NCBI RefSeq assembly: GCF_001194135.2
Contig: NC_068986.1
Location: 70,547,288 to 70,611,287 of the forward strand
Length of the DNA: 64,000 nucleotides
Origin: Octopus bimaculoides
Lineage: Eukaryota
Reading direction: 5' to 3'
This document shows, one piece after another, positions 1-64,000 of this stretch. Both the position numbers and the translations under genes were made by a program. Within the stretch, counting starts at the first letter, position 1; the number at the start of each line of letters is the position of its first letter. Under the pieces are notes generated by a model. That model made no database searches. It saw only the letters and a list, made by a program, of their open reading frames with translations, and was not told the DNA's origin.

Positions 1-306
1 ATATATATATATAATATATATAATTATATATATATAATAATTATATATAATATATATAATATGTATATATAATAGATATAATTATATATATATAATAATT
101 ATATGTATATATAATATATATAATTATATATATATATATAATAATTATATATATATATAATATATATAATTATATATATATAATAATTATATATAATATA
201 TATAATTATATATATATGATAAATAATTATATATATATAAAAACTATATATATATGATAAATGATATCTATATATATTAATATATATATATATGTGTGTG
301 TGTGTG

Positions 307-340
<34 letters not shown>
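1..340. repeat. Degenerate (TA)n/(TATAAT)-type low-complexity tract
   Basis: Almost pure A/T dinucleotide-derived sequence. Confidence 0.95.
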
Positions 341-342
<2 letters not shown>

Positions 343-989
343 ATAATTAAGGGATCAGCAAAAGTTGCTTCATCACATACCGAAATTTAGAAATAGCAGT
401 TAAAATGCTAGTTCTTCTATTACAATATGACTCTAAAGATAGCAATACTTGTAATTCACATAGGCAAAAAAGAAGAAAAAATAACAAAACCAAACAGCCT
501 TGGTTTAATTTGTACACGTTTCGGGATTAGAATGGTATAAAATTCATTTCCTTCTTCAGCATGATATTCTAGATTATAAATTTGAAAATATATTCTAGAT
601 TATAAATTTGAAAAACGCACATGGTGAATATTGAGGATGGATGCGGAATTACTCATGTATATAAATTTGGATCTACTGTTTCTCTTATGTGATGTTCGAT
701 GTTGCCTGATCGAGCATGCACGGTTTTTCTCAGCATTTTTCAAATATATAATCTAGAATATCATGCCGAAGAAGGAAATGAATTTTATACCATTCTAATC
801 CCAAAATGCATACATGATTAACTAAGGCTAGTTGGTTTTGTCATTTTTTCTTCCTTTTTGCCTATGTGAATTACGAGTATTGTTATCTGTGGAGACATAT
901 TGTAGTAGAAGAATTAGTATTTTAACTGCTATTCCTAAATTTTGGTATGTGGTGAAGCAACTTTTGCTGATCCCGTAATTATGTTTATA
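336..989. mobile_element. Long foldback / MITE-like inverted repeat (arms about 255 bp)
   Basis: taaacataattaagggatcagcaaaagttgcttc... (336-~593) is the reverse complement of ...gaagcaacttttgctgatcccgtaattatgtttata (~736-989). Confidence 0.85.
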
Positions 990-1167
990 ATTATAAAAAC
1001 TTTTTGTATAAGTTTTTACCGATAATGGTCTTTTTTTCCATACCGAACTACTTCGTAAAATTATCAATTTTTAATTTATCAATTAATTAATAATTCTTTA
1101 CCCTATATATATAATAAATGATGTATAGTAAATAATGCATATTATATATATAATATATATATTATAT

Positions 1168-1345
1168 ATTCTTTTATTCTTTTACTTCAGTCATTTGACT
1201 GTGACCATGCTGGAGCACCACCTTTTAGTCAAGCAAATCAACCCCAAGACTTATTCTTTGTAAGCGTAGTACTTATTCTATCGGCCTCTTTTGCCGAACT
1301 GCTAGATTACAGGGGACAAACACAGACACACAAACATATACACAC
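1168..1345 (-). mobile_element. 3' part of microsatellite-containing SINE (family C)
   Basis: Near-identical to 31950-32150 (cagtcatttgactgtg.ccatgctggagcac...agtacttattctatcgg.ctcttttgccgaactgcta). Confidence 0.8.
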
Positions 1346-1362
1346 ACATAAATATATAATTA

Positions 1363-4143
1363 TCATCATCATCGTTTAACGTCCACTTTACATGCTTGCA
1401 TGGGTTGGACAATTTGACTGAGGACTGGTGAACCAGATGGCTACACCAGGCTCCAATCTGATTTGGCAGAGTTTCTACAGCTGGATTCCCTTCCTAACGC
1501 CAACCACTCTGAGAGTGTAGTCGATGCTTTTTACATGCCACCGGCACGAAGGCCAGTCAGGCGGTACTGGCAATGGCCACGCTCGAAATGGTGAATTTTA
1601 CATGCCACCTGCACAGGAGCCAGTCCAGCGGTACTGACAATGAACTCGCTCGAATGTCTTTTCATGTGCCATTGGCATAAGTGCTAGGAAGGTGACGTTG
1701 GTAACGATCACGTTCAAATGGTGCTATTTAAGTGCCACCGGCACGGAAGCCAGACAGCTAGTGCTCTGGCAATGATCACGCTCAGACGGTGCTCTTAGTG
1801 ATCTACTGGCACAGGTGCCAGCACAATTTTGCTTTCGCTAGCCCCAACAGGTCTTAGCAAGCCAAGTTTAGTGTTCAATGAAGAGACGTTGGTGTGGGTG
1901 CCAGTCTACAAATTTAGTTTGATTTCGATTTCACTTGCCTCAACAGGTTTTCGCAAGTGGAGTTTAGTGTCCAATGAAGGAATGTTACGCGTAAGTGGGC
2001 TGGCTACATCCCTGGCAGAGGCCTTTGAATTTTGGTCTTACTTGGCTTGCTGGGTCTTCTCACACACAGCATATATCCAAAAGTCTCAATCACTAGTCAT
2101 TGCCTCCGTGAGGCCTAATATTCGAAGGTCGTGCTTCACCACCTCATCCCAGGTCTTCCTAAGCCTGTGTCTTCCACAGGTTCCCTCGACCGCTAGGCTG
2201 TGGCACTTTTTCACACAGCTATCCTCATCCATTCTCACCACATGTCCATACTAACGCAATCGTCTCTCTTGCACACCACAACTGATGCTTCTTAGGTTCA
2301 ACTTTTCTCTCAAGATACTTACACTCTGTCTAGTATGCACACTGACGTTACTCATCCCTCGGAGCATACTGGCTTCATTCCTTGTGAGCTTACGCATGTC
2401 CTCAGCAGTCACGGCCCATGTTTCACTGCCATGTAGCAGGGCTGTTCGTACACATGCATCATGCAGTTTGCCTTTTACTCTGAGCGAGAGGTCTTTTGTC
2501 ACCAGCAGAGGTAAGAGCTCTCTGAACTTTGCCCATGCTATTCTTATTCTAGCAGCTATACTTCCAGTGCACCTTCCCTCGCTACTGACTAGGCCACCTA
2601 GGTAATGGAAGCTATCAGCTACTTCTAGTTTTTCTCCCTGGAATGTGGCAGAAGTTGTTCTCTGCACATTTTCAGTGTTTATTGCTCCTGAGCATCTGCC
2701 ACATACAAAAACTACCTTGCTAGTTAGCTCTCCTTTGATATTGCTGCACCTCTTATGTGTCCATAACTTACACTGGGTACATCTTATGGAGTTTCTACCT
2801 ACGCCTCATCTACAGATGGAGCAGGGCCATCTACCTGAAGGGATTTGTGTTTTGTCTACTTTTCTAATTATTAGGACTTTGGTTTTTTTCTAGGTTGACT
2901 CTAAGGCCCTTTGATTCTAATCCTTGCTTCCACACCTGAAACTTCTCCTCTAGTTCTGATAGTGACGCAGCAATTAGAGCAAGGTCATCAGCATAGAGGA
3001 GTTCCCGGAGGCAACCTGTCTTGAATTCCTGTTATTGCCTGGAGGACAATGATAAATAATAGGGGGCTGAAGACTGAACCCTGGTGGACCCCTACCTCTA
3101 CCCGGAATTCTTCACTGTACTCATTGCCAACCCTCACCTTACTGACAGCATCCCTGTACATGGCTCGCACAGCTCTCACTAACCATTCATCTATCCCTAG
3201 TTTCCTCATTGATCATCAGATAAGGGATTGGGGGACCCTGTCAAAGGCTTTCTCCATGTCAACGAAAGCCAGGTACAGAGGTTTATCTTTGGCTAGGTAT
3301 GGCTCCTGCAGCTGTCTTACCAGAAATACAGCATCAATTGTGCTTTTCCCTGGCATGAATCCAAACTGCATCTAAAGTGACTCTCTCCCTAATTAGTTGG
3401 GCTATGACACTCTCCATGACCTTCATTACCTGGTCCAACAACTTGATACCTCTGTAATTGTTTGTGTCTAAAGCATCACTTTTACCTATGTAGCAGTTGA
3501 TTATGGTGCTGCTACACCAGTCATTGGGTATGACTCCTTTGTGTATCACCTGGTTAACTGTACAGGTGACTAGGCTATAGCCGACACTGCCAGATATTTT
3601 GAGCATCTCTGCAGTGATTCCTGAAGGGCCGGAGGCCTTCCCTGTCTTCATACTCTTAATTGCTTTATCTACCAAGGTACTGTCAACTCGGATAGCTGGT
3701 CCCTCTGTTGGGTTGACATTCAGGACACCCTCTTTCTCCCATTCATTCTCTTTATTACGCAACCTTTCATAGTGGCGTCTCCAAACCTCTCTCTTTGCAG
3801 CCTTGTTTAGTGCAAGTGAGCCATCATCCATGCGGACACACTTCTCTCCTATGACATCACGATTCTCTCTCACACACTGACTTGCAACACGAAATACTTC
3901 AAGTCTTTGGTCCTCACGGCGCAGAACATTGGCAAATTTTTTCTTATCTGCTTCCCCTCTGGCTAAATAAACCTGTCTCCTAGCTTAACTTCTGGAAGTC
4001 TGAAACAATTCCCTGCTACCGCCGTTCTTCCAGTCCTTCCAAGCCTGTTTCTTTTTTCTTATAGCCCTGTCAACCACATTGTTCCACCAACATGTTACTT
4101 TGTACCATCCTCATATCTGGTCAGTGGCTCTCAGCAGGTTGTC
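1363..4143 (-). mobile_element. RTE-clade LINE, frameshifted reverse transcriptase plus 3' UTR and (GAT)n tail; cut by assembly gap
   Basis: ORFs 3334-3873, 2988-3209, 2251-2667 carry RT motifs (KASGPSGI, NYRGIKLL, GVHQGSVFSPLLF, FHYLG, LHGSETW); tail reads (CAT)n on + at ~1363. Confidence 0.92.
1520..1830 (-). repeat. About five ~65-bp tandem units in the RTE 3' UTR
   Basis: Repeated atggtgctttttacrtgccacyggcac...ccagtc.ggcggtactggca; recurs at 9500-9670 and 37120-37340. Confidence 0.8.
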
Positions 4144-4944
4144 NNNNNNNNNNNNNNNNNNNNNNNNNNNNNNNNNNNNNNNNNNNNNNNNNNNNNNNNN
4201 NNNNNNNNNNNNNNNNNNNNNNNNNNNNNNNNNNNNNNNNNNNNNNNNNNNNNNNNNNNNNNNNNNNNNNNNNNNNNNNNNNNNNNNNNNNNNNNNNNNN
4301 NNNNNNNNNNNNNNNNNNNNNNNNNNNNNNNNNNNNNNNNNNNNNNNNNNNNNNNNNNNNNNNNNNNNNNNNNNNNNNNNNNNNNNNNNNNNNNNNNNNN
4401 NNNNNNNNNNNNNNNNNNNNNNNNNNNNNNNNNNNNNNNNNNNNNNNNNNNNNNNNNNNNNNNNNNNNNNNNNNNNNNNNNNNNNNNNNNNNNNNNNNNN
4501 NNNNNNNNNNNNNNNNNNNNNNNNNNNNNNNNNNNNNNNNNNNNNNNNNNNNNNNNNNNNNNNNNNNNNNNNNNNNNNNNNNNNNNNNNNNNNNNNNNNN
4601 NNNNNNNNNNNNNNNNNNNNNNNNNNNNNNNNNNNNNNNNNNNNNNNNNNNNNNNNNNNNNNNNNNNNNNNNNNNNNNNNNNNNNNNNNNNNNNNNNNNN
4701 NNNNNNNNNNNNNNNNNNNNNNNNNNNNNNNNNNNNNNNNNNNNNNNNNNNNNNNNNNNNNNNNNNNNNNNNNNNNNNNNNNNNNNNNNNNNNNNNNNNN
4801 NNNNNNNNNNNNNNNNNNNNNNNNNNNNNNNNNNNNNNNNATATATATATATATATATATATATATAATAGATGTGGTCTATTTCTAGCACATTGATTGT
4901 CCACGTTAGTGGTCAATGCTATATATAAAAATATATATATATAT

Positions 4945-5120
4945 AAATATATATAATATACATGTATTATATATATAATATACATGTATTATATATATAA
5001 TATACATGTATTATATATATAATATACATGTATTATATATATAATATATATGTATTATATATATAATATATATGTATTATATATATAATATATATATGTA
5101 TTATATATATATATATATAT
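4945..5120. repeat. 22-bp minisatellite (atatataatatacatgtattat)n, about 7 copies
   Basis: Direct tandem copies; core catg in first copies, tatg in later ones. Confidence 0.9.
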
Positions 5121-7881
5121 AAATATATTTTTTCGCCCTCTTAAAGCCAAGCCAGGCATATGGGCCCAGTTTCCCGGTTTCTCTGGCATATGTCATTTTC
5201 TATAGAAAATTTGTAGAGTTGACCATAACATATACTTTAAATAGTGTACTGATGGTACCTGTACTAGTGAAGATCATCTTGTAATTTGAAATGCCAAGGG
5301 CCTAATGTGGCTTCTATATCTGAGGGAAAATAGAAGAAAGAGTCTGTAATGTTTTTCAGCAGGCTTAGGAAGTAAGACATATAAGACCAGAAGAACAAGT
5401 TAATAGTTGTGATACCATAGCAGTGGAGAAAGTAACAGATTAGTAGAGGGGACACTACTTTGGGTGAAGGGGGTTATGACCAGAAACAGGGGAAAAAGAA
5501 GGGATTTTTATCAGATGTTCTTAATAATAAAAGGGAGGGACAAAATGGAAAAGTGATAGTTATGTAGGGGTCTCTAGGGCTACTCTACATTATAATTGGG
5601 ATTATAGACGAAAGTTGTGAAGGAAAGGGGACAGAAAGTTACAACAGGCTTGTGGGGGAAAGGAATCTTGGAAGGGTTTTGAAGGAAAGAGATGTGTGGG
5701 TGTTGAGAGTATAGCTCAGGGGGTGTGAAAGATAAGGACAATTGAGGAGGAGAGAAGCTGTAGAGAAAGGGCAGTGAAGTAAAATGGGGCAGGTGGGTGA
5801 GAGAGCAACAGGTAAGTGAGCAGTGATGGAAAGAGAAGCTGAAGGATTCTATAGAGGTACTGACAAAGGGAAAGGCAGAGTGTGAATGCTATAAAAGCAT
5901 TCCTTATGGGAAGGCAAGATGGAGAGAGAAAAGGTTAAGGGTATAAACTGGGTGAGTTATTGCATGAGAACAGCTCTTTTAAGACCTGCTGATCACTAAA
6001 GTTGTAAGAGTGAGACTCAGCAAGACATGAGATGAAGTTGTGAAAACTGATCTCAAGAGTGTGAATCTTGTGGAAGAGATAATGAAGACATAGTGGATAA
6101 CTAGAAATATATGTGATCTTCTAGAAGATTCATTCATTTTAGTGAATGGGAGTTCTGAAAGCATAGTTCCTATATACACAGTTGGGCTCATCACCTAATT
6201 TCCTCTTAAAATCTTCCTTCCATCCTCTCATTTTCTGTCACTGGTCTCTCTATCACTCACCCAACTGCTGTATTCTGCTGCTGTGATTATATGAGAACAG
6301 AAGTATACATTTTATTATATTTACTGTGGTGGCAGTTATCTTTCTCACTACTCAGTACCATTGCAGCTGACTTCCATCATTTATTCTTACATTGTCCCTC
6401 TTTGTTCACATTTTACCTTGATCACCCTACTTATATGCTACCAAATTATCTCTCCATACACACTTTTCTGTTTCCACCCAATTTTCTGTCCTGCTCTTTT
6501 TCTCCCCAGGACCCACTTTGACACTTTGGCACCACTATTTTTATCACTGTTTCCAGCTCCACACTCCTACCCATTCTCATATAGTGTGAGTAGCCATGTA
6601 AATCCTGTACAGCAAGAAACTTGTTCCATCCCCTTCCTTCATATTCTAATGGTTCATCACCTATCATACAACTGCCGTTCTATCTACTGTAGTCTCACTC
6701 AGTCAATGGAGATCTTATTCTTGCAAGCTATATAGTAAGCACAGCACTGCTGACATCACAAAGAAAGCTGCCAGTACTCACTGTAAAATAGTTGACATCA
6801 AGAAGAGCATTCATCTGTAGAAACCCTGCCAAAGCAAACATTGAAGCATGATGTACATCTCTGACTCATGCATATATATATGTGTGTGTGTGTGTGTGCA
6901 TGCATATATGTGTATATATATATGTGTGTGTGTGTATAAGTAAATGAGAGATTGCATTGAGCAGACACACTTTATTGTGTAATACTGCAGCTGTTGTGAA
7001 ATAGCACTTGTAGACAGGTTTTATAAAGCAAATTACATGGTTAAAACTTAAATTGAATTTATATATTTATATATACACACACACACACATACGCATGCGT
7101 CCGCACACATACATGTGGACATATCTATCGTTAATTTGATAACTTTCTCCCTTTAAATTTTGTCCTGTTGTATCAATTTTGACACAGGTCCCTGTATTAG
7201 ATTCCATTTGTTTAAATCATTCAGCACCACTTCTTTAAGTAATAGTTTTTGCAAAATAAAAGAGATATGAGGACATAAAGACAAAGTTACGTTTTATTCT
7301 GCCAATCATTTGACTGCTTTTGACCCCATAGTTTTTTTTCCTACAGCATCAGTCTTGATGTTTTAGGATTTGGGTTATCAGAATTAGACTTTTCATTTAG
7401 ATCTTTCAAGAAAGATTAAAGATACTTTGATAATACTGCCTCTCGTATTTGACCACATTTTACCCAATAAGTTTTGCTTTTTCCTACACAAATCATTTGG
7501 CAGTTTTCTGTATTAAATTTCTGTCCTTTACACCTTTTGCATATGCCTAACTAAATGTAACTAAAACAGAAATAATAAATAAATAAGGACATTATGCTGC
7601 TTAGAAATTGCATTTATGCATTATTCTACTATTATTTCATCACACACATTTGATCATAATGTTTTTTCTTAGACAGCCAATTTTCTATTATGATATAAAA
7701 TATAGCTGAATTCTGCTCCATTTCACTTAAATAAACAAAGTTTAGTTTCTTCAGTAATTGAATGAATTTGAGAGTGTTGAAGAGGTTGCAGAAAAGTAAA
7801 TATTGACTTTAAGAATATTATTCACCCACTGTTGTGAGTGAATGATATTTCTGTGTGCATGTTTGTATGTGTTATTATATA

Positions 7882-8266
7882 TGGTTGGCACTCCGTCGGT
7901 TACGACGATGAGGGTTCCAGTTGATCCATTCAACGGAACAGCCTGCTCGTGAAATTAACGTGCAAGTGGCTGAGCACTCCACAGACATGTGTACCTTTAA
8001 CGTAGTTCTCGGGGGAGATTCAGCGTGACACAGAGTGTGACAAGGCTGGCCCTTTGAAATACAGGTACAACAGAAACAGGAAGATAGAGTGAGAGAAAGT
8101 TGTGGTGAAAGAGTACAGCAGGGTTCGCCACCATCCTCTACCAGAGCCTCGTGGAGCTTCAGGTGTTTTCGCTCAATAAACACTCACAACGCCTGGTCTG
8201 GGAATCGAAACCGTGATCCTACGACCATGAGTCCACTGCCCTAACCACTGGGCCATTGCACCTCCA
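7882..8266 (-). mobile_element. tRNA-headed SINE, full length
   Basis: Reverse complement starts ggaggtgcaatggcccagtggttagggcag...ggtttcgattcccagacc (A and B boxes); 3' part shared with 58130-58312. Confidence 0.85.
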
Positions 8267-8294
8267 TTGTTATATATATGTGCATATGTATATG

Positions 8295-9212
8295 CGTGTC
8301 TGTATATGTAAAGGTAAGATCCAAGGATCAATGTGTAGGAAGTTAGTAAGCTTCAAGCGGTCCATAAAAGGTATAAAAACAACTTTCAGGAAGAATAATG
8401 GTTTACTGATGCAGAAGGCTGTAAATTTTCCCCATATCAAAATTTGATAAGCTGAAAAAGTTATTTTATAGTTAGGGTTATGCAAATAAAAATTCAAATT
8501 TAAAGAAAGGTTACATATGTTTCCTAGCTAGCAGAGCCTTCAATGTAGTAATTACCCAAATGAGGGGTGCTCCACTAGCTATACATCAAGCCAAAGACAC
8601 CTTAGTCAAATTAATTTTGCATTGCCGTCAAGGGATCCCATGTTAGCTCATACCCTGTATATATCCCAAAATTAAGGAATAGAGTTGATAAAATCCAGGC
8701 TACATATGTCTCATAGCTAGTGGAACCTCAGAAGTAGTAATTATCCTAACAAGGAGTAGACCCCAAGCTACTTTTCAGGCAAAGAATACCTTAATTATAT
8801 GAAGTTTACAGATACATTTTGATCGAATCCCCTACAAGTTAATACAGGATCTCCTAACAACAATGTAAACTTCATGTAATCAAAGTATCTTTGGCCTGAA
8901 AAGTAGATTGCTGTCTACTCCTTGTTTGAATAATTACCACTTCCAAGGTTCCACTAGCTAGCTATGAAACATATGTAGCCTGGATCTTATGTACTCCATT
9001 CTCTAATTTTTGGATATTTATTTAAGCCTTAGTGGCTTACCATGAACTATAAAATCACATTCTTTTCAGCTCATACTTCGATACGGAAAAAAATTCACAA
9101 TCTTCTGCACCAATAAACCACTATTGTTCCTAAAAGTTGTTTTCTATATATTCTACAAACTGCTTGAATCTCACTAACCACATACACATTGATCCTTGGA
9201 TCCTACACATAT
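8295..9212. mobile_element. Nested foldback element with outer and inner inverted arms and an internal direct subrepeat
   Basis: gatccaaggatcaatgtgta / tacacattgatccttggatc outer arms; ccaggctacatatgt / acatatgtagcctgg inner arms. Confidence 0.8.
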
Positions 9213-9336
9213 ATATATATATATATATGTACATACACTCACTCACACACACACGCACATATATATAAGTGAATGACAAAGAGGTACAGGTGTCAATCCA
9301 TTATGGCCATTTCCAACAACCCCTTTAATTGATTTA

Positions 9337-9993
9337 TCATCATCAGCATCGTTTGAAGTCTGCTTTCCATGCTGGCATGAGTTGAACAGTTTGACTAAGG
9401 GCTGGCAAGCCAGAAGGCTGTACCAAGTTCCAATCTGATCTTGCAGAGATTCAACAGCTGGATGCCCTTCCTAACACCAACCACTCCAAGAGTGTAGTTG
9501 GTGCTTTTACGTGCCAGTCACACAAGGGCCAGTTGAGTGGTACTGGTATCGACCATGCTTGAATGGTGCTTTTTACGTGCTACTGGCACGGGGGCCAGTC
9601 ATATGGCACTGGCAACAATCATGCTCAAATGGTGCTTTTTACATGCCACTGGCACGGGACCAGTCACACGTCTCTGGACTTGAGAACACATGAATGGTGT
9701 CAATCAGGCGGTAAAGTCATCAGCCACAATACAATAATCACTTCACTTGATTCAACTGGTCTTCGCAAGTGCAGTTTGTTGCCCAATGACCGAAGGATAC
9801 TCTTAGATAGGCGTGTTATGCTGCAATGGCATAGGCCACAGTTACAGTCTCACTTGACTTGCTGGCTCTTATCAAGCACAGGATAACTCTGAAAGCCTCA
9901 GTCAATTGTCATTGCCTCCGTGACACCAAACGTTCGAAGATCGTGGTGCACTACCTCATCCCAGCTCTTCCTGGGTCTACCTCTTCCACAGAG
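9337..9993 (-). mobile_element. RTE LINE 3' fragment (runs into gap)
   Basis: CGRGRPRKSWDEVV coding end plus the same 3' UTR as 1363-2200. Confidence 0.85.
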
Positions 9994-10177
9994 NNNNNNN
10001 NNNNNNNNNNNNNNNNNNNNNNNNNNNNNNNNNNNNNNNNNNNNNNNNNNNNNNNNNNNNNNNNNNNNNNNNNNNNNNNNNNNNNNNNNNNNNATATATA
10101 TACATATATATTTATATATATACATATATATTTATATATATGTGTGTGTGTGTGTGTGTGTATAGAGAGAGAGAGAG

Positions 10178-10478
10178 AGGTTAAAGTAGTGAACTAAGGC
10201 AAACAATTAGGGGCAAGGCATTACCAGGACATTTAATTTCATTTTATTCAATCTAAATTTAGCTATATAACAAATAGTTGACAGCTGTTTCAGAGTCTAT
10301 CCAACTTACAGAGCGTTTGCTTGATGCAATGCTCCAGTAGCTGGGATATCCCAAAAACAACTGTCAGAGGCTCTTTACTATTTTTTACCATTAATTACAT
10401 AGCTAAATTTAGATTGAATTAAATGAAATTAAATGTTCTTGTCATACCTTGCCTAACTTTTCCTCACTATTTTAACCT
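10178..10478. mobile_element. MITE-like inverted repeat (~300 bp, arms ~90 bp)
   Basis: aggttaaagtagtga / tcactattttaacct termini; atttaatttcatt...aatctaaatttagctat / atagctaaatttagattgaattaaatgaaattaaat. Confidence 0.8.
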
Positions 10479-11012
10479 ATATAATCACATAACCACAACT
10501 TCAACTGTTGTTCAAACTGGAATTTTGGCGGCACACCTATTTGAGCATTCAGAACATACCTATAATGTGAGTCAACCTTGGTAGAATTTTATTGATGTAT
10601 TCATAGATCACATTATAGCATATAATCCACCGTCTTCAAGTAAAATTTTAAACAGGTATCAAGCAGGTGAGATAATACCTTCATGACAAATCCAACCAAC
10701 ATTGTTGAATAAGTGGTATTTTAAAATGATATTTGAATTTATAGAGGAATTAAAATGAGTGCCTTTAACAGGCATGCAAGAAGTAGAGATCAAGCAACTA
10801 TATTATTTCAAAACACTCATTTAAATTAGCTTATAGCCAATACTGGTTATGAGAATGTACAAGAATCACAGATGTATTTGTAGCCATAAGATGTCCTTAA
10901 AGTCATTAAAGCAAGGCAGATATCTTGTCAGTTAAGTGAGATAAAAGAAAGCAAACCTCAACATGGCAAAAAATCGTGAAGCTGTTATTTCCTTTTCATA
11001 TGTGCGCACGCG

Positions 11013-11054
<42 letters not shown>

Positions 11055-11055
11055 T

Positions 11056-11365
11056 CAATGGTTCTCAACCATTTATTATTTATGTACCCCTTTGATTACT
11101 ATTCTATTCTAGTGAACCCCCGTAGTCATTCAATGTATACAAACTTGTTTTACAGATGCTCCTTTCAAAATTCTTACTTTGTTATTCACACCATTAACTT
11201 GCGTAGGTTGAACTATGTGAAACATTAGAGAAAGAAACCTAGCTGTTTCCTGCAATAGTAACATTTAAATCAAAACTTTACATGGGCCCTTAAAATACTA
11301 CTGTGGATCCCCAAATTTTGCTAGCGTGGATCCCCAAAAATCTCAGCTGAACCTTTGTTGAGAAC
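11056..11365. mobile_element. hAT/Charlie-like MITE
   Basis: Termini caatggttctcaac ... gttgagaac, resembling Charlie-type CAGTGGTTCTCAA TIRs; same left end at 24253. Confidence 0.6.
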
Positions 11366-11471
11366 ACACATATATACATACATGCAAACATATATACACA
11401 GCTATACATACACATATATATACATGCACACAACACCCACATCCACATATATACATGCATGCATGTGCCTG

Positions 11472-11553
<82 letters not shown>

Positions 11554-11789
11554 TACACAGCTCCACATTTATATATACTTGTGTAAAATGTAGAGATATA
11601 AAATAAAATAATATAAAGAAAGATGTATAAGAAAGCATTGACAAATGACAGAGTTAGGGGGTCATACACCATATTATCAAATATTTCATTAGTTAAATAA
11701 TATCCAATAATGTTGGTTGGATTTGTCACGATCAAGATATTATCTCACCTGTTTGATACTTGTTCAAAATTTTACTTGTATCTGTGTTT

Positions 11790-12165
11790 GTATGATAAGA
11801 GGTTTGCTTCCCAACCACTTGGATTTGGTCCCACTGTGTGGCCTTGGCTAAGTATCTTCTACTATAACCCTGGGTCAACCAAATCTTTATGTGTGGGTTT
11901 CATAGATGGAAATTGAAAGCCCACCATACATGCATATATATGTGAGTGGTTGTTTGCCTTGACATCATGAGATAGTTGTAAATGAATGTCACCGTCATAC
12001 AAGCAGTTCCACTTTTCCAATCTTCCATGGAAAGTCATGGAGAAAAATTACCTTAGTTGGAAAGAGGTAACAGTTGGTGGCAGGAAAGGCATCCAACCAT
12101 AGAAATTCACCATGCAAGCATAGTAAAGTGGATTTTGAAACAACAATGATGATGATGATGATGAT
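11790..12165 (+). mobile_element. SINE family C head followed by an RTE-tailed SINE-like repeat ending in (GAT)n
   Basis: Similar to 47740-47890 and, reverse-complemented, to 22997-23215 and 60985-61210. Confidence 0.6.
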
Positions 12166-12322
12166 ACATTGTATATACAGATGTGTGCATGTGTGTGTGT
12201 TTATTAAATTTTCACAGGAGAATTGATATCAACACACTCTGCATGTTGCAGCAATTGTAGAAGCAAGTGAGATGTAAACAAATATACAAACACCCTCCCA
12301 CACACACCTACATATACATGCA

Positions 12323-13250
12323 TACAGGTTGTGTCAGTTTTTTTTTTGTTTTTTTAGGTCATTTGTATGATTTTAGAAAAAGACATATCTCTTGAAAGAA
12401 AAGCTGTATTTGAAAAAAATTAGTACAAATAATCTTGAGATTTCTTTTATCACACCTATTCAATGAAACCACCTCTAACGTCAATGGCTGCTTCAGTATA
12501 GGGTCAGAGGCATTGACATGCCCAAATTGGATAATCTTTATCAATTTTGAACATAGTGCTGGTTATGGCGGACTTGAGAGATTAAATGATGTTATGAGGG
12601 TGGTGATTGATCTCTCTCTCTACAATGTCACATACATAATAATTCAGTGGATTGAGGTCTGGTGAACTAGGAGGCTGTGTGTCTAGGAGAACATGATAAT
12701 GGAGATTGGAACACATCCATGCTTGTCCTAGCTTTATGAGAATGTTGTCCTAGCTTTATGAGAATGCGCAGTCTTGTTGGAAGATATATGGTCTTCCGTT
12801 GCATACTCTTTTTCCAGGGCTTCATAACCTTCTCCAACATCCCTGTATAGACAGTGACATTGACTCTTAAGCTCTGTGGAAAGAAAAGTGATGAGGCATG
12901 ACAATTCCCAGGACCATCACAGTCCCTGAAAACTTAGTATCTATGACCATTGGAATTCCATTCAGATCTCTGCATAATAATCTGTTGTTCCTTTACTTTT
13001 CTCATCAGACAAAAACCAAAGCATTCCAACTTTTTGAACTTGTTTAGGAAGTGCTTTACATAAATCAAATGATTCTCTCTTGTCACATCCGACCTAAACT
13101 AACCCCTCCACATCACATACATTTCCCGGCTGTCCTCACACACAACTCTTCCAATGGAGTATTCTGAAACCTTGAGGTCTTTTGCAATGGTTCTGATTGA
13201 TTTTCCAGATTTTTTTTATCAATTATTTCTTGGGTTTTTGTACAGTTTTG
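12323..13250 (-). pseudogene. Degenerate Tc1/mariner (maT/DD37D-like) transposase
   Basis: Minus strand gives IFQQD (~12785-12770) and PPSSPDLNPLNYY (~12674-12636) plus HFFPQ/KVNV-like segment; TA-CAGG at left end. Confidence 0.75.
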
Positions 13251-13537
13251 TGTTCTGATGGTTTTAGGACTCTGTGCATGCATTTTGCATTTAGCTGCTG
13301 ATGTTGGATCCCTGTCAGCAGCTTCTAGTTCCTTTCAAACTTTCTCAACAAAGGATTATGCAGATATCAGGAAGCAAGCTATCTCTGCATTACTATGTTG
13401 CACTTTTAAGGTAATGATTACAGCATGCTTTTTTATTTACTGAGTCAACATGATGTCTGCCATTATTTCTCTGGAAAGCAAGGTGAAAATAATATAAAGA
13501 TAGAGCCCTTGAAAAAACTAACATGCTCAGTACATAC

Positions 13538-13595
<58 letters not shown>

Positions 13596-15169
13596 AAGTG
13601 TATGTGTGCATACAGTGGTAGTCTTTTGGTTTCTGTCTGCCAAATCCACTCAAGGTTGTTCCATAGCTATAATAGAAAATTTTCTTCGAAGTTACTGCAC
13701 AGTGGGAATGAAATATTATGTATTAGCTTAAAAGCCGCAATCCATGAAAACTTTTGAGCTACTTTCTGCAGAGGGCTAATTGGGCCTGTGGCCCAAAACT
13801 AAAGAGAGCAAAATAGCATGACTATAATACGTCTATAATGACTATATGCCCTGGTGGTGTTTGATCAAAGGTTAAGGACAGATGAGAATTAATTCTGCAA
13901 TGCAATCATTCTATTGTTTCAGTCCCAAGTTAAATTCCAACTGTTGGCCAATTTGTCTCAAAGTTCTTATCTATTAAAATTAATGAAGCAAATGTCCTTT
14001 ATCTCCCCTTTGAGCTCTGACGTCATCTGACAAATGCCAACCAAGATACCATGAATTGGCTAAGCTTTACCTCCTAGAAATAGCAACCCAAATGCTTTTA
14101 AATCAGATCCCAATGCTGGTTGTTCAAGAACCAAATGAAGGGCAGATTTTCAATCTTGGTATCATCCTGATTCCAAAAAGGTATAATATGTCTATGTAGA
14201 CAGAGATACAGGGGTCCTAGATGAACAGATGGGATTTCACTTTCATTATTATACATATGTATATAAAACATATTAACACACATAATGTATACAAAATTGG
14301 CTAAAATAATCATTGAGAGCCACAGATTTAGAAGAAGCAGGAGGAAAGCATAAATTTCACATATATTTCATTTGTTAATTTTGCTCAACAGCTGTTTCAT
14401 TGGCAATAAATATTATCATTTATATAATTGCATAATTAACATACATAATTAATTAATCTAAAAGTGTTGTTTGCCCAAATTGTCAGGAGAAAAATGATAA
14501 TCAAGAAATTGTTACTGAATTAGGTGCAAACTAGACAAAAAATCCTGAGCAAACAAAAATAATAATAATGAATATATATATATAAAACATCTCACAAAAT
14601 ACATGAATATAAAAGTGTGTACCTAAATGCAGATCAACATTCATGTCAGTATATATTGATGTATTTACATACTTCAGTAAACACTCACATGCTTATGGAA
14701 GTATCTGCATAGACAGATTTGCATAGAATAAACACATACACAAGCATAAATATAAACATAAATATTTATAAATGCCCAAACGCATACATATTCACACACT
14801 CACACACACACACACGCACACACATTCTTAAAAAATTTTAAAGGCAACTTTCCACCACAACATAAATATTATCAAATCTTTTATAAATTAACCTTTAAAC
14901 TTTATTATTCTACCACACCTTGCTTAGCTTCTTATAACAACCACAAATTGCTCCAAATTAAACAAATAAATTCTAAAATTCTAAACATACCAAACATTTC
15001 AGGTTATAGGTTATGTTAGTAAAAGTAATATGCATTATAGTCTTAGTTGTAGTACTAGCACTTGTAGTCATAGTAATAATAATAATAATGATGGATTCTC
15101 CCATTGAAAGTGACGTATGAGCATTCAGCTTTTGCCCAACGACCTGTACAAATGATTTGTTTATAGTGA

Positions 15170-15605
15170 TCAAATGTATGTGCCATACATTAGCTCACTC
15201 CCTCCATCAAGTCAATGTTGTCTGAACAGGTGCATAGTGTACTATATATCAAGTGTTGAAGTGATCACAGAGCAACATGAGATGAAGTGTTTTCCTTAAG
15301 AACACAACACACCACCCAGTCTAGAAATTGAAACCATGATGTCACGACCATGAATGCAACACCCTAATCACTAAGCTATGTATCCATAATAATACTCCTT
15401 TCTGTTATAGGTACAAGGCCTGAAATTTGGAGGGAGGGGACTAGCCAATTACATCAATCTCAGTATTCCACAGGTACTTAATTTAACAACCTCAAAAGGA
15501 TGAAAGGCAAAGTCACCCTCTGCAGAATTTGAACTCAGAACATAACGAAATGTTGCTAAGCATTTTGCCCAGCATGCTAATGATTCTGCCAGTTCACCAC
15601 CTTAA
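15170..15605 (-). mobile_element. Two adjacent SINEs (tRNA-headed type and family B)
   Basis: aagaacacaacac...gaaattgaaacc...ccctaatcactaagc, then cctttc...aaggcctgaaatttggg...gaatttgaactcagaa...ctgccagttcacc. Confidence 0.75.
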
Positions 15606-15989
15606 ACAATAATAATAATTGTAATAATATTAATGATAATAATAATAATAATAGCAATAAGAATCATAGTAATAGTAATAATGGCAAGGAAAATATAAAA
15701 TGCAGCCTAAATCATTTTTGTATCCCTCCATCCATCTGTCCATCCACCTTCACCACCCATTATTTTTGAGGGGATCATCAGGTACTTCAACTATGATTAT
15801 AAATATTATCTAACCATCTTATTTGGTGCATCCCTAGGTTTTCTGCTGGTTTTCTCAGCTTGAAGAATTCATCTTGCAATACATTTCTTCCCTGCAACAT
15901 TCCAGTTACTCTGTAGTGCCTGAGCTGTGACCTCATTACAGAAAAGTAATGGCACGAGATGGGCATCTTTCAGTTTCCATCTACCATCT

Positions 15990-16522
15990 ACTCAATAGGT
16001 TTTGGTTAGCCCAGAGCTGTAGTAGAAGACACTTGTTCAAGGTGCCATGCAGTGGGGCTGAAACCAAGACCACATGGTTAGGAAGCAAGTTTTCAAACCA
16101 CGTGGCCATGCTTGCACCATCTAAACTTCTTTCTTTTCATTAAATGCACAAAACATAGAGATAAAGTTTTACCTTGCTTTCCATGAAAGGACAGCTAGTA
16201 ACCATAATGAGGACCTTAATACTAGTGTCACTGTATCAACTAAACTATCAGTTGTTGTTGTGCACAGCTAGTCTCAGTGCATTTTCTCACATTGTTGTAG
16301 CTTCTAAATGATGCCACTCTGCTAGCCAGGTAGGCAAGCCAACATTCTCCTTGACTTGAATGCTAGTCCATTGCAGAGCTACACATTTACAGCTGAGTGG
16401 ACTGGTGCAATGGGAAATGAAGTGCTTTGTTCAAGAAGACAATGCACTGATGTCTGGGAACTGAAACCACAATCTTGTGATTGTGAGCACAACACCCTTA
16501 TCACTTGGCTGCACACCTTCAC
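15990..16522 (-). mobile_element. SINE family C head (15990-16115) and a tRNA-headed SINE (16290-16522)
   Basis: Matches to 32230-32347 and to the reverse complement of 36706-36900. Confidence 0.65.
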
Positions 16523-16795
16523 AATATTATAATTACTAAGAACATTCCTATATAACTAATGAGTCTTAATATATACACAAACACGTATATGTAAGTGAGA
16601 CATAGTTTTTTTTTCTATTTCTTGCATTCTTTTGTTGGAATGCATATTTATACATTTTTATTTTTTGTATTCTTTTGTTGAGATGCATATGTATACATAT
16701 ATTTATATGTGCACACATGCATCTATATGTGTATGAATATGTGTGTTTCTGTGTGTGTGTATATATATATATATGTATGTATGAATGAATGTATG

Positions 16796-16830
<35 letters not shown>

Positions 16831-16833
<3 letters not shown>

Positions 16834-17046
16834 AAGGGTATGCTGAAAAGTTCCTGGCATTGGGTAAAAAAACAATACAAAAGGATTAGTTAATTACGAT
16901 TTTATTCAATATATTCCCCTCTCAGATTCACACTCTTATTACAGGGGTCCTTCAGTTTTTTTAAGCCCTGTGAAATAACTCAGAAGATTGGGCCTCCAAC
17001 CAGGCCTTTCATGATGCCCTAAGTCAGGAACTTTTCAGCACCCCCT

Positions 17047-17050
<4 letters not shown>
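16831..17050. mobile_element. Mariner-type MITE with 26-bp TIRs in (TA)n
   Basis: cacaagggtatgctgaaaagttcctg / caggaacttttcagcacccccttgtg (24/26 complementary); TA-rich flanks. Confidence 0.85.
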
Positions 17051-17089
<39 letters not shown>

Positions 17090-17679
17090 GTGTTGAATTA
17101 TTGTCGTAACCATGATGTTCCTATGGTATGATGTGCTAGCTTTCTTTTTTGTACCAATTACTAAATACACAATTGTATTGTATAATGCTGAGCATACTAC
17201 GTATTAATTCAAACATGTATGCATAATTTCTTCCATACTGAAATTAATGCTACATGAAGGAGGTTGCAAAATGACCGTAATCCTATGGAAGTCACATGGT
17301 TAAATATATATTCACCTCTCCTACTTCTTGAATTTATGGGGGGGGGGGTATATATAATTCATTATTTTGAATAGGTGCTTATACACTGGAACAAATATAT
17401 CTACAAAATTCTAGAACTCGGTTCTTGAGCATAACATTAAACCCTAATATATTATTATCTCAATACAATAGTAATAGCAAGGATGGTTTTGCATTAAGTT
17501 TAAAATTGCTTGTTATACTATAAAATAAGCAGTAAACTTCTTTCTTACAATTTGGTATTAATAGCTGTCATTCATAATGCTAAACTAAGTATACATTTTT
17601 ATTAACTAATATATATCATTCATATTGCACATCTTGGTAGGATAATACTTCCTGTATATTAATTCTTTTTCTTGTTCTT

Positions 17680-18590
17680 CATTGAAAGCAAATAATAGAT
17701 TCCAGATAGAAACATGCCATCATTGAGTTCTTGACAAAGTAGGGGTACAGTCTGTCTGACATCCATAGAAGACTACAGGTCATTAACAGATATGACATCA
17801 TTGACAAGAACAATGGGCACAGATAGGATGCAGACATTTGAAGAAGCATTGAAGATAAACTACACAGTGAAAAATCAGTGGGATACTATAACCACTGACA
17901 TTAATGCCAGTGAATCAGCAAATTGATTCATGCAGACAAACAAGTCACAATTCATGAGCTTAATGCACTGCTGCACCGTGGTCGCAGAGCATTGCAGAAG
18001 ACTTTGAGTATCAAAAAAAATATGTTCAAAGTGAGTACCTTGACATGACACCATATTTGAAGAAGACAGGTGAAGGTCTACTTTGACCTACTGGAAGGAT
18101 TTGAAACCAATGGAGACATTTTTTCTGCTCTGATGATGGGGAATAAAATATAGGCATACCTTTATGATTAAGAAAGTCACTTAGTCCATAAGTCAGGCAC
18201 CTCCTCTCCAAGAGCCAACAATCAGCACAGAAAGTCTTCATGACTAATTCTTAAGCTGATGAAAGCAACATTCTCTTTGATTTTCTGCAGTGGTTAGCAA
18301 TACATTGAGATATGTAAAAGGCTTACATAAACCATTTGGAGGAAGAGGCTGAACAAGAATCTGAAAGTGATCCACATTCACCAAAACTATGTGACCATAC
18401 ACATTTTTGGCAATAAATCTGGCAACCAGCAAAATGAGCTGGTAAGTGGCCCCACATCCATTGTCAACCCAGATCTGGCACCCTCTAACTCTCACCTGTT
18501 CTGTCCTATAAAGAAATTTTTTTAGGAATAACAATTTGATAAACAAGATGTGACTGCACAGAGGTTGGTACAAGTACAAATTCTACTCAA
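17680..18590 (+). pseudogene. Degenerate mariner transposase
   Basis: N-terminal AIIEFLTK...DIHRRLQ helix-turn-helix-like segment; PDLAPSNSHLFCPIKKFF at ~18469 matches the mariner YSPDLAPSDFHLF motif; many stops. Confidence 0.75.
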
Positions 18591-18712
18591 AAGGTTTTGG
18601 TCAACCTGAGACTATAGTAGCAGACACTTGGTTAAGGTGCCATACAGTTTAACTGAACCCAAAACCATGTGGTTGGGAATCAAACTTCTCAACTACAACT
18701 GACACCTGTTCC

Positions 18713-18763
<51 letters not shown>

Positions 18764-19349
18764 CACACTTGTACATTACATTTCTTTTAAGTTTTCTTCA
18801 GTCTCGCTCTGAACAGCTGATGATGTGGACACACTCTACATGTAAGAAACTTTAAGTAATGTAGAGATGATTGAAACTATATATAGACAGACAGATTGAT
18901 TGACCATTATATTGCTTCAGTGTCCACTTTTCTATGCTTGTATGGATCTGATGGAATTTTTTAAAGTAGATTTTCTATAGCTGGATGCTGACCCTCACAA
19001 AAATACTTATTCATTGAGTTAAATCATTTTTGAAATTATTAAGAGCAATTATTTAGTTTCAAAACACAGCCATGGGAATCACTGTTTAATATGTTTAAAT
19101 CTAAAAAAGAAGACATGCAAAAAAATTGTCATCTACTCTTTTTTATGTTATAGCAGTCTGACATAATTGATCTGAATAAGTATTTTTGTGAGGATTAAAT
19201 TGATTTTGCTTTTGTGCTTTTCCATGCCTTTCACCCCAAACCAAATGGTTATTCCACAGAGTGTAGAGAGAAATATTGTCAGATAGATAAAGGTCAAGGA
19301 AAGAAAGCTATATGCATTTTCAAAATTGCATGACAATTTTTAATAATTG

Positions 19350-19930
19350 ATCACCTAATGTTAGAGGTGATGAAATAGGTGAGCAGCTATGTGCATCTCG
19401 GTCAAGAAATGACTATGAGGTGAGAGATGGAGAATGAAATCTCGCGATGGGTTAGAGCAGGATGGAGAGCATTTAACTTGGTGAAGGATGTGCTGAAGGC
19501 AAACCTAGACAGGGCAACTCATATTAATCTCTTCAGCAGCATAGTTTTGTTTGCAATGCCATACACATGTGAGATTTAAGCCTTGATGAAGGGAGAACAA
19601 CAACATCTGCTTTCAGCACAGAGAGCCATGGAGAGGTCAGTGTTGGGAATTTCACTAAGAGATCACATCGAGAACAAGATCAGGGATAGAACTGGAGTGA
19701 AGGATGTTGTTGCAGAATACACCATACAAAGATACGATGAGCCAATCATGTTGCAAGGTTCACAGACGATTGGTAGCCCCATGCAGATGTCAAGTGGTAC
19801 CCATGCAAGCAGAAGAGAGTCCAATCAGGTGGGAAGATGATGTAAGAAAAATGTTTGGAACAATGTGGGGGAGAATGGTAAGAGCATGAGGGGAATGGAG
19901 TAAATGCTGTGGCCAGTGGAGCTGATGCAG
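19350..19930 (+). mobile_element. RTE-1-type LINE 3' fragment
   Basis: LLSAQRAMERSVLGISLRDHI...IRDRTGVKDVV and RWEDDVRKMFGTMWGR; second RTE lineage, same as 58845-59095. Confidence 0.8.
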
Positions 19931-20200
19931 CACCAAACAGCCTGACCAATCCAGGTGATTTTTAACAGTATGAGGACTAAGGTGAGAAAGATCTATTATG
20001 AAAGGCTCTCTTTTAGGAAAGGTCCTCTGTAATGAAAGTAGTGATACATTGTTGCATCAGGGAGTTTCCTAATATCTTCTCTGAAACAAACTAGTTCAAT
20101 TTTCAATGATTTTGACATCTTTTCAATGTAGTTACAGATAAATTACTTTTTTAATTTATTTAGGGCATACAGTGCATCATTTGCATAACTTGAGTGCACA

Positions 20201-20970
20201 CCACTGATATATACAGCTGTGTAAAAGCACATTTATATATACTAACAGAGTAGATAACTGCCCCATGAGCAAATCAAAGCCAGAACACTGGACTGTATAG
20301 TTTCATCCTAATGGGAATTGTCACCAGTGTGCCTCCATTGCTTCTATGGCACAGCAAATTCTGTCTGACAACTAAATTTTGCCCAGTACAGTTTATATTG
20401 TGCTTAGCTGCCCACATTAATTTCATACTATACTATTTGGCATTTCACTAAATCAGCCATATATATATATATATATATATATGTGTGCGTGTGTGTAGCA
20501 AATATATATACTGACAGAGAGAATTAGCTGTTCCATAGAAGCAATGGAAGCACACTGGCAACAACTCACATTAGGATGAAGCTGTGCAGTGTAGTGTTTT
20601 AGCTTTCTTTCACTCATGGGACAGTTATCTACCCTGTCAGTACATACAAATGTGCTTTTACCTAGCTATAAGTGGTTTAACTTTTATTTCTAGCAATATT
20701 TGTGCTTGTAGCACATACAGTCATATTTAGAGACAACTGAACTTTGTGTATACAGTTTATTTGGAACCTAGCTAGCTGCCCACATTCATTTTATACCATA
20801 CAGTTTGGTATTTCACTGAATCAGCCATAAATATATATGGCAAATATATATACTGATGGAGAGAATTAGCTATGCCATAGAAGCAATAGAGACACACCAG
20901 TGACAGTTCCTATTAGGGTGAAACTGCGCAGTCCAGTGTTCTATTTCGCTACACTTGTGGGGCAGTTACA
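20201..20970. repeat. Inverted repeat with one left arm and two tandemly duplicated right arms
   Basis: 20201-20367 is complementary to both 20512-20675 and 20852-20968. Confidence 0.8.
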
Positions 20971-21712
20971 TAATTTTAACATTTTTCTTCCTTGTGTTAT
21001 AATCATTTTTGCAACTTAGCTTTTTGTCTGTTGTAGCTGCCAATAATGTACAAACTTATAAAATGTCATTAACTTAGCCCAGTCTCCTAGCATTAAACAT
21101 TGGTATTTTCTCTTCAATACAGAACCATTTAACAAGTCTAGGTTATAATATTGCATTCCCAGTGACTTTTTACACAAGTACAGATATTTATTTACAAAAA
21201 TGTTACTGAAATATGACCTTCTTTTTATTATTTGACTTATATCCATAATTAATTAGTCATTAAATCTTGTCTGTTCACCTTAGCCTAAATTTTACATTTC
21301 TGTGAATTATAGATTTTTTTGGCTCAGCTCTAACTACTGATTTGTTATGTTCTTAATCCTATTTAGAAACCTCTTTTATTTCTACTGTGCTAATGAAATC
21401 TTCCACTTGCAAGTAATTATTTAAACTAGACTGCTAATTAACATTACACATCCAGGGAATTAAATTTTGTTCTTTTCTATGTCTTATCTATTTACTTCTT
21501 AACAATTCCGACATGGACATTGATAAAATTTCCCCTAAGCACAAAACATCTAACATTTTTTACTCCAAACTTTGTAAAACAACTTCTACATCTCAACCTG
21601 CTAGCTAAATATAACAGCTAAATTTTCCTACTTAAACTCCCTATCTTCTTTAGAATGAAGTTATGTTTTTTAAGCTTGTTCATAATAATGTCTGCATCAC
21701 AACTAAACACTA

Positions 21713-21925
21713 ATGGCAGTGAGCTGGCAAAATCATTAGGCCACCACGCAAAATGCTTAGTGGCATTTCATCCATCCTTACATTCTGAGTTTAAATTTTG
21801 CCAAGGTCAACGTTGCCTTTCATCCTTTCAGGGTTAATAAAATAAGTACCAGTTGAGCACTGGGATTGATATAATCAACTTAATCCCAAAGTTTTGCTGG
21901 CCTTGTACCAAAATTTGAAACCAAT
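21713..21925 (+). mobile_element. SINE family B
   Basis: ggcagtgagctggcaaaatcattag...ttgcctttcatcctttc...aagtaccagttgagcactggg...ggccttgtacca. Confidence 0.85.
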
Positions 21926-22811
21926 ATCTACATACTAATCAATAAATCTTTCATTCCAACTAAATCTTGCCTTGTTTAAATAAGGAATACCCAGAACTCC
22001 TTCACAGCCAGCTTGTTGTTCTACTGATTTTACTTACTTTATTGTCTTATTTTGGTGGTAGATATGTTCTTTTACAAGTAACATTATTTAACAATTACTT
22101 CACTGATTTTTATTTTTTTTTGTAATGAGTTACAGTATACTTCCCAGCATGGGCTGGGCCCATATATTTGTTAGTCACCAGTTTAGTTATGAGTTTGACA
22201 ACATTGTCTGATCACAATAATATACAACTTTTCTTCATATATTCTCTGTAACCGTGTCTATTGATGTGTGTACTATCCATATAAATCAAACTGAATATGG
22301 TCATTTTTTAAAGAGTCATTTATTGTCTAATTTTGTATGTAAAATATTGTTTAGGTATTTTCTTGAGTAAGAATATAAATAACTAGTATTTTCTCAGGAA
22401 TGTTTCTTTTTGGTCGTGAGATTTTGTTTTCAGGACTTAGAATTGTAGAACTTAAAATCAATGGTTTTTTTTTTTTTTTTGTGTGTGTGTGTTTCTGTTT
22501 TTTTTTGTTTTTTTTTTGTTTTTTTTTGAGGGATGGGAGTAAGTTTTTGTTTAGCCATAGAACAAATTGGTCTAGACTTCATTGACTAATATGTTCTTTC
22601 ATTTTTAAGATGGTTGAAGCAAGTTGTAAAATGTTTTGCTGCTATTTCTTGCAGCTCAGTTAACCATATAGAGGTTTTCTTGTAGCCTTATAATTTTTGG
22701 TGGGTTGTATTTATTGGTTTAGTTTCAATCCCTACCATTTCATATTCATAAGTTTCTTTTACTTGGGGTTAAGAAGTTCTAGCCAAACTTTTATACAAGT
22801 TTTTTACTTAT

Positions 22812-23215
22812 CTCATCATCATCATCATCATCATTTAATGTCCATTTTCCATGCTGGTGTGGATTGGACGGTTTAACTGAAAACTGGTAAGCTGGGGGAG
22901 CTGCACCAGGTTCCAATCTGATTTGGCATGATTTCTGTAGCTGGATGCCCTTCCTAATGCAAAGAAAATAATGTCTGTAGAAAATATATTAAACATCATC
23001 ATCATTGTTTTAACATCTACTTTTCCAAGTTTGCTTGGGTCAGATGAGAGTATATTGCAGTTGAGTTTTTCTGTGACTGGATGCCCTTCCTGTTGCCAAC
23101 CTCCACTTGTTTTCAAATGAAGTAAGAAGCTTCCAGTTTATCAAACAACATGAAGAACTAGAAACAAACATCACCATTGGCAAGGCCACTATTTACAACC
23201 AGCAAACACATTAAG
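22812..23215 (-). mobile_element. Two RTE-tail/SINE-like fragments with (CAT)n on +
   Basis: catcatcat..tttaatgtccattttccatgctgg...ctggatgcccttcctaatgc. Confidence 0.75.
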
Positions 23216-23284
23216 ACAAGGGAAATATGAAGTCACTTTTACAAACACATGCATGCACACAAATACACATATATATATCCATGA

Positions 23285-24012
<728 letters not shown>

Positions 24013-24029
24013 GAGAAAACATTTAAGAG

Positions 24030-24785
24030 AGGCTTCTTTCAATTTCTGTCTACTAAATTCACTCACAAGTCTTTGGTTGGCCTGGGGTTATAGTAAAAAA
24101 CACTTTTCCAATGTGTCACACAGTGGAACTGAACCTAAAACCATGTTGTTGAGAAGCAAACTTCTTAACCACACAGCCATGCCTGTGCCTGTTCATTTTT
24201 CTAAATACTATTTTAAACTTAAAATATTGTGCATTGCTCCTCCTGTATAAATCAATGGTTCTCAATCAGGGACCATATGACCCTTTGGAGTCCATATTAG
24301 ATTTTTTTTTTTTTATCTGCTATAAATTGGTCATACCTCTCCAATACACAAAATACTTTAACAATTTTTTTTTATATAATTCTTAATAATATTTAATTAT
24401 AAAAATAAAACAAGTAGAAATGCAAATTGAATCAAATGTATTTAGTGATAAGGGTAAAGACTCCCTTCAGTCTATGGGATTGTACTTATAAAGTTCTCCT
24501 CCAAGGTACAAGTACTGGCAAGGTTGTCTATGGAAGACCAGCAGTCATCCATGCATACCAGCCTCCCTTCTCCACACTCCCAATTTTATTCAAGGGAAAG
24601 GCAAAGGCCAAATCAGCTTGGCACCAGTGACGTCACAACTCATTTCTACAGCTGAGTGAAATGGAGCAACATGAAATAAAGTGTCTTGCTCAAGAACATG
24701 ACACACAGCCCAGTCTGGGAATCGAACTCACTACCTCATGATTGTGAGCCCAATGCTCTAACCACTGAGACATGCACCCTCACCT
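24030..24785. mobile_element. Cluster: SINE C head (-), partial hAT MITE (24253-24420), tRNA-headed SINE (-)
   Basis: Matches to 32230-32347, 11056 and ctgggaatcgaactcac...ctctaaccactgag. Confidence 0.65.
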
Positions 24786-25089
24786 TAGTGATAAGAGAGT
24801 GTACAAAAACATAATCATCATCATTTTACATTCACTTTCCGTATTGGAAATGGTAAGATGATTCAACAGACTTCAACAAGTCAAACAACTATATCTTCCT
24901 CCAATGTCTCATTTTTTGACATGGCTCCTACAGCTGTATCCCTTTCATAACTCTCACCACTTTACAGAGTGCACTGTGTGCATTTATTAATGGCACTAGC
25001 TCTATAGAGGTCGCCTTTCCTGCATTTCCCTGTTTGAATTAATTTCTAATCATTGTGCACTAGGTACTTTTCATGGCACCAGCACTGTT

Positions 25090-25990
25090 GAGGTTGCCTT
25101 ACAGCTTGCAAAGCAAAGGAGAGCACCCCATGATGGAAGGAATGGATTTATTATGAGAAGATGGTACTGAAGAGGAAACAGTGTTGGAGTGGGAGTAGAG
25201 GAGACAAAGGAAAGAGAGAGAGAAGGTGTAGTGTCAGGTATTTGTGTGAAGGAGAGAAAGGAAAGGGGTAATGAGTGGCATTGAATAGGTGGACCCTGTG
25301 GTGGGATTGCTGATTCTCCCTACCGTGCCAACATGTGTCTGATGATACCTTAGTGTCCAAAACAGTTGTTAGTGAAATTACAAAGATTAGTTGTTGAGAG
25401 AGAGCAGGGACACTGTTATGTAAGGAAATAATAGGAAGTAAGTGAAAAGTAACATCAAGGGGTTAGTGAGAGGGTGTTAGGGTGATAAGATAGTGGGAAG
25501 GGTTGAATAAGGGGGTGGATGTAGTGCTACCCACATTATACGTGAGAGGGTAAAGTAGTGTTTGTTGGAAACATGAGAGGTTGTGTGGAAAGGAAAAGGT
25601 AATATCAGGGGATTAATGAAAGTGATAAGGGTAATGAGGAAAGAAATTGAGATAGTTGAGTAGCCGGTGATACAGTGCTACACCATGTTATATAGGGGTG
25701 GGTAGATTGTAGATGAGCGATAGATAAAATGATAATGAAAGGCCAGGGTATAACTACAAGGTAACATGAGTCATGGAGGGAAAGTAAAGGTTGCTGAAGT
25801 ACAACCCCTCCCCACTCAAACATCATGATTCAGGAGAAAGTAAATGAGAGTATGATATAGATGGTGGAAGTATGGGCAAGGAGGATATTCAATATGCAGA
25901 AACTGATATGAGTGTCATGACACTTGAGTGTGAGTGGGTACAGAATAGACACAATAGTTAGGAAAATATATGAGAGTTGAATGTGAGGAT
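25090..25990 (-). mobile_element. Possible highly degenerate Penelope-like RT fragment
   Basis: Purine-rich on +; minus-strand frames give weak similarity to Penelope RT (RLFYIL, SMTHVTL*LYP); many stops. Confidence 0.3.
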
Positions 25991-26299
25991 ATAGAACAGC
26001 CGACAGGTTGGTGGGAAGTCATGCACTAAGTTTGTGCAGGAAGCCAGATCTTCTGCAGCACTGTGTGTCACCAGTGGACATGGTCTTCAATTATCTCCTT
26101 CTTCAGATAGGACACCTTGAAATTATCTGTCACCACATCATGCCAAATTTTCCTTTTCCAAATACCATTCACTCTTATTTATTTAGCTGTCATTCTCCAT
26201 TTGCATGCTACACCCAGACCATCACAGTCTCTTCTCTTACACACAGCAACGGATTCCTCTTATTCTCAGTTTATACTTTGTAGGTCATACAATCTAGCA

Positions 26300-27140
26300 T
26301 TGTACATACACTGAAGCATGCTCACCTCATTCCTTTCCAGCCTTTGCATATCTTCTACTCTCAAGGTTCACCTCTCACACCCATGCAGCAGTGTACTTCA
26401 CACACAAGTATTGCAATCTGCTCTTGATCTTGAGGCATAAGCCCTTTGTCGCCAGCAAAATTAATAGTTCTCTGGACTTTCTCCAGCCTATTCTTATTCT
26501 AGCTAACACACTTTTGAAACATCTGCTCCACCCTGCTAATTTGGTCACCTAGCTGCAAAAGCTATCAACCACTTCTAGGAAGCGTATGGGCATTTAAGAG
26601 AATCTATTCACCTGCTGCATCTAAAGTCTGTCTTTTCTTTTGACCTGTCATTAATCCCAGTGCACTTCTGTGTATCCATTGATTACACTGATCAAATCTT
26701 AGAGAATTTTTTACTAACTCCTTTTCTACAGTTGGAGCATGGCCATTTCTCTGATGTTACAAGGGTCCTGAATTCCAACTTACAAATTTTTTTGTTGTTG
26801 CTAAGGTCCTTCAGTTCCAGATTTTGCCTTCATGCCTGATGTTTCAGCTTCAATTCTTCTAAGAGCATATGTATACAGGTGTTCTCAAAGGCAGCCTCAC
26901 TTAAATTCCAGCCATGGATTAAAGGATTATAATAAATAGGAATGGGCTGAGACCTGAGCTCTGATCGACCCCAACCTGCACACTAAATTCATCAATATTC
27001 TCACATTACTGGCTGCTCCTTCATACATAGCTTGTAAAAGCCATCACAAACTATCAATTTATTCTTAGTTTCCTTAGCAACCACCAAATTACAATGTGAG
27101 GTGTCCTGTCAAATGCTTTCTCATAATTGTGTGAAATTAC
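26300..27140 (-). mobile_element. Old degenerate RTE LINE fragment
   Basis: Colinear with 2400-3250 (ctattcttattctagc, gaatgggctgagacctgagctctgatcgaccccaacc = GVHQGS.LSP-like). Confidence 0.7.
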
Positions 27141-28399
27141 GATGATTCTTTATCTTGTGGCTTTTTTTTGTAAGCAAAAATACTTCTAGAGCTAAAGCTG
27201 AAACAAATAGTTTAAAGTGATTTTTATGTGAGATTAGCCTCACACAGCCTGACTATAAAATTGGTAGTAATAAGACTAAAGCACTTGGTACTTGAACAAA
27301 CAAGCAAATTTACGTGCATAATAATCCATGAACTGTCTCATCACACAAATATTCTTACTATTAAACCCAAGAACAGTCTACTGTCTATGGTTCTCAGGTA
27401 CTATTTTCATTAATCATGATCTCCACATGAAAAGTCTAGTGCAGTGATCAAATGTCTACACATGAAGATACTTAGCAACATCCACTTCAAATTAATTGCT
27501 GATATGACTAATCCCTTGTATAGCTTTACTTATATTCATTCATTTAATGAATCAGTCTTCTTGATTAGCAATTACTAACCACTCATTTAGTTATTGTAGA
27601 AACCAAATTTAGCACTGATAATGAACAGTTAATTTTCAACTCTCATTTTGTAAAAGATTGTTCCTGGTAAACTTGGTAATGAACTATTTAATTACTTTAG
27701 GCACCACATGAAAATCTATAGGTGAACTGGTTGGTTTAATTATAAACTTTTTACAGACATTTAGAAATATAATTCATTATTTGGAAATTTTAGCAAATTT
27801 AGTTAAATATCTATTACATTATATGCATATATTTACATATTTGTATTTAAGTAAATACATGTGATGTTAATGAAGACAGAAGTGGGCAAGTGACTATCTG
27901 TTTATCATGACTTGAAAGTAGAAAAAGAAGGCTTGAGAAAATACAAAATTGAGTGAATAATTATACTGTTGTGTTAGACTAATGTCAGCATGATGTTGAT
28001 AACTTTGATTATCAGGAGATGATTTAATGAAAAAAGTCATCATTTCTCCTCTGACAATATAGTCCAAGGTACAGTAAAACTCACCAGTGTTTGCTCCAAA
28101 GGTGCATAATACTGTTGATTTACACTGGACTATATACTTGTTTTGATATTTGTACATTAAAGATGTGTAAGTGATATAACTTGAGAACAAACTCCTAAGT
28201 CAAGTCAGTGATGCTGGTTCAATTTCTGGTTGGACCATATCACTTACTCCTTATATTTTGCTTTTTTCCTTCCTCTCACCTTAATTCATCTGAAATTGTG
28301 CTCTCCCCTCTCTATTCTATCTTTAATGAATAGAAATGAAATATAGAAGTTAGGTGCTATGATAAGGTTTACCCATATACTTTGTAAAGTGGATGACTA

Positions 28400-28785
28400 A
28401 CCAGTGTTGGTATCATGAGGGTTAAGATCCTTGGTTTTATGAAGTACATGACAACTTCTATGGTTCTGCTACCATGACAAAATGCACCCAGTACACTCTG
28501 TAAAGTGGCTGACAAATGTGTGAAGACATTGTAGAGTCAGGAAAGCTATATGTGTGTAAGTGTACATGTCTTTGTGTCTGTGTTTGTCCCCTACCACCAC
28601 TTAACAACTGGTGTTGGTGTCTTTACATCCCCATACTTCGTGTTTCAGCAAAAGAGACCATGAGAATAAGTACCAGGTTTTAAAGGAATATAAGTGTTGG
28701 GATCACTTTGTTCAACTAAAATTCTTCAAAGCAGTACTCCAGCATGGCCACAGTCTGACTGAAGCAAGTAAAAGATAAAAGATAT
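28400..28785 (+). mobile_element. SINE family C variant
   Basis: tgtgtctgtgtttgtccc...aacaactggtgttggtg...ataagtacc...ccagcatggccacagtc...gaagcaagtaaaagataaaag. Confidence 0.7.
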
Positions 28786-29399
28786 ATTTTCATTTAATGA
28801 AATGTTTTCATTTATTTATTGCTACAAAATAACTGGTTTTGATTTATATTCTATTGAGAGAATAAGATCCTGACATTTCAGACAAAATCCTTCATCTGAG
28901 AGAGAGAAATTGTATCTTTCGGTCAAGTAAATCTGGTAGTAAATTAGATTATCTGCAAATATCTGGGAGAACACTAGAGGGAAAAGAGAAATATGTTAAG
29001 AATTAGGTTCATAGTGCAATCTAAACATTTCAAGCCAAACCAACAATGACTCCATGAACAGAGATTATGAATTTATCCTCAAATGAAGTCAGACTAATCT
29101 TGTTTCCTTCCACAGCACAAATACATAACCACTACACATTTCAAGAAAACGTAATTGCACCCCAACTCTTAAGCATGACCAGCATGTAATGAGAATCCTC
29201 AAGATGGTTACAAAATATCTTCAACTTAGCATCAAAAGATCTTCAAAAGATCTTTAACTTAGCAAATACTGCATGTCAAAGTAACCTTCTTGGTAGTCAG
29301 AATATACTTAAACTTTGAACAACTAGTACCCCTTCGCAAAATTCCAGTAAAACCTACAATGGAATGCTGCTCCTACAACTGGAATGTGCTGCTGCTACA

Positions 29400-30330
29400 C
29401 ACTTAGGCATCGTTCTCTTCTGAAAAATAACTTTTTGGCTGATTGGTATGAAGTTGCTCACCTATACTCTCCAACTTGTGGCCCACAGATGTAATGTTTC
29501 CTCTTTCTACTTTCCATACCAGCAACAGAACTGCCAGCCATTCATAAAGAATAAACAAACAGGTACTACAGTGGGGCATTTGTTTCTCATAGTTGCTGAT
29601 CTCATGTTGTCGCCATTCAGGCACTCCAAATTTGATTTGTTTCTCACACTCTCATTAGTTCCACACTAAAACCTGTCTAAAACTTCCCTTCTAGAATATC
29701 AGACTGCTGGAATTTCCTCTCTACACGTTTTAATGTAACTGTAAACTTGTAACGTTAACAAAATCAGTTTTACTTATCTTTGAAGGCTTTAGAGGTTCAT
29801 GAACATAACCCATCCTTCTAACCAAACTAATAAAGAAGTAGTAGGGGAATAAAAGTAAGATAGTTGGGGCTATTGGTTTTATTGATTTGAATAAGCCAGA
29901 TATGTTTTTTCACTCAGCATGTATGTTTATGGTGATGAAACTGGTGAAACAGAGAAGAAAATATTTGGAGGAATTATTCATGTTCTCTACAAAGTTGAGT
30001 TGGATACAAAGTGGGCATCAAATATGAAATATTTTTTGGTAGGGGTACAGCTTATGGAATCTTCCTTCCTTCCACTCTTCAAACATGATAGCTTAGAGAG
30101 CTATCATGTTTGAATAGTAGAGGGAAGGAAAATTCTTTAAAATTGAAGAAATCCTTTTAGCAAGGGACAAAAAGGACCAGTTACAGTTTGAGAGATGGCA
30201 GAGCTTGTGTATGATACACAAAGATATATCTTGCATTTCAGATGGTAGCCTTACAAGAATTGTGATGGTGAGTAGAAGCCATCCAGTTGTTGGTGTGGGT
30301 AAATGATTTTCCTTTTCCTAGGTTTTTTTT
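29400..30330 (-). mobile_element. Degenerate CR1/Jockey-like LINE fragment (endonuclease-RT linker region)
   Basis: Minus-strand translation HNSCKATI*NARY...FCPLLKGFL resembles the ARNHCK..L..AK...FW linker; low similarity. Confidence 0.35.
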
Positions 30331-30586
30331 ACTGCTGCAATACAGTTTCATGTGAAACCCTTAGATTTGGAGTTATATGTTTACAATGGAGTACCTTGTT
30401 AAAATAATAAAACAAATTATACTAATTTTTTTAACAGTTACCTGCCATTGCTACAAGTATGTATTTTAATAATTCTGTAGCAGAAACTCTATAGTACTTT
30501 AGTATAATTAACAGATTTTTTTTTTTTTTCACTTCTGTTTTCTTTATAATTGTGATTATTTATTTCTATTTTTTTTTCTGTTCTAG

Positions 30587-30705
30587 ATGGCCGTAAATCA
30601 AAGAAAGAAATTGATTCCTTGGTCAGCCCCTTTAACAAGCCACTACCTAAAGAGGATGAAGATATGTTTATTGAAGACAAACAGTCTTTTAATCAATGGG
30701 ATCCA
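30587..30705 (+). CDS. Coding exon A of PH-actin-fold fusion gene (xGRKSKKEIDSLVSPFNKPLPKEDEDMFIEDKQSFNQWDP)
   Basis: Polypyrimidine tract + ttctag acceptor, gtaag donor; 2 nt + 39 codons, no stop; ends phase 0 and joins exon B in frame. Confidence 0.75.
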
Positions 30706-31309
30706 GTAAGATATTCACTCTTTATATCCCTGTATAAATTTTATTATGTAACTGTGTTGTTATTTTTCACTTAGTCTTTGCATGGTCATCTGTAAACAAG
30801 TGTCAAAATTTCCACAAAAATTGTATTTAGAAACAAGTTGGTATTTAATATGTAACTTAATAGCCTCATTTTGTTTGATACAACAAAGTCTGGGTGACAG
30901 CATGACTTCATACTGAAATTTGATTATTGAATATACATATAACAATATGGCTGACGGGAAGCTAACTTCATTTTCCAATTTAATGGCATCCATGGGTGTT
31001 CAACAACTCTGAAATATCACAAACAAAATTACATAACAAAACAGCTATATCTTAGTGTATACTAAAGTAAGGATAATTATTATTATTTAATTACCAGTGA
31101 GATTACCTCCTGCCTAATATCATGAACTTTATTATATTTCTTTATAATACATTGTCTAGTTATTCTGTCTCCCCAATGGTTAGCCCTAAATGTCAAAGCA
31201 AAAAGTATCCATGAGAATAACATCAATTCAAAAAATAAGGTAGGACTATTTTGTATTTCACATAAATAGTTTCTATTTTGTAAACCAATATAAGCATAGT
31301 TTCATACTT

Positions 31310-31500
31310 CATCACCATCATCATCATTTGATATCCATGTTCCATGCTGGCATGGGTTGGTCTGTTTGATAGGATCCTGTGTATCCAAGGACTGCATCAT
31401 ACTCCAATGTCTGCTTTGGCATGGTTTCTACAGCTGGAAGTCCTTCCTAATGCCAACCACTTTACAATGTGTAATGAATGCTTTTTATATGCCACCCACA
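31310..31500 (-). mobile_element. RTE 3' tail fragment
   Basis: catcatcat...ccatgctggcatgggttgg...tttctacagctgg...cctaatgccaaccactttaca. Confidence 0.75.
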
Positions 31501-31947
31501 CTACTGAGATCACTATGTAGCTCACAGAACTATGAAACCTGGGTGTGGTGGTGGGTGGTCAGTTTAGTACTTGGAAACAAGGAGTTAAACTAAGAGAGAA
31601 AGATTGTCAAAACAGGTTCTTGCATAGGATCTACATAACTACTCACATTTAGAAGAAGAGAAAGGAATGATCGGTAGGGGCTGCAAAGAGATAATAGCAA
31701 TGAAGTGCCCAAGTAGTCCCACGAGACACAAAGTGAGTAGAAGCAGATGGTTTGCAACATTATATGGGGCACATTTAAAATTTTCTATTATAAGGTTTGT
31801 TAGAATCATTAACCCATATTACACAATTTCAGTACTAGTTCTATCTACATTACATTTTGGTCACCAGCTTCTCTATTTATCATCAGTTCCCTTATCTTAT
31901 ATACTTAAATCTGTTTGTAAGTTTTAGGATATACATATATACTCTTT

Positions 31948-32347
31948 CTCTTTTACTCTTTTACTTGTTTCAGTCATTTGACTGTGGCCATGCTGGAGCA
32001 CTGCCTTTAGTCAAGCAAATCGACCCCAGGACTTATTCTTTATAAGCCTAGTACTTATTCTATCGGTCTCTTTTGCCGAACTGCTAAGTTACGAGGACCT
32101 AAACACACCAGCATTGGTTGTCAAGCGATGTTGGGGGGAGAAACACAGACACACATACACATATATATATATATACATATATATGATGGGCTTCTTTCAG
32201 TTTCCGTCTACCAAATCCACTCACAAGGCTTTGGTCAGCCCGAGGCTACAGTAGAAGACACTTGCCCAAGGTGTCACGCAGTGGAACTGAACCCGGAACC
32301 ATGTGGTTCATAAGCAAGGTACTTACCACACAGCTACTCCTACGCCC
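31948..32347 (-). mobile_element. Full-length SINE family C with tRNA-like head and internal (TA)/(CA) microsatellite
   Basis: Reverse complement begins ggcgtaggagtagctgtgtggtaag...ggttccgggttcagttccactgc (A/B-box-like). Confidence 0.85.
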
Positions 32348-32435
32348 TAGAAATATATCTTTAAACCTATCTAGAATTGTATAGTGAACAATGCTTATAT
32401 ATAAATTTTTATATGGGGTACATAAAAACAACTCA

Positions 32436-32810
32436 TCATTATCAACATTTAACGTCCATTTTCTAAGCTGGCATGGGTTAGACAGGAGCTGACCAGCTGA
32501 AGGGCTGTTCAGGCTCTAAGTCTCTTTTGGTATGGTTTCTATGGTTGGATGCCCTTCCTAATGCCAACCACTTTACAGAGTGTACTGGGTGCTTTTACAC
32601 AACACTGGTATGGGTGCTTTTATGCAGCACTGGTACAGGTGCTTTTTACATGGCACCAGCACATACGAGCCCACAAGATTAGGAATGCTCAGCTGGAGAG
32701 GGTTGCAAGGAACAAGCCTGTATGCAAGGACAACCACACTTTTACTTAGCTTGACATGTCTTTTCAAGCACCGTAAACCACCAGGGGCCTCAGTCCTCTG
32801 TGAGTCCCAA
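32436..32810 (-). mobile_element. RTE 3' tail fragment
   Basis: Same 3' UTR consensus as 1363-1600. Confidence 0.7.
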
Positions 32811-33140
32811 TATTTGGGACTCACACAGTATTGGTACATAATAAAAACAACTATATTTTTGAAATCAACACTGTTATTTTAAGTTACACACGGCCACAAA
32901 TTTTATGGAAAGACTGCTGCTGTCAGATGAATTAATCTCAGAACATAACCAATACTTACTTTATTAATCCCTGGGAATAAGAAAAGACAAAACTGAACCT
33001 AGCAAAATTTGAACTCTGTACAACTTAATACTGTTTGAACACTACTACTTTTAAATTCCCACATCATTAGAATAAGGAAAGTTAAATTCTTCCAGACAAT
33101 ACTAAAACCAGATAATCTTATTGTGATAATATTCTCCCAT

Positions 33141-33340
33141 CAAAGGTGGTGAGCTGGTAGAAACATTAGCATGCCAAACAAAATACATAGCGGCTTTTCA
33201 TCCACCTTTATGTATCAAGCTCAACTTTGGCTTTCATCCTTTTGGGATCAATAAAATAAGTGCCAATTGAGCACTGAGATCAATGTAATTGACTTGACCC
33301 CTCCCTGAGCTTGCTGGCCTTGTGCCAAAATTTGAAACAC
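33141..33340 (+). mobile_element. SINE family B
   Basis: aaggtggtgagctggtagaaacattagcatgcc...ggccttgtgccaaaatttgaaa. Confidence 0.8.
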
Positions 33341-34029
33341 TCCCACCAGAAATGTTTTGTCTTTTTAGTCCATATCCTGATACCAAATATGTTCTATCCA
33401 TCTCATCTTTGTTCTGTCCCAGAGTTTTAACAACATTATTTTCATTTTTAATCAGTTAGCTTAAAGCTGTTGTAATCTACTCTCTCAAATAATTGTTTAC
33501 TTATTCTTTAATTAGTTTAAGATTGAAAAATATTTTGAAAAAATAAATTCTTTATATTAGACATTCACAAATAAATTAATAAAATATGCACTTATATATT
33601 TTATATGACATTTGATGAATAAAAGCATGTCAGTTATAGGTTTCCAATGGGATAATTCCTGTTTCATGCTTTGGCCATCAGGCCAGAACAAAATGTACGG
33701 GTGGCCTGCAGTGCAATGGTGTAAAATAAACAAACTTTAGACCAGTTAAAATAGCGAGAATTTTTCTCTTGACAATTACCTTTTTCAGGTCAAATATCTT
33801 TCAAACATATTTGAACTGATCTAAAGTTAGCTTATTTTACACTACTGCTTTTTTTTTTCTTCCTTCTATTTTGTTATCATTGATACATTTTTTGTATTTT
33901 CTCATGGGTGGTGGCTTCTATTCTGTCACCAACAATTTATGGACATACAAGAAACCAAAAACAATTATAAGTATGAAAATTCACTATGTGCTTTACATTG
34001 TTTTGTTTTTTCAATTTCAAATGATGTCA

Positions 34030-34680
34030 CCCCACTGGCTTGGTTAGCAGGCCAGCATTCTCCAGAAGGCTAATCCATCATAAGGTTACCTATTTACAGC
34101 TGAGTAGACCGAAGCAACTTGAAATGAATTGTTTTACTCAAGAATACAACATGCCACTTGGTCCCGGAGTCAAACCCACAATCTGGTGATTGTGATTACA
34201 ACACCCTAACCACTTGATCATGTGCCTTCACAATATATATATATAGTGAAATTTATTGAAAAACAAAAGACGAAGACAGGTGTATGATCAACAAGCAGGT
34301 GTATTAGTTTCATGCTCAAGAAAATGAAAAAGTCTTTTATGTTTTGAGCCTACACTCTTTCAACAGAAAGGAATAAGAAAAAATAAACAGAGAGAGAGTG
34401 AAAAAAACTTGTAGATTTAGCAGTAAAGCATGGCGAATGATTAGAAAAAAGTTTGAAAGAAGAAGTTGAAAGAAAAGGACATAATAAAGTGCTGGTGATC
34501 CCAAATGAAGGTGTGCATGTGTGTGTGTGTGTGTGTGAATAGGGGCTAGTGACTCTGACATGTGTGTCTGTAATGTTTATCTGCTCATATAGTGGTATGT
34601 GTGATGACGCTATTACATATATATTATCGACCACTCATACTCAATTTATAGAAAGAGAAAGTGACCAAGAATGAAAGAGG
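34030..34680 (-). mobile_element. tRNA-headed SINE (34030-34232) followed by a possible Penelope-like terminal fragment (34245-34680)
   Basis: SINE matches 16290-16522; minus strand tcctttctgttgaaagagtgtaggctcaaaacataaaagac resembles PLE 3' ends. Confidence 0.5.
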
Positions 34681-36659
34681 GCTGGAAAGAGAAGGGTGTG
34701 AGATAGTGAGAGAGAAACAGTGACAAAGTGCCAGGGCATACCCTCAAGGTACACATACAGGGATCAGTATGATGGTACGGAGATCAACAATGATGTAAAA
34801 TGAAGCACTGTTGTATTCTATTTTCTAATTCATGTCTCACATAAAATTAAAACTAATAAAAATGATTTCTCCTAATTAGTATCATTAAGAAAGAAGAAGT
34901 ATGAAAATTAAATGCATTTTATTAATAAATCTGTTTGGCTTCTATTTAGATTAGGTATATATTCAATGACCAAATTTATTTTATAAAAAGGAAGTTGTTA
35001 CCTGGCTGCTTTACAATAAGAGTAGCTGTTTTTCCTAAATAATGAAATTGAGTGATTATAGAGAAAATTCTTATATTCAGTATCATTATAATCATCAGTT
35101 TATTAACTGTCTTGTATTGCAATACAATTTTATTTCCTTCAGAAATTTATCTCAAAACTATTGACATCTGTGTGATTCAGACAAAACATAGCACATCCAA
35201 ATGTATCCTAAAACAATTACTGTTGAAAATAGTTTTTATTAGATTATCATTATTAAACTCATTTATTAGTTTGTCATTATTGAGATCATTTTAAAGCTTA
35301 GATTATAACAGCACTGCTTCTTTCATTGACAGTTTCATTATATCAATGTCCTGAATTTGGGTAAACAGTTTTCATGACATACCTCTCTCACTGATTGAAC
35401 CCAATCACTGCTGCATAGCTTGATATCTCTCTTGACAGAATTCTATGAGAAACTTAAAATGAAATTATCAACATTTTGGATCACACCAGAGTTATCCAAT
35501 TCCACTGGTCAAGTGGACCCATTTTGGGGAGCAAAACAGACACTTGTAAGAAATGCCATATCATTATGTGTTTTGTGTTCATTATGAAAGATCTGGTTTT
35601 TCATCAACAACCAGAGCACATCAGACTGAATGTTGTTCTCACACAAACACATATATGACAGACACACACTCATACATTATGAGAAGACAAACAAACCTTT
35701 TCATACTGTTATTTGAAATATTGGCTATTCTCTATTAATTTTGACATGAAAAATGATTTTTGTAGTTATGAACTTTTTCACATTCAGCTTCATTCAATCA
35801 TTCATTTTCATTGAACATTTTATCACAAACTGCTATTAGTTTCTATCGACTTTATTTAGCATGCATTGTCAACTGAAATTTATGTGTATTTTCATCACTT
35901 AGTTGCACATGTTTTTATATTGTGTGGTTTTTCAATATTATTTTTGTATTGTTTCAATCCATGGAGACCAACATATTTTTTGTAACATAATTTATTTTGA
36001 TATGCAAGTTATTATTATTATTTCTCAAATATTCCCTTTGACATTTATTTTGTTTTAAAATCATATATGAGTACAGTAATTCTTATCTGAATTAAGGAAA
36101 TGGTGTATTAACTTGATCCAGTTAATCTTACACATTCTTTTTTATTGGAAATATGCTGTAATTATGTTTAGCACTCTCAATAGTACATTTCACCATTACA
36201 CAATCATAGTGGTATCAGTTTAAAAGTGTTATTAAAACAGCTACTATTGCTGTTGATAATGAGATCTGAATGTCATTGCTTCCCAATGAGTCGACAAACC
36301 ATTATTGAGTGGTTGATAAATGACCCTCTTCAGCCATCAAATGCATTTTGGTTTTCCTATTTCTGCTGCACTTGCTGAGGGATCAAGTTCCTACTGCTAA
36401 GACTAAACAACGTTTAGAAGATCGTTTGCAATCCAGGCATGGACAAATTTGGTTACAGACCTTGCTTCCAACACCCATAAATGTGACAGTAAACTTCATT
36501 ACCAGATGGGAATGAATGCTGGATGTAATAAGGAGGCTAGATTTCTCATAGCATTTGATTTGAAGCACATAAAAATTATGATGTAGGTATATAAGAAAAA
36601 ATTATGGTGATGATGACAGCAGCAGTCTGAATTTAAGACTTTAATATTCAGTTGTGCGT

Positions 36660-36701
<42 letters not shown>

Positions 36702-36705
36702 TGAA

Positions 36706-36975
36706 GGTGTGTAGCCTAGTGGTTAGGGTTTTGCACTCAGGATTGCAACATTGTGGTTTCAATTCCCAGACCAGCAATATATTGTGTTCTTGAATAAAAC
36801 TTCATTTCACATTCTTCCAGTCCACTCAACTGTAAATGAGTAACCTTACGATGGACTGGCATTCTGTTCAGGGGTATGTTGGTTTGCTCATTTAACCAAT
36901 GGGCAGCATCATTCAAATGCTAAAACAATGTGGGGAAGTGCATTGTGACCAGCAGCGTATAACAATATCCAATAG
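36706..36975 (+). mobile_element. tRNA-headed SINE with gatggactggcat...caggggg-type central domain
   Basis: tgtagcctagtggttaggg...ggtttcaattcccagacc A/B boxes. Confidence 0.75.
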
Positions 36976-37910
36976 TCATCGTTTAACGTCCACTTTCCAT
37001 GCTGGCATGGGTTTGACTGAGGCTGGAAAGCCAGAAAACTGCACCAGGCTCCACTCTGATCTGGCAAAGTTTCTACAGCTGGATGCCCTTCCTAACGCCA
37101 ACCACTCTGAGAGTTTAGTGGGTGTTTTTTACGTGCCACCAGCACAAGGGCCAGTCAGGCGGTACTGGCACTGATTGCGCTTGAATGGTGCTTTTTATAT
37201 GGCACTGGCACGGGAGCCAGTCAGGTGGCACTGGCAATGACCATGTTCAAATGGTGCTTTTTATGTGCTACCAGCATGGGACCAGTCAGCCGGCACTGGC
37301 ATCAACTATGCTTGAATGGTGCCACCAGCATGGGAGTCAGTCAGACAGTACTGTCATTGGTCATGACAACAACTTCACTTGCTTCAACAGGTCTTCGCAA
37401 GCACAATTTATTGCCCAATGATTGAAGGGCACTCTTAAATGGGCTGGTTATGCTGCACTGGCATAGGTCACGCTTACAGTCTCACTTGGCGTGCCGGGTC
37501 TTCTAAAGCACAGCATATCTCCAGAGGTCTCAGCCACTTGTCATTGCCTCAGTGAAGCCTAACATTTGAAGGTCGTGCTTCACCACCTCATCCCAGGTCT
37601 TCCTGGGTCTATCTCTTCCACAGGTTCCTTCTACTGCTAGGATGTAACACTTTTTCACACAGCTGTCCTCATCCATATGCAATACCTGACCAAACTAGTG
37701 CAGTCGTCTCTCTTGTACACTACATCTGATGCTTCTCATGCCCAACTTTTCTCTCAGGGCGCTTACACTCGGTCATGTATGCACACTGACATTACACATC
37801 CAGCGGAGCATACTGGCTTCATTCCTTGCAAGCTTACACATGTCCTCAGTAGTCACAGCCCATGTTTCACTGGCATATAGCATGGCTGTTCACACGCATG
37901 CATCATATAG
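36975..37910 (-). mobile_element. RTE LINE 3' fragment (~930 bp)
   Basis: Colinear with 1363-2460, including the 65-bp tandem units and GRPRKTWDEVV. Confidence 0.88.
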
Positions 37911-37913
37911 TCT

Positions 37914-37957
<44 letters not shown>

Positions 37958-38789
37958 CATTATGTATATGTATTACTGTTCATTATGATACCTAATGTAT
38001 TCATAATATAATAATTGTACTTTTCCTGTAAAAGAAAAGTAAAGGGTAGAAGATTTCTTTGTAGCACACCTGAGCACTATATACAATAAGTTCATTACTA
38101 TATTATAAATATTAAGGACATTTAATTATAATGTACATTTTAATGTATTTAATTGTTTTAATACCTTTCTTTCCTTTATAGTTTTACTTTTGATATGTCA
38201 GCTTTTACATTTTAATTTATGTGTTTTAAATTCATTTTCAGTCTGCACTTTTTACGGATTTATACAATATCCATTTGGTTCCTGATGTAAGTTTTACATT
38301 TCATTACAATTAATCCCCAAAATGCAGTTATTTCCTGTCATTATCTTTTACATTTTTTACTAATCACAGTACAAAGAAGGGGGTTGTACATGCATGTATA
38401 AATATAATGTCTCATAATTTCAAGTCCTTTCATTGGGTTGTATTATTAAATAATAATATTTTATCTGAGTAATAAAAAATAACTCTATTCTCAGTTTTTT
38501 TTTTTTGTATTTTATAAATTGTATGATTTAAAAACTAGAAGATAAAAATAAGAAAAGAAACAGATATGTTATACTTGAAAGTAGAATAAACCAATATTAA
38601 TAAATCTACAAAATATTTCTTTGGTTTTACAATAGCCATTTCTGTTTAGCACAGATCACAAATAATGTACTAGTGAAATAACAGATTGACAGAGATCTGC
38701 ATTAACTTTATGTAGGATGCCAGGAAATATGATATATGGTTTGAAAAATAATTTCTGTCAATTGCCTTAGAAAGTTCAAATATATTGCT

Positions 38790-39000
38790 TTAAGTTTTTG
38801 GCACAAGGCCAGCAATTTTGATGAAGGGAGTAAGTCAATTATGTTGACCCCAGCATTCAATTGGTACTTATTTTATCAGCCCCCAAAAGGATGAAAGGCA
38901 AAGTCATCCTTGGAGGAATTTGAACTCAGAATGTTAAGACAAACAAAATGTCGTTAAGCATTTTGCCTGTAGTGCAAACAATTCTGCCTGCTCACTGCCT
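38790..39000 (-). mobile_element. SINE family B
   Basis: ggcacaaggccagcaatttt...aaggatgaaaggcaaagtc...gaatttgaactcagaatg. Confidence 0.8.
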
Positions 39001-41394
39001 AAAAAAATTCAATAATATTGATTACAGATATCCAATAGCAAAAATATTCTGCAATGTCTTCAAAAAATCACAAAACAAGTTGCATTGTATTCTTTTTGAT
39101 AATTTTACATTTTCATCTGTAGTATCAACTGCTTTTCAAACTATCCCAACCACAAGCAAATTGTTTGACTTTATCTCCCTTAAATGATGAAGCCTGCCTC
39201 AACCAACTCATCCTTCTCAGAAGTTATCATTCTCAGTAATTTTAATGTGCTCAGCTCTTCCTGACATTCTCACATTTCTTCTACAAATACTACTGGCACT
39301 GAGGCTGAATTATTTAATAATTTGAACATTTTGTACCAGTTAGTCTCTTCTTATACTTGTATGTCTGACTGATGTAATCTCTTTCCACAAACCCAACTTT
39401 TATCTCGTGGTCCTACTACTTCAGTTGTGAAGAATCATTAAACAAGGAAGTATGCTCGACCTTAGAGTACTACTCACATATTCAAGAAAAAAGTAGCTGT
39501 GACATACATATATATTCCAGACCATAACTGAGTAATCAGCAAACATCCAGTCATTGGCAAATTATATCCCCATCCTCTTTCTTCTGTGCTTACTAAAATC
39601 GTCTGTTATTGAACTTGCAAACAGTGCACCCAATTCTTTAGTATGTCTTCAAAACATTGCATTAAACACTTTGCCCAAGGTCCCTGCCTGCCCATATTTT
39701 CCATACATGCATCAGCCTGCAAAATTATACACTGAACATCAGCCACATCAATTCAACAGTCTGGTTGGACTTGTAAATGCTATGAGTATTACCTTTACTC
39801 TATTAGTTATAAACCTTAAACTTTACATACCATTTTAAAGTCTATTTCAGACTTTCTCAATTTTTTCGTTTCATGACATAATTATGTATCCAACATACTG
39901 TGGGACCCCATTTTTATTGCAACTTCTTTGTATTCTTGACAAATTCCATGATACTCCATTTCTGACACAAACAGTAAACAAAGTATTAAGCATAAAATAT
40001 TTATTTCAACAAAAAATAAACTTTATTACATTATGGTAGTTGATTCAAAGTAAATTTTCAAAACTAGTAGGCAAACAATAGATAATCACTGAGTCTGTTA
40101 ATGAGAAACATGGTTCTGATGTTTTTGACAAATTTTGAAAAATCTAAGGTTGGATGCCTGATGAACATACTCTTATGCTTTTCACTACATTGCTAGATGT
40201 TGCTTCTTTTTGTTTTCACACTTTTTAAGGCTGAGAAACCATACTCACTGAGCCATGAACTAGGGCAAAACTATGGTTTCTGACTGACAAACTGGATATT
40301 ATTTTTACTAGATATCCAGATGCTGTCAATAAATGATTATTTAAACTTCAACACAAGAGTGTGATCATTTTCCAAATTTACAAGCTTCTTGTTCTTGAAG
40401 TTTGAAATTTTACATATCCACTGTTTTTGAGAAAGGTTTTCTTATCCATTTGTATTTCTTGATGTTTAATTCTGGAAAGTATCATTTTAATACAGGCTAA
40501 AAACTTAACTAGTGACTTTCCACACACTCCAGTATAGCAAAATTAGGCTTTTCTTTACTTCTAAGAAGAGGAAATATATTTGTTGCTCTCCTTCACAAAT
40601 GGTGCAGCCACATCGTAATTTTATCTCAGAGAACAGAATTTGTCAGCTGAAGTTAACTTGTTCTCCATTGGTCCTTACATGCTTGTGTGCTCAAGCAGCA
40701 AGGTAAACAAGCTTTGCATACCAATAGCCATCAGTTAATAAACTCTTTTGTGCATTTTTCAAACCCTTGGGACAGACCTAGTTAACATGGTGTCACCACT
40801 CTCATCTAATATGTCACAAAATATTATTTACTTTTGTACATTTACTGCACTTTCACTGGCTAGTAGCCATCCCATACAAATTGCTTTTTCTCTACAACAA
40901 ATCTATTTTAACCTGATCCCAACTTGTAAAGCAAATAACAAACACTCTAACAAAATATTAATTAAACTGTTTCAAAATTTCAATAGAATTATACAGAAAC
41001 TTATTGTCTAAGTTCTTTTAATCCTTGTTTTAAAGAACTACATTTTTGTCTTTGCATAATTCCCATTTAATAAATAATAATTGTTGGTACTAATTATCAT
41101 ATAAATATATGCAAACACAAAAACATAACTACAAACATACTTATAGAATCACACACCAGTTACACATTCATACATATCTACACCCACACATTTATTTGCT
41201 TATATACACACAGACATGACATTTTACAAGAAAAGTGTTGTTACATTGAAATTGACAATGTTAACTAAGTATCATATGCATTGTATGTTTATGTAAATCA
41301 CCCAAACACACCTTTTACGATTGACAAGAATATTCACCTCTCCTTCTGAATCTAAATATACTCACACACAAATACACACACTGGCACATACATG

Positions 41395-41600
41395 AGTGTG
41401 AAAAAATGTTTCCGAAAGTCATGGGAGCTGTGCTGTTTTCTGACTTTGTAAGCATGCCCACGTGTGTTAGACACACAGGGCTCAAAAAGGTGCTCAAGGT
41501 TGACATGATGGTTAATAATTTTGTGGGTGTTTACTAAATCAGTTGCCAGATGTCGGAGCTTCACTGTACCTATTCCCAGAGAAGCAAAGCATTCAGAGTA
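41395..41600 (-). mobile_element. CR1 LINE 3' coding fragment
   Basis: LRHLATDLVNTHKII...SNTRGHAYKVRKQHSSHDFRKHFFT matches the CR1 ORF2 C-terminal TRGH..K....RK.FF motif. Confidence 0.8.
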
Positions 41601-41877
41601 TGGTAGATACCAGATGGAGGGTCCTCAATTTTTTTAAAAGATATTATTAACCAACAACAATCTTCTCAATCTGATTCTTCTATTCATTTTTACTTCTACT
41701 TAGACAAAATGGAGTGATTACACATACCAATATAATATATTCAAATGGAAACTGATCATTGCTCTTTTAACAATTGTTCCAATTTAAACTGTTATTTGTT
41801 ATATATTTCTTGAATATTTTTTTCAAATATATAAAATATACTAAAATACAATTTTTAAATTTGTATATCTTTTTCAG

Positions 41878-42021
41878 GATACACAAGATTTTTCCACTGA
41901 TTTTATTGAAATGGAAGGAGTGATGGAAAAACTACCCATGAATAAAAAAAAGTCAACCCTACTGAAAACTTGGAAAAGAAGATATTTTATGGCAAAAAAT
42001 GGATGGCTTGTTTACTATGAT
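41878..42021 (+). CDS. Coding exon B: N-terminal half of PH domain (DTQDFSTDFIEMEGVMEKLPMNKKKSTLLKTWKRRYFMAKNGWLVYYD)
   Basis: ttttcag acceptor, gtacat donor, 48 codons; EG..K...WKRRYF...G.L.YY is the PH beta1-beta3 signature; overlaps ORF 41911..42168. Confidence 0.88.
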
Positions 42022-42556
42022 GTACATCTATACTTTAATTATTTTTTTAAACAACTTTTTTTAAAAGCATACTCATTTATTGCAATTCTGTTAATTGTTG
42101 ATAGGGTAACACTTGATGAATCAATGATGGGGGATAGATCAAATGTATTAGTCAAGTCTGTTTATTGATCTTCTGCCATAAATTTGTATGTATATCTTGT
42201 CCCTTTAGAATTATTCTGCTCACTGGATGAATAGTGCAGGAACTTTTCTAGCTTTCACTGCATTAAGAAGCAGAAACATATTCCTGTTTGAACTGGAATC
42301 ACAGATTTGTATTTTACAATGGTATGATTCGATCATCATATTGCAAAGAAACACTTGACAATACGTCATCTATTTATACAAGATGAACTGCAGCTTCAAC
42401 AGTTTAATGTCTTAATCAAAGAGAGAAAGTAGGAGTTTGAACTATTAATGTTTTGGTTAGTTGACTAACATCTTAAACTTGTAAAAATCCCATCAGTTGT
42501 GACATTTAAATATTTTTTTTATAAAATACTTGAAAATACATAATTACTGAACAAAG

Positions 42557-42593
<37 letters not shown>

Positions 42594-43461
42594 ACAAAGT
42601 TATTTTATTCCACACAGGTAGAAATATAGAAAAAAATAGAAGTTGAAAATGCACTGAGAATAGTTAAAATATTTTTTATTAATATATTTCAGGCTTTACC
42701 TGGTTTCACAGTTTACACTGATTTTTAAAAAGTTCAAATAGAAAGACATGACTTATGTCACAGCTGTCTTGCTTCTGACTAATTTGAAGCTTGCCCTATC
42801 TTTATAGGGAGTTCATGGCCCAAATTAGTATGTTTTGAATAGGATTTGATTGGTTGAGGATAGTCACATGACTGGTCTTAGAAATTTTTGTAGGTTCCCC
42901 TTCTAAGTTCCATGTGTTAGTGCCAAGTGACAATGTTTGGCATCATAAGTTAAGGCTAACATGGTTCTGCCAACTGAAATAGTAGCAGAATCACTGTAAA
43001 TGTTTTTGCTCCATGGATTTTAAACTATGTTAAATCACTTCAAATGTCCTTTATTTTAAAGTTCATGAATTCATCTGATGAAAACGGTTTCTTTACAATA
43101 TAACGTTTTCATTAATCAATTAAAGGAGTCATTAGAAACAGCCATAATGGATTGACACCTGTACCTCTACTGTTACTCATTTATATTTTATTCACTTGTC
43201 TTGGAATCTGCTGTTCATAAATATTACGGACCATATATTTAATATAATGTACATGTCTGAATAGCTCAAGAGCAGATTTCTTCACTCAGCTGGGTCTAAT
43301 TGTCTACATACACTGCAAGAATATCATTCGGCCAGTACTTATGTACCAAGTTGATATTTACATAATATTCCAATCTAACAAGGTACCTCAATTTAAGTAC
43401 CTAATTCAACTGAATCTTACTTATATAATATATATATATATATTCTTTTTGCATATTTTAG

Positions 43462-43554
43462 AATTGTGGAGATCAGCAACCCAGTGATGAGATATTGTTG
43501 ATGGGAGGAAACATAACAGTTATGGGCAACAATGTAATTGGTATTGATGATGGC
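43462..43554 (+). CDS. Coding exon C: middle of PH domain (NCGDQQPSDEILLMGGNITVMGNNVIGIDDG)
   Basis: ttttag acceptor, gtaagt donor, 31 codons, phase 0/0, bridges exons B and D in frame. Confidence 0.85.
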
Positions 43555-43559
43555 GTAAG

Positions 43560-43592
<33 letters not shown>

Positions 43593-44435
43593 GTTATGCT
43601 CTCTGACAGGTTTATACTCAAGCCTGTGGCAATGGAGACCTCCAATGTTCTCCACCACCAGACCATATTCATCTCACCACTATCCACAAGTCCAAGCCCC
43701 GTAAGTCAGAGTAGCTGTTCCAGCACATCTTCCTCACCATCCTCCAGGGCAGTGCCTTTTCCATTTAATCTGTTGGGACCATTTCACTCATTAATTAAAA
43801 ATTTCTCCATATAAATTGCTTTGTTAAATTCTCATTTCTTTTAGAAATTTATAAAGATGCAGCAGCATTACTGAAACTAAATTATTTAATTATGCACAAA
43901 GGTTGTAAGGTTTAGGTGCTCAACTACTGGCTATATGGTCAGGAATTTAAAACCTGTTACTCCAGTCTTATAAACATACCTTATAACTCTGCTTTCAGCA
44001 GTTTGTATGGCTGATATCAGATTCCATTCTTTTTTCAAAGTTGAGTGGTTTGAAGTAAAAGAGGTATCCAACAAAAGAGGAATGAATGTTCAATCTACTA
44101 GAAATTGCAGTCATAGCTCTCTCACATTAAAGCCTACCATCTTCAATAAGTAACTGAATAATGTCATCTACACAATCTAAAAATAAAGATCGAATGGTCA
44201 CAGTTTGAACAACTTCGATCATAGGTTTCTTCAATCAGGCTTGACCTGAGATTAAACAACAACATTGTTCCAACAATTGTCCAAATTAAAAACAACAAAA
44301 TTTATAAAATTCTTTTAAATCCAACTTTGTTAGCAACAGCTGTTTGAAATCAAATTCATCAGTTCTTATTTCACAGTGTATGGCATGGCCTTTCAGTATC
44401 ATTGTTTTAATTTCTTGGGAATTGTTTTTGAAGAA

Positions 44436-45235
44436 TCATCATCATCATTGTAATGTCCATTTTCCATTTGGCATGGGTTGGATGGTTTGATTGGAGCTGT
44501 TAAGGCCAGGAGCCTCACCAGTCTCCACTGTCTGTTTTGGAATGGTTTCTTTGGCTGGATGCCCTTCCCAACAGCAATTGCCCTATAGAGTGTACTGGGT
44601 GCTTTTTACGTGACATCATCACCAGTGCTTTTAACATGGCACCAGCATGAGTACTTTTTATGTGACACCAGCACCAATATCAATTCTGCTGTAATGAACA
44701 GGTCTTCTTGAATACAGCAATGCGCCAGGTATTTCAGTCCAAAGTCATCGCCTTCATAAGACACAATGCCTTGAAATCAGCCTTCAATACTTTGTCCCAT
44801 GTCTTCTTGGGTTTCTCTCTTCCTCAAGTTCTATCCATTTTAAGCAATCAGCTCTTCATAGTTAAACACATGAGGAATATAATATTTATAATATTTCGGT
44901 CATATTTTCCTCATCTTGAATTTTTATGGTTGAAAAACAGTAAATTTAAAAATCATAATATTGCCTAGAGTCAAAAGCCAGCCAGCTTTGAAAAACAATA
45001 ATTTCTAACATGGGTACAATATTGTAAATTTGTATGAGTGTTCAGGGGTGCTATGGCAATTCATTGATTAAATTGACCCTAGTACTTGATCGAAATGGAT
45101 GAAAGAGCAAGAAGACTGACAGAATTTAAATTCAGATTGTAAGGAGCCAGAACAAATACCACAAGGTACTTTGTTCAGTTCTCCAATGATTCAAAGCAGT
45201 TTGGATTAAGCTTGCATGATTTGAGGCAGTCTGGA
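44436..45235. repeat. Composite block copy 1 (RTE tail + AT-rich spacer + degenerate SINE B)
   Basis: Colinear over about 800 bp with 61295-62049. Confidence 0.85.
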
Positions 45236-46715
45236 TTAAGTCTGCTCATACTCAGTTCCTTCTTCATCCACATATATAAACTTAGCTTACACACACACAC
45301 ACACACACACACAGCATTTCACTTTACCATCTTCCCCCACACTTGCAATACACATAAGCTGAATTCACACATACTATATTTTTATTCTCACACTTATTTC
45401 CCTGAGTATTGTTCACTCTTATTTGCCTAAAATCAGCTTCTTTGCTCCACTATACTTCCAGCCTGCTGTCTTTGAACCAACATTATGCTTTTTCTTTCCA
45501 TTTTTTTTCTTTTTCCTCTCTTTCTTTCTGTTTTGATAGAGGACCAATGTCTGAAATATTGACTCCCTTTTTATTTCCTTTATTCCATTAATTATATTGG
45601 CTTTTGATAGTTTCCATTGTTCTTTTTTCTTTACTTAGTTTTTAATGTGACCCTCCTGGTTATTATTTTTTTTTACTTGGATATTAAATAGGTATGTGGC
45701 TAAAGATCTGCTGGTTTGTATCCCAACATTAATGTTGCATCTATTGCCAAGATGCTTAACTCTTACTGGTATTATAGGGCTATGAGTTTGTATAGCTCAG
45801 TCCAAAAAGGAACAGATATTTTGCTAGTAGTAGTGTTAGGTCTGAATTTTAGTGTTGACCTGGAGTAAGTAATGAATATATCAGTGTATCCTGCTAATAA
45901 TCTCAAAAGCACCAAGAGCATTCTCAGTGCAAAAATGTGATTTTTTTGCAATGCAGTTTCAGATCACCATTTCTAAAATATTTACAATTACATGACAGAA
46001 TAATTAAAAACATTAGACTTAATCTCTATGAACTTCTTGCAGCTGTTTTGTTTAATTTTGTTTGATGATGTCCTTCTAAATTTAGTATAAACTCCCTAAT
46101 TGTTTTTCAAATTTGTTTTAACTCTTTTCAGTCCATATCTAATGCGCAACTGCTTATACTGTATACAAACAAGTATACTAGACAAATTGACTCTCCCATT
46201 CAGTGAATCACCTCTATTCTTTTATTAATATTTTTAAAAATTCATACCTGAAGCTATCGAGTTTCTATTTGTCAGTTACATACCCTGTACAGCTCAATAT
46301 CTAAACAAAATCTTTTGTCATTAACCTGTTGTCACCAAACTACCACTTTTTTTACAGTTCATTGCTTTAGCAGGTCACCTAAATATTAATCTCTAGTTAC
46401 TGGTAGCCTGCCTATCATGCTGTCACATTTCCAAAACTGAGTGCACTTTTTCTTGTTCTATATTCAGACCAGCCCTCTTAAATATTTCTTTTTGTAATTT
46501 TGTCATTTTAGTTATGCTGGCTCTCTAATAACAAAAAATATTCATCCTAATAAGTGTATAATTATGGTTATGACCAATGCAGTGAGATACTAGTGTATGT
46601 GTATTTAGCAATCAAAACACTCTCCTAAGACATTTTAGGTTTGCCTCATTGATAATATTCATAACTGGCATTACTACTTTCTTTTCTTCTCTCTCATAAA
46701 TATATATACATAATA

Positions 46716-47520
46716 TCATCATCATCGTTTAACGTCCATTTTCTATACTGACATGGGTTGAATGGCTTAGGAGCTGGCAAACCAGAGGACTGCAGCAAGA
46801 TCCACTGTCTCTTTTTGCATGGTTTTTACAGCTGGATGCTCTTCCTAATGCCAACCAAATTACAGAATGGACTAGGTGCTTTTTATATGGTACCAGCACT
46901 GGTGAGGTCTATTTTAGCATTGTTTTTACAGCTGGGTACCCTTCCTAACACCACCCCTTTACAGAGGGAGTGAATGCATTTTACGTGGCACCAGCATGTT
47001 GAGGTCTGTTTTGGCATGGTTTTTACAGCTGGATGCCCTTCCTAATGTCAACTCTTTACCAAGTGAAGTGAGTGCATTTTACGTGGCACCAGCACTGGTG
47101 AGGTCTGTTTTGACATGATTTTTACAAGTGGTGCCCTTCTTAATGCCAACCACTTTACAGAGTGGACTGAATGCCTTTTTATGTGGCACTAGGACCAGTG
47201 AGATTACCAAGTAACTGGCAAGATGAAGATCCTTTGAGAGGTAGTTTTGTGCCAGGTAATGAGAAGTTAGAACATGATAGAGGGACAGAAAATGGGGGTC
47301 TTGCTGTAGAGGAGATGTACGGTGACCCTAGTTAGAGGGAGACAACAAAAGAGAGAGAGAGTGTGAGTGAGAATGAGAGAGAGCAAAAGTGAGAGGGAGC
47401 AAGAGAGAAGTTGGCAATGTGCCAGGGCATACTCTGAAGGTATGGGGATGAGAATATAAATGAGATGGTAGAACACAGCTGAGTGTGCATGAGTAAGGAG
47501 TTCATGTGAATGCAATAAGT
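46716..47520 (-). mobile_element. RTE-tailed element with four tandem ~98-bp units and a purine-rich (+) distal part
   Basis: Units start near 46813, 46912, 47009, 47108; related two-unit copy at 60362-60920. Confidence 0.75.
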
Positions 47521-47739
47521 GGGGGTTAGAGGGTTGCAGGGACTAGTGAAAAAACTGATCACTCCTTTGTCTTGCCAACTGAAGTGAATATACTTCCCAA
47601 ATGAGATCTAAGTACATCAAAAATGTCTGTTGCTTTTACCAGTTGGCTTTAAAGGCAAGATCCACTCGTAACTCCATTGTCTTTATGTTCCAAACAGTTG
47701 CATTAACGGATATCATTAAAGTTATGTTTCTCTTGCTGT

Positions 47740-47913
47740 TTGGTTAGAAGTTTGCTTCCCAACCACATGATTTGAGGTTCAATCCTACTGCATGACATCT
47801 TGGACAAGTGTCTTCTACCATTGCCCTATGTTAGCCAAAGCCTTGTGAGTGGATTTGGTAGATGGAAACTGAAGGAAGCCCATCATTTGTGTGTGTGTGT
47901 TTATGTTAGACCA

Positions 47914-47959
<46 letters not shown>

Positions 47960-47990
47960 ATGTATGTATGTACACACACACACACACACA
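47740..47990 (+). mobile_element. SINE family C 5' half
   Basis: ggttagaagtttgcttcccaaccacatg...aaagccttgtgagtggatttggtagatggaaactgaaggaagccc then microsatellite. Confidence 0.8.
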
Positions 47991-48001
47991 TATATATATA
48001 C

Positions 48002-48249
48002 ATAAGTTGTTATGATAAAGTCAAACCAAATAGTTATATTTTGAAATCATTTGATATGTATATTTCAGGTCTGCATGACATAAAATAGAAAATGCACCTG
48101 TTATGCAAGACCTTTCTCAAAATGTATTAACTGATGAAGATCTTGTGCAATGGATGCATTTCCTATTATACATCATGCAGGTCTGAAACATACATATTAA
48201 ATGATTTCACAATATAACTATCTGGTTTGATTTCATTTTTACAACTTAT
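48002..48249. repeat. ~250-bp foldback hairpin (arms ~110 bp, loop ~26 nt)
   Basis: ataagttgt...tcaaaccaaatagttatatt...ctgcatga / tcatgcag...aatataactatctggtttga...acaacttat. Confidence 0.85.
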
Positions 48250-48251
48250 AC

Positions 48252-48470
48252 GTAAGGCGATGAGCTGGCAGAATCATTAGCATGCCGGGCAAAATGCTTA
48301 GTGGCATTTCGTCTGTATTTACGATCTCAGTTCAAATTCCACCAAGGTCAACTTTGCCTTTCGTTCTTTTGGGGTCAGTAATATAAGTACCAGTTACACA
48401 CTAGGAGTGATGTATGTAATTAGCCCCTACCCCCAAATTTCAGGCCTTGTGCTTATAGTAGAATGGATTA
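48252..48470 (+). mobile_element. SINE family B with 13-bp target-site duplication ttacaacttatac
   Basis: TSD at 48239-48251 and 48471-48483 flanks aaggcgatgagctggcagaatc...gaatggatta. Confidence 0.9.
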
Positions 48471-49389
48471 TTACAACTTATACAACTTGATGCCAGTACA
48501 AACCAGCCAATCCAGACTCCATTTATGCAGATATACTAACAAGGATTTGGAATTGTTATATTTGACTCAAGTCACAAATCCTAGCATCATGCATCACTTT
48601 TTAGTGTTGTTATACATCTATAATATATGAAGTTCATAACATAACCATTGTTTTTCTTGTGTCATTTCTTTTTCTTATTACTGCTCTATACTCATCTAAT
48701 ACTTTGTTCTGAAACATACATACATGTTGTTAGTCTTGAAATGCCTAGGCAAGATATATGTGTCTGTGTACACAAGATATATATATATATATGTGACCAA
48801 GATATGAAGATATTTAGTACAGAATTGGATAGTGTCGAGAAACAATCTTTTAACTACACTATTAACTATTACGTCAGCCCTGATCAAGTAAATCTGGAGT
48901 TAAAAGCATTCCAAAAACAACCATCCCATTTTTATTACGCAAATATCATAAATAAAATTGTATATGTGTATATCTTTTTTGGTACTGCTTCATGCAACTC
49001 TAATTATTTCTCGCTTGAACAAACTTCATACACATCAGTAAATTTACTGTTTGCTTTTTTTATCTATGAGAACAATTGTTCTTATGAAAGGTTGTTCAAC
49101 ATTTGTGGCTGATGATGTTTATCAATGCAGAAACACAGCATCCATGACCCAATGATGTAATTCACTGCCCAGAGTGTTTTCACACATATTTTCCAACAGG
49201 ATAAACTTTTCATGAAACTATTTCTGCCATGAACGGTTTTCTCACTTCTGAGTGAACAGGAATTCTTTAAATGTCATTGTACATGCTTCTATTTTATTCA
49301 ATATTACTCTGTGCGACTCTGTTTAATATATGTGTGGATGTGCAGAGTATTTATTTGTGTGTGCGTGTGTCTGTGTCTGTGTACACATC

Positions 49390-49801
49390 TAAGTGTAACC
49401 CATGCCAGTGGCACATAAATAGCACCTTTTGTGCCTCATAGAGAGGCCAAGACAACATATTACCAAGACATTTGGCAACATGCTGTGCTCGAAAACAAGA
49501 CACATCAAGCAAAATGAACTTGTAGTCATGGCACATACTGGTGTCATGCAACTGGCACTCATGCCAGTAGCACACAAAAGCACCCATTACACTCTCTGAG
49601 TGGTTGGCATTAGGAAGAGCTTCCAGCCATAGACACTGTACCAAATATGACTAAAGTTTAGTGCAACCCCTTCACTGACCAACCTTGGTCAAACCATTCA
49701 GCATATGCAAGCATGGACAATTGACATTAAATGATGATGATGGTGATGATGTTATATATATATAAGCATATATATATATATACACACACACATATATATA
49801 A

Positions 49802-49841
<40 letters not shown>

Positions 49842-50370
49842 GTCTCTTAAAGGATAGAGCTCAAAATCAATGCATTTTTACGCAGTAAACCGGGCGGTGT
49901 ACGTCGCTGGATTTCGGTTGACTGGTTTGTTTACNNNNNNNNNNNNNNNNNNNNNNNNNNNNNNNNNNNNNNNNNNNNNNNNNNNNNNNNNNNNNNNNNN
50001 NNNNNNNNNNNNNNNNNNNNNNNNNNNNNNNNNNATATATATATATATATATATATGTATATGTATGTATGTGTACATGTGTGTGTATGTATATATGTGT
50101 GTGTATAGATATGTATGTTATCATCATCATCATCATCATTTAACATCCACTTTCCAGGCTGGCATGGATTGGACGGTTTGACTGAAGACTGGTAAACCAA
50201 GAGGCTGCACCAAGCTCCAATCTGTTCTGGCAAGGTTTCTACAGCTAGATACCCTTTGTTATGCCAACCACTCCAAGAGTGCAGTGTGTGCTTTTTACGT
50301 GCCACTGGCACGGGGGCCAGTCAGGTGGCACTGGCATCAACCATGGTGCTATTTACATCCTACCGGCACA
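49390..50370. mobile_element. Two convergent RTE 3' tail fragments (49390-49745 +, 50118-50370 -)
   Basis: First ends attaaatgatgatgat; second starts catcatcatttaacatcc. Confidence 0.75.
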
Positions 50371-50410
50371 TATATAGATACATGTGTGTGTTTATATATA
50401 TGTATATATT

Positions 50411-50457
<47 letters not shown>

Positions 50458-50670
50458 NNNNNNNNNNNNNNNNNNNNNNNNNNNNNNNNNNNNNNNNNNN
50501 NNNNNNNNNNNNNNNNNNNNNNNNNNNNNNNNNNNNNNNNNNNNNNNNNNNNNNNNNNNNNNNNNNNNNNNNNNNNNNNNNNNNNNNNNNNNNNNNNNNN
50601 NNNNNNNNNNNNNNNNNNNNNNNNNNNNNNNNNNNNNNNNNNNNNNNNNNNNNNNNNNNNNNNNNNNNNN

Positions 50671-50704
<34 letters not shown>

Positions 50705-50834
50705 ATATACATTTGTGTGTGTGTATGCGTGCATTCATGTATGTATGTATATAATTTTATGTAATAGTTATTAAGACGATAAAATTATTTTATACTAGAT
50801 TGTTCATTGATGGCATTTGTTTTGTGTTGAATAG

Positions 50835-50975
50835 AGGGGTCATTACCTGATGGTGCGATGTCCTTCAGCAAATGAATATGATCAATGGTTAGCTGCACTT
50901 CAGAGTCAAACAGTAGATAACTTAAAAGCTAACTATATCCAGCCTTTGGTAGATGCTCCAAAATCTTCTTATAAG
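50835..50975 (+). CDS. Coding exon D: PH beta7 + C-terminal helix + linker (RGHYLMVRCPSANEYDQWLAALQSQTVDNLKANYIQPLVDAPKSSYK)
   Basis: aatag acceptor, gtaaga donor, 47 codons; EYDQWLAAL is the conserved-Trp PH helix; overlaps ORF 50850..51056. Confidence 0.88.
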
Positions 50976-51105
50976 GTAAGAAATTTACATGACTTTCCTC
51001 TTTCATATTTTGATCAGTTGAACATATGCATTCTACCAGTCCACATCATCACCTAAACTGAACATCTTGCATAAAGGGTCAGCATGCTTGGGAATGTCTC
51101 TGTGG

Positions 51106-51344
51106 CAATTCTATCAACTAGAAATAGCAACAAAATCACTTTCAAATGACATTCTACGAATTTAAAGGGATAGGTTTATTAGTATGTTCCTAAATATACT
51201 AGACTTGATAAATACAAAAGGTGGAGCAATTCTATCTACTAGAAATAGCAGCAAAATCACCTTCAGATGACCTACTAACTTAAAAGGATGCATTTACTAT
51301 TATGTTCCTAAATATGCTAGGCTTGAAAAATACAAAAGGTTGAA
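51106..51344 (+). repeat. ~120-bp tandem duplication within an unclassified repeat
   Basis: caattctatc.actagaaatagca.caaaatcac.ttca.atgac...atgttcctaaatat.ctag.cttga.aaatacaaaaggt twice; family relative at 44090-44270. Confidence 0.8.
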
Positions 51345-52122
51345 TAGTCCTGGTTGGAATGCCTTTTGATCATAGATTCTTAAGCAAATCTGATCCAGTA
51401 CTAAACAGCAATGTAAATCTTTTGCATTTTATGAGAGGTGTAACCTAAACTAGCATAGACATTTACCTCCAGAATCTCTTTGCAGTAATTTCATTGTAGT
51501 CTGAACCACCTTATGCAAATTTGTCTCTGGATTATGGATTTGATTTTTCTAATATGTATTTAAAAGTGCTGCTACATAAATCTAAATCCTAGATTTGAAA
51601 AGCATTCTATAACAAATGATTATGAACAAAATAAAATCTCTCAAATGTATCAAAAATTGTTATCAAATCCATTTCTTAATCTTTTATGATTTCTTATACA
51701 TCAAACTGTGAAGCATGTGGCCTAGTAGTTAGGATTTTGCACTCACAATCACTAGATCATGGGTTCAGTTCCCAGACCAGACAGCTTGTTGTATTCTTAA
51801 GTGAGACACTTTATTTCACATTGCTCTGCAGGTGGTAAAGTGGCAGAATTGTTGACACATTTGCAGAAATGCCTTACAGTATATCTCTTGACTTTCTACA
51901 CTCTGAGTTAAAATTCCACCTGCCTTGAGAAGGCAATGGGAAACCACTCCACTATTCATCACAAGTCTAGTCAGGGTAGCCAAAGTTCCAGTAATCTATT
52001 TAGCAGTGGCAGGGGAAGGTATGGGGCCACCCATGTCATATAGAAAATACTGGAGGAGGTTCACATGCACAGGGATCTGCCCAAGTGCAGATCACTGTTA
52101 GACTAGACTAGCAATAATAATA

Positions 52123-52481
52123 AGAGCACTCAGAGAGTGTAAACCTCCTCCAAGGCAACACCAACGTCCTCTCAACGATTAGCCAGAGATGATTTTTAAA
52201 ATGAGAATATCTGAAAATAAACTTGACTGCTCTCACAAACGAGAATACTGAAAATGAACCTGACTGCTCTCAAAAATTAAGTAAAAAAACAGGAAAAATA
52301 AGCTGTAATCCTTGTCCAGTACCAGATCGATCCCAAAATCTAATCAGTTTGTGCCAGTTATGAGGCCAAACATCCCTGAAAGTTTCATCCGAATCTATCC
52401 AGTGGTTCTTGAGATATCTTGTCCACAGACAAATAAACACGATTGAAAACAATACTTCCGTCTTTGCTAAGGCAGAGGTAA
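52123..52481. mobile_element. Helentron/HINE (DINE-1/pearl-like) non-autonomous element
   Basis: Terminal hairpin tacttccgtc-tttgctaa-ggcagaggta, subterminal acctcctccaaggc, internal ~37-bp tandem pair, TAA/TT flanks. Confidence 0.65.
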
Positions 52482-52559
52482 TAATTTTAAAGAATGTAGT
52501 TTCAGGTAAATAATTGTGCAGTGCTAATTATGAAGAGAGGCTAGATGATAAACTCTCGT

Positions 52560-52890
52560 GGCATAAAATTACTATACATCATTAGATTGCTGTAGAATAG
52601 TGAGGAATAGAAATACCTAGGGAAAGTGTAAGTCAATAGGATAATGAAAGAGGAAATTAGAGAGAAAATCTTTAAAAAGTACAAGAGGAGAATTAGTAAT
52701 GTGCTTGAAACAAAGTTAAATGAAAGGAATATCATTAAAGCAATAAATACAAGGGCTATGTCAGTATTAGGATACTCTGCTCCTTTTCTGAAATGGGCAA
52801 AATTTGAGCTACAAAACTTAGAGAGAAGAACTAGAAAGCTGCTCACAATGCACAAGGTACACCACCCTAAAAGTAACACTGACATACTCT
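52560..52890 (+). mobile_element. R4/Dong-like non-LTR retrotransposon, post-RT fragment
   Basis: ORF 52644..52967: YKRRISNVLETKLNERNIIKAINTRA...ERRTRKLLTMHKVHHPKS. Confidence 0.8.
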
Positions 52891-53959
52891 GTGTGCCTGA
52901 ATCCCATACAAGATTGAGCCATGTGTACAATAATATTATGCATGTCACCAAGAAAATCCCTCCCTAGTTCATAAATGGAGCAACATGCTTACTCCCCAAA
53001 AGTGATGAAAGTAATAACCCTCAAAAAAAACTAATAACATACTTTACAGCCATGTATAAAATACCCACATCTATCATTACTGTAAAAACCCATGTAATTT
53101 ATGCACTTTTTTCGCAAAAACAAAAATAAACTTTAGGGGTATGTAAATTACATGAGTAGACCGTTTCCAGAATTTTTTTAGAAATTTTTTGTCAGAATTG
53201 GTTTTTACAGAAAAAATATAATGAAGTTGACTTTTATTTATGCTGGACAGGATAATGCTTACTTTTTCTGTATAAATTTGCTAAAACCATTAAATGGTTA
53301 ACTACTTTTTGAAGTTTGACTTTCATGCTAGTAATCATGGTCTGGGTCATATTTTACATTGCTTGGAGTTTCTACATATTGCAATGGAGCCCAGCAATTT
53401 CCTTAAATAGATCAGTTTTTCTCCGCTTAGGGAGTCTAGCTTGTGTTTGCACCAGGAAGCTATTTGCTCGCTTTCTCCACGTTATGACACAATGAAGATC
53501 CAATACAGTCATTGATTGGTTAAAATTACCCAAATACGACAACTTTAACATGAAATAACTTCTAAATTACAAAATTTTGTCAAAAACGTTAAGAGTAAAC
53601 CCTGTTCTACATAACACATTCTACCAGTATCCAAAATTTCAAAGTGTTTAGTTTTAAAAAATTAATTAAAAAATCTGTATGTGAAATGGAATAGATCCTG
53701 AAATTCCTCACCACCGATATCACCGCGCTATCAGTCCTTACTGCATCTAACATCGACATCATAATTAATCCTTGTGCATGTAAACTCACTAAGTGAATAT
53801 GACTTAGCATTCCTACAGAAACCTTCATTTACCCTAGACAATGTCTAATGTTGTTTCACATTCATGTTGAATTATGCAGCAATCTTGTTCTCTTCATAGA
53901 ACACTTGTAATGTATGTATTACCAGTTCTTTTGGTATAGTAGATTTTTGCTATTCTTAT

Positions 53960-54730
53960 TTATGTCTCCTCACAGACGTGTATATTCTAACAAGTTGCTT
54001 CTTAAAGGTATTACATGGTCAATACTCTACAAGCGCCAGTGATCCTGATCTTGATAAAAATATGATCTGTCAGTGGTTGGCTGTATCTAGACTTAAAATC
54101 AAAAACAGAGGGCTTCATTATAGCAGCTCAGAATCAGTGTTAGCCCACTAGAAATTACCAAGCCAACATTCTTAAAAATAGTGCTGCTTATACTTGCTGC
54201 TTTTGCAGTGCAACCGGAGAAACAATTGACTACCTCATCTCTGGATGCTCTATGTTAGCCTCAAATGTGTATACTAATTGCTATGATAGACTTGGTCAAT
54301 ATTTGCACAGAACTACATGCCATTAGTTTGGATTGCCATATGGGAGAAACTGGTGGAAACACAAGCCTGGCAAAGTAATAGAAAATAAGGACATCACCAT
54401 TCTTTGGGACTTTAGTATTCAAACTGATCAAGCTATTTAGGTCTATAGATCAGATAATATATTGAAAAATCATGTTTTCTCATAGATATGTCAATCCCAT
54501 CAGATTGCAACATTTGGAAAATTAAGTAAATACAAGGACCTTGAAATAAAGATCACAAAAATGTGGCATCTAAGAACAACAACTGTAACTGATCACTGGA
54601 ACTTTGGGGATAATACCAAATGGTGCTTTTAAATACTGAGGTCAAATATCGGGAAACACTAAAGTGTCAGAACTATAAAAAATTGTTCTTTAGGGTGGAG
54701 CCCACATTCTAAGAGAAACACTGTTGACCT
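53960..54730 (+). mobile_element. R4/Dong-like retrotransposon, CCHC + restriction-like endonuclease fragment
   Basis: LHGQY, TEGFIIAAQNQ, CCFC..TGETIDYLISGC, ITILWDFSIQTD, KYKDLEI; stops and frameshifts. Confidence 0.8.
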
Positions 54731-54999
54731 GAGAATATCTGAATCTTTCCAAATCTTTCAAAGTCAGAAATTTTACTACAAACTTTTAATGAAATCTCAA
54801 TTCTCCTTATTTGGTTTCCTTTTCCTGCAATATTTCATTTCTACTCATAAATAACACCCACAGTAAAACATTCAACTTACTGTTACTTGAGATCTCTTAC
54901 TGAGATTTGGAATAGCTCATATAAAACAAAGCAATAACAACAATAGAAACATAATAATAATGATGATGATGATAATAATAATAATAATAATCCTTTCTA

Positions 55000-57145
55000 A
55001 TAATAATAAAAATCCTTTCAGGCACAATGCCTGAAATTTTTGTGAGTAGGGTTAGTCAACTACATCGACCCCAGTGTTTGGTACGTATTTTATCAACCCT
55101 GAAAGGATGAAAGGCAAAGTCAACCTTGACAGTATTTGAACTCAGAATGTAAAATCAGAAGAAATGCCACTAAGTATTTTGTCCACCATGCTAACTGTTT
55201 TGCCAGCTCAGTGCTTTAATAATGATGGATACTCTCATCAAAAACGACATATCAGTGTTCAGCTTTTGCTGAACAATCTGCACAAATGATTTGTTTATAA
55301 TGATCAAAAGCTGTACATTAGCTCACTTCCTCTACCAAATCGACATTGCCTGAACAAGAGCACAGTGCACCACACATCAGGTGTCAAAGTGATTGCAGAG
55401 AAACATAAGTTGAAGTGATTTGCTCAAGAACACAGTGCACCACCTGGTCTAGGAATTGAAACCATCATCATGAGCACAACAACCAAAGCCATGTGCCCTC
55501 ACTAATAATAATAATGATAATAATAATGATAATAATAATAATGATAATAATANNNNNNNNNNAATAATAATAATAATAATGATAATAACAATAATAATAA
55601 TAATAATAATAAGGAAAAAAATGAAGGAAAAAAATGCTTTCTAATTGATGTATCAATACCAGCAGATGACAAAGTTTCCCTAAAAGAAATGGAGAAACTT
55701 TCAAAATACAAAGACCTGGAAATAGATAACTCGAATGTGGAATCTAAAAACAGAAACAATTCCTCTCATAGTAGGTGCCTTAGGTATAATAAAAAAATAT
55801 TCAGACAAATACATAACAAAAACACCAGGACTTACAAATATATATAATATACAGAAAATTGCACTACTGGGCACTGCACACATCCTACGCAAAACACTTT
55901 CAATACAGTAACCATAAGAGCATCACAGCAAAACACAGCACATACCCAAGGCACACAGAGCTGCGCTCGGTAGTGAAGTGAAAGCACGTTATAAAAATAA
56001 AACTACTGAACAATAATAATAATAATAATAATAATAATGATAATAATCCTTTCTTACTTTGGCATAAGGCCAGCAGAGTTGAGGGATGGGGAAGTTGATT
56101 ATATCGACCCCAGTGCCCAGCTGATATGCATTTTATCAGCCCTGAAATGATGAAAGGTAAAATCAACCTCAGCAGAATTTTAACTCAGATCATGAAGTGA
56201 GGCAAAATGCTACTAAGTATTTTGTTCAGCATGCTAGTGATTCTACCCACTCCCTGCTTTAATAATAATAATAATAGTTTTAGTTATTTGCCACCAAGGT
56301 GGATGAGGAGGAACAATATAAAGACAGACACAAAGTGTGGGGACTTACATATAATGAAATGATAAAATAATTTTTTTAAAAAGGGGTAAGTATCCATGGT
56401 ACACAATGAAAAGGAAGGGAAATATGCATAGTATACAAAGTTTAAAAAAAGCTGAGTACGCAATGATAGGGATGTAGCCCTCCTGATACAGAATGACCTC
56501 TAGGGATAATCGAAGAACCCCACTGATAATAATAATCATTTAGGCACAAGGCCAACAATTTTTGAGTGAGGAGGTTAGTAGATTGCATTGACCCCTGTAC
56601 TTGACTGGTACTTTATTTTATCAATCTTTGAGTGATAAAAATCAAAATTGATCTCAGTATGATTTGAACTCAGAACATAAAATAATAATAGTTAAGAAAA
56701 AAATCAAAAGCATTTTTGAGTTGGCTGAAAACAAGTTGATGAACCAAGCATGCAGGATCCAAAGAAGTGGTTTGGCTATACCAGTAAAAACAGAGGTTAG
56801 AGACAATTAGTGAGGTGACAGTGTTGGATAAACTTATATTCTCAGAAAAGTATTTTCTGTTTAAAGCACTTTAGTGTGCACAAAAAAACAACAAAAGCCA
56901 GTATTTTATATCCTTACTGTGCAATGAAATATTGGTTCTAAATTTTGGCACAAGGCCAGCAACTTCAGGGGAGGAGGTAAGTTGATTACATTGACCACAG
57001 TGTTCAACTGGTACTTATTTTATCGACCCTGAAAGGATGAAAGGTAAAGTTGACCTCAGCAGAATTTGAACACAGAATGTAAAATTGGATGAAATGTCAC
57101 TAAGCATTTTGCCCAGTGTGCTTACAACTCTGCCAGCTCACCACT
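55000..57145 (-). mobile_element. Cluster of four family B SINEs (55000-55215, 56045-56260, 56530-56690, 56930-57145) plus one tRNA-headed SINE (55250-55500)
   Basis: Repeated ggcacaaggcc...gaccc..gtg...aaggatgaaagg...gaatttgaactcagaa, most preceded on + by (TAA)n tails. Confidence 0.8.
55612..56011 (+). mobile_element. Well-preserved R4/Dong-like 3' fragment inside a (TAA)n array
   Basis: KKCFLIDVSIPADD...EKLSKYKDLEI...IVGALG...IQKIALLGTAHILRKTLSIQ*, flanked by (TAA)n at 55502-55611 and 56012-56046. Confidence 0.85.
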
Positions 57146-57245
57146 TTACTATGCAATGAAATATTACTGATAATAATATTGTTGATATTTTCATCTTATT
57201 AAAAAGACTGTAAGAATCAAGTTCTGTTCACTTATCTTGTTACAG

Positions 57246-57306
57246 AATGTCCTGATTGTTGAAATGGGAAGTATGTCAGTTAGAGCTGGCATTTTGAAAG
57301 AAAATG
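57246..57306 (+). CDS. Coding exon E: actin-family phosphate-1 motif (NVLIVEMGSMSVRAGILKEN)
   Basis: ttacag acceptor, gtaagt donor, 20 codons + 1 nt; aligns to actin ALVVDNGSGMCKAGF and ACTL6-type VFDIGSYTVRAGY. Confidence 0.85.
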
Positions 57307-58009
57307 GTAAGTACTCTTTTCCAAACATATTACCACTAATTTCCCTACTTTGTGAGGCTTATTTTTTTTTCTATAGCTATCCTCTTCCATAACTCTTTGT
57401 CCTTACTTCCCACTTCACATACATTTTTATTTAACATGGTTTCTTTTGTCATAGTCAAGGTAACCTACTCTGGAGGGTAGCTATTGCAAAGAAAATAATC
57501 TTAAAAAGCTTTAATTCTTTAGGTCTTATCAATGATAAGCTAGATATACAAGTACAACTCTAACTCAAATATATTTTTTGCTATTCATTTGTTCTTTTTT
57601 CTCTTTATCTTATATTTCTTTCACCACAATAATACCTCTGTATAACCATTTGTATTGTTTTAGTGGTAACATCAAGCTTAGTTTCACAAAAAGTAATTTG
57701 CCTAAAACAGCAACTATTCTGATATAAAACTGATATAAGATAGTCATGAACTTTTGTCTTGTTAGACTATTTTCAAGTGCAAGTGCCTCAGTATATAACC
57801 ATAAGTGAATAATAGACGTCTGTGCGAATATATAGGTACACACACTCATACACGGATATTTTCATTATGTACAACAGAAGCAGTATTAGTTTAAAATAGC
57901 AATCTGTATATCCTATTCAAAGCAGATTTAATACTGTATGTCTCAGGACAAATACTAAAGTTAATTAGGCTTTTCATGGTGTGTCTACTTTTAATATGAT
58001 ACTCAGATT

Positions 58010-58312
58010 GCACATGGCTTAGCGGTGAGAGTATTCGGCTTATGGCTATAAGGTCATGAGTTCAATTCCCAGCACACATTGTGCCCTTGAGCAAGACACT
58101 TTATTTCACGTTGCTTCAATCACTCAGCTGGCAAAGATGTATTTCAAAGGACCAATCTTTTCACATTTTGTTTCACACTAAATCTCCAAGAACTACGTTA
58201 AGGGTACACATGTCTGTGGAGTGCTCAGCCACTTGCATGTTAATTTCACAAGCAAACTGCTCCATTGATCAGATGAACTGGAACCCTTGTCATCATAACT
58301 GACAAAGTGCCA
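58010..58312 (+). mobile_element. tRNA-headed SINE
   Basis: tggcttagcggtgagag...gagttcaattccc...ttgagcaagacactttatttcacgttgct; 3' half is the inverse of 7882-8060. Confidence 0.8.
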
Positions 58313-58318
58313 TGTATG

Positions 58319-58374
<56 letters not shown>

Positions 58375-58844
58375 CACACATAATTAGCATCATTTGAAAG
58401 CTGCTAAAATGATGTATAATGCATTTTGACCAAGATGTATAACAACATCCAATAGTTTCATTGATCATGAGATCACATCATATAAATGTAGCATGTGTCT
58501 TCTACTATAGCCCCAAGCCAACTAATGCCTTGTGAGTGAATTTGATATACAGAAATTGTAGAAAACTTACAATATATATGTGTGTGTGCATGCACATGTG
58601 TGCACACATGTGCATAAATGTTAATATTCCACACTTGACACCATATGAGAAAAACAGTTATGATGACAATTTCTGTTGACATTGTGATTGGTCACTCTGC
58701 ACTTTCTGAATAAAAAATAAGAAGTGGCAATGGGAGGAAAACCTGGCCATAAAGTCCTACCTCAAAAGATTTCCCATCCAACCTATATTGGCATGGAAAA
58801 ACAAATGTTAAACAAACAAATTAATATAAGTTAAAGCCATCTGA

Positions 58845-59095
58845 ATGCTAGTGACACTTGAAGAGGAGAGGGGACGTGTTGCAAGATTCACAGACAGCAG
58901 GTGGACCCGTACAGCTGCTGAATGGTATCCAAGAAATTGGAAAAGGCCACTTGGAAGGCCTCCACAACAATGGGAAGACGATTTAGTCAAGCAATTTGGA
59001 TCAAGCTGGAAAAGAATGGCACAATCAAGACAATATTGGAAGTGCATTGTGACCAATGGTTTATCACAGCATCTGATGGTCTGATCAATACTGTG
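58845..59095 (+). mobile_element. RTE-1-type LINE 3' end
   Basis: GRVARFTDSRWTRTAAEWYPRNWKRPLGRPPQQWEDDL. Confidence 0.85.
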
Positions 59096-59678
59096 ATATA
59101 TATATATATCCAGCTTATTCTGCTGTAAAACACCGTCCAAACTGAACAATAAAAAATGATGTGATAATTTTCTGTTTTGATTATAATCAACAAAATTGAA
59201 TTGATTTTTGATATTTTTCAGATTATCATTTTATTCATATGATTTGGATAGTACCTCCAGTCTGGTAGTGAATCACTGTTAGATGCCTCCTCTTCTAATT
59301 TCAATTAATCATTCATAAATTAGATTTATTAATCTATAAGCTGACATATAGATCAATTATGCAGTTTCCAATTCAGAAAAACCTATCTCTTCTTAAATGA
59401 ATATCCGAGGAACTTAATTTCCCTAAGGCCTAATTATTACTAAATTCATATAATATGATTTGGAACTTCTGTATTTTTGTTTAATGATGTTTATGTACCA
59501 TAAGCTTGAGCAGGTTTTTAAATTGTTGCAATTCCTGATATTCTTTCAGCCAATTAAGTGATACTCTTTTACTTGTTAGTTTCTTTATATGCTCAGACTT
59601 TATGCAGTTTTTTTTCCCCCTCAATATTCACAGACAAACATTTCCAAAGCTTCATTGACTCTCCGCTTTCTGTTACAG

Positions 59679-59827
59679 TCACTTTGCCTCAGATCTTCTT
59701 CCCTAGTGTTGTTGCAGTAAACCATTCTGAAAAGAAACATTTTGTTGGATTTGAAGCTTATAAACCCAAGAATCGTCTTTCTTCAAAGATCATACATTTA
59801 TTTGGACTTTCGGACAAAGTAAATAAG
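59679..59827 (+). CDS. Coding exon F: actin-fold subdomain 1/2 (VTLPQIFFPSVVAVNHSEKKHFVGFEAYKPKNRLSSKIIHLFGLSDKVNK)
   Basis: ttacag acceptor, gtaaga donor; phase matches exon E (G+TC=Val); P..FPSVV...FVG.EA aligns to actin PRAVFPSIV...YVGDEA; overlaps ORF 59558..59845. Confidence 0.85.
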
Positions 59828-60130
59828 GTAAGATATTCACTGTAATACCTTTTATTGCCAACATTCAATTGAGGAGGATGTGGAATGAAACAGTGGATGC
59901 TCACATTTTAAGGAAAGCATTTTTTTATAAACAACCTGGTGCACATGCACACACACACACACATGTTTACATGTGAGCTTTTCTCACATGTATACATGCC
60001 TTAACACAGGTAAATATAAGAAAGCCATTTTCATTTTGTGTGTGAGCTGCATAGCGTGTATGTAAAGCCTTACCTTAAATTTCAAGGATATATTTTTCCA
60101 GTGCATAAGCACAAATTCTGTTTGTATATA

Positions 60131-60175
<45 letters not shown>

Positions 60176-60178
<3 letters not shown>

Positions 60179-61210
60179 TCATCATCATCATCATCATCAT
60201 CTTCATCATCGTTTAATGTCTGCTTTCCATGGGTTGGCCGATTTGACAGGAGTAGGCCAACTGGAGAGCTGTCCAGACTCCAATTGTCTGTTTTGGCATG
60301 GTTTTTGTGGCTGGATGCCCTTCCTAATGCTATTATATATATATATATAATATATATATATATCATCATTGTTTAACATCATCTTTCCATGTTGGCATGA
60401 GTTGGATGGTTTGACAGGAATTAGCCAGGCAGAAGCCTGCATCATACTTCTGTGTGTTTTGGCACAGTTTTTACAGCTGGATGCCCTTCCTGACACCAAC
60501 CACCCCACAGAGTGGGATGAGTGCTTTTTATGTGGCACTAGCACAGATAAGGTCAGTTTTGACATGGTGTTTACAGCTGGATGCCCTTCGAAATGCTAAC
60601 CACTTTACAGTGTGGACTGGATTCTTTTTAAGTGGCACCAGCACTGGCAGGGTCACCAAGTAAGTTTGCAAGACAAGGAATCTTTGAGAGAAGAGGGACT
60701 ATTGGAGGAGGTGATCTTGTGTCAGATGATGAATGGTTAGAGTGTGGCAGAAAGACAGAAATAGGTATCTAGGTGTAGCGGAGGTACATGGTTACCCAGC
60801 CAGAGAAAGAGAAAGAGGGATTAGAACAGGTGTGCTGCTGTAAAGGAGATAGATGGTTACCTAGCCGGAGGGAAGACCAAGAGAAGGAGGGAGAGAGAGT
60901 GACCAAGAATGAAGGCAATGACATTATATATGTGTGTGTGTGTGTGTATGTGTGCTCACACACAAATGCACATGCACATATATCATCAATTAACAACTAC
61001 TTTTCCATACTTGCATGGGTCAGGTGAATTTATTGAGGCAGATTTTCTTTGGCCAGATGCCCTTCCTGTCACCAACTCTGACCTGTTTCTAAGCAACGTT
61101 GTATTTTCCCATAGATAGACATGTTTTTCATAAAAGGTTGGAAATGAACAATCTCATTTGTATGACGATCATGATGCTCATTTACAACCATCACAAGATG
61201 TCTACACAAC
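60176..61210 (-). mobile_element. Stack of RTE-tail/SINE-like fragments
   Basis: Three (CAT)n-initiated or related copies at ~60176, ~60362, ~60985. Confidence 0.7.
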
Positions 61211-61294
61211 GGTATACACAAACATTCTCACATATACAGCTATACATACATTAATATATGTATACACTCATACACACATATATATATATATATC

Positions 61295-62049
61295 TCATCG
61301 TCATCACTTAAGGTCTGTTTTCTATACTGGCATGGGTTGGATGGTTCAACCGGAACTTGTAAGGCCAGGGGCCGGACCAGGCTCCATTGTTTGTTCTGAC
61401 ACGGTTTCTATAGCTGGATGCCCTTCTTAATGCCAACCACTCCACAGAGTGCACTGGGTGCTTTTAACATGGCACCAGCACCAGTGCTTTTTATGTGGTA
61501 CCAGCACCAGTATCAATTCTGCTGTAACAGAAGGGTCTTCTTGAGTACAGCAATGCACCAGGTATCTCAGTCCAAAGTCATCTCCTTCATAAGGCTCAGT
61601 GTCTTGAGATCAGCCTTCAATACTTCATCCCATGTCTTCTTAGGTCTCCTTTTCTGCAAGTTCCATCCATTTTAAATGATCAGCACTTCATGGATAAACA
61701 GATGAGGAATATAATATTTATAATATGTGAGTCATATTTTCCTCATCTTGAATTTTTATGGCTGCAAAACAGTAAATTTTAAAATCATTATATAGTGACG
61801 TTCTAAGTCAAGTGTCAAAAGCCAACTAGCTTTGAAAAATAATAGTTTCTAACATGGGCACAATTTTGTAAATTTGTATGAGTGTTCAGGGGTGCTGGGG
61901 AAATTCATTGATTAGATTGACCCTAGTACTTGATTGAAATGGATGAAAGAGCAAGAATACTGTGCCAGAATTTAAATTCAGATTGTAAGGAGTCAGAACA
62001 AATACCACAAGGCACTTTGTTCAGTTCTCCAGTGATTCAAGGCAGTCTG
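61295..62049. repeat. Composite block copy 2
   Basis: Colinear with 44436-45235. Confidence 0.85.
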
Positions 62050-62149
62050 TATGCAACTGTCTACATTCATATACAAAATTCTCCTTGTAAATTAAACAAT
62101 ACATGAAGGCAAATCTCCCATCATGGCCTCAACAATGCAATGGTTTTTA

Positions 62150-62335
62150 TTCTTTTGTTCTTTTACTTATTTTTTTAAGCCTAGTACTTATTCTATTGGT
62201 CTCTTTTGCCGAAATACTAAGTTACAGGGACATAAACACACCAACACCGGTTGTCAAGTGGGGGAACAAACACAAAGACACACACGTAGATATATACATA
62301 CAGCAGGCTTCTTGGTGGCTTGATGGGGGACAAAT

Positions 62336-62372
<37 letters not shown>

Positions 62373-62500
62373 NNNNNNNNNNAGGCTTTGGTCAGCTTGA
62401 GGCTATAGTAGAAGACACTTGCTCAAGGTGCCTTGCAGCAGGACTGAACCTGGAACCATGTAGTTGGGAAGCAAGCTTCTTACCACACAGCCATGCCTAC
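62150..62500 (-). mobile_element. SINE family C
   Basis: Matches 31948-32347 with an expanded internal (CA)n and small gap. Confidence 0.8.
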
Positions 62501-62869
62501 ACCTGCAAAGTATTATCCTTTATATTTGCAGAAGTAACATTAACCAAAAACAAAATCATTTAATCTAGTTACTCCACTGATCAACTTGTGATTTCAAATG
62601 CAATCAACACTAACCAATGCACTCCCTCTTCTGTGCTACAGTGATATTGACACTGCTCTAAGTTATACAAGACTATTTTTTAACTATAAATTAGTAGAGA
62701 AAGGCAGCGCCCATGATCTATTACAGGACCTCTGAGACAGGTGAGAAGAAAGTATCCTCAAACCACTGACCTGGCCTGATTGTGTGCAACAGAGTGAATT
62801 CTGCTAAAGGAATGCCAGTTGCCAGGTACAAGTGTTAAACTGGGTTACAGATTAAATTTACTACCCACG

Positions 62870-63050
62870 TAGGATCTGGTGAGATTTGAACTCAGAATGC
62901 AAAAAACCAAAACAAATATTTCATCTGATGCTCTAACATTTCCACTAGCCTCCCTCCCTATGCTAGTACTAGTATGAAAGGCAATGTTGACCTCAGTAGG
63001 ATTTGAACTCAAAACACCAAGTGCTGGAATAAATACCACAATGCGTTTCA
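62870..63050 (-). mobile_element. Degenerate family B SINE pieces
   Basis: gatttgaactcagaatgc and gaaaggcaatgttgacctcagtaggatttgaactc. Confidence 0.55.
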
Positions 63051-63300
63051 TCCCATATCACAACACACACATGCACACATGTATGTTTGTGTGTGTGTAT
63101 GTGTGTGTGCATTTATCTAGATATTAGTCAGTAACTATCACTTGTAAAGCAGTCACACTCACAGTTGTGAATGTATATATGTATTATTGTTTCCAATCTT
63201 CCATGGAAACATGTCAGGTCATTGGGAAATATCACTTTGCTGGCTTGTTTCAGGGTTGATGACAAGAAGGGCACAGGTGCATAGCTTTGAACACTACTCA

Positions 63301-63485
63301 CCTCGCCCCTCACCCCTTCCTCCATTGATCTTTGTACTGAGTCTATGTCAGCATCACTTTAGTGTCTACTTTTCCATGCTTGCATGGGTCAGACAAAATT
63401 CATTGAGGTAGATTTTCTATGAGTGATGCTAACATAGACTCAGTACAAAGATCAATGGGTGGGGTGAGGTGAGATGAGGGGGAGG
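63301..63485. repeat. Near-perfect hairpin: 37-bp arms (36/37) around a 63-nt SINE/RTE-tail fragment
   Basis: 63322-63358 vs 63422-63458. Confidence 0.9.
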
Positions 63486-64000
63486 GTCAGTATTCAAAGC
63501 TATGCACCTCTGCATGCACATATGCTTTACAACTCGTACCTAAAAAATTAAATGCATGCAGATGAAATCTGATACATTTTATTGAAGAAATTTGAGCAAT
63601 GCTTGCTTAGATCTGATTGCTTGTATAGATGTGCATATATTTTACAAAGAAAGACAAAATTTCTATTCACAGCAAAAAAAATTGGAGGGAAAATTGCAGT
63701 GGTGGGGGAGATTTATATCCGGGGACGATGCTTATCAGAGAATAGTATTTTCAGAATAACCTTTTTCGTCTTTAACAGATGAGAAACAAAAATATAAGGG
63801 AAAAGAATGAGAGAAAATAATGGAAAATGTAATAGCGAAAGTAAGAGAGACAAACAAGTAGATAGACAAATAGATAAATAGACATGCATAGACACTGATA
63901 TATAAGAGGAAGAATTGCAGCTGGTGGCAAAACCTATGATAGTATGGGGAAAAAAACAACTATGTAAATTGATGACCATCAAGATAATACACTAGACACA

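What the first reader, a model, noticed from the sequence alone, without database searches (positions are those of the whole stretch)
30587..59827. Cryptic multi-exon gene encoding a PH domain fused directly to an actin-fold domain
Seen: six small AG/GT-bounded exons (707 nt in total, introns 11172/1440/7280/6270/2372 nt) join in compatible phases into 235 stop-free codons. The ORF track shows only pieces of three exons. Established: the product has a complete PH domain (EG..K...WKRRYF to EYDQWLAAL). After a ~25-aa linker come the actin-family P1 motif (VLIVEMGSMSVRAG) and the P..FPSVV...FVG.EA segment. Conventional actins and Arp1-10 have no N-terminal PH domain. Inference: this is a membrane-lipid-targeted actin-related protein that could couple phosphoinositide signalling to the cytoskeleton. 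It is the best candidate for an uncharacterised system here. I cannot tell whether the architecture is already annotated in other invertebrates.
Basis: partly seen in the sequence, partly recalled or inferred. Interest (0 to 1): 0.88.

Follow-up and report, generated by a model that had tools for sequence, protein, structure and literature searches.

The report
Octopus gene: PH domain plus actin-like domain
The exons are real and belong to the middle of a very large octopus gene whose protein ends in a lipid-binding-type PH domain joined to a divergent actin-like domain; automatic pipelines have already predicted this protein in many invertebrates, but I found no study of it.

Summary
The six exons have the stated coordinates, canonical splice sites and compatible phases, giving 235 stop-free codons. 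All three assembly gaps lie in introns. The Octopus sinensis orthologue is collinear across them, so they hide no coding sequence.

Corrections:
- The gene is not cryptic. It is the orthologue of O. sinensis LOC115213538, an "uncharacterized protein" of 2473 aa.
- The window holds only residues about 1917-2167. About 1900 N-terminal residues with no Pfam domain, and about 300 residues of the actin domain, lie outside it.

The PH-actin link is not a gene-model artefact. Single uninterrupted ORFs and an mRNA-like contig from other animals encode both domains. The module occurs in molluscs, annelids, brachiopods, bryozoans, nemerteans, rotifers, crustaceans, myriapods, odonates, nematodes and starfish. 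No functional name is attached to any of them, and I found no paper on the family.

The actin domain is 24-34% identical to beta-actin. It keeps the nucleotide-site core but lacks the D-loop and His161. I read it as a non-polymerising actin-related protein, probably membrane-recruited; that function is inferred only.

The parts
25872..25929 (+). Possible alternative first exon (MGKEDIQYAETDMSVMTLE + 1 base), used by the older truncated gene model P0001. Uncertain.
   Evidence: tblastn of P0001 is 100% identical here. An ATG and a GTGAGT donor are present. The exon is absent from O. sinensis isoform X7 (P0066), whose upstream residues are not found anywhere in the window.
30587..30705 (+). Exon A. 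It starts with 2 bases that complete a codon, so an upstream exon exists. It encodes GRKSKKEIDSLVSPFNKPLPKEDEDMFIEDKQSFNQWDP, and its last three residues (WDP) start the conserved W-D-P-x-x-L-L-x-x-L-Y motif.
   Evidence: acceptor ttctag|AT, donor CCA|GTAAGA. tblastn hit to P0066 aa 1917-1955.
38242..38286 (+). It carries the L-x-x-L-Y part of the conserved helix motif.
   Evidence: ttttcag|TCT ... GAT|GTAAGT, phase 0 at both ends. Present in P0001 and P0066. The motif is conserved in 86 family modules.
41878..42021 (+). Exon B: linker plus the first strands of the PH domain (MEGVMEKLPMNKKKSTLLKTWKRRYFMAKNGWLVYYD), including the basic K...K-R-R signature.
   Evidence: 96% identity to P0066, E 6e-25. 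Pfam PH.
43462..43554 (+). Exon C: middle strands of the PH domain (NCGDQQPSDEILLMGGNITVMGNNVIGIDDG).
   Evidence: 97% identity.
50835..50975 (+). Exon D: last strand and C-terminal helix of the PH domain (RGHYLMVRCPSANEYDQWLAALQSQ) plus the linker to the actin domain.
   Evidence: 96% identity, E 5e-22. Homologues align exactly from 50835 to 50975.
57246..57306 (+). Exon E: first strand and phosphate-1 loop of the actin fold (NVLIVEMGSMSVRAGILKEN).
   Evidence: Aligns to actin residues 8-24.
59679..59827 (+). Exon F: actin subdomain 2 region with the shortened D-loop (TLPQIFFPSVVAVNHSEKKHFVGFEAYKPKNRLSSKIIHLFGLSDKVNK). It is the last exon of the gene inside the window.
   Evidence: The next exon (FKIEYEIFPSVF... 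in P0066) is not found up to position 64000.

Best explanation
The region holds seven consecutive coding exons on the + strand, possibly with an eighth as an alternative first exon. They come from the middle of a large gene, the orthologue of Octopus sinensis LOC115213538 (2473 aa). The protein has three parts:
- a long N-terminal region of about 1900 aa with no recognisable domain, outside the window;
- a short conserved helix motif W-D-P-x-x-L-L-x-x-L-Y;
- a PH domain joined by a linker of about 25 residues to a complete but divergent actin-fold domain.

Shown:
- the exon structure;
- the domain identities;
- that PH and actin sit on one polypeptide;
- that the module is conserved across Spiralia, Ecdysozoa and at least starfish.

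Inferred mechanism:
- The PH domain keeps the basic K-Xn-K-R-R signature of phosphoinositide-binding PH domains, so it probably brings the protein to phosphoinositide-rich membranes.
- The actin-fold domain keeps the core of the nucleotide site: Gly13, Gln137, Asp154, Gly156, Arg210, Glu214 and Gly301/302.
- It has lost the D-loop and His161. It carries Arg or His in place of Gly158, and it does not conserve the lateral filament contacts.
- It is therefore unlikely to be a normal filament subunit.
- It more likely works as a nucleotide-binding actin mimic held at a membrane. It could offer its fairly well kept barbed-end cleft (Tyr143, Gly168, Tyr169) to an actin filament end, to an actin-binding protein, or to its own W-D-P helix as an auto-inhibitory plug.
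For: Exons and frame.

Orthology and collinearity with O. sinensis XP_036360167.1.

Domains:
- Pfam PH on the window product scores 32.7 bits.
- Pfam on P0066 gives PH at 1982-2074 and Actin at 2097-2469, 156.8 bits.

One polypeptide:
- uninterrupted ORFs of 616, 1408 and 587 aa with PH+Actin on L001, L005 and L006;
- a rotifer-like ORF on L002 running from the PH domain into the actin P1 loop;
- a 637-aa ORF on the 3.65-kb mRNA-like contig L003.

Family size and breadth: more than 100 representatives at 50% clustering match the PH+actin profile nearly end to end, at 300-937 bits, against about 240 bits for actin-domain-only matches.

Fold: an AlphaFold2 model of the Lottia orthologue shows a PH fold plus an actin fold. 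Foldseek TM-score is 0.84 to G-actin at 27-28% identity.

Residue conservation over 86 modules.

The closest solved PH domains are cytohesin and GRP1, aligned over the WKRR strand.
Against: - No expression, localisation or binding data exist for this gene or any orthologue that I could find.
- Most PH domains do not bind phosphoinositides strongly. The match to GRP1 is weak (E 3e-4) and one GRP1 ligand position (Arg305) is not kept.
- The substitutions at Gly15, Gly158, Lys336 and Tyr306 could abolish nucleotide binding altogether.
- For this species, the join between the window's exons and the distant N- and C-terminal exons is inferred from the sister species only.
Confidence: 0.62

Rival explanations
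1. The PH part and the actin-like part are two neighbouring genes or transcripts, wrongly joined by reading compatible splice phases.
For: An older model for this species (P0001) ends after exon C by reading into the intron. The cuttlefish model P0002 skips exon D. Automatic models around this junction are therefore unstable.
Against: PH and actin lie in one uninterrupted ORF on L001, L005 and L006, and on the mRNA-like contig L003. More than 100 representative proteins from many phyla match the joint profile end to end. The O. sinensis RefSeq protein is collinear with all the window's exons.
Confidence: 0.03
2. The actin-like domain is a polymerising actin isoform tethered to membranes by the PH domain. 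It would be incorporated into filaments as a membrane anchor subunit.
For: The best sequence and fold matches are conventional actins rather than any Arp. Gln137, Asp154, Gly156, Gly301/302 and part of the barbed-end cleft are conserved.
Against: - Identity to actin is only 24-34%.
- D-loop residues 44-50 are deleted in at least 79 of 86 members.
- His161 is deleted in all 86.
- Gly158 is Arg or His in 80 of 86.
- Lateral contact residues 110-115 are about 6% conserved.

From general knowledge, these features are needed for normal filament contacts and polymerisation-coupled ATP hydrolysis.
Confidence: 0.1
3. The PH domain is not a lipid binder. It would be a protein-interaction or intramolecular regulatory module, and the protein would be a soluble or nuclear scaffold, as with orphan or chromatin Arps, whose long disordered N-terminus carries the real function.
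For: From general knowledge, only a minority of PH domains bind phosphoinositides specifically. The PH match to lipid-binding PH domains is weak. The N-terminal extensions are huge (700-3000 aa in many species) and lysine-rich.
Against: The basic signature is strongly conserved over 86 members: K of EKLP in 69 of 86, then K100 in 75, R101 in 72 and R102 in 72 (K or R), followed by Tyr. That is what purifying selection on a phosphoinositide pocket would give. The N-terminal region is not conserved in length or sequence, and the ~600-aa forms lack it.
Confidence: 0.2
4. The locus is a decaying or non-functional copy (a pseudogene) in this genome.
For: The region is dense with interspersed repeats and assembly gaps. 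The only model on record for this species is truncated (P0001).
Against: All seven exons have an open frame, canonical splice sites and 90-97% protein identity to the sister species. No stop or frameshift was found.
Confidence: 0.03

Closest known systems
Octopus sinensis LOC115213538 (XP_036360167.1, 'uncharacterized protein', 2473 aa) and its automatically predicted orthologues, e.g. Lottia gigantea LOTGIDRAFT_164583 / V4BM15, Lingula LOC106163389 and Asterias rubens LOC117307187
   Same: Direct orthologue: same exons at 90-97% identity. Same order of W-D-P helix motif, PH domain, linker and actin fold.
   Different: No difference in kind. The window holds only aa ~1917-2167. None of these entries has a functional name or a study attached.
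Conventional actin (Pfam PF00022; e.g. beta-actin, rabbit G-actin structures)
   Same: Same four-subdomain fold (TM 0.84). The nucleotide-site core is conserved: Gly13, Gln137, Asp154, Gly156, Glu214 and Gly301/302.
   Different: - Only 24-34% identity.
- D-loop shortened by about 8 residues.
- His161 deleted.
- Gly158 replaced by Arg or His, and Gly15 lost.
- A 5-residue insert after actin residue ~74.
- N-terminal PH domain plus a long extension.
Actin-related proteins (Arp1-Arp11, and orphan Arps such as mammalian ACTL7/ACTRT and Drosophila Arp53D)
   Same: A divergent actin fold in the identity range typical of Arps. Like the Arp2/3 subunits, it may act as an actin mimic rather than a filament subunit (general knowledge).
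   Different: To my knowledge, no described Arp class has a PH domain. The best solved-structure matches are actins, not Arp1/2/3/4/5/6/8/11, so it is not an orthologue of those classes. A formal tree was not built.
Actin-domain fusion proteins: Dictyostelium filactin and primate POTE-actin fusions
   Same: A full actin-family domain at the C-terminus of a larger multi-domain protein (general knowledge; filactin is discussed in PMC2441452, listed).
   Different: The N-terminal partners differ (filamin/Ist1-like or ankyrin repeats, not PH). Those fusions are lineage-restricted and carry near-canonical actin, whereas this module is divergent and spread across bilaterian phyla.
Cytohesin/GRP1-type PH domains
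   Same: Closest solved PH sequences. Shared strand motif KTWKRR(W/Y)F and a following Tyr, which are residues used for phosphoinositide head-group binding in GRP1 (ligand roles from general knowledge).
   Different: The similarity is weak (E 3e-4, mostly one strand pair). One GRP1 ligand position (Arg305) is not kept. There is no Sec7 domain.

Membership tests
PH domain (Pfam PF00169) | Profile match above Pfam's gathering score, over the whole domain | tested here: met
   The window product scores 32.7 bits against a cut-off of 25.1, covering profile 2-103 of 105. The orthologue P0066 scores 30.4 bits.
PH domain (Pfam PF00169) | Seven-stranded beta sandwich closed by a C-terminal helix | tested here: met
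   The AlphaFold2 model of the Lottia orthologue has strands 106-184 and helix 188-202, with pLDDT about 72-87. This is a model of an orthologue, not of the octopus protein.
Phosphoinositide-binding PH domains | Basic K-Xn-(K/R)-X-R signature in strands 1-2 | tested here: met
   EKLP...KTWKRRYF is encoded in the window. It is conserved in 69-75 of 86 family members at each basic position.
Phosphoinositide-binding PH domains | Measured lipid binding or membrane localisation | not testable with these tools
   Needs liposome or lipid-strip assays and imaging.
Actin family / actin fold (Pfam PF00022) | Profile match above the gathering score | tested here: met
   The window fragment alone scores 13.3 bits (below 27), because only about 70 residues are present. 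The full orthologue scores 156.8 bits, E 8e-46, covering profile 5-406 of 410. Other members score 155-240 bits.
Actin family / actin fold (Pfam PF00022) | Four-subdomain actin fold | tested here: met
   Foldseek of the Lottia model against the PDB: top 50 hits are all actin entries (one an Arp4-actin complex), TM 0.78-0.85 normalised to target, E about 1e-28.
Conventional actin | Very high sequence conservation, with an intact D-loop, His161, and Gly15 and Gly158 in the phosphate loops | tested here: not met
   24-34% identity. D-loop 44-50 deleted. His161 deleted in 86 of 86. Gly158 is Arg or His in 80 of 86. Gly15 is kept in 2 of 86.
Known Arp classes (Arp1, 2, 3, 4, 5, 6, 8, 10/11) | Orthology to one class, i.e. 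that class being the closest relative | tested here: not met
   All 60 best of 159 PDB sequence matches are conventional actins, although Arp structures are in the PDB. No phylogeny was built, so the result is indicative only.
PH-actin family (orthologues of LOC115213538; unnamed) | The order W-D-P-x-x-L-L-x-x-L-Y motif, PH domain, ~25-aa linker, actin fold with a short D-loop | tested here: met
   The motif, the PH domain, the linker and the first ~70 residues of the actin fold with the short D-loop are all encoded in the window. The rest of the actin domain lies outside the window.

The most novel reading that the evidence does not exclude
This is a previously unrecognised, ancient class of actin-related protein. 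It would be a 'PH-Arp' present in the bilaterian ancestor. It is kept in molluscs, annelids, brachiopods, bryozoans, nemerteans, rotifers, several arthropod lineages, nematodes and echinoderms. It was not seen here in vertebrates or Drosophila. It would work as a phosphoinositide-recruited, nucleotide-binding actin mimic that caps, seeds or anchors actin filaments, or docks actin-binding proteins, at membranes. Its own conserved W-D-P helix might regulate it.
Probability: 0.3. Interest if true: 0.8.

Novelty: new variant of a known kind. Interest (0 to 1): 0.6.

Why it matters
Actin-related proteins are few, ancient and mostly well studied. Each class has turned out to run a distinct piece of machinery, such as Arp2/3 branching, dynactin or chromatin remodellers.

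This would be a further class, conserved across many animal phyla and carrying its own membrane-targeting domain. It was not seen here in vertebrates or Drosophila, which could explain why it has been overlooked.

If the mechanism holds, it would be a direct, single-protein link between phosphoinositide signals and actin-like assemblies. It is easy to test in tractable animals that have it, such as Lottia, Owenia, Brachionus or sea stars.

For genome annotation, the case shows that this locus was under-annotated in this species (a model truncated before the actin domain), and that a conserved 45-nt microexon is easy to miss.

Tried and rejected
1. I looked in the window for the next exon after 59827 and for the upstream exons of the 2473-aa orthologue, using permissive tblastn. 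None was found, so the gene runs off both ends.

I used database homologues instead.

3. A three-sequence MAFFT alignment misaligned the truncated cuttlefish model, so I discarded it.

4. Adding beta-actin with mafft --keeplength gave an off-register alignment. I redid it with L-INS-i.

5. I tried to name the organisms behind the intron-less cluster (P0048, P0050, P0072). I obtained only metagenome record names and animal-type neighbouring genes, so the lineage stays unknown.

6. An exact look-up of P0066's genomic locus found nothing on record.

7. A nematode member (P0157) maps to assembly GCA_024699835.1, and I could not name the species. Whether C. elegans has an orthologue is unresolved.

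8. Eight literature searches found no description of a PH-actin protein. The library is incomplete, so this is absence of evidence only.

9. Pfam on four repeat-like ORFs in the window gave no hits.

10. I could not inspect model coordinates, so I could not test whether the W-D-P helix docks on the actin domain.

Full report
**What the window is**

The window is AT-rich (35% G+C) animal DNA. It has six runs of N and many interspersed repeats. Its exons are 100% identical to an old UniParc entry, P0001 (UPI00071CCAA8). They are 90-97% identical to a RefSeq protein of Octopus sinensis. The window therefore comes from a close relative of O. sinensis.

**Checking the observation**

I rebuilt the six exons from the raw sequence. 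The frame that starts at 30589 runs for 235 codons without a stop. One detail needs correcting: the real donor of exon A is CCA|GTAAGA, so A ends at 30705 and B begins at 41878. This does not change the spliced sequence.

The scan program asked for the assembly gaps to be tested first.
- Gaps 49935-50034 and 50458-50670 lie in the intron between exons C and D.
- Gap 55553-55562 lies in the intron between D and E.
- The gaps at 49935 and 50458 are flanked by simple-sequence DNA that translates as runs of Y-I and of H-T; the 55553 gap is flanked by other simple repeats.
- The O. sinensis orthologue aligns to exons C, D and E as residues 2019-2049, 2050-2096 and 2096-2116 with nothing missing.

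The gaps therefore hide no coding sequence and do not disturb the frame.

**Why this is not chance**

Every exon is found by tblastn with homologues from cuttlefish, gastropods, bivalves and an annelid. Their local alignments stop exactly at the proposed exon borders, for example 41878-42021, 43462-43554, 50835-50975 and up to 59827.

P0001 and the O. sinensis protein contain 15 residues (SALFTDLYNIHLVPD) between exons A and B. They are encoded by a 45-nt microexon at 38242-38286. It has a good acceptor and a GTAAGT donor and is in phase 0 at both ends.

This microexon carries most of a motif, W-D-P-x-x-L-L-x-x-L-Y, that is among the best conserved features of the whole family. Over 86 members, W is kept in 83, P in 84 and Y in 82.

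P0001 also uses a short first exon at 25872-25929. P0001 is otherwise a truncated model that reads into the intron after exon C. The O. sinensis isoform has different upstream sequence, which is not in the window. I therefore list that exon as uncertain.

**What the gene is**

A word-indexed search with the spliced product found few relatives. They were enough to build profiles.

I then ran a profile search of 1.84 billion representative proteins. It found well over 100 representatives matching PH plus actin nearly end to end, at 300-937 bits. Matches covering only the actin domain scored about 240 bits.

One representative is XP_036360167.1, 'uncharacterized protein LOC115213538 isoform X7' of O. 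sinensis, 2473 aa.
- Pfam finds PH at 1982-2074 and a full Actin domain at 2097-2469 (156.8 bits, E 8e-46).
- Pfam finds nothing in the first 1900 residues.
- The window's seven exons correspond to residues 1917-2167.

The finding is thus the middle of a much larger, already annotated but unnamed gene. It is not a cryptic self-contained gene.

**Is the PH-actin link real?**

Both fail to refute.
- The downstream exons of the orthologue complete the actin domain.
- The two domains are encoded by single uninterrupted reading frames in other animals. These are 616 aa on L001, 1408 aa on L005 (inside an animal genome contig with fibrinogen, eIF2B-epsilon and fibronectin-type neighbours) and 587 aa on L006.
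- A rotifer-like ORF on L002 runs from the PH domain into the actin phosphate-1 loop.
- A 3.65-kb contig from a sequencing run (L003) carries a 637-aa ORF with the motif, PH and actin, followed by about 1.4 kb without a long ORF. That is what a spliced mRNA looks like.

**Distribution**

Names attached by the sources place members in these groups:
- gastropods, bivalves and cephalopods;
- annelids (Owenia, Capitella, Dimorphilus);
- a brachiopod (Lingula), a bryozoan (Watersipora) and a nemertean (Lineus);
- rotifers (Brachionus);
- decapods (Panulirus, Petrolisthes), a millipede and odonates (Ladona, Hetaerina);
- nematodes (Steinernema, Trichinella);
- starfish (Asterias).

Every name is generic: 'uncharacterized', 'hypothetical', 'PH domain-containing protein', 'actin' or 'actin-like', plus two obvious mis-transfers. 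I saw no vertebrate or Drosophila member, but I could only name a sample of the hits. Total length varies from about 600 to about 3000 aa because of a non-conserved N-terminal extension.

**Structure and residues**

An AlphaFold2 model of the Lottia orthologue has mean pLDDT 73 and pTM 0.65. It shows a seven-strand-plus-helix PH fold followed by an actin fold. Foldseek puts G-actin structures on top, with TM 0.84 relative to the target and 27-28% identity. By sequence, the best 60 of 159 matching PDB sequences are all conventional actins, not Arps.

I aligned 86 family modules with beta-actin. Identity is 24-34%.

Kept:
- Gly13 (86/86), Gln137 (85/86), Asp154 (74/86), Gly156 (86/86);
- Arg210, Glu214, Gly301/302 and Arg335;
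- part of the barbed-end cleft (Tyr143, Gly168, Tyr169).

Lost in essentially all members:
- D-loop residues 44-50 (deleted);
- His161 (deleted);
- Gly158 (Arg or His in 80/86);
- Gly15, Lys336 and Tyr306;
- the lateral-contact stretch 110-115.

The octopus and cuttlefish proteins have Glu instead of Asp at position 11.

In the PH domain the basic signature EKLP...K-x-W-K-R-R-Y-F is strongly conserved. The nearest solved PH sequences are cytohesin and GRP1, aligned over that strand (weak).

**How it most likely works**

These steps are inferred, not shown.
- The conserved basic pocket suggests the PH domain recruits the protein to phosphoinositide-containing membranes.
- The actin fold probably still binds a nucleotide. 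Without a D-loop, His161 or lateral contacts, it should not behave as a normal filament subunit.
- It more likely acts as an actin mimic at the membrane. It could be a docking or capping unit for a filament end or for actin-binding proteins, perhaps gated by its own W-D-P helix. The variable N-terminal tail would serve as a scaffold.

Rivals are scored in the report sections:
- a tethered polymerising actin (disfavoured by the residue losses);
- a PH domain used for protein contacts rather than lipids (not excluded);
- a mis-joined pair of genes (excluded);
- a pseudogene (no sign of one).

**Novelty**

Eight full-text searches found no paper on a PH-actin protein, on LOC115213538, or on an Arp with a PH domain. 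The library is incomplete, so this is not proof.

The object itself is already in the databases as an unnamed prediction. What may be new is recognising it as a distinct, phylum-spanning class of actin-related protein. I rate it a new variant of a known kind, with moderate-to-high interest.

Noticed in passing
window 1364-1542, 6772-6853, 22816-22960, 23538-23681, 31301-31620, 32514-32596, 37038-37106, 44437-44568, 46717-46889, 47004-47189, 49576-49749, 50121-50305, 60274-60630, 61382-61476: A short interspersed repeat, roughly 80-190 bp matched at 75-87% identity. It gives 17 matches (the query's own copy included) on both strands, mostly in the introns of this gene. In translation it gives the recurring 'LDALPNANH' pseudo-ORFs. 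It looks like a SINE-type element.
   Followed up: partly
window 2251-3873 (- strand): Two adjacent ORFs (138 and 179 aa) look by eye like fragments of a non-LTR retrotransposon polyprotein. Pfam gave no hit, so this is unconfirmed.
   Followed up: partly
window 58845-59084 (+), inside intron E-F: A 79-aa ORF (…RWTRTAAEWYPRNWKRPLGRPPQQWEDDLVKQFG…) resembles the tail of a retroelement-derived protein. There was no Pfam hit.
   Followed up: partly
window 4144-4840, 9994-10093, 49935-50034, 50458-50670, 55553-55562, 62373-62382: Four of the six assembly gaps (4144, 9994, 49935, 50458) abut simple-sequence DNA that translates as runs of Y-I; the 62373 gap abuts a run that translates as H-T, and the 55553 gap abuts other simple repeats. 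The gaps probably mark unresolved simple repeats rather than missing unique sequence.
   Followed up: partly
L001 1986-3836; L005 10001-14227; L006 1375-3138: One sub-group of the family (P0048, P0050, P0072 and about 15 more representatives) is encoded without introns, in unidentified animals from marine metagenome assemblies. In the octopus the same region is split by at least seven introns over 29 kb.
   Followed up: partly
family alignment, actin position 158 (not in window; downstream exon): The glycine of the second phosphate loop (Gly158 in actin) is replaced by a conserved Arg (63/86) or His (17/86). The next-but-two residue, His161, is deleted in all members. This is a family-specific rebuild of the catalytic loop, and I have no explanation for it.
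   Followed up: no
Trichinella pseudospiralis proteins in cluster of P0163: Some database models of the nematode member are named 'Resistance to inhibitors of cholinesterase protein 3'. A Plakobranchus member is named 'histone-lysine N-methyltransferase SETMAR', and a Biomphalaria one 'mucin-19'. These look like name transfers from fused neighbours or repeats, not real functions.
   Followed up: no
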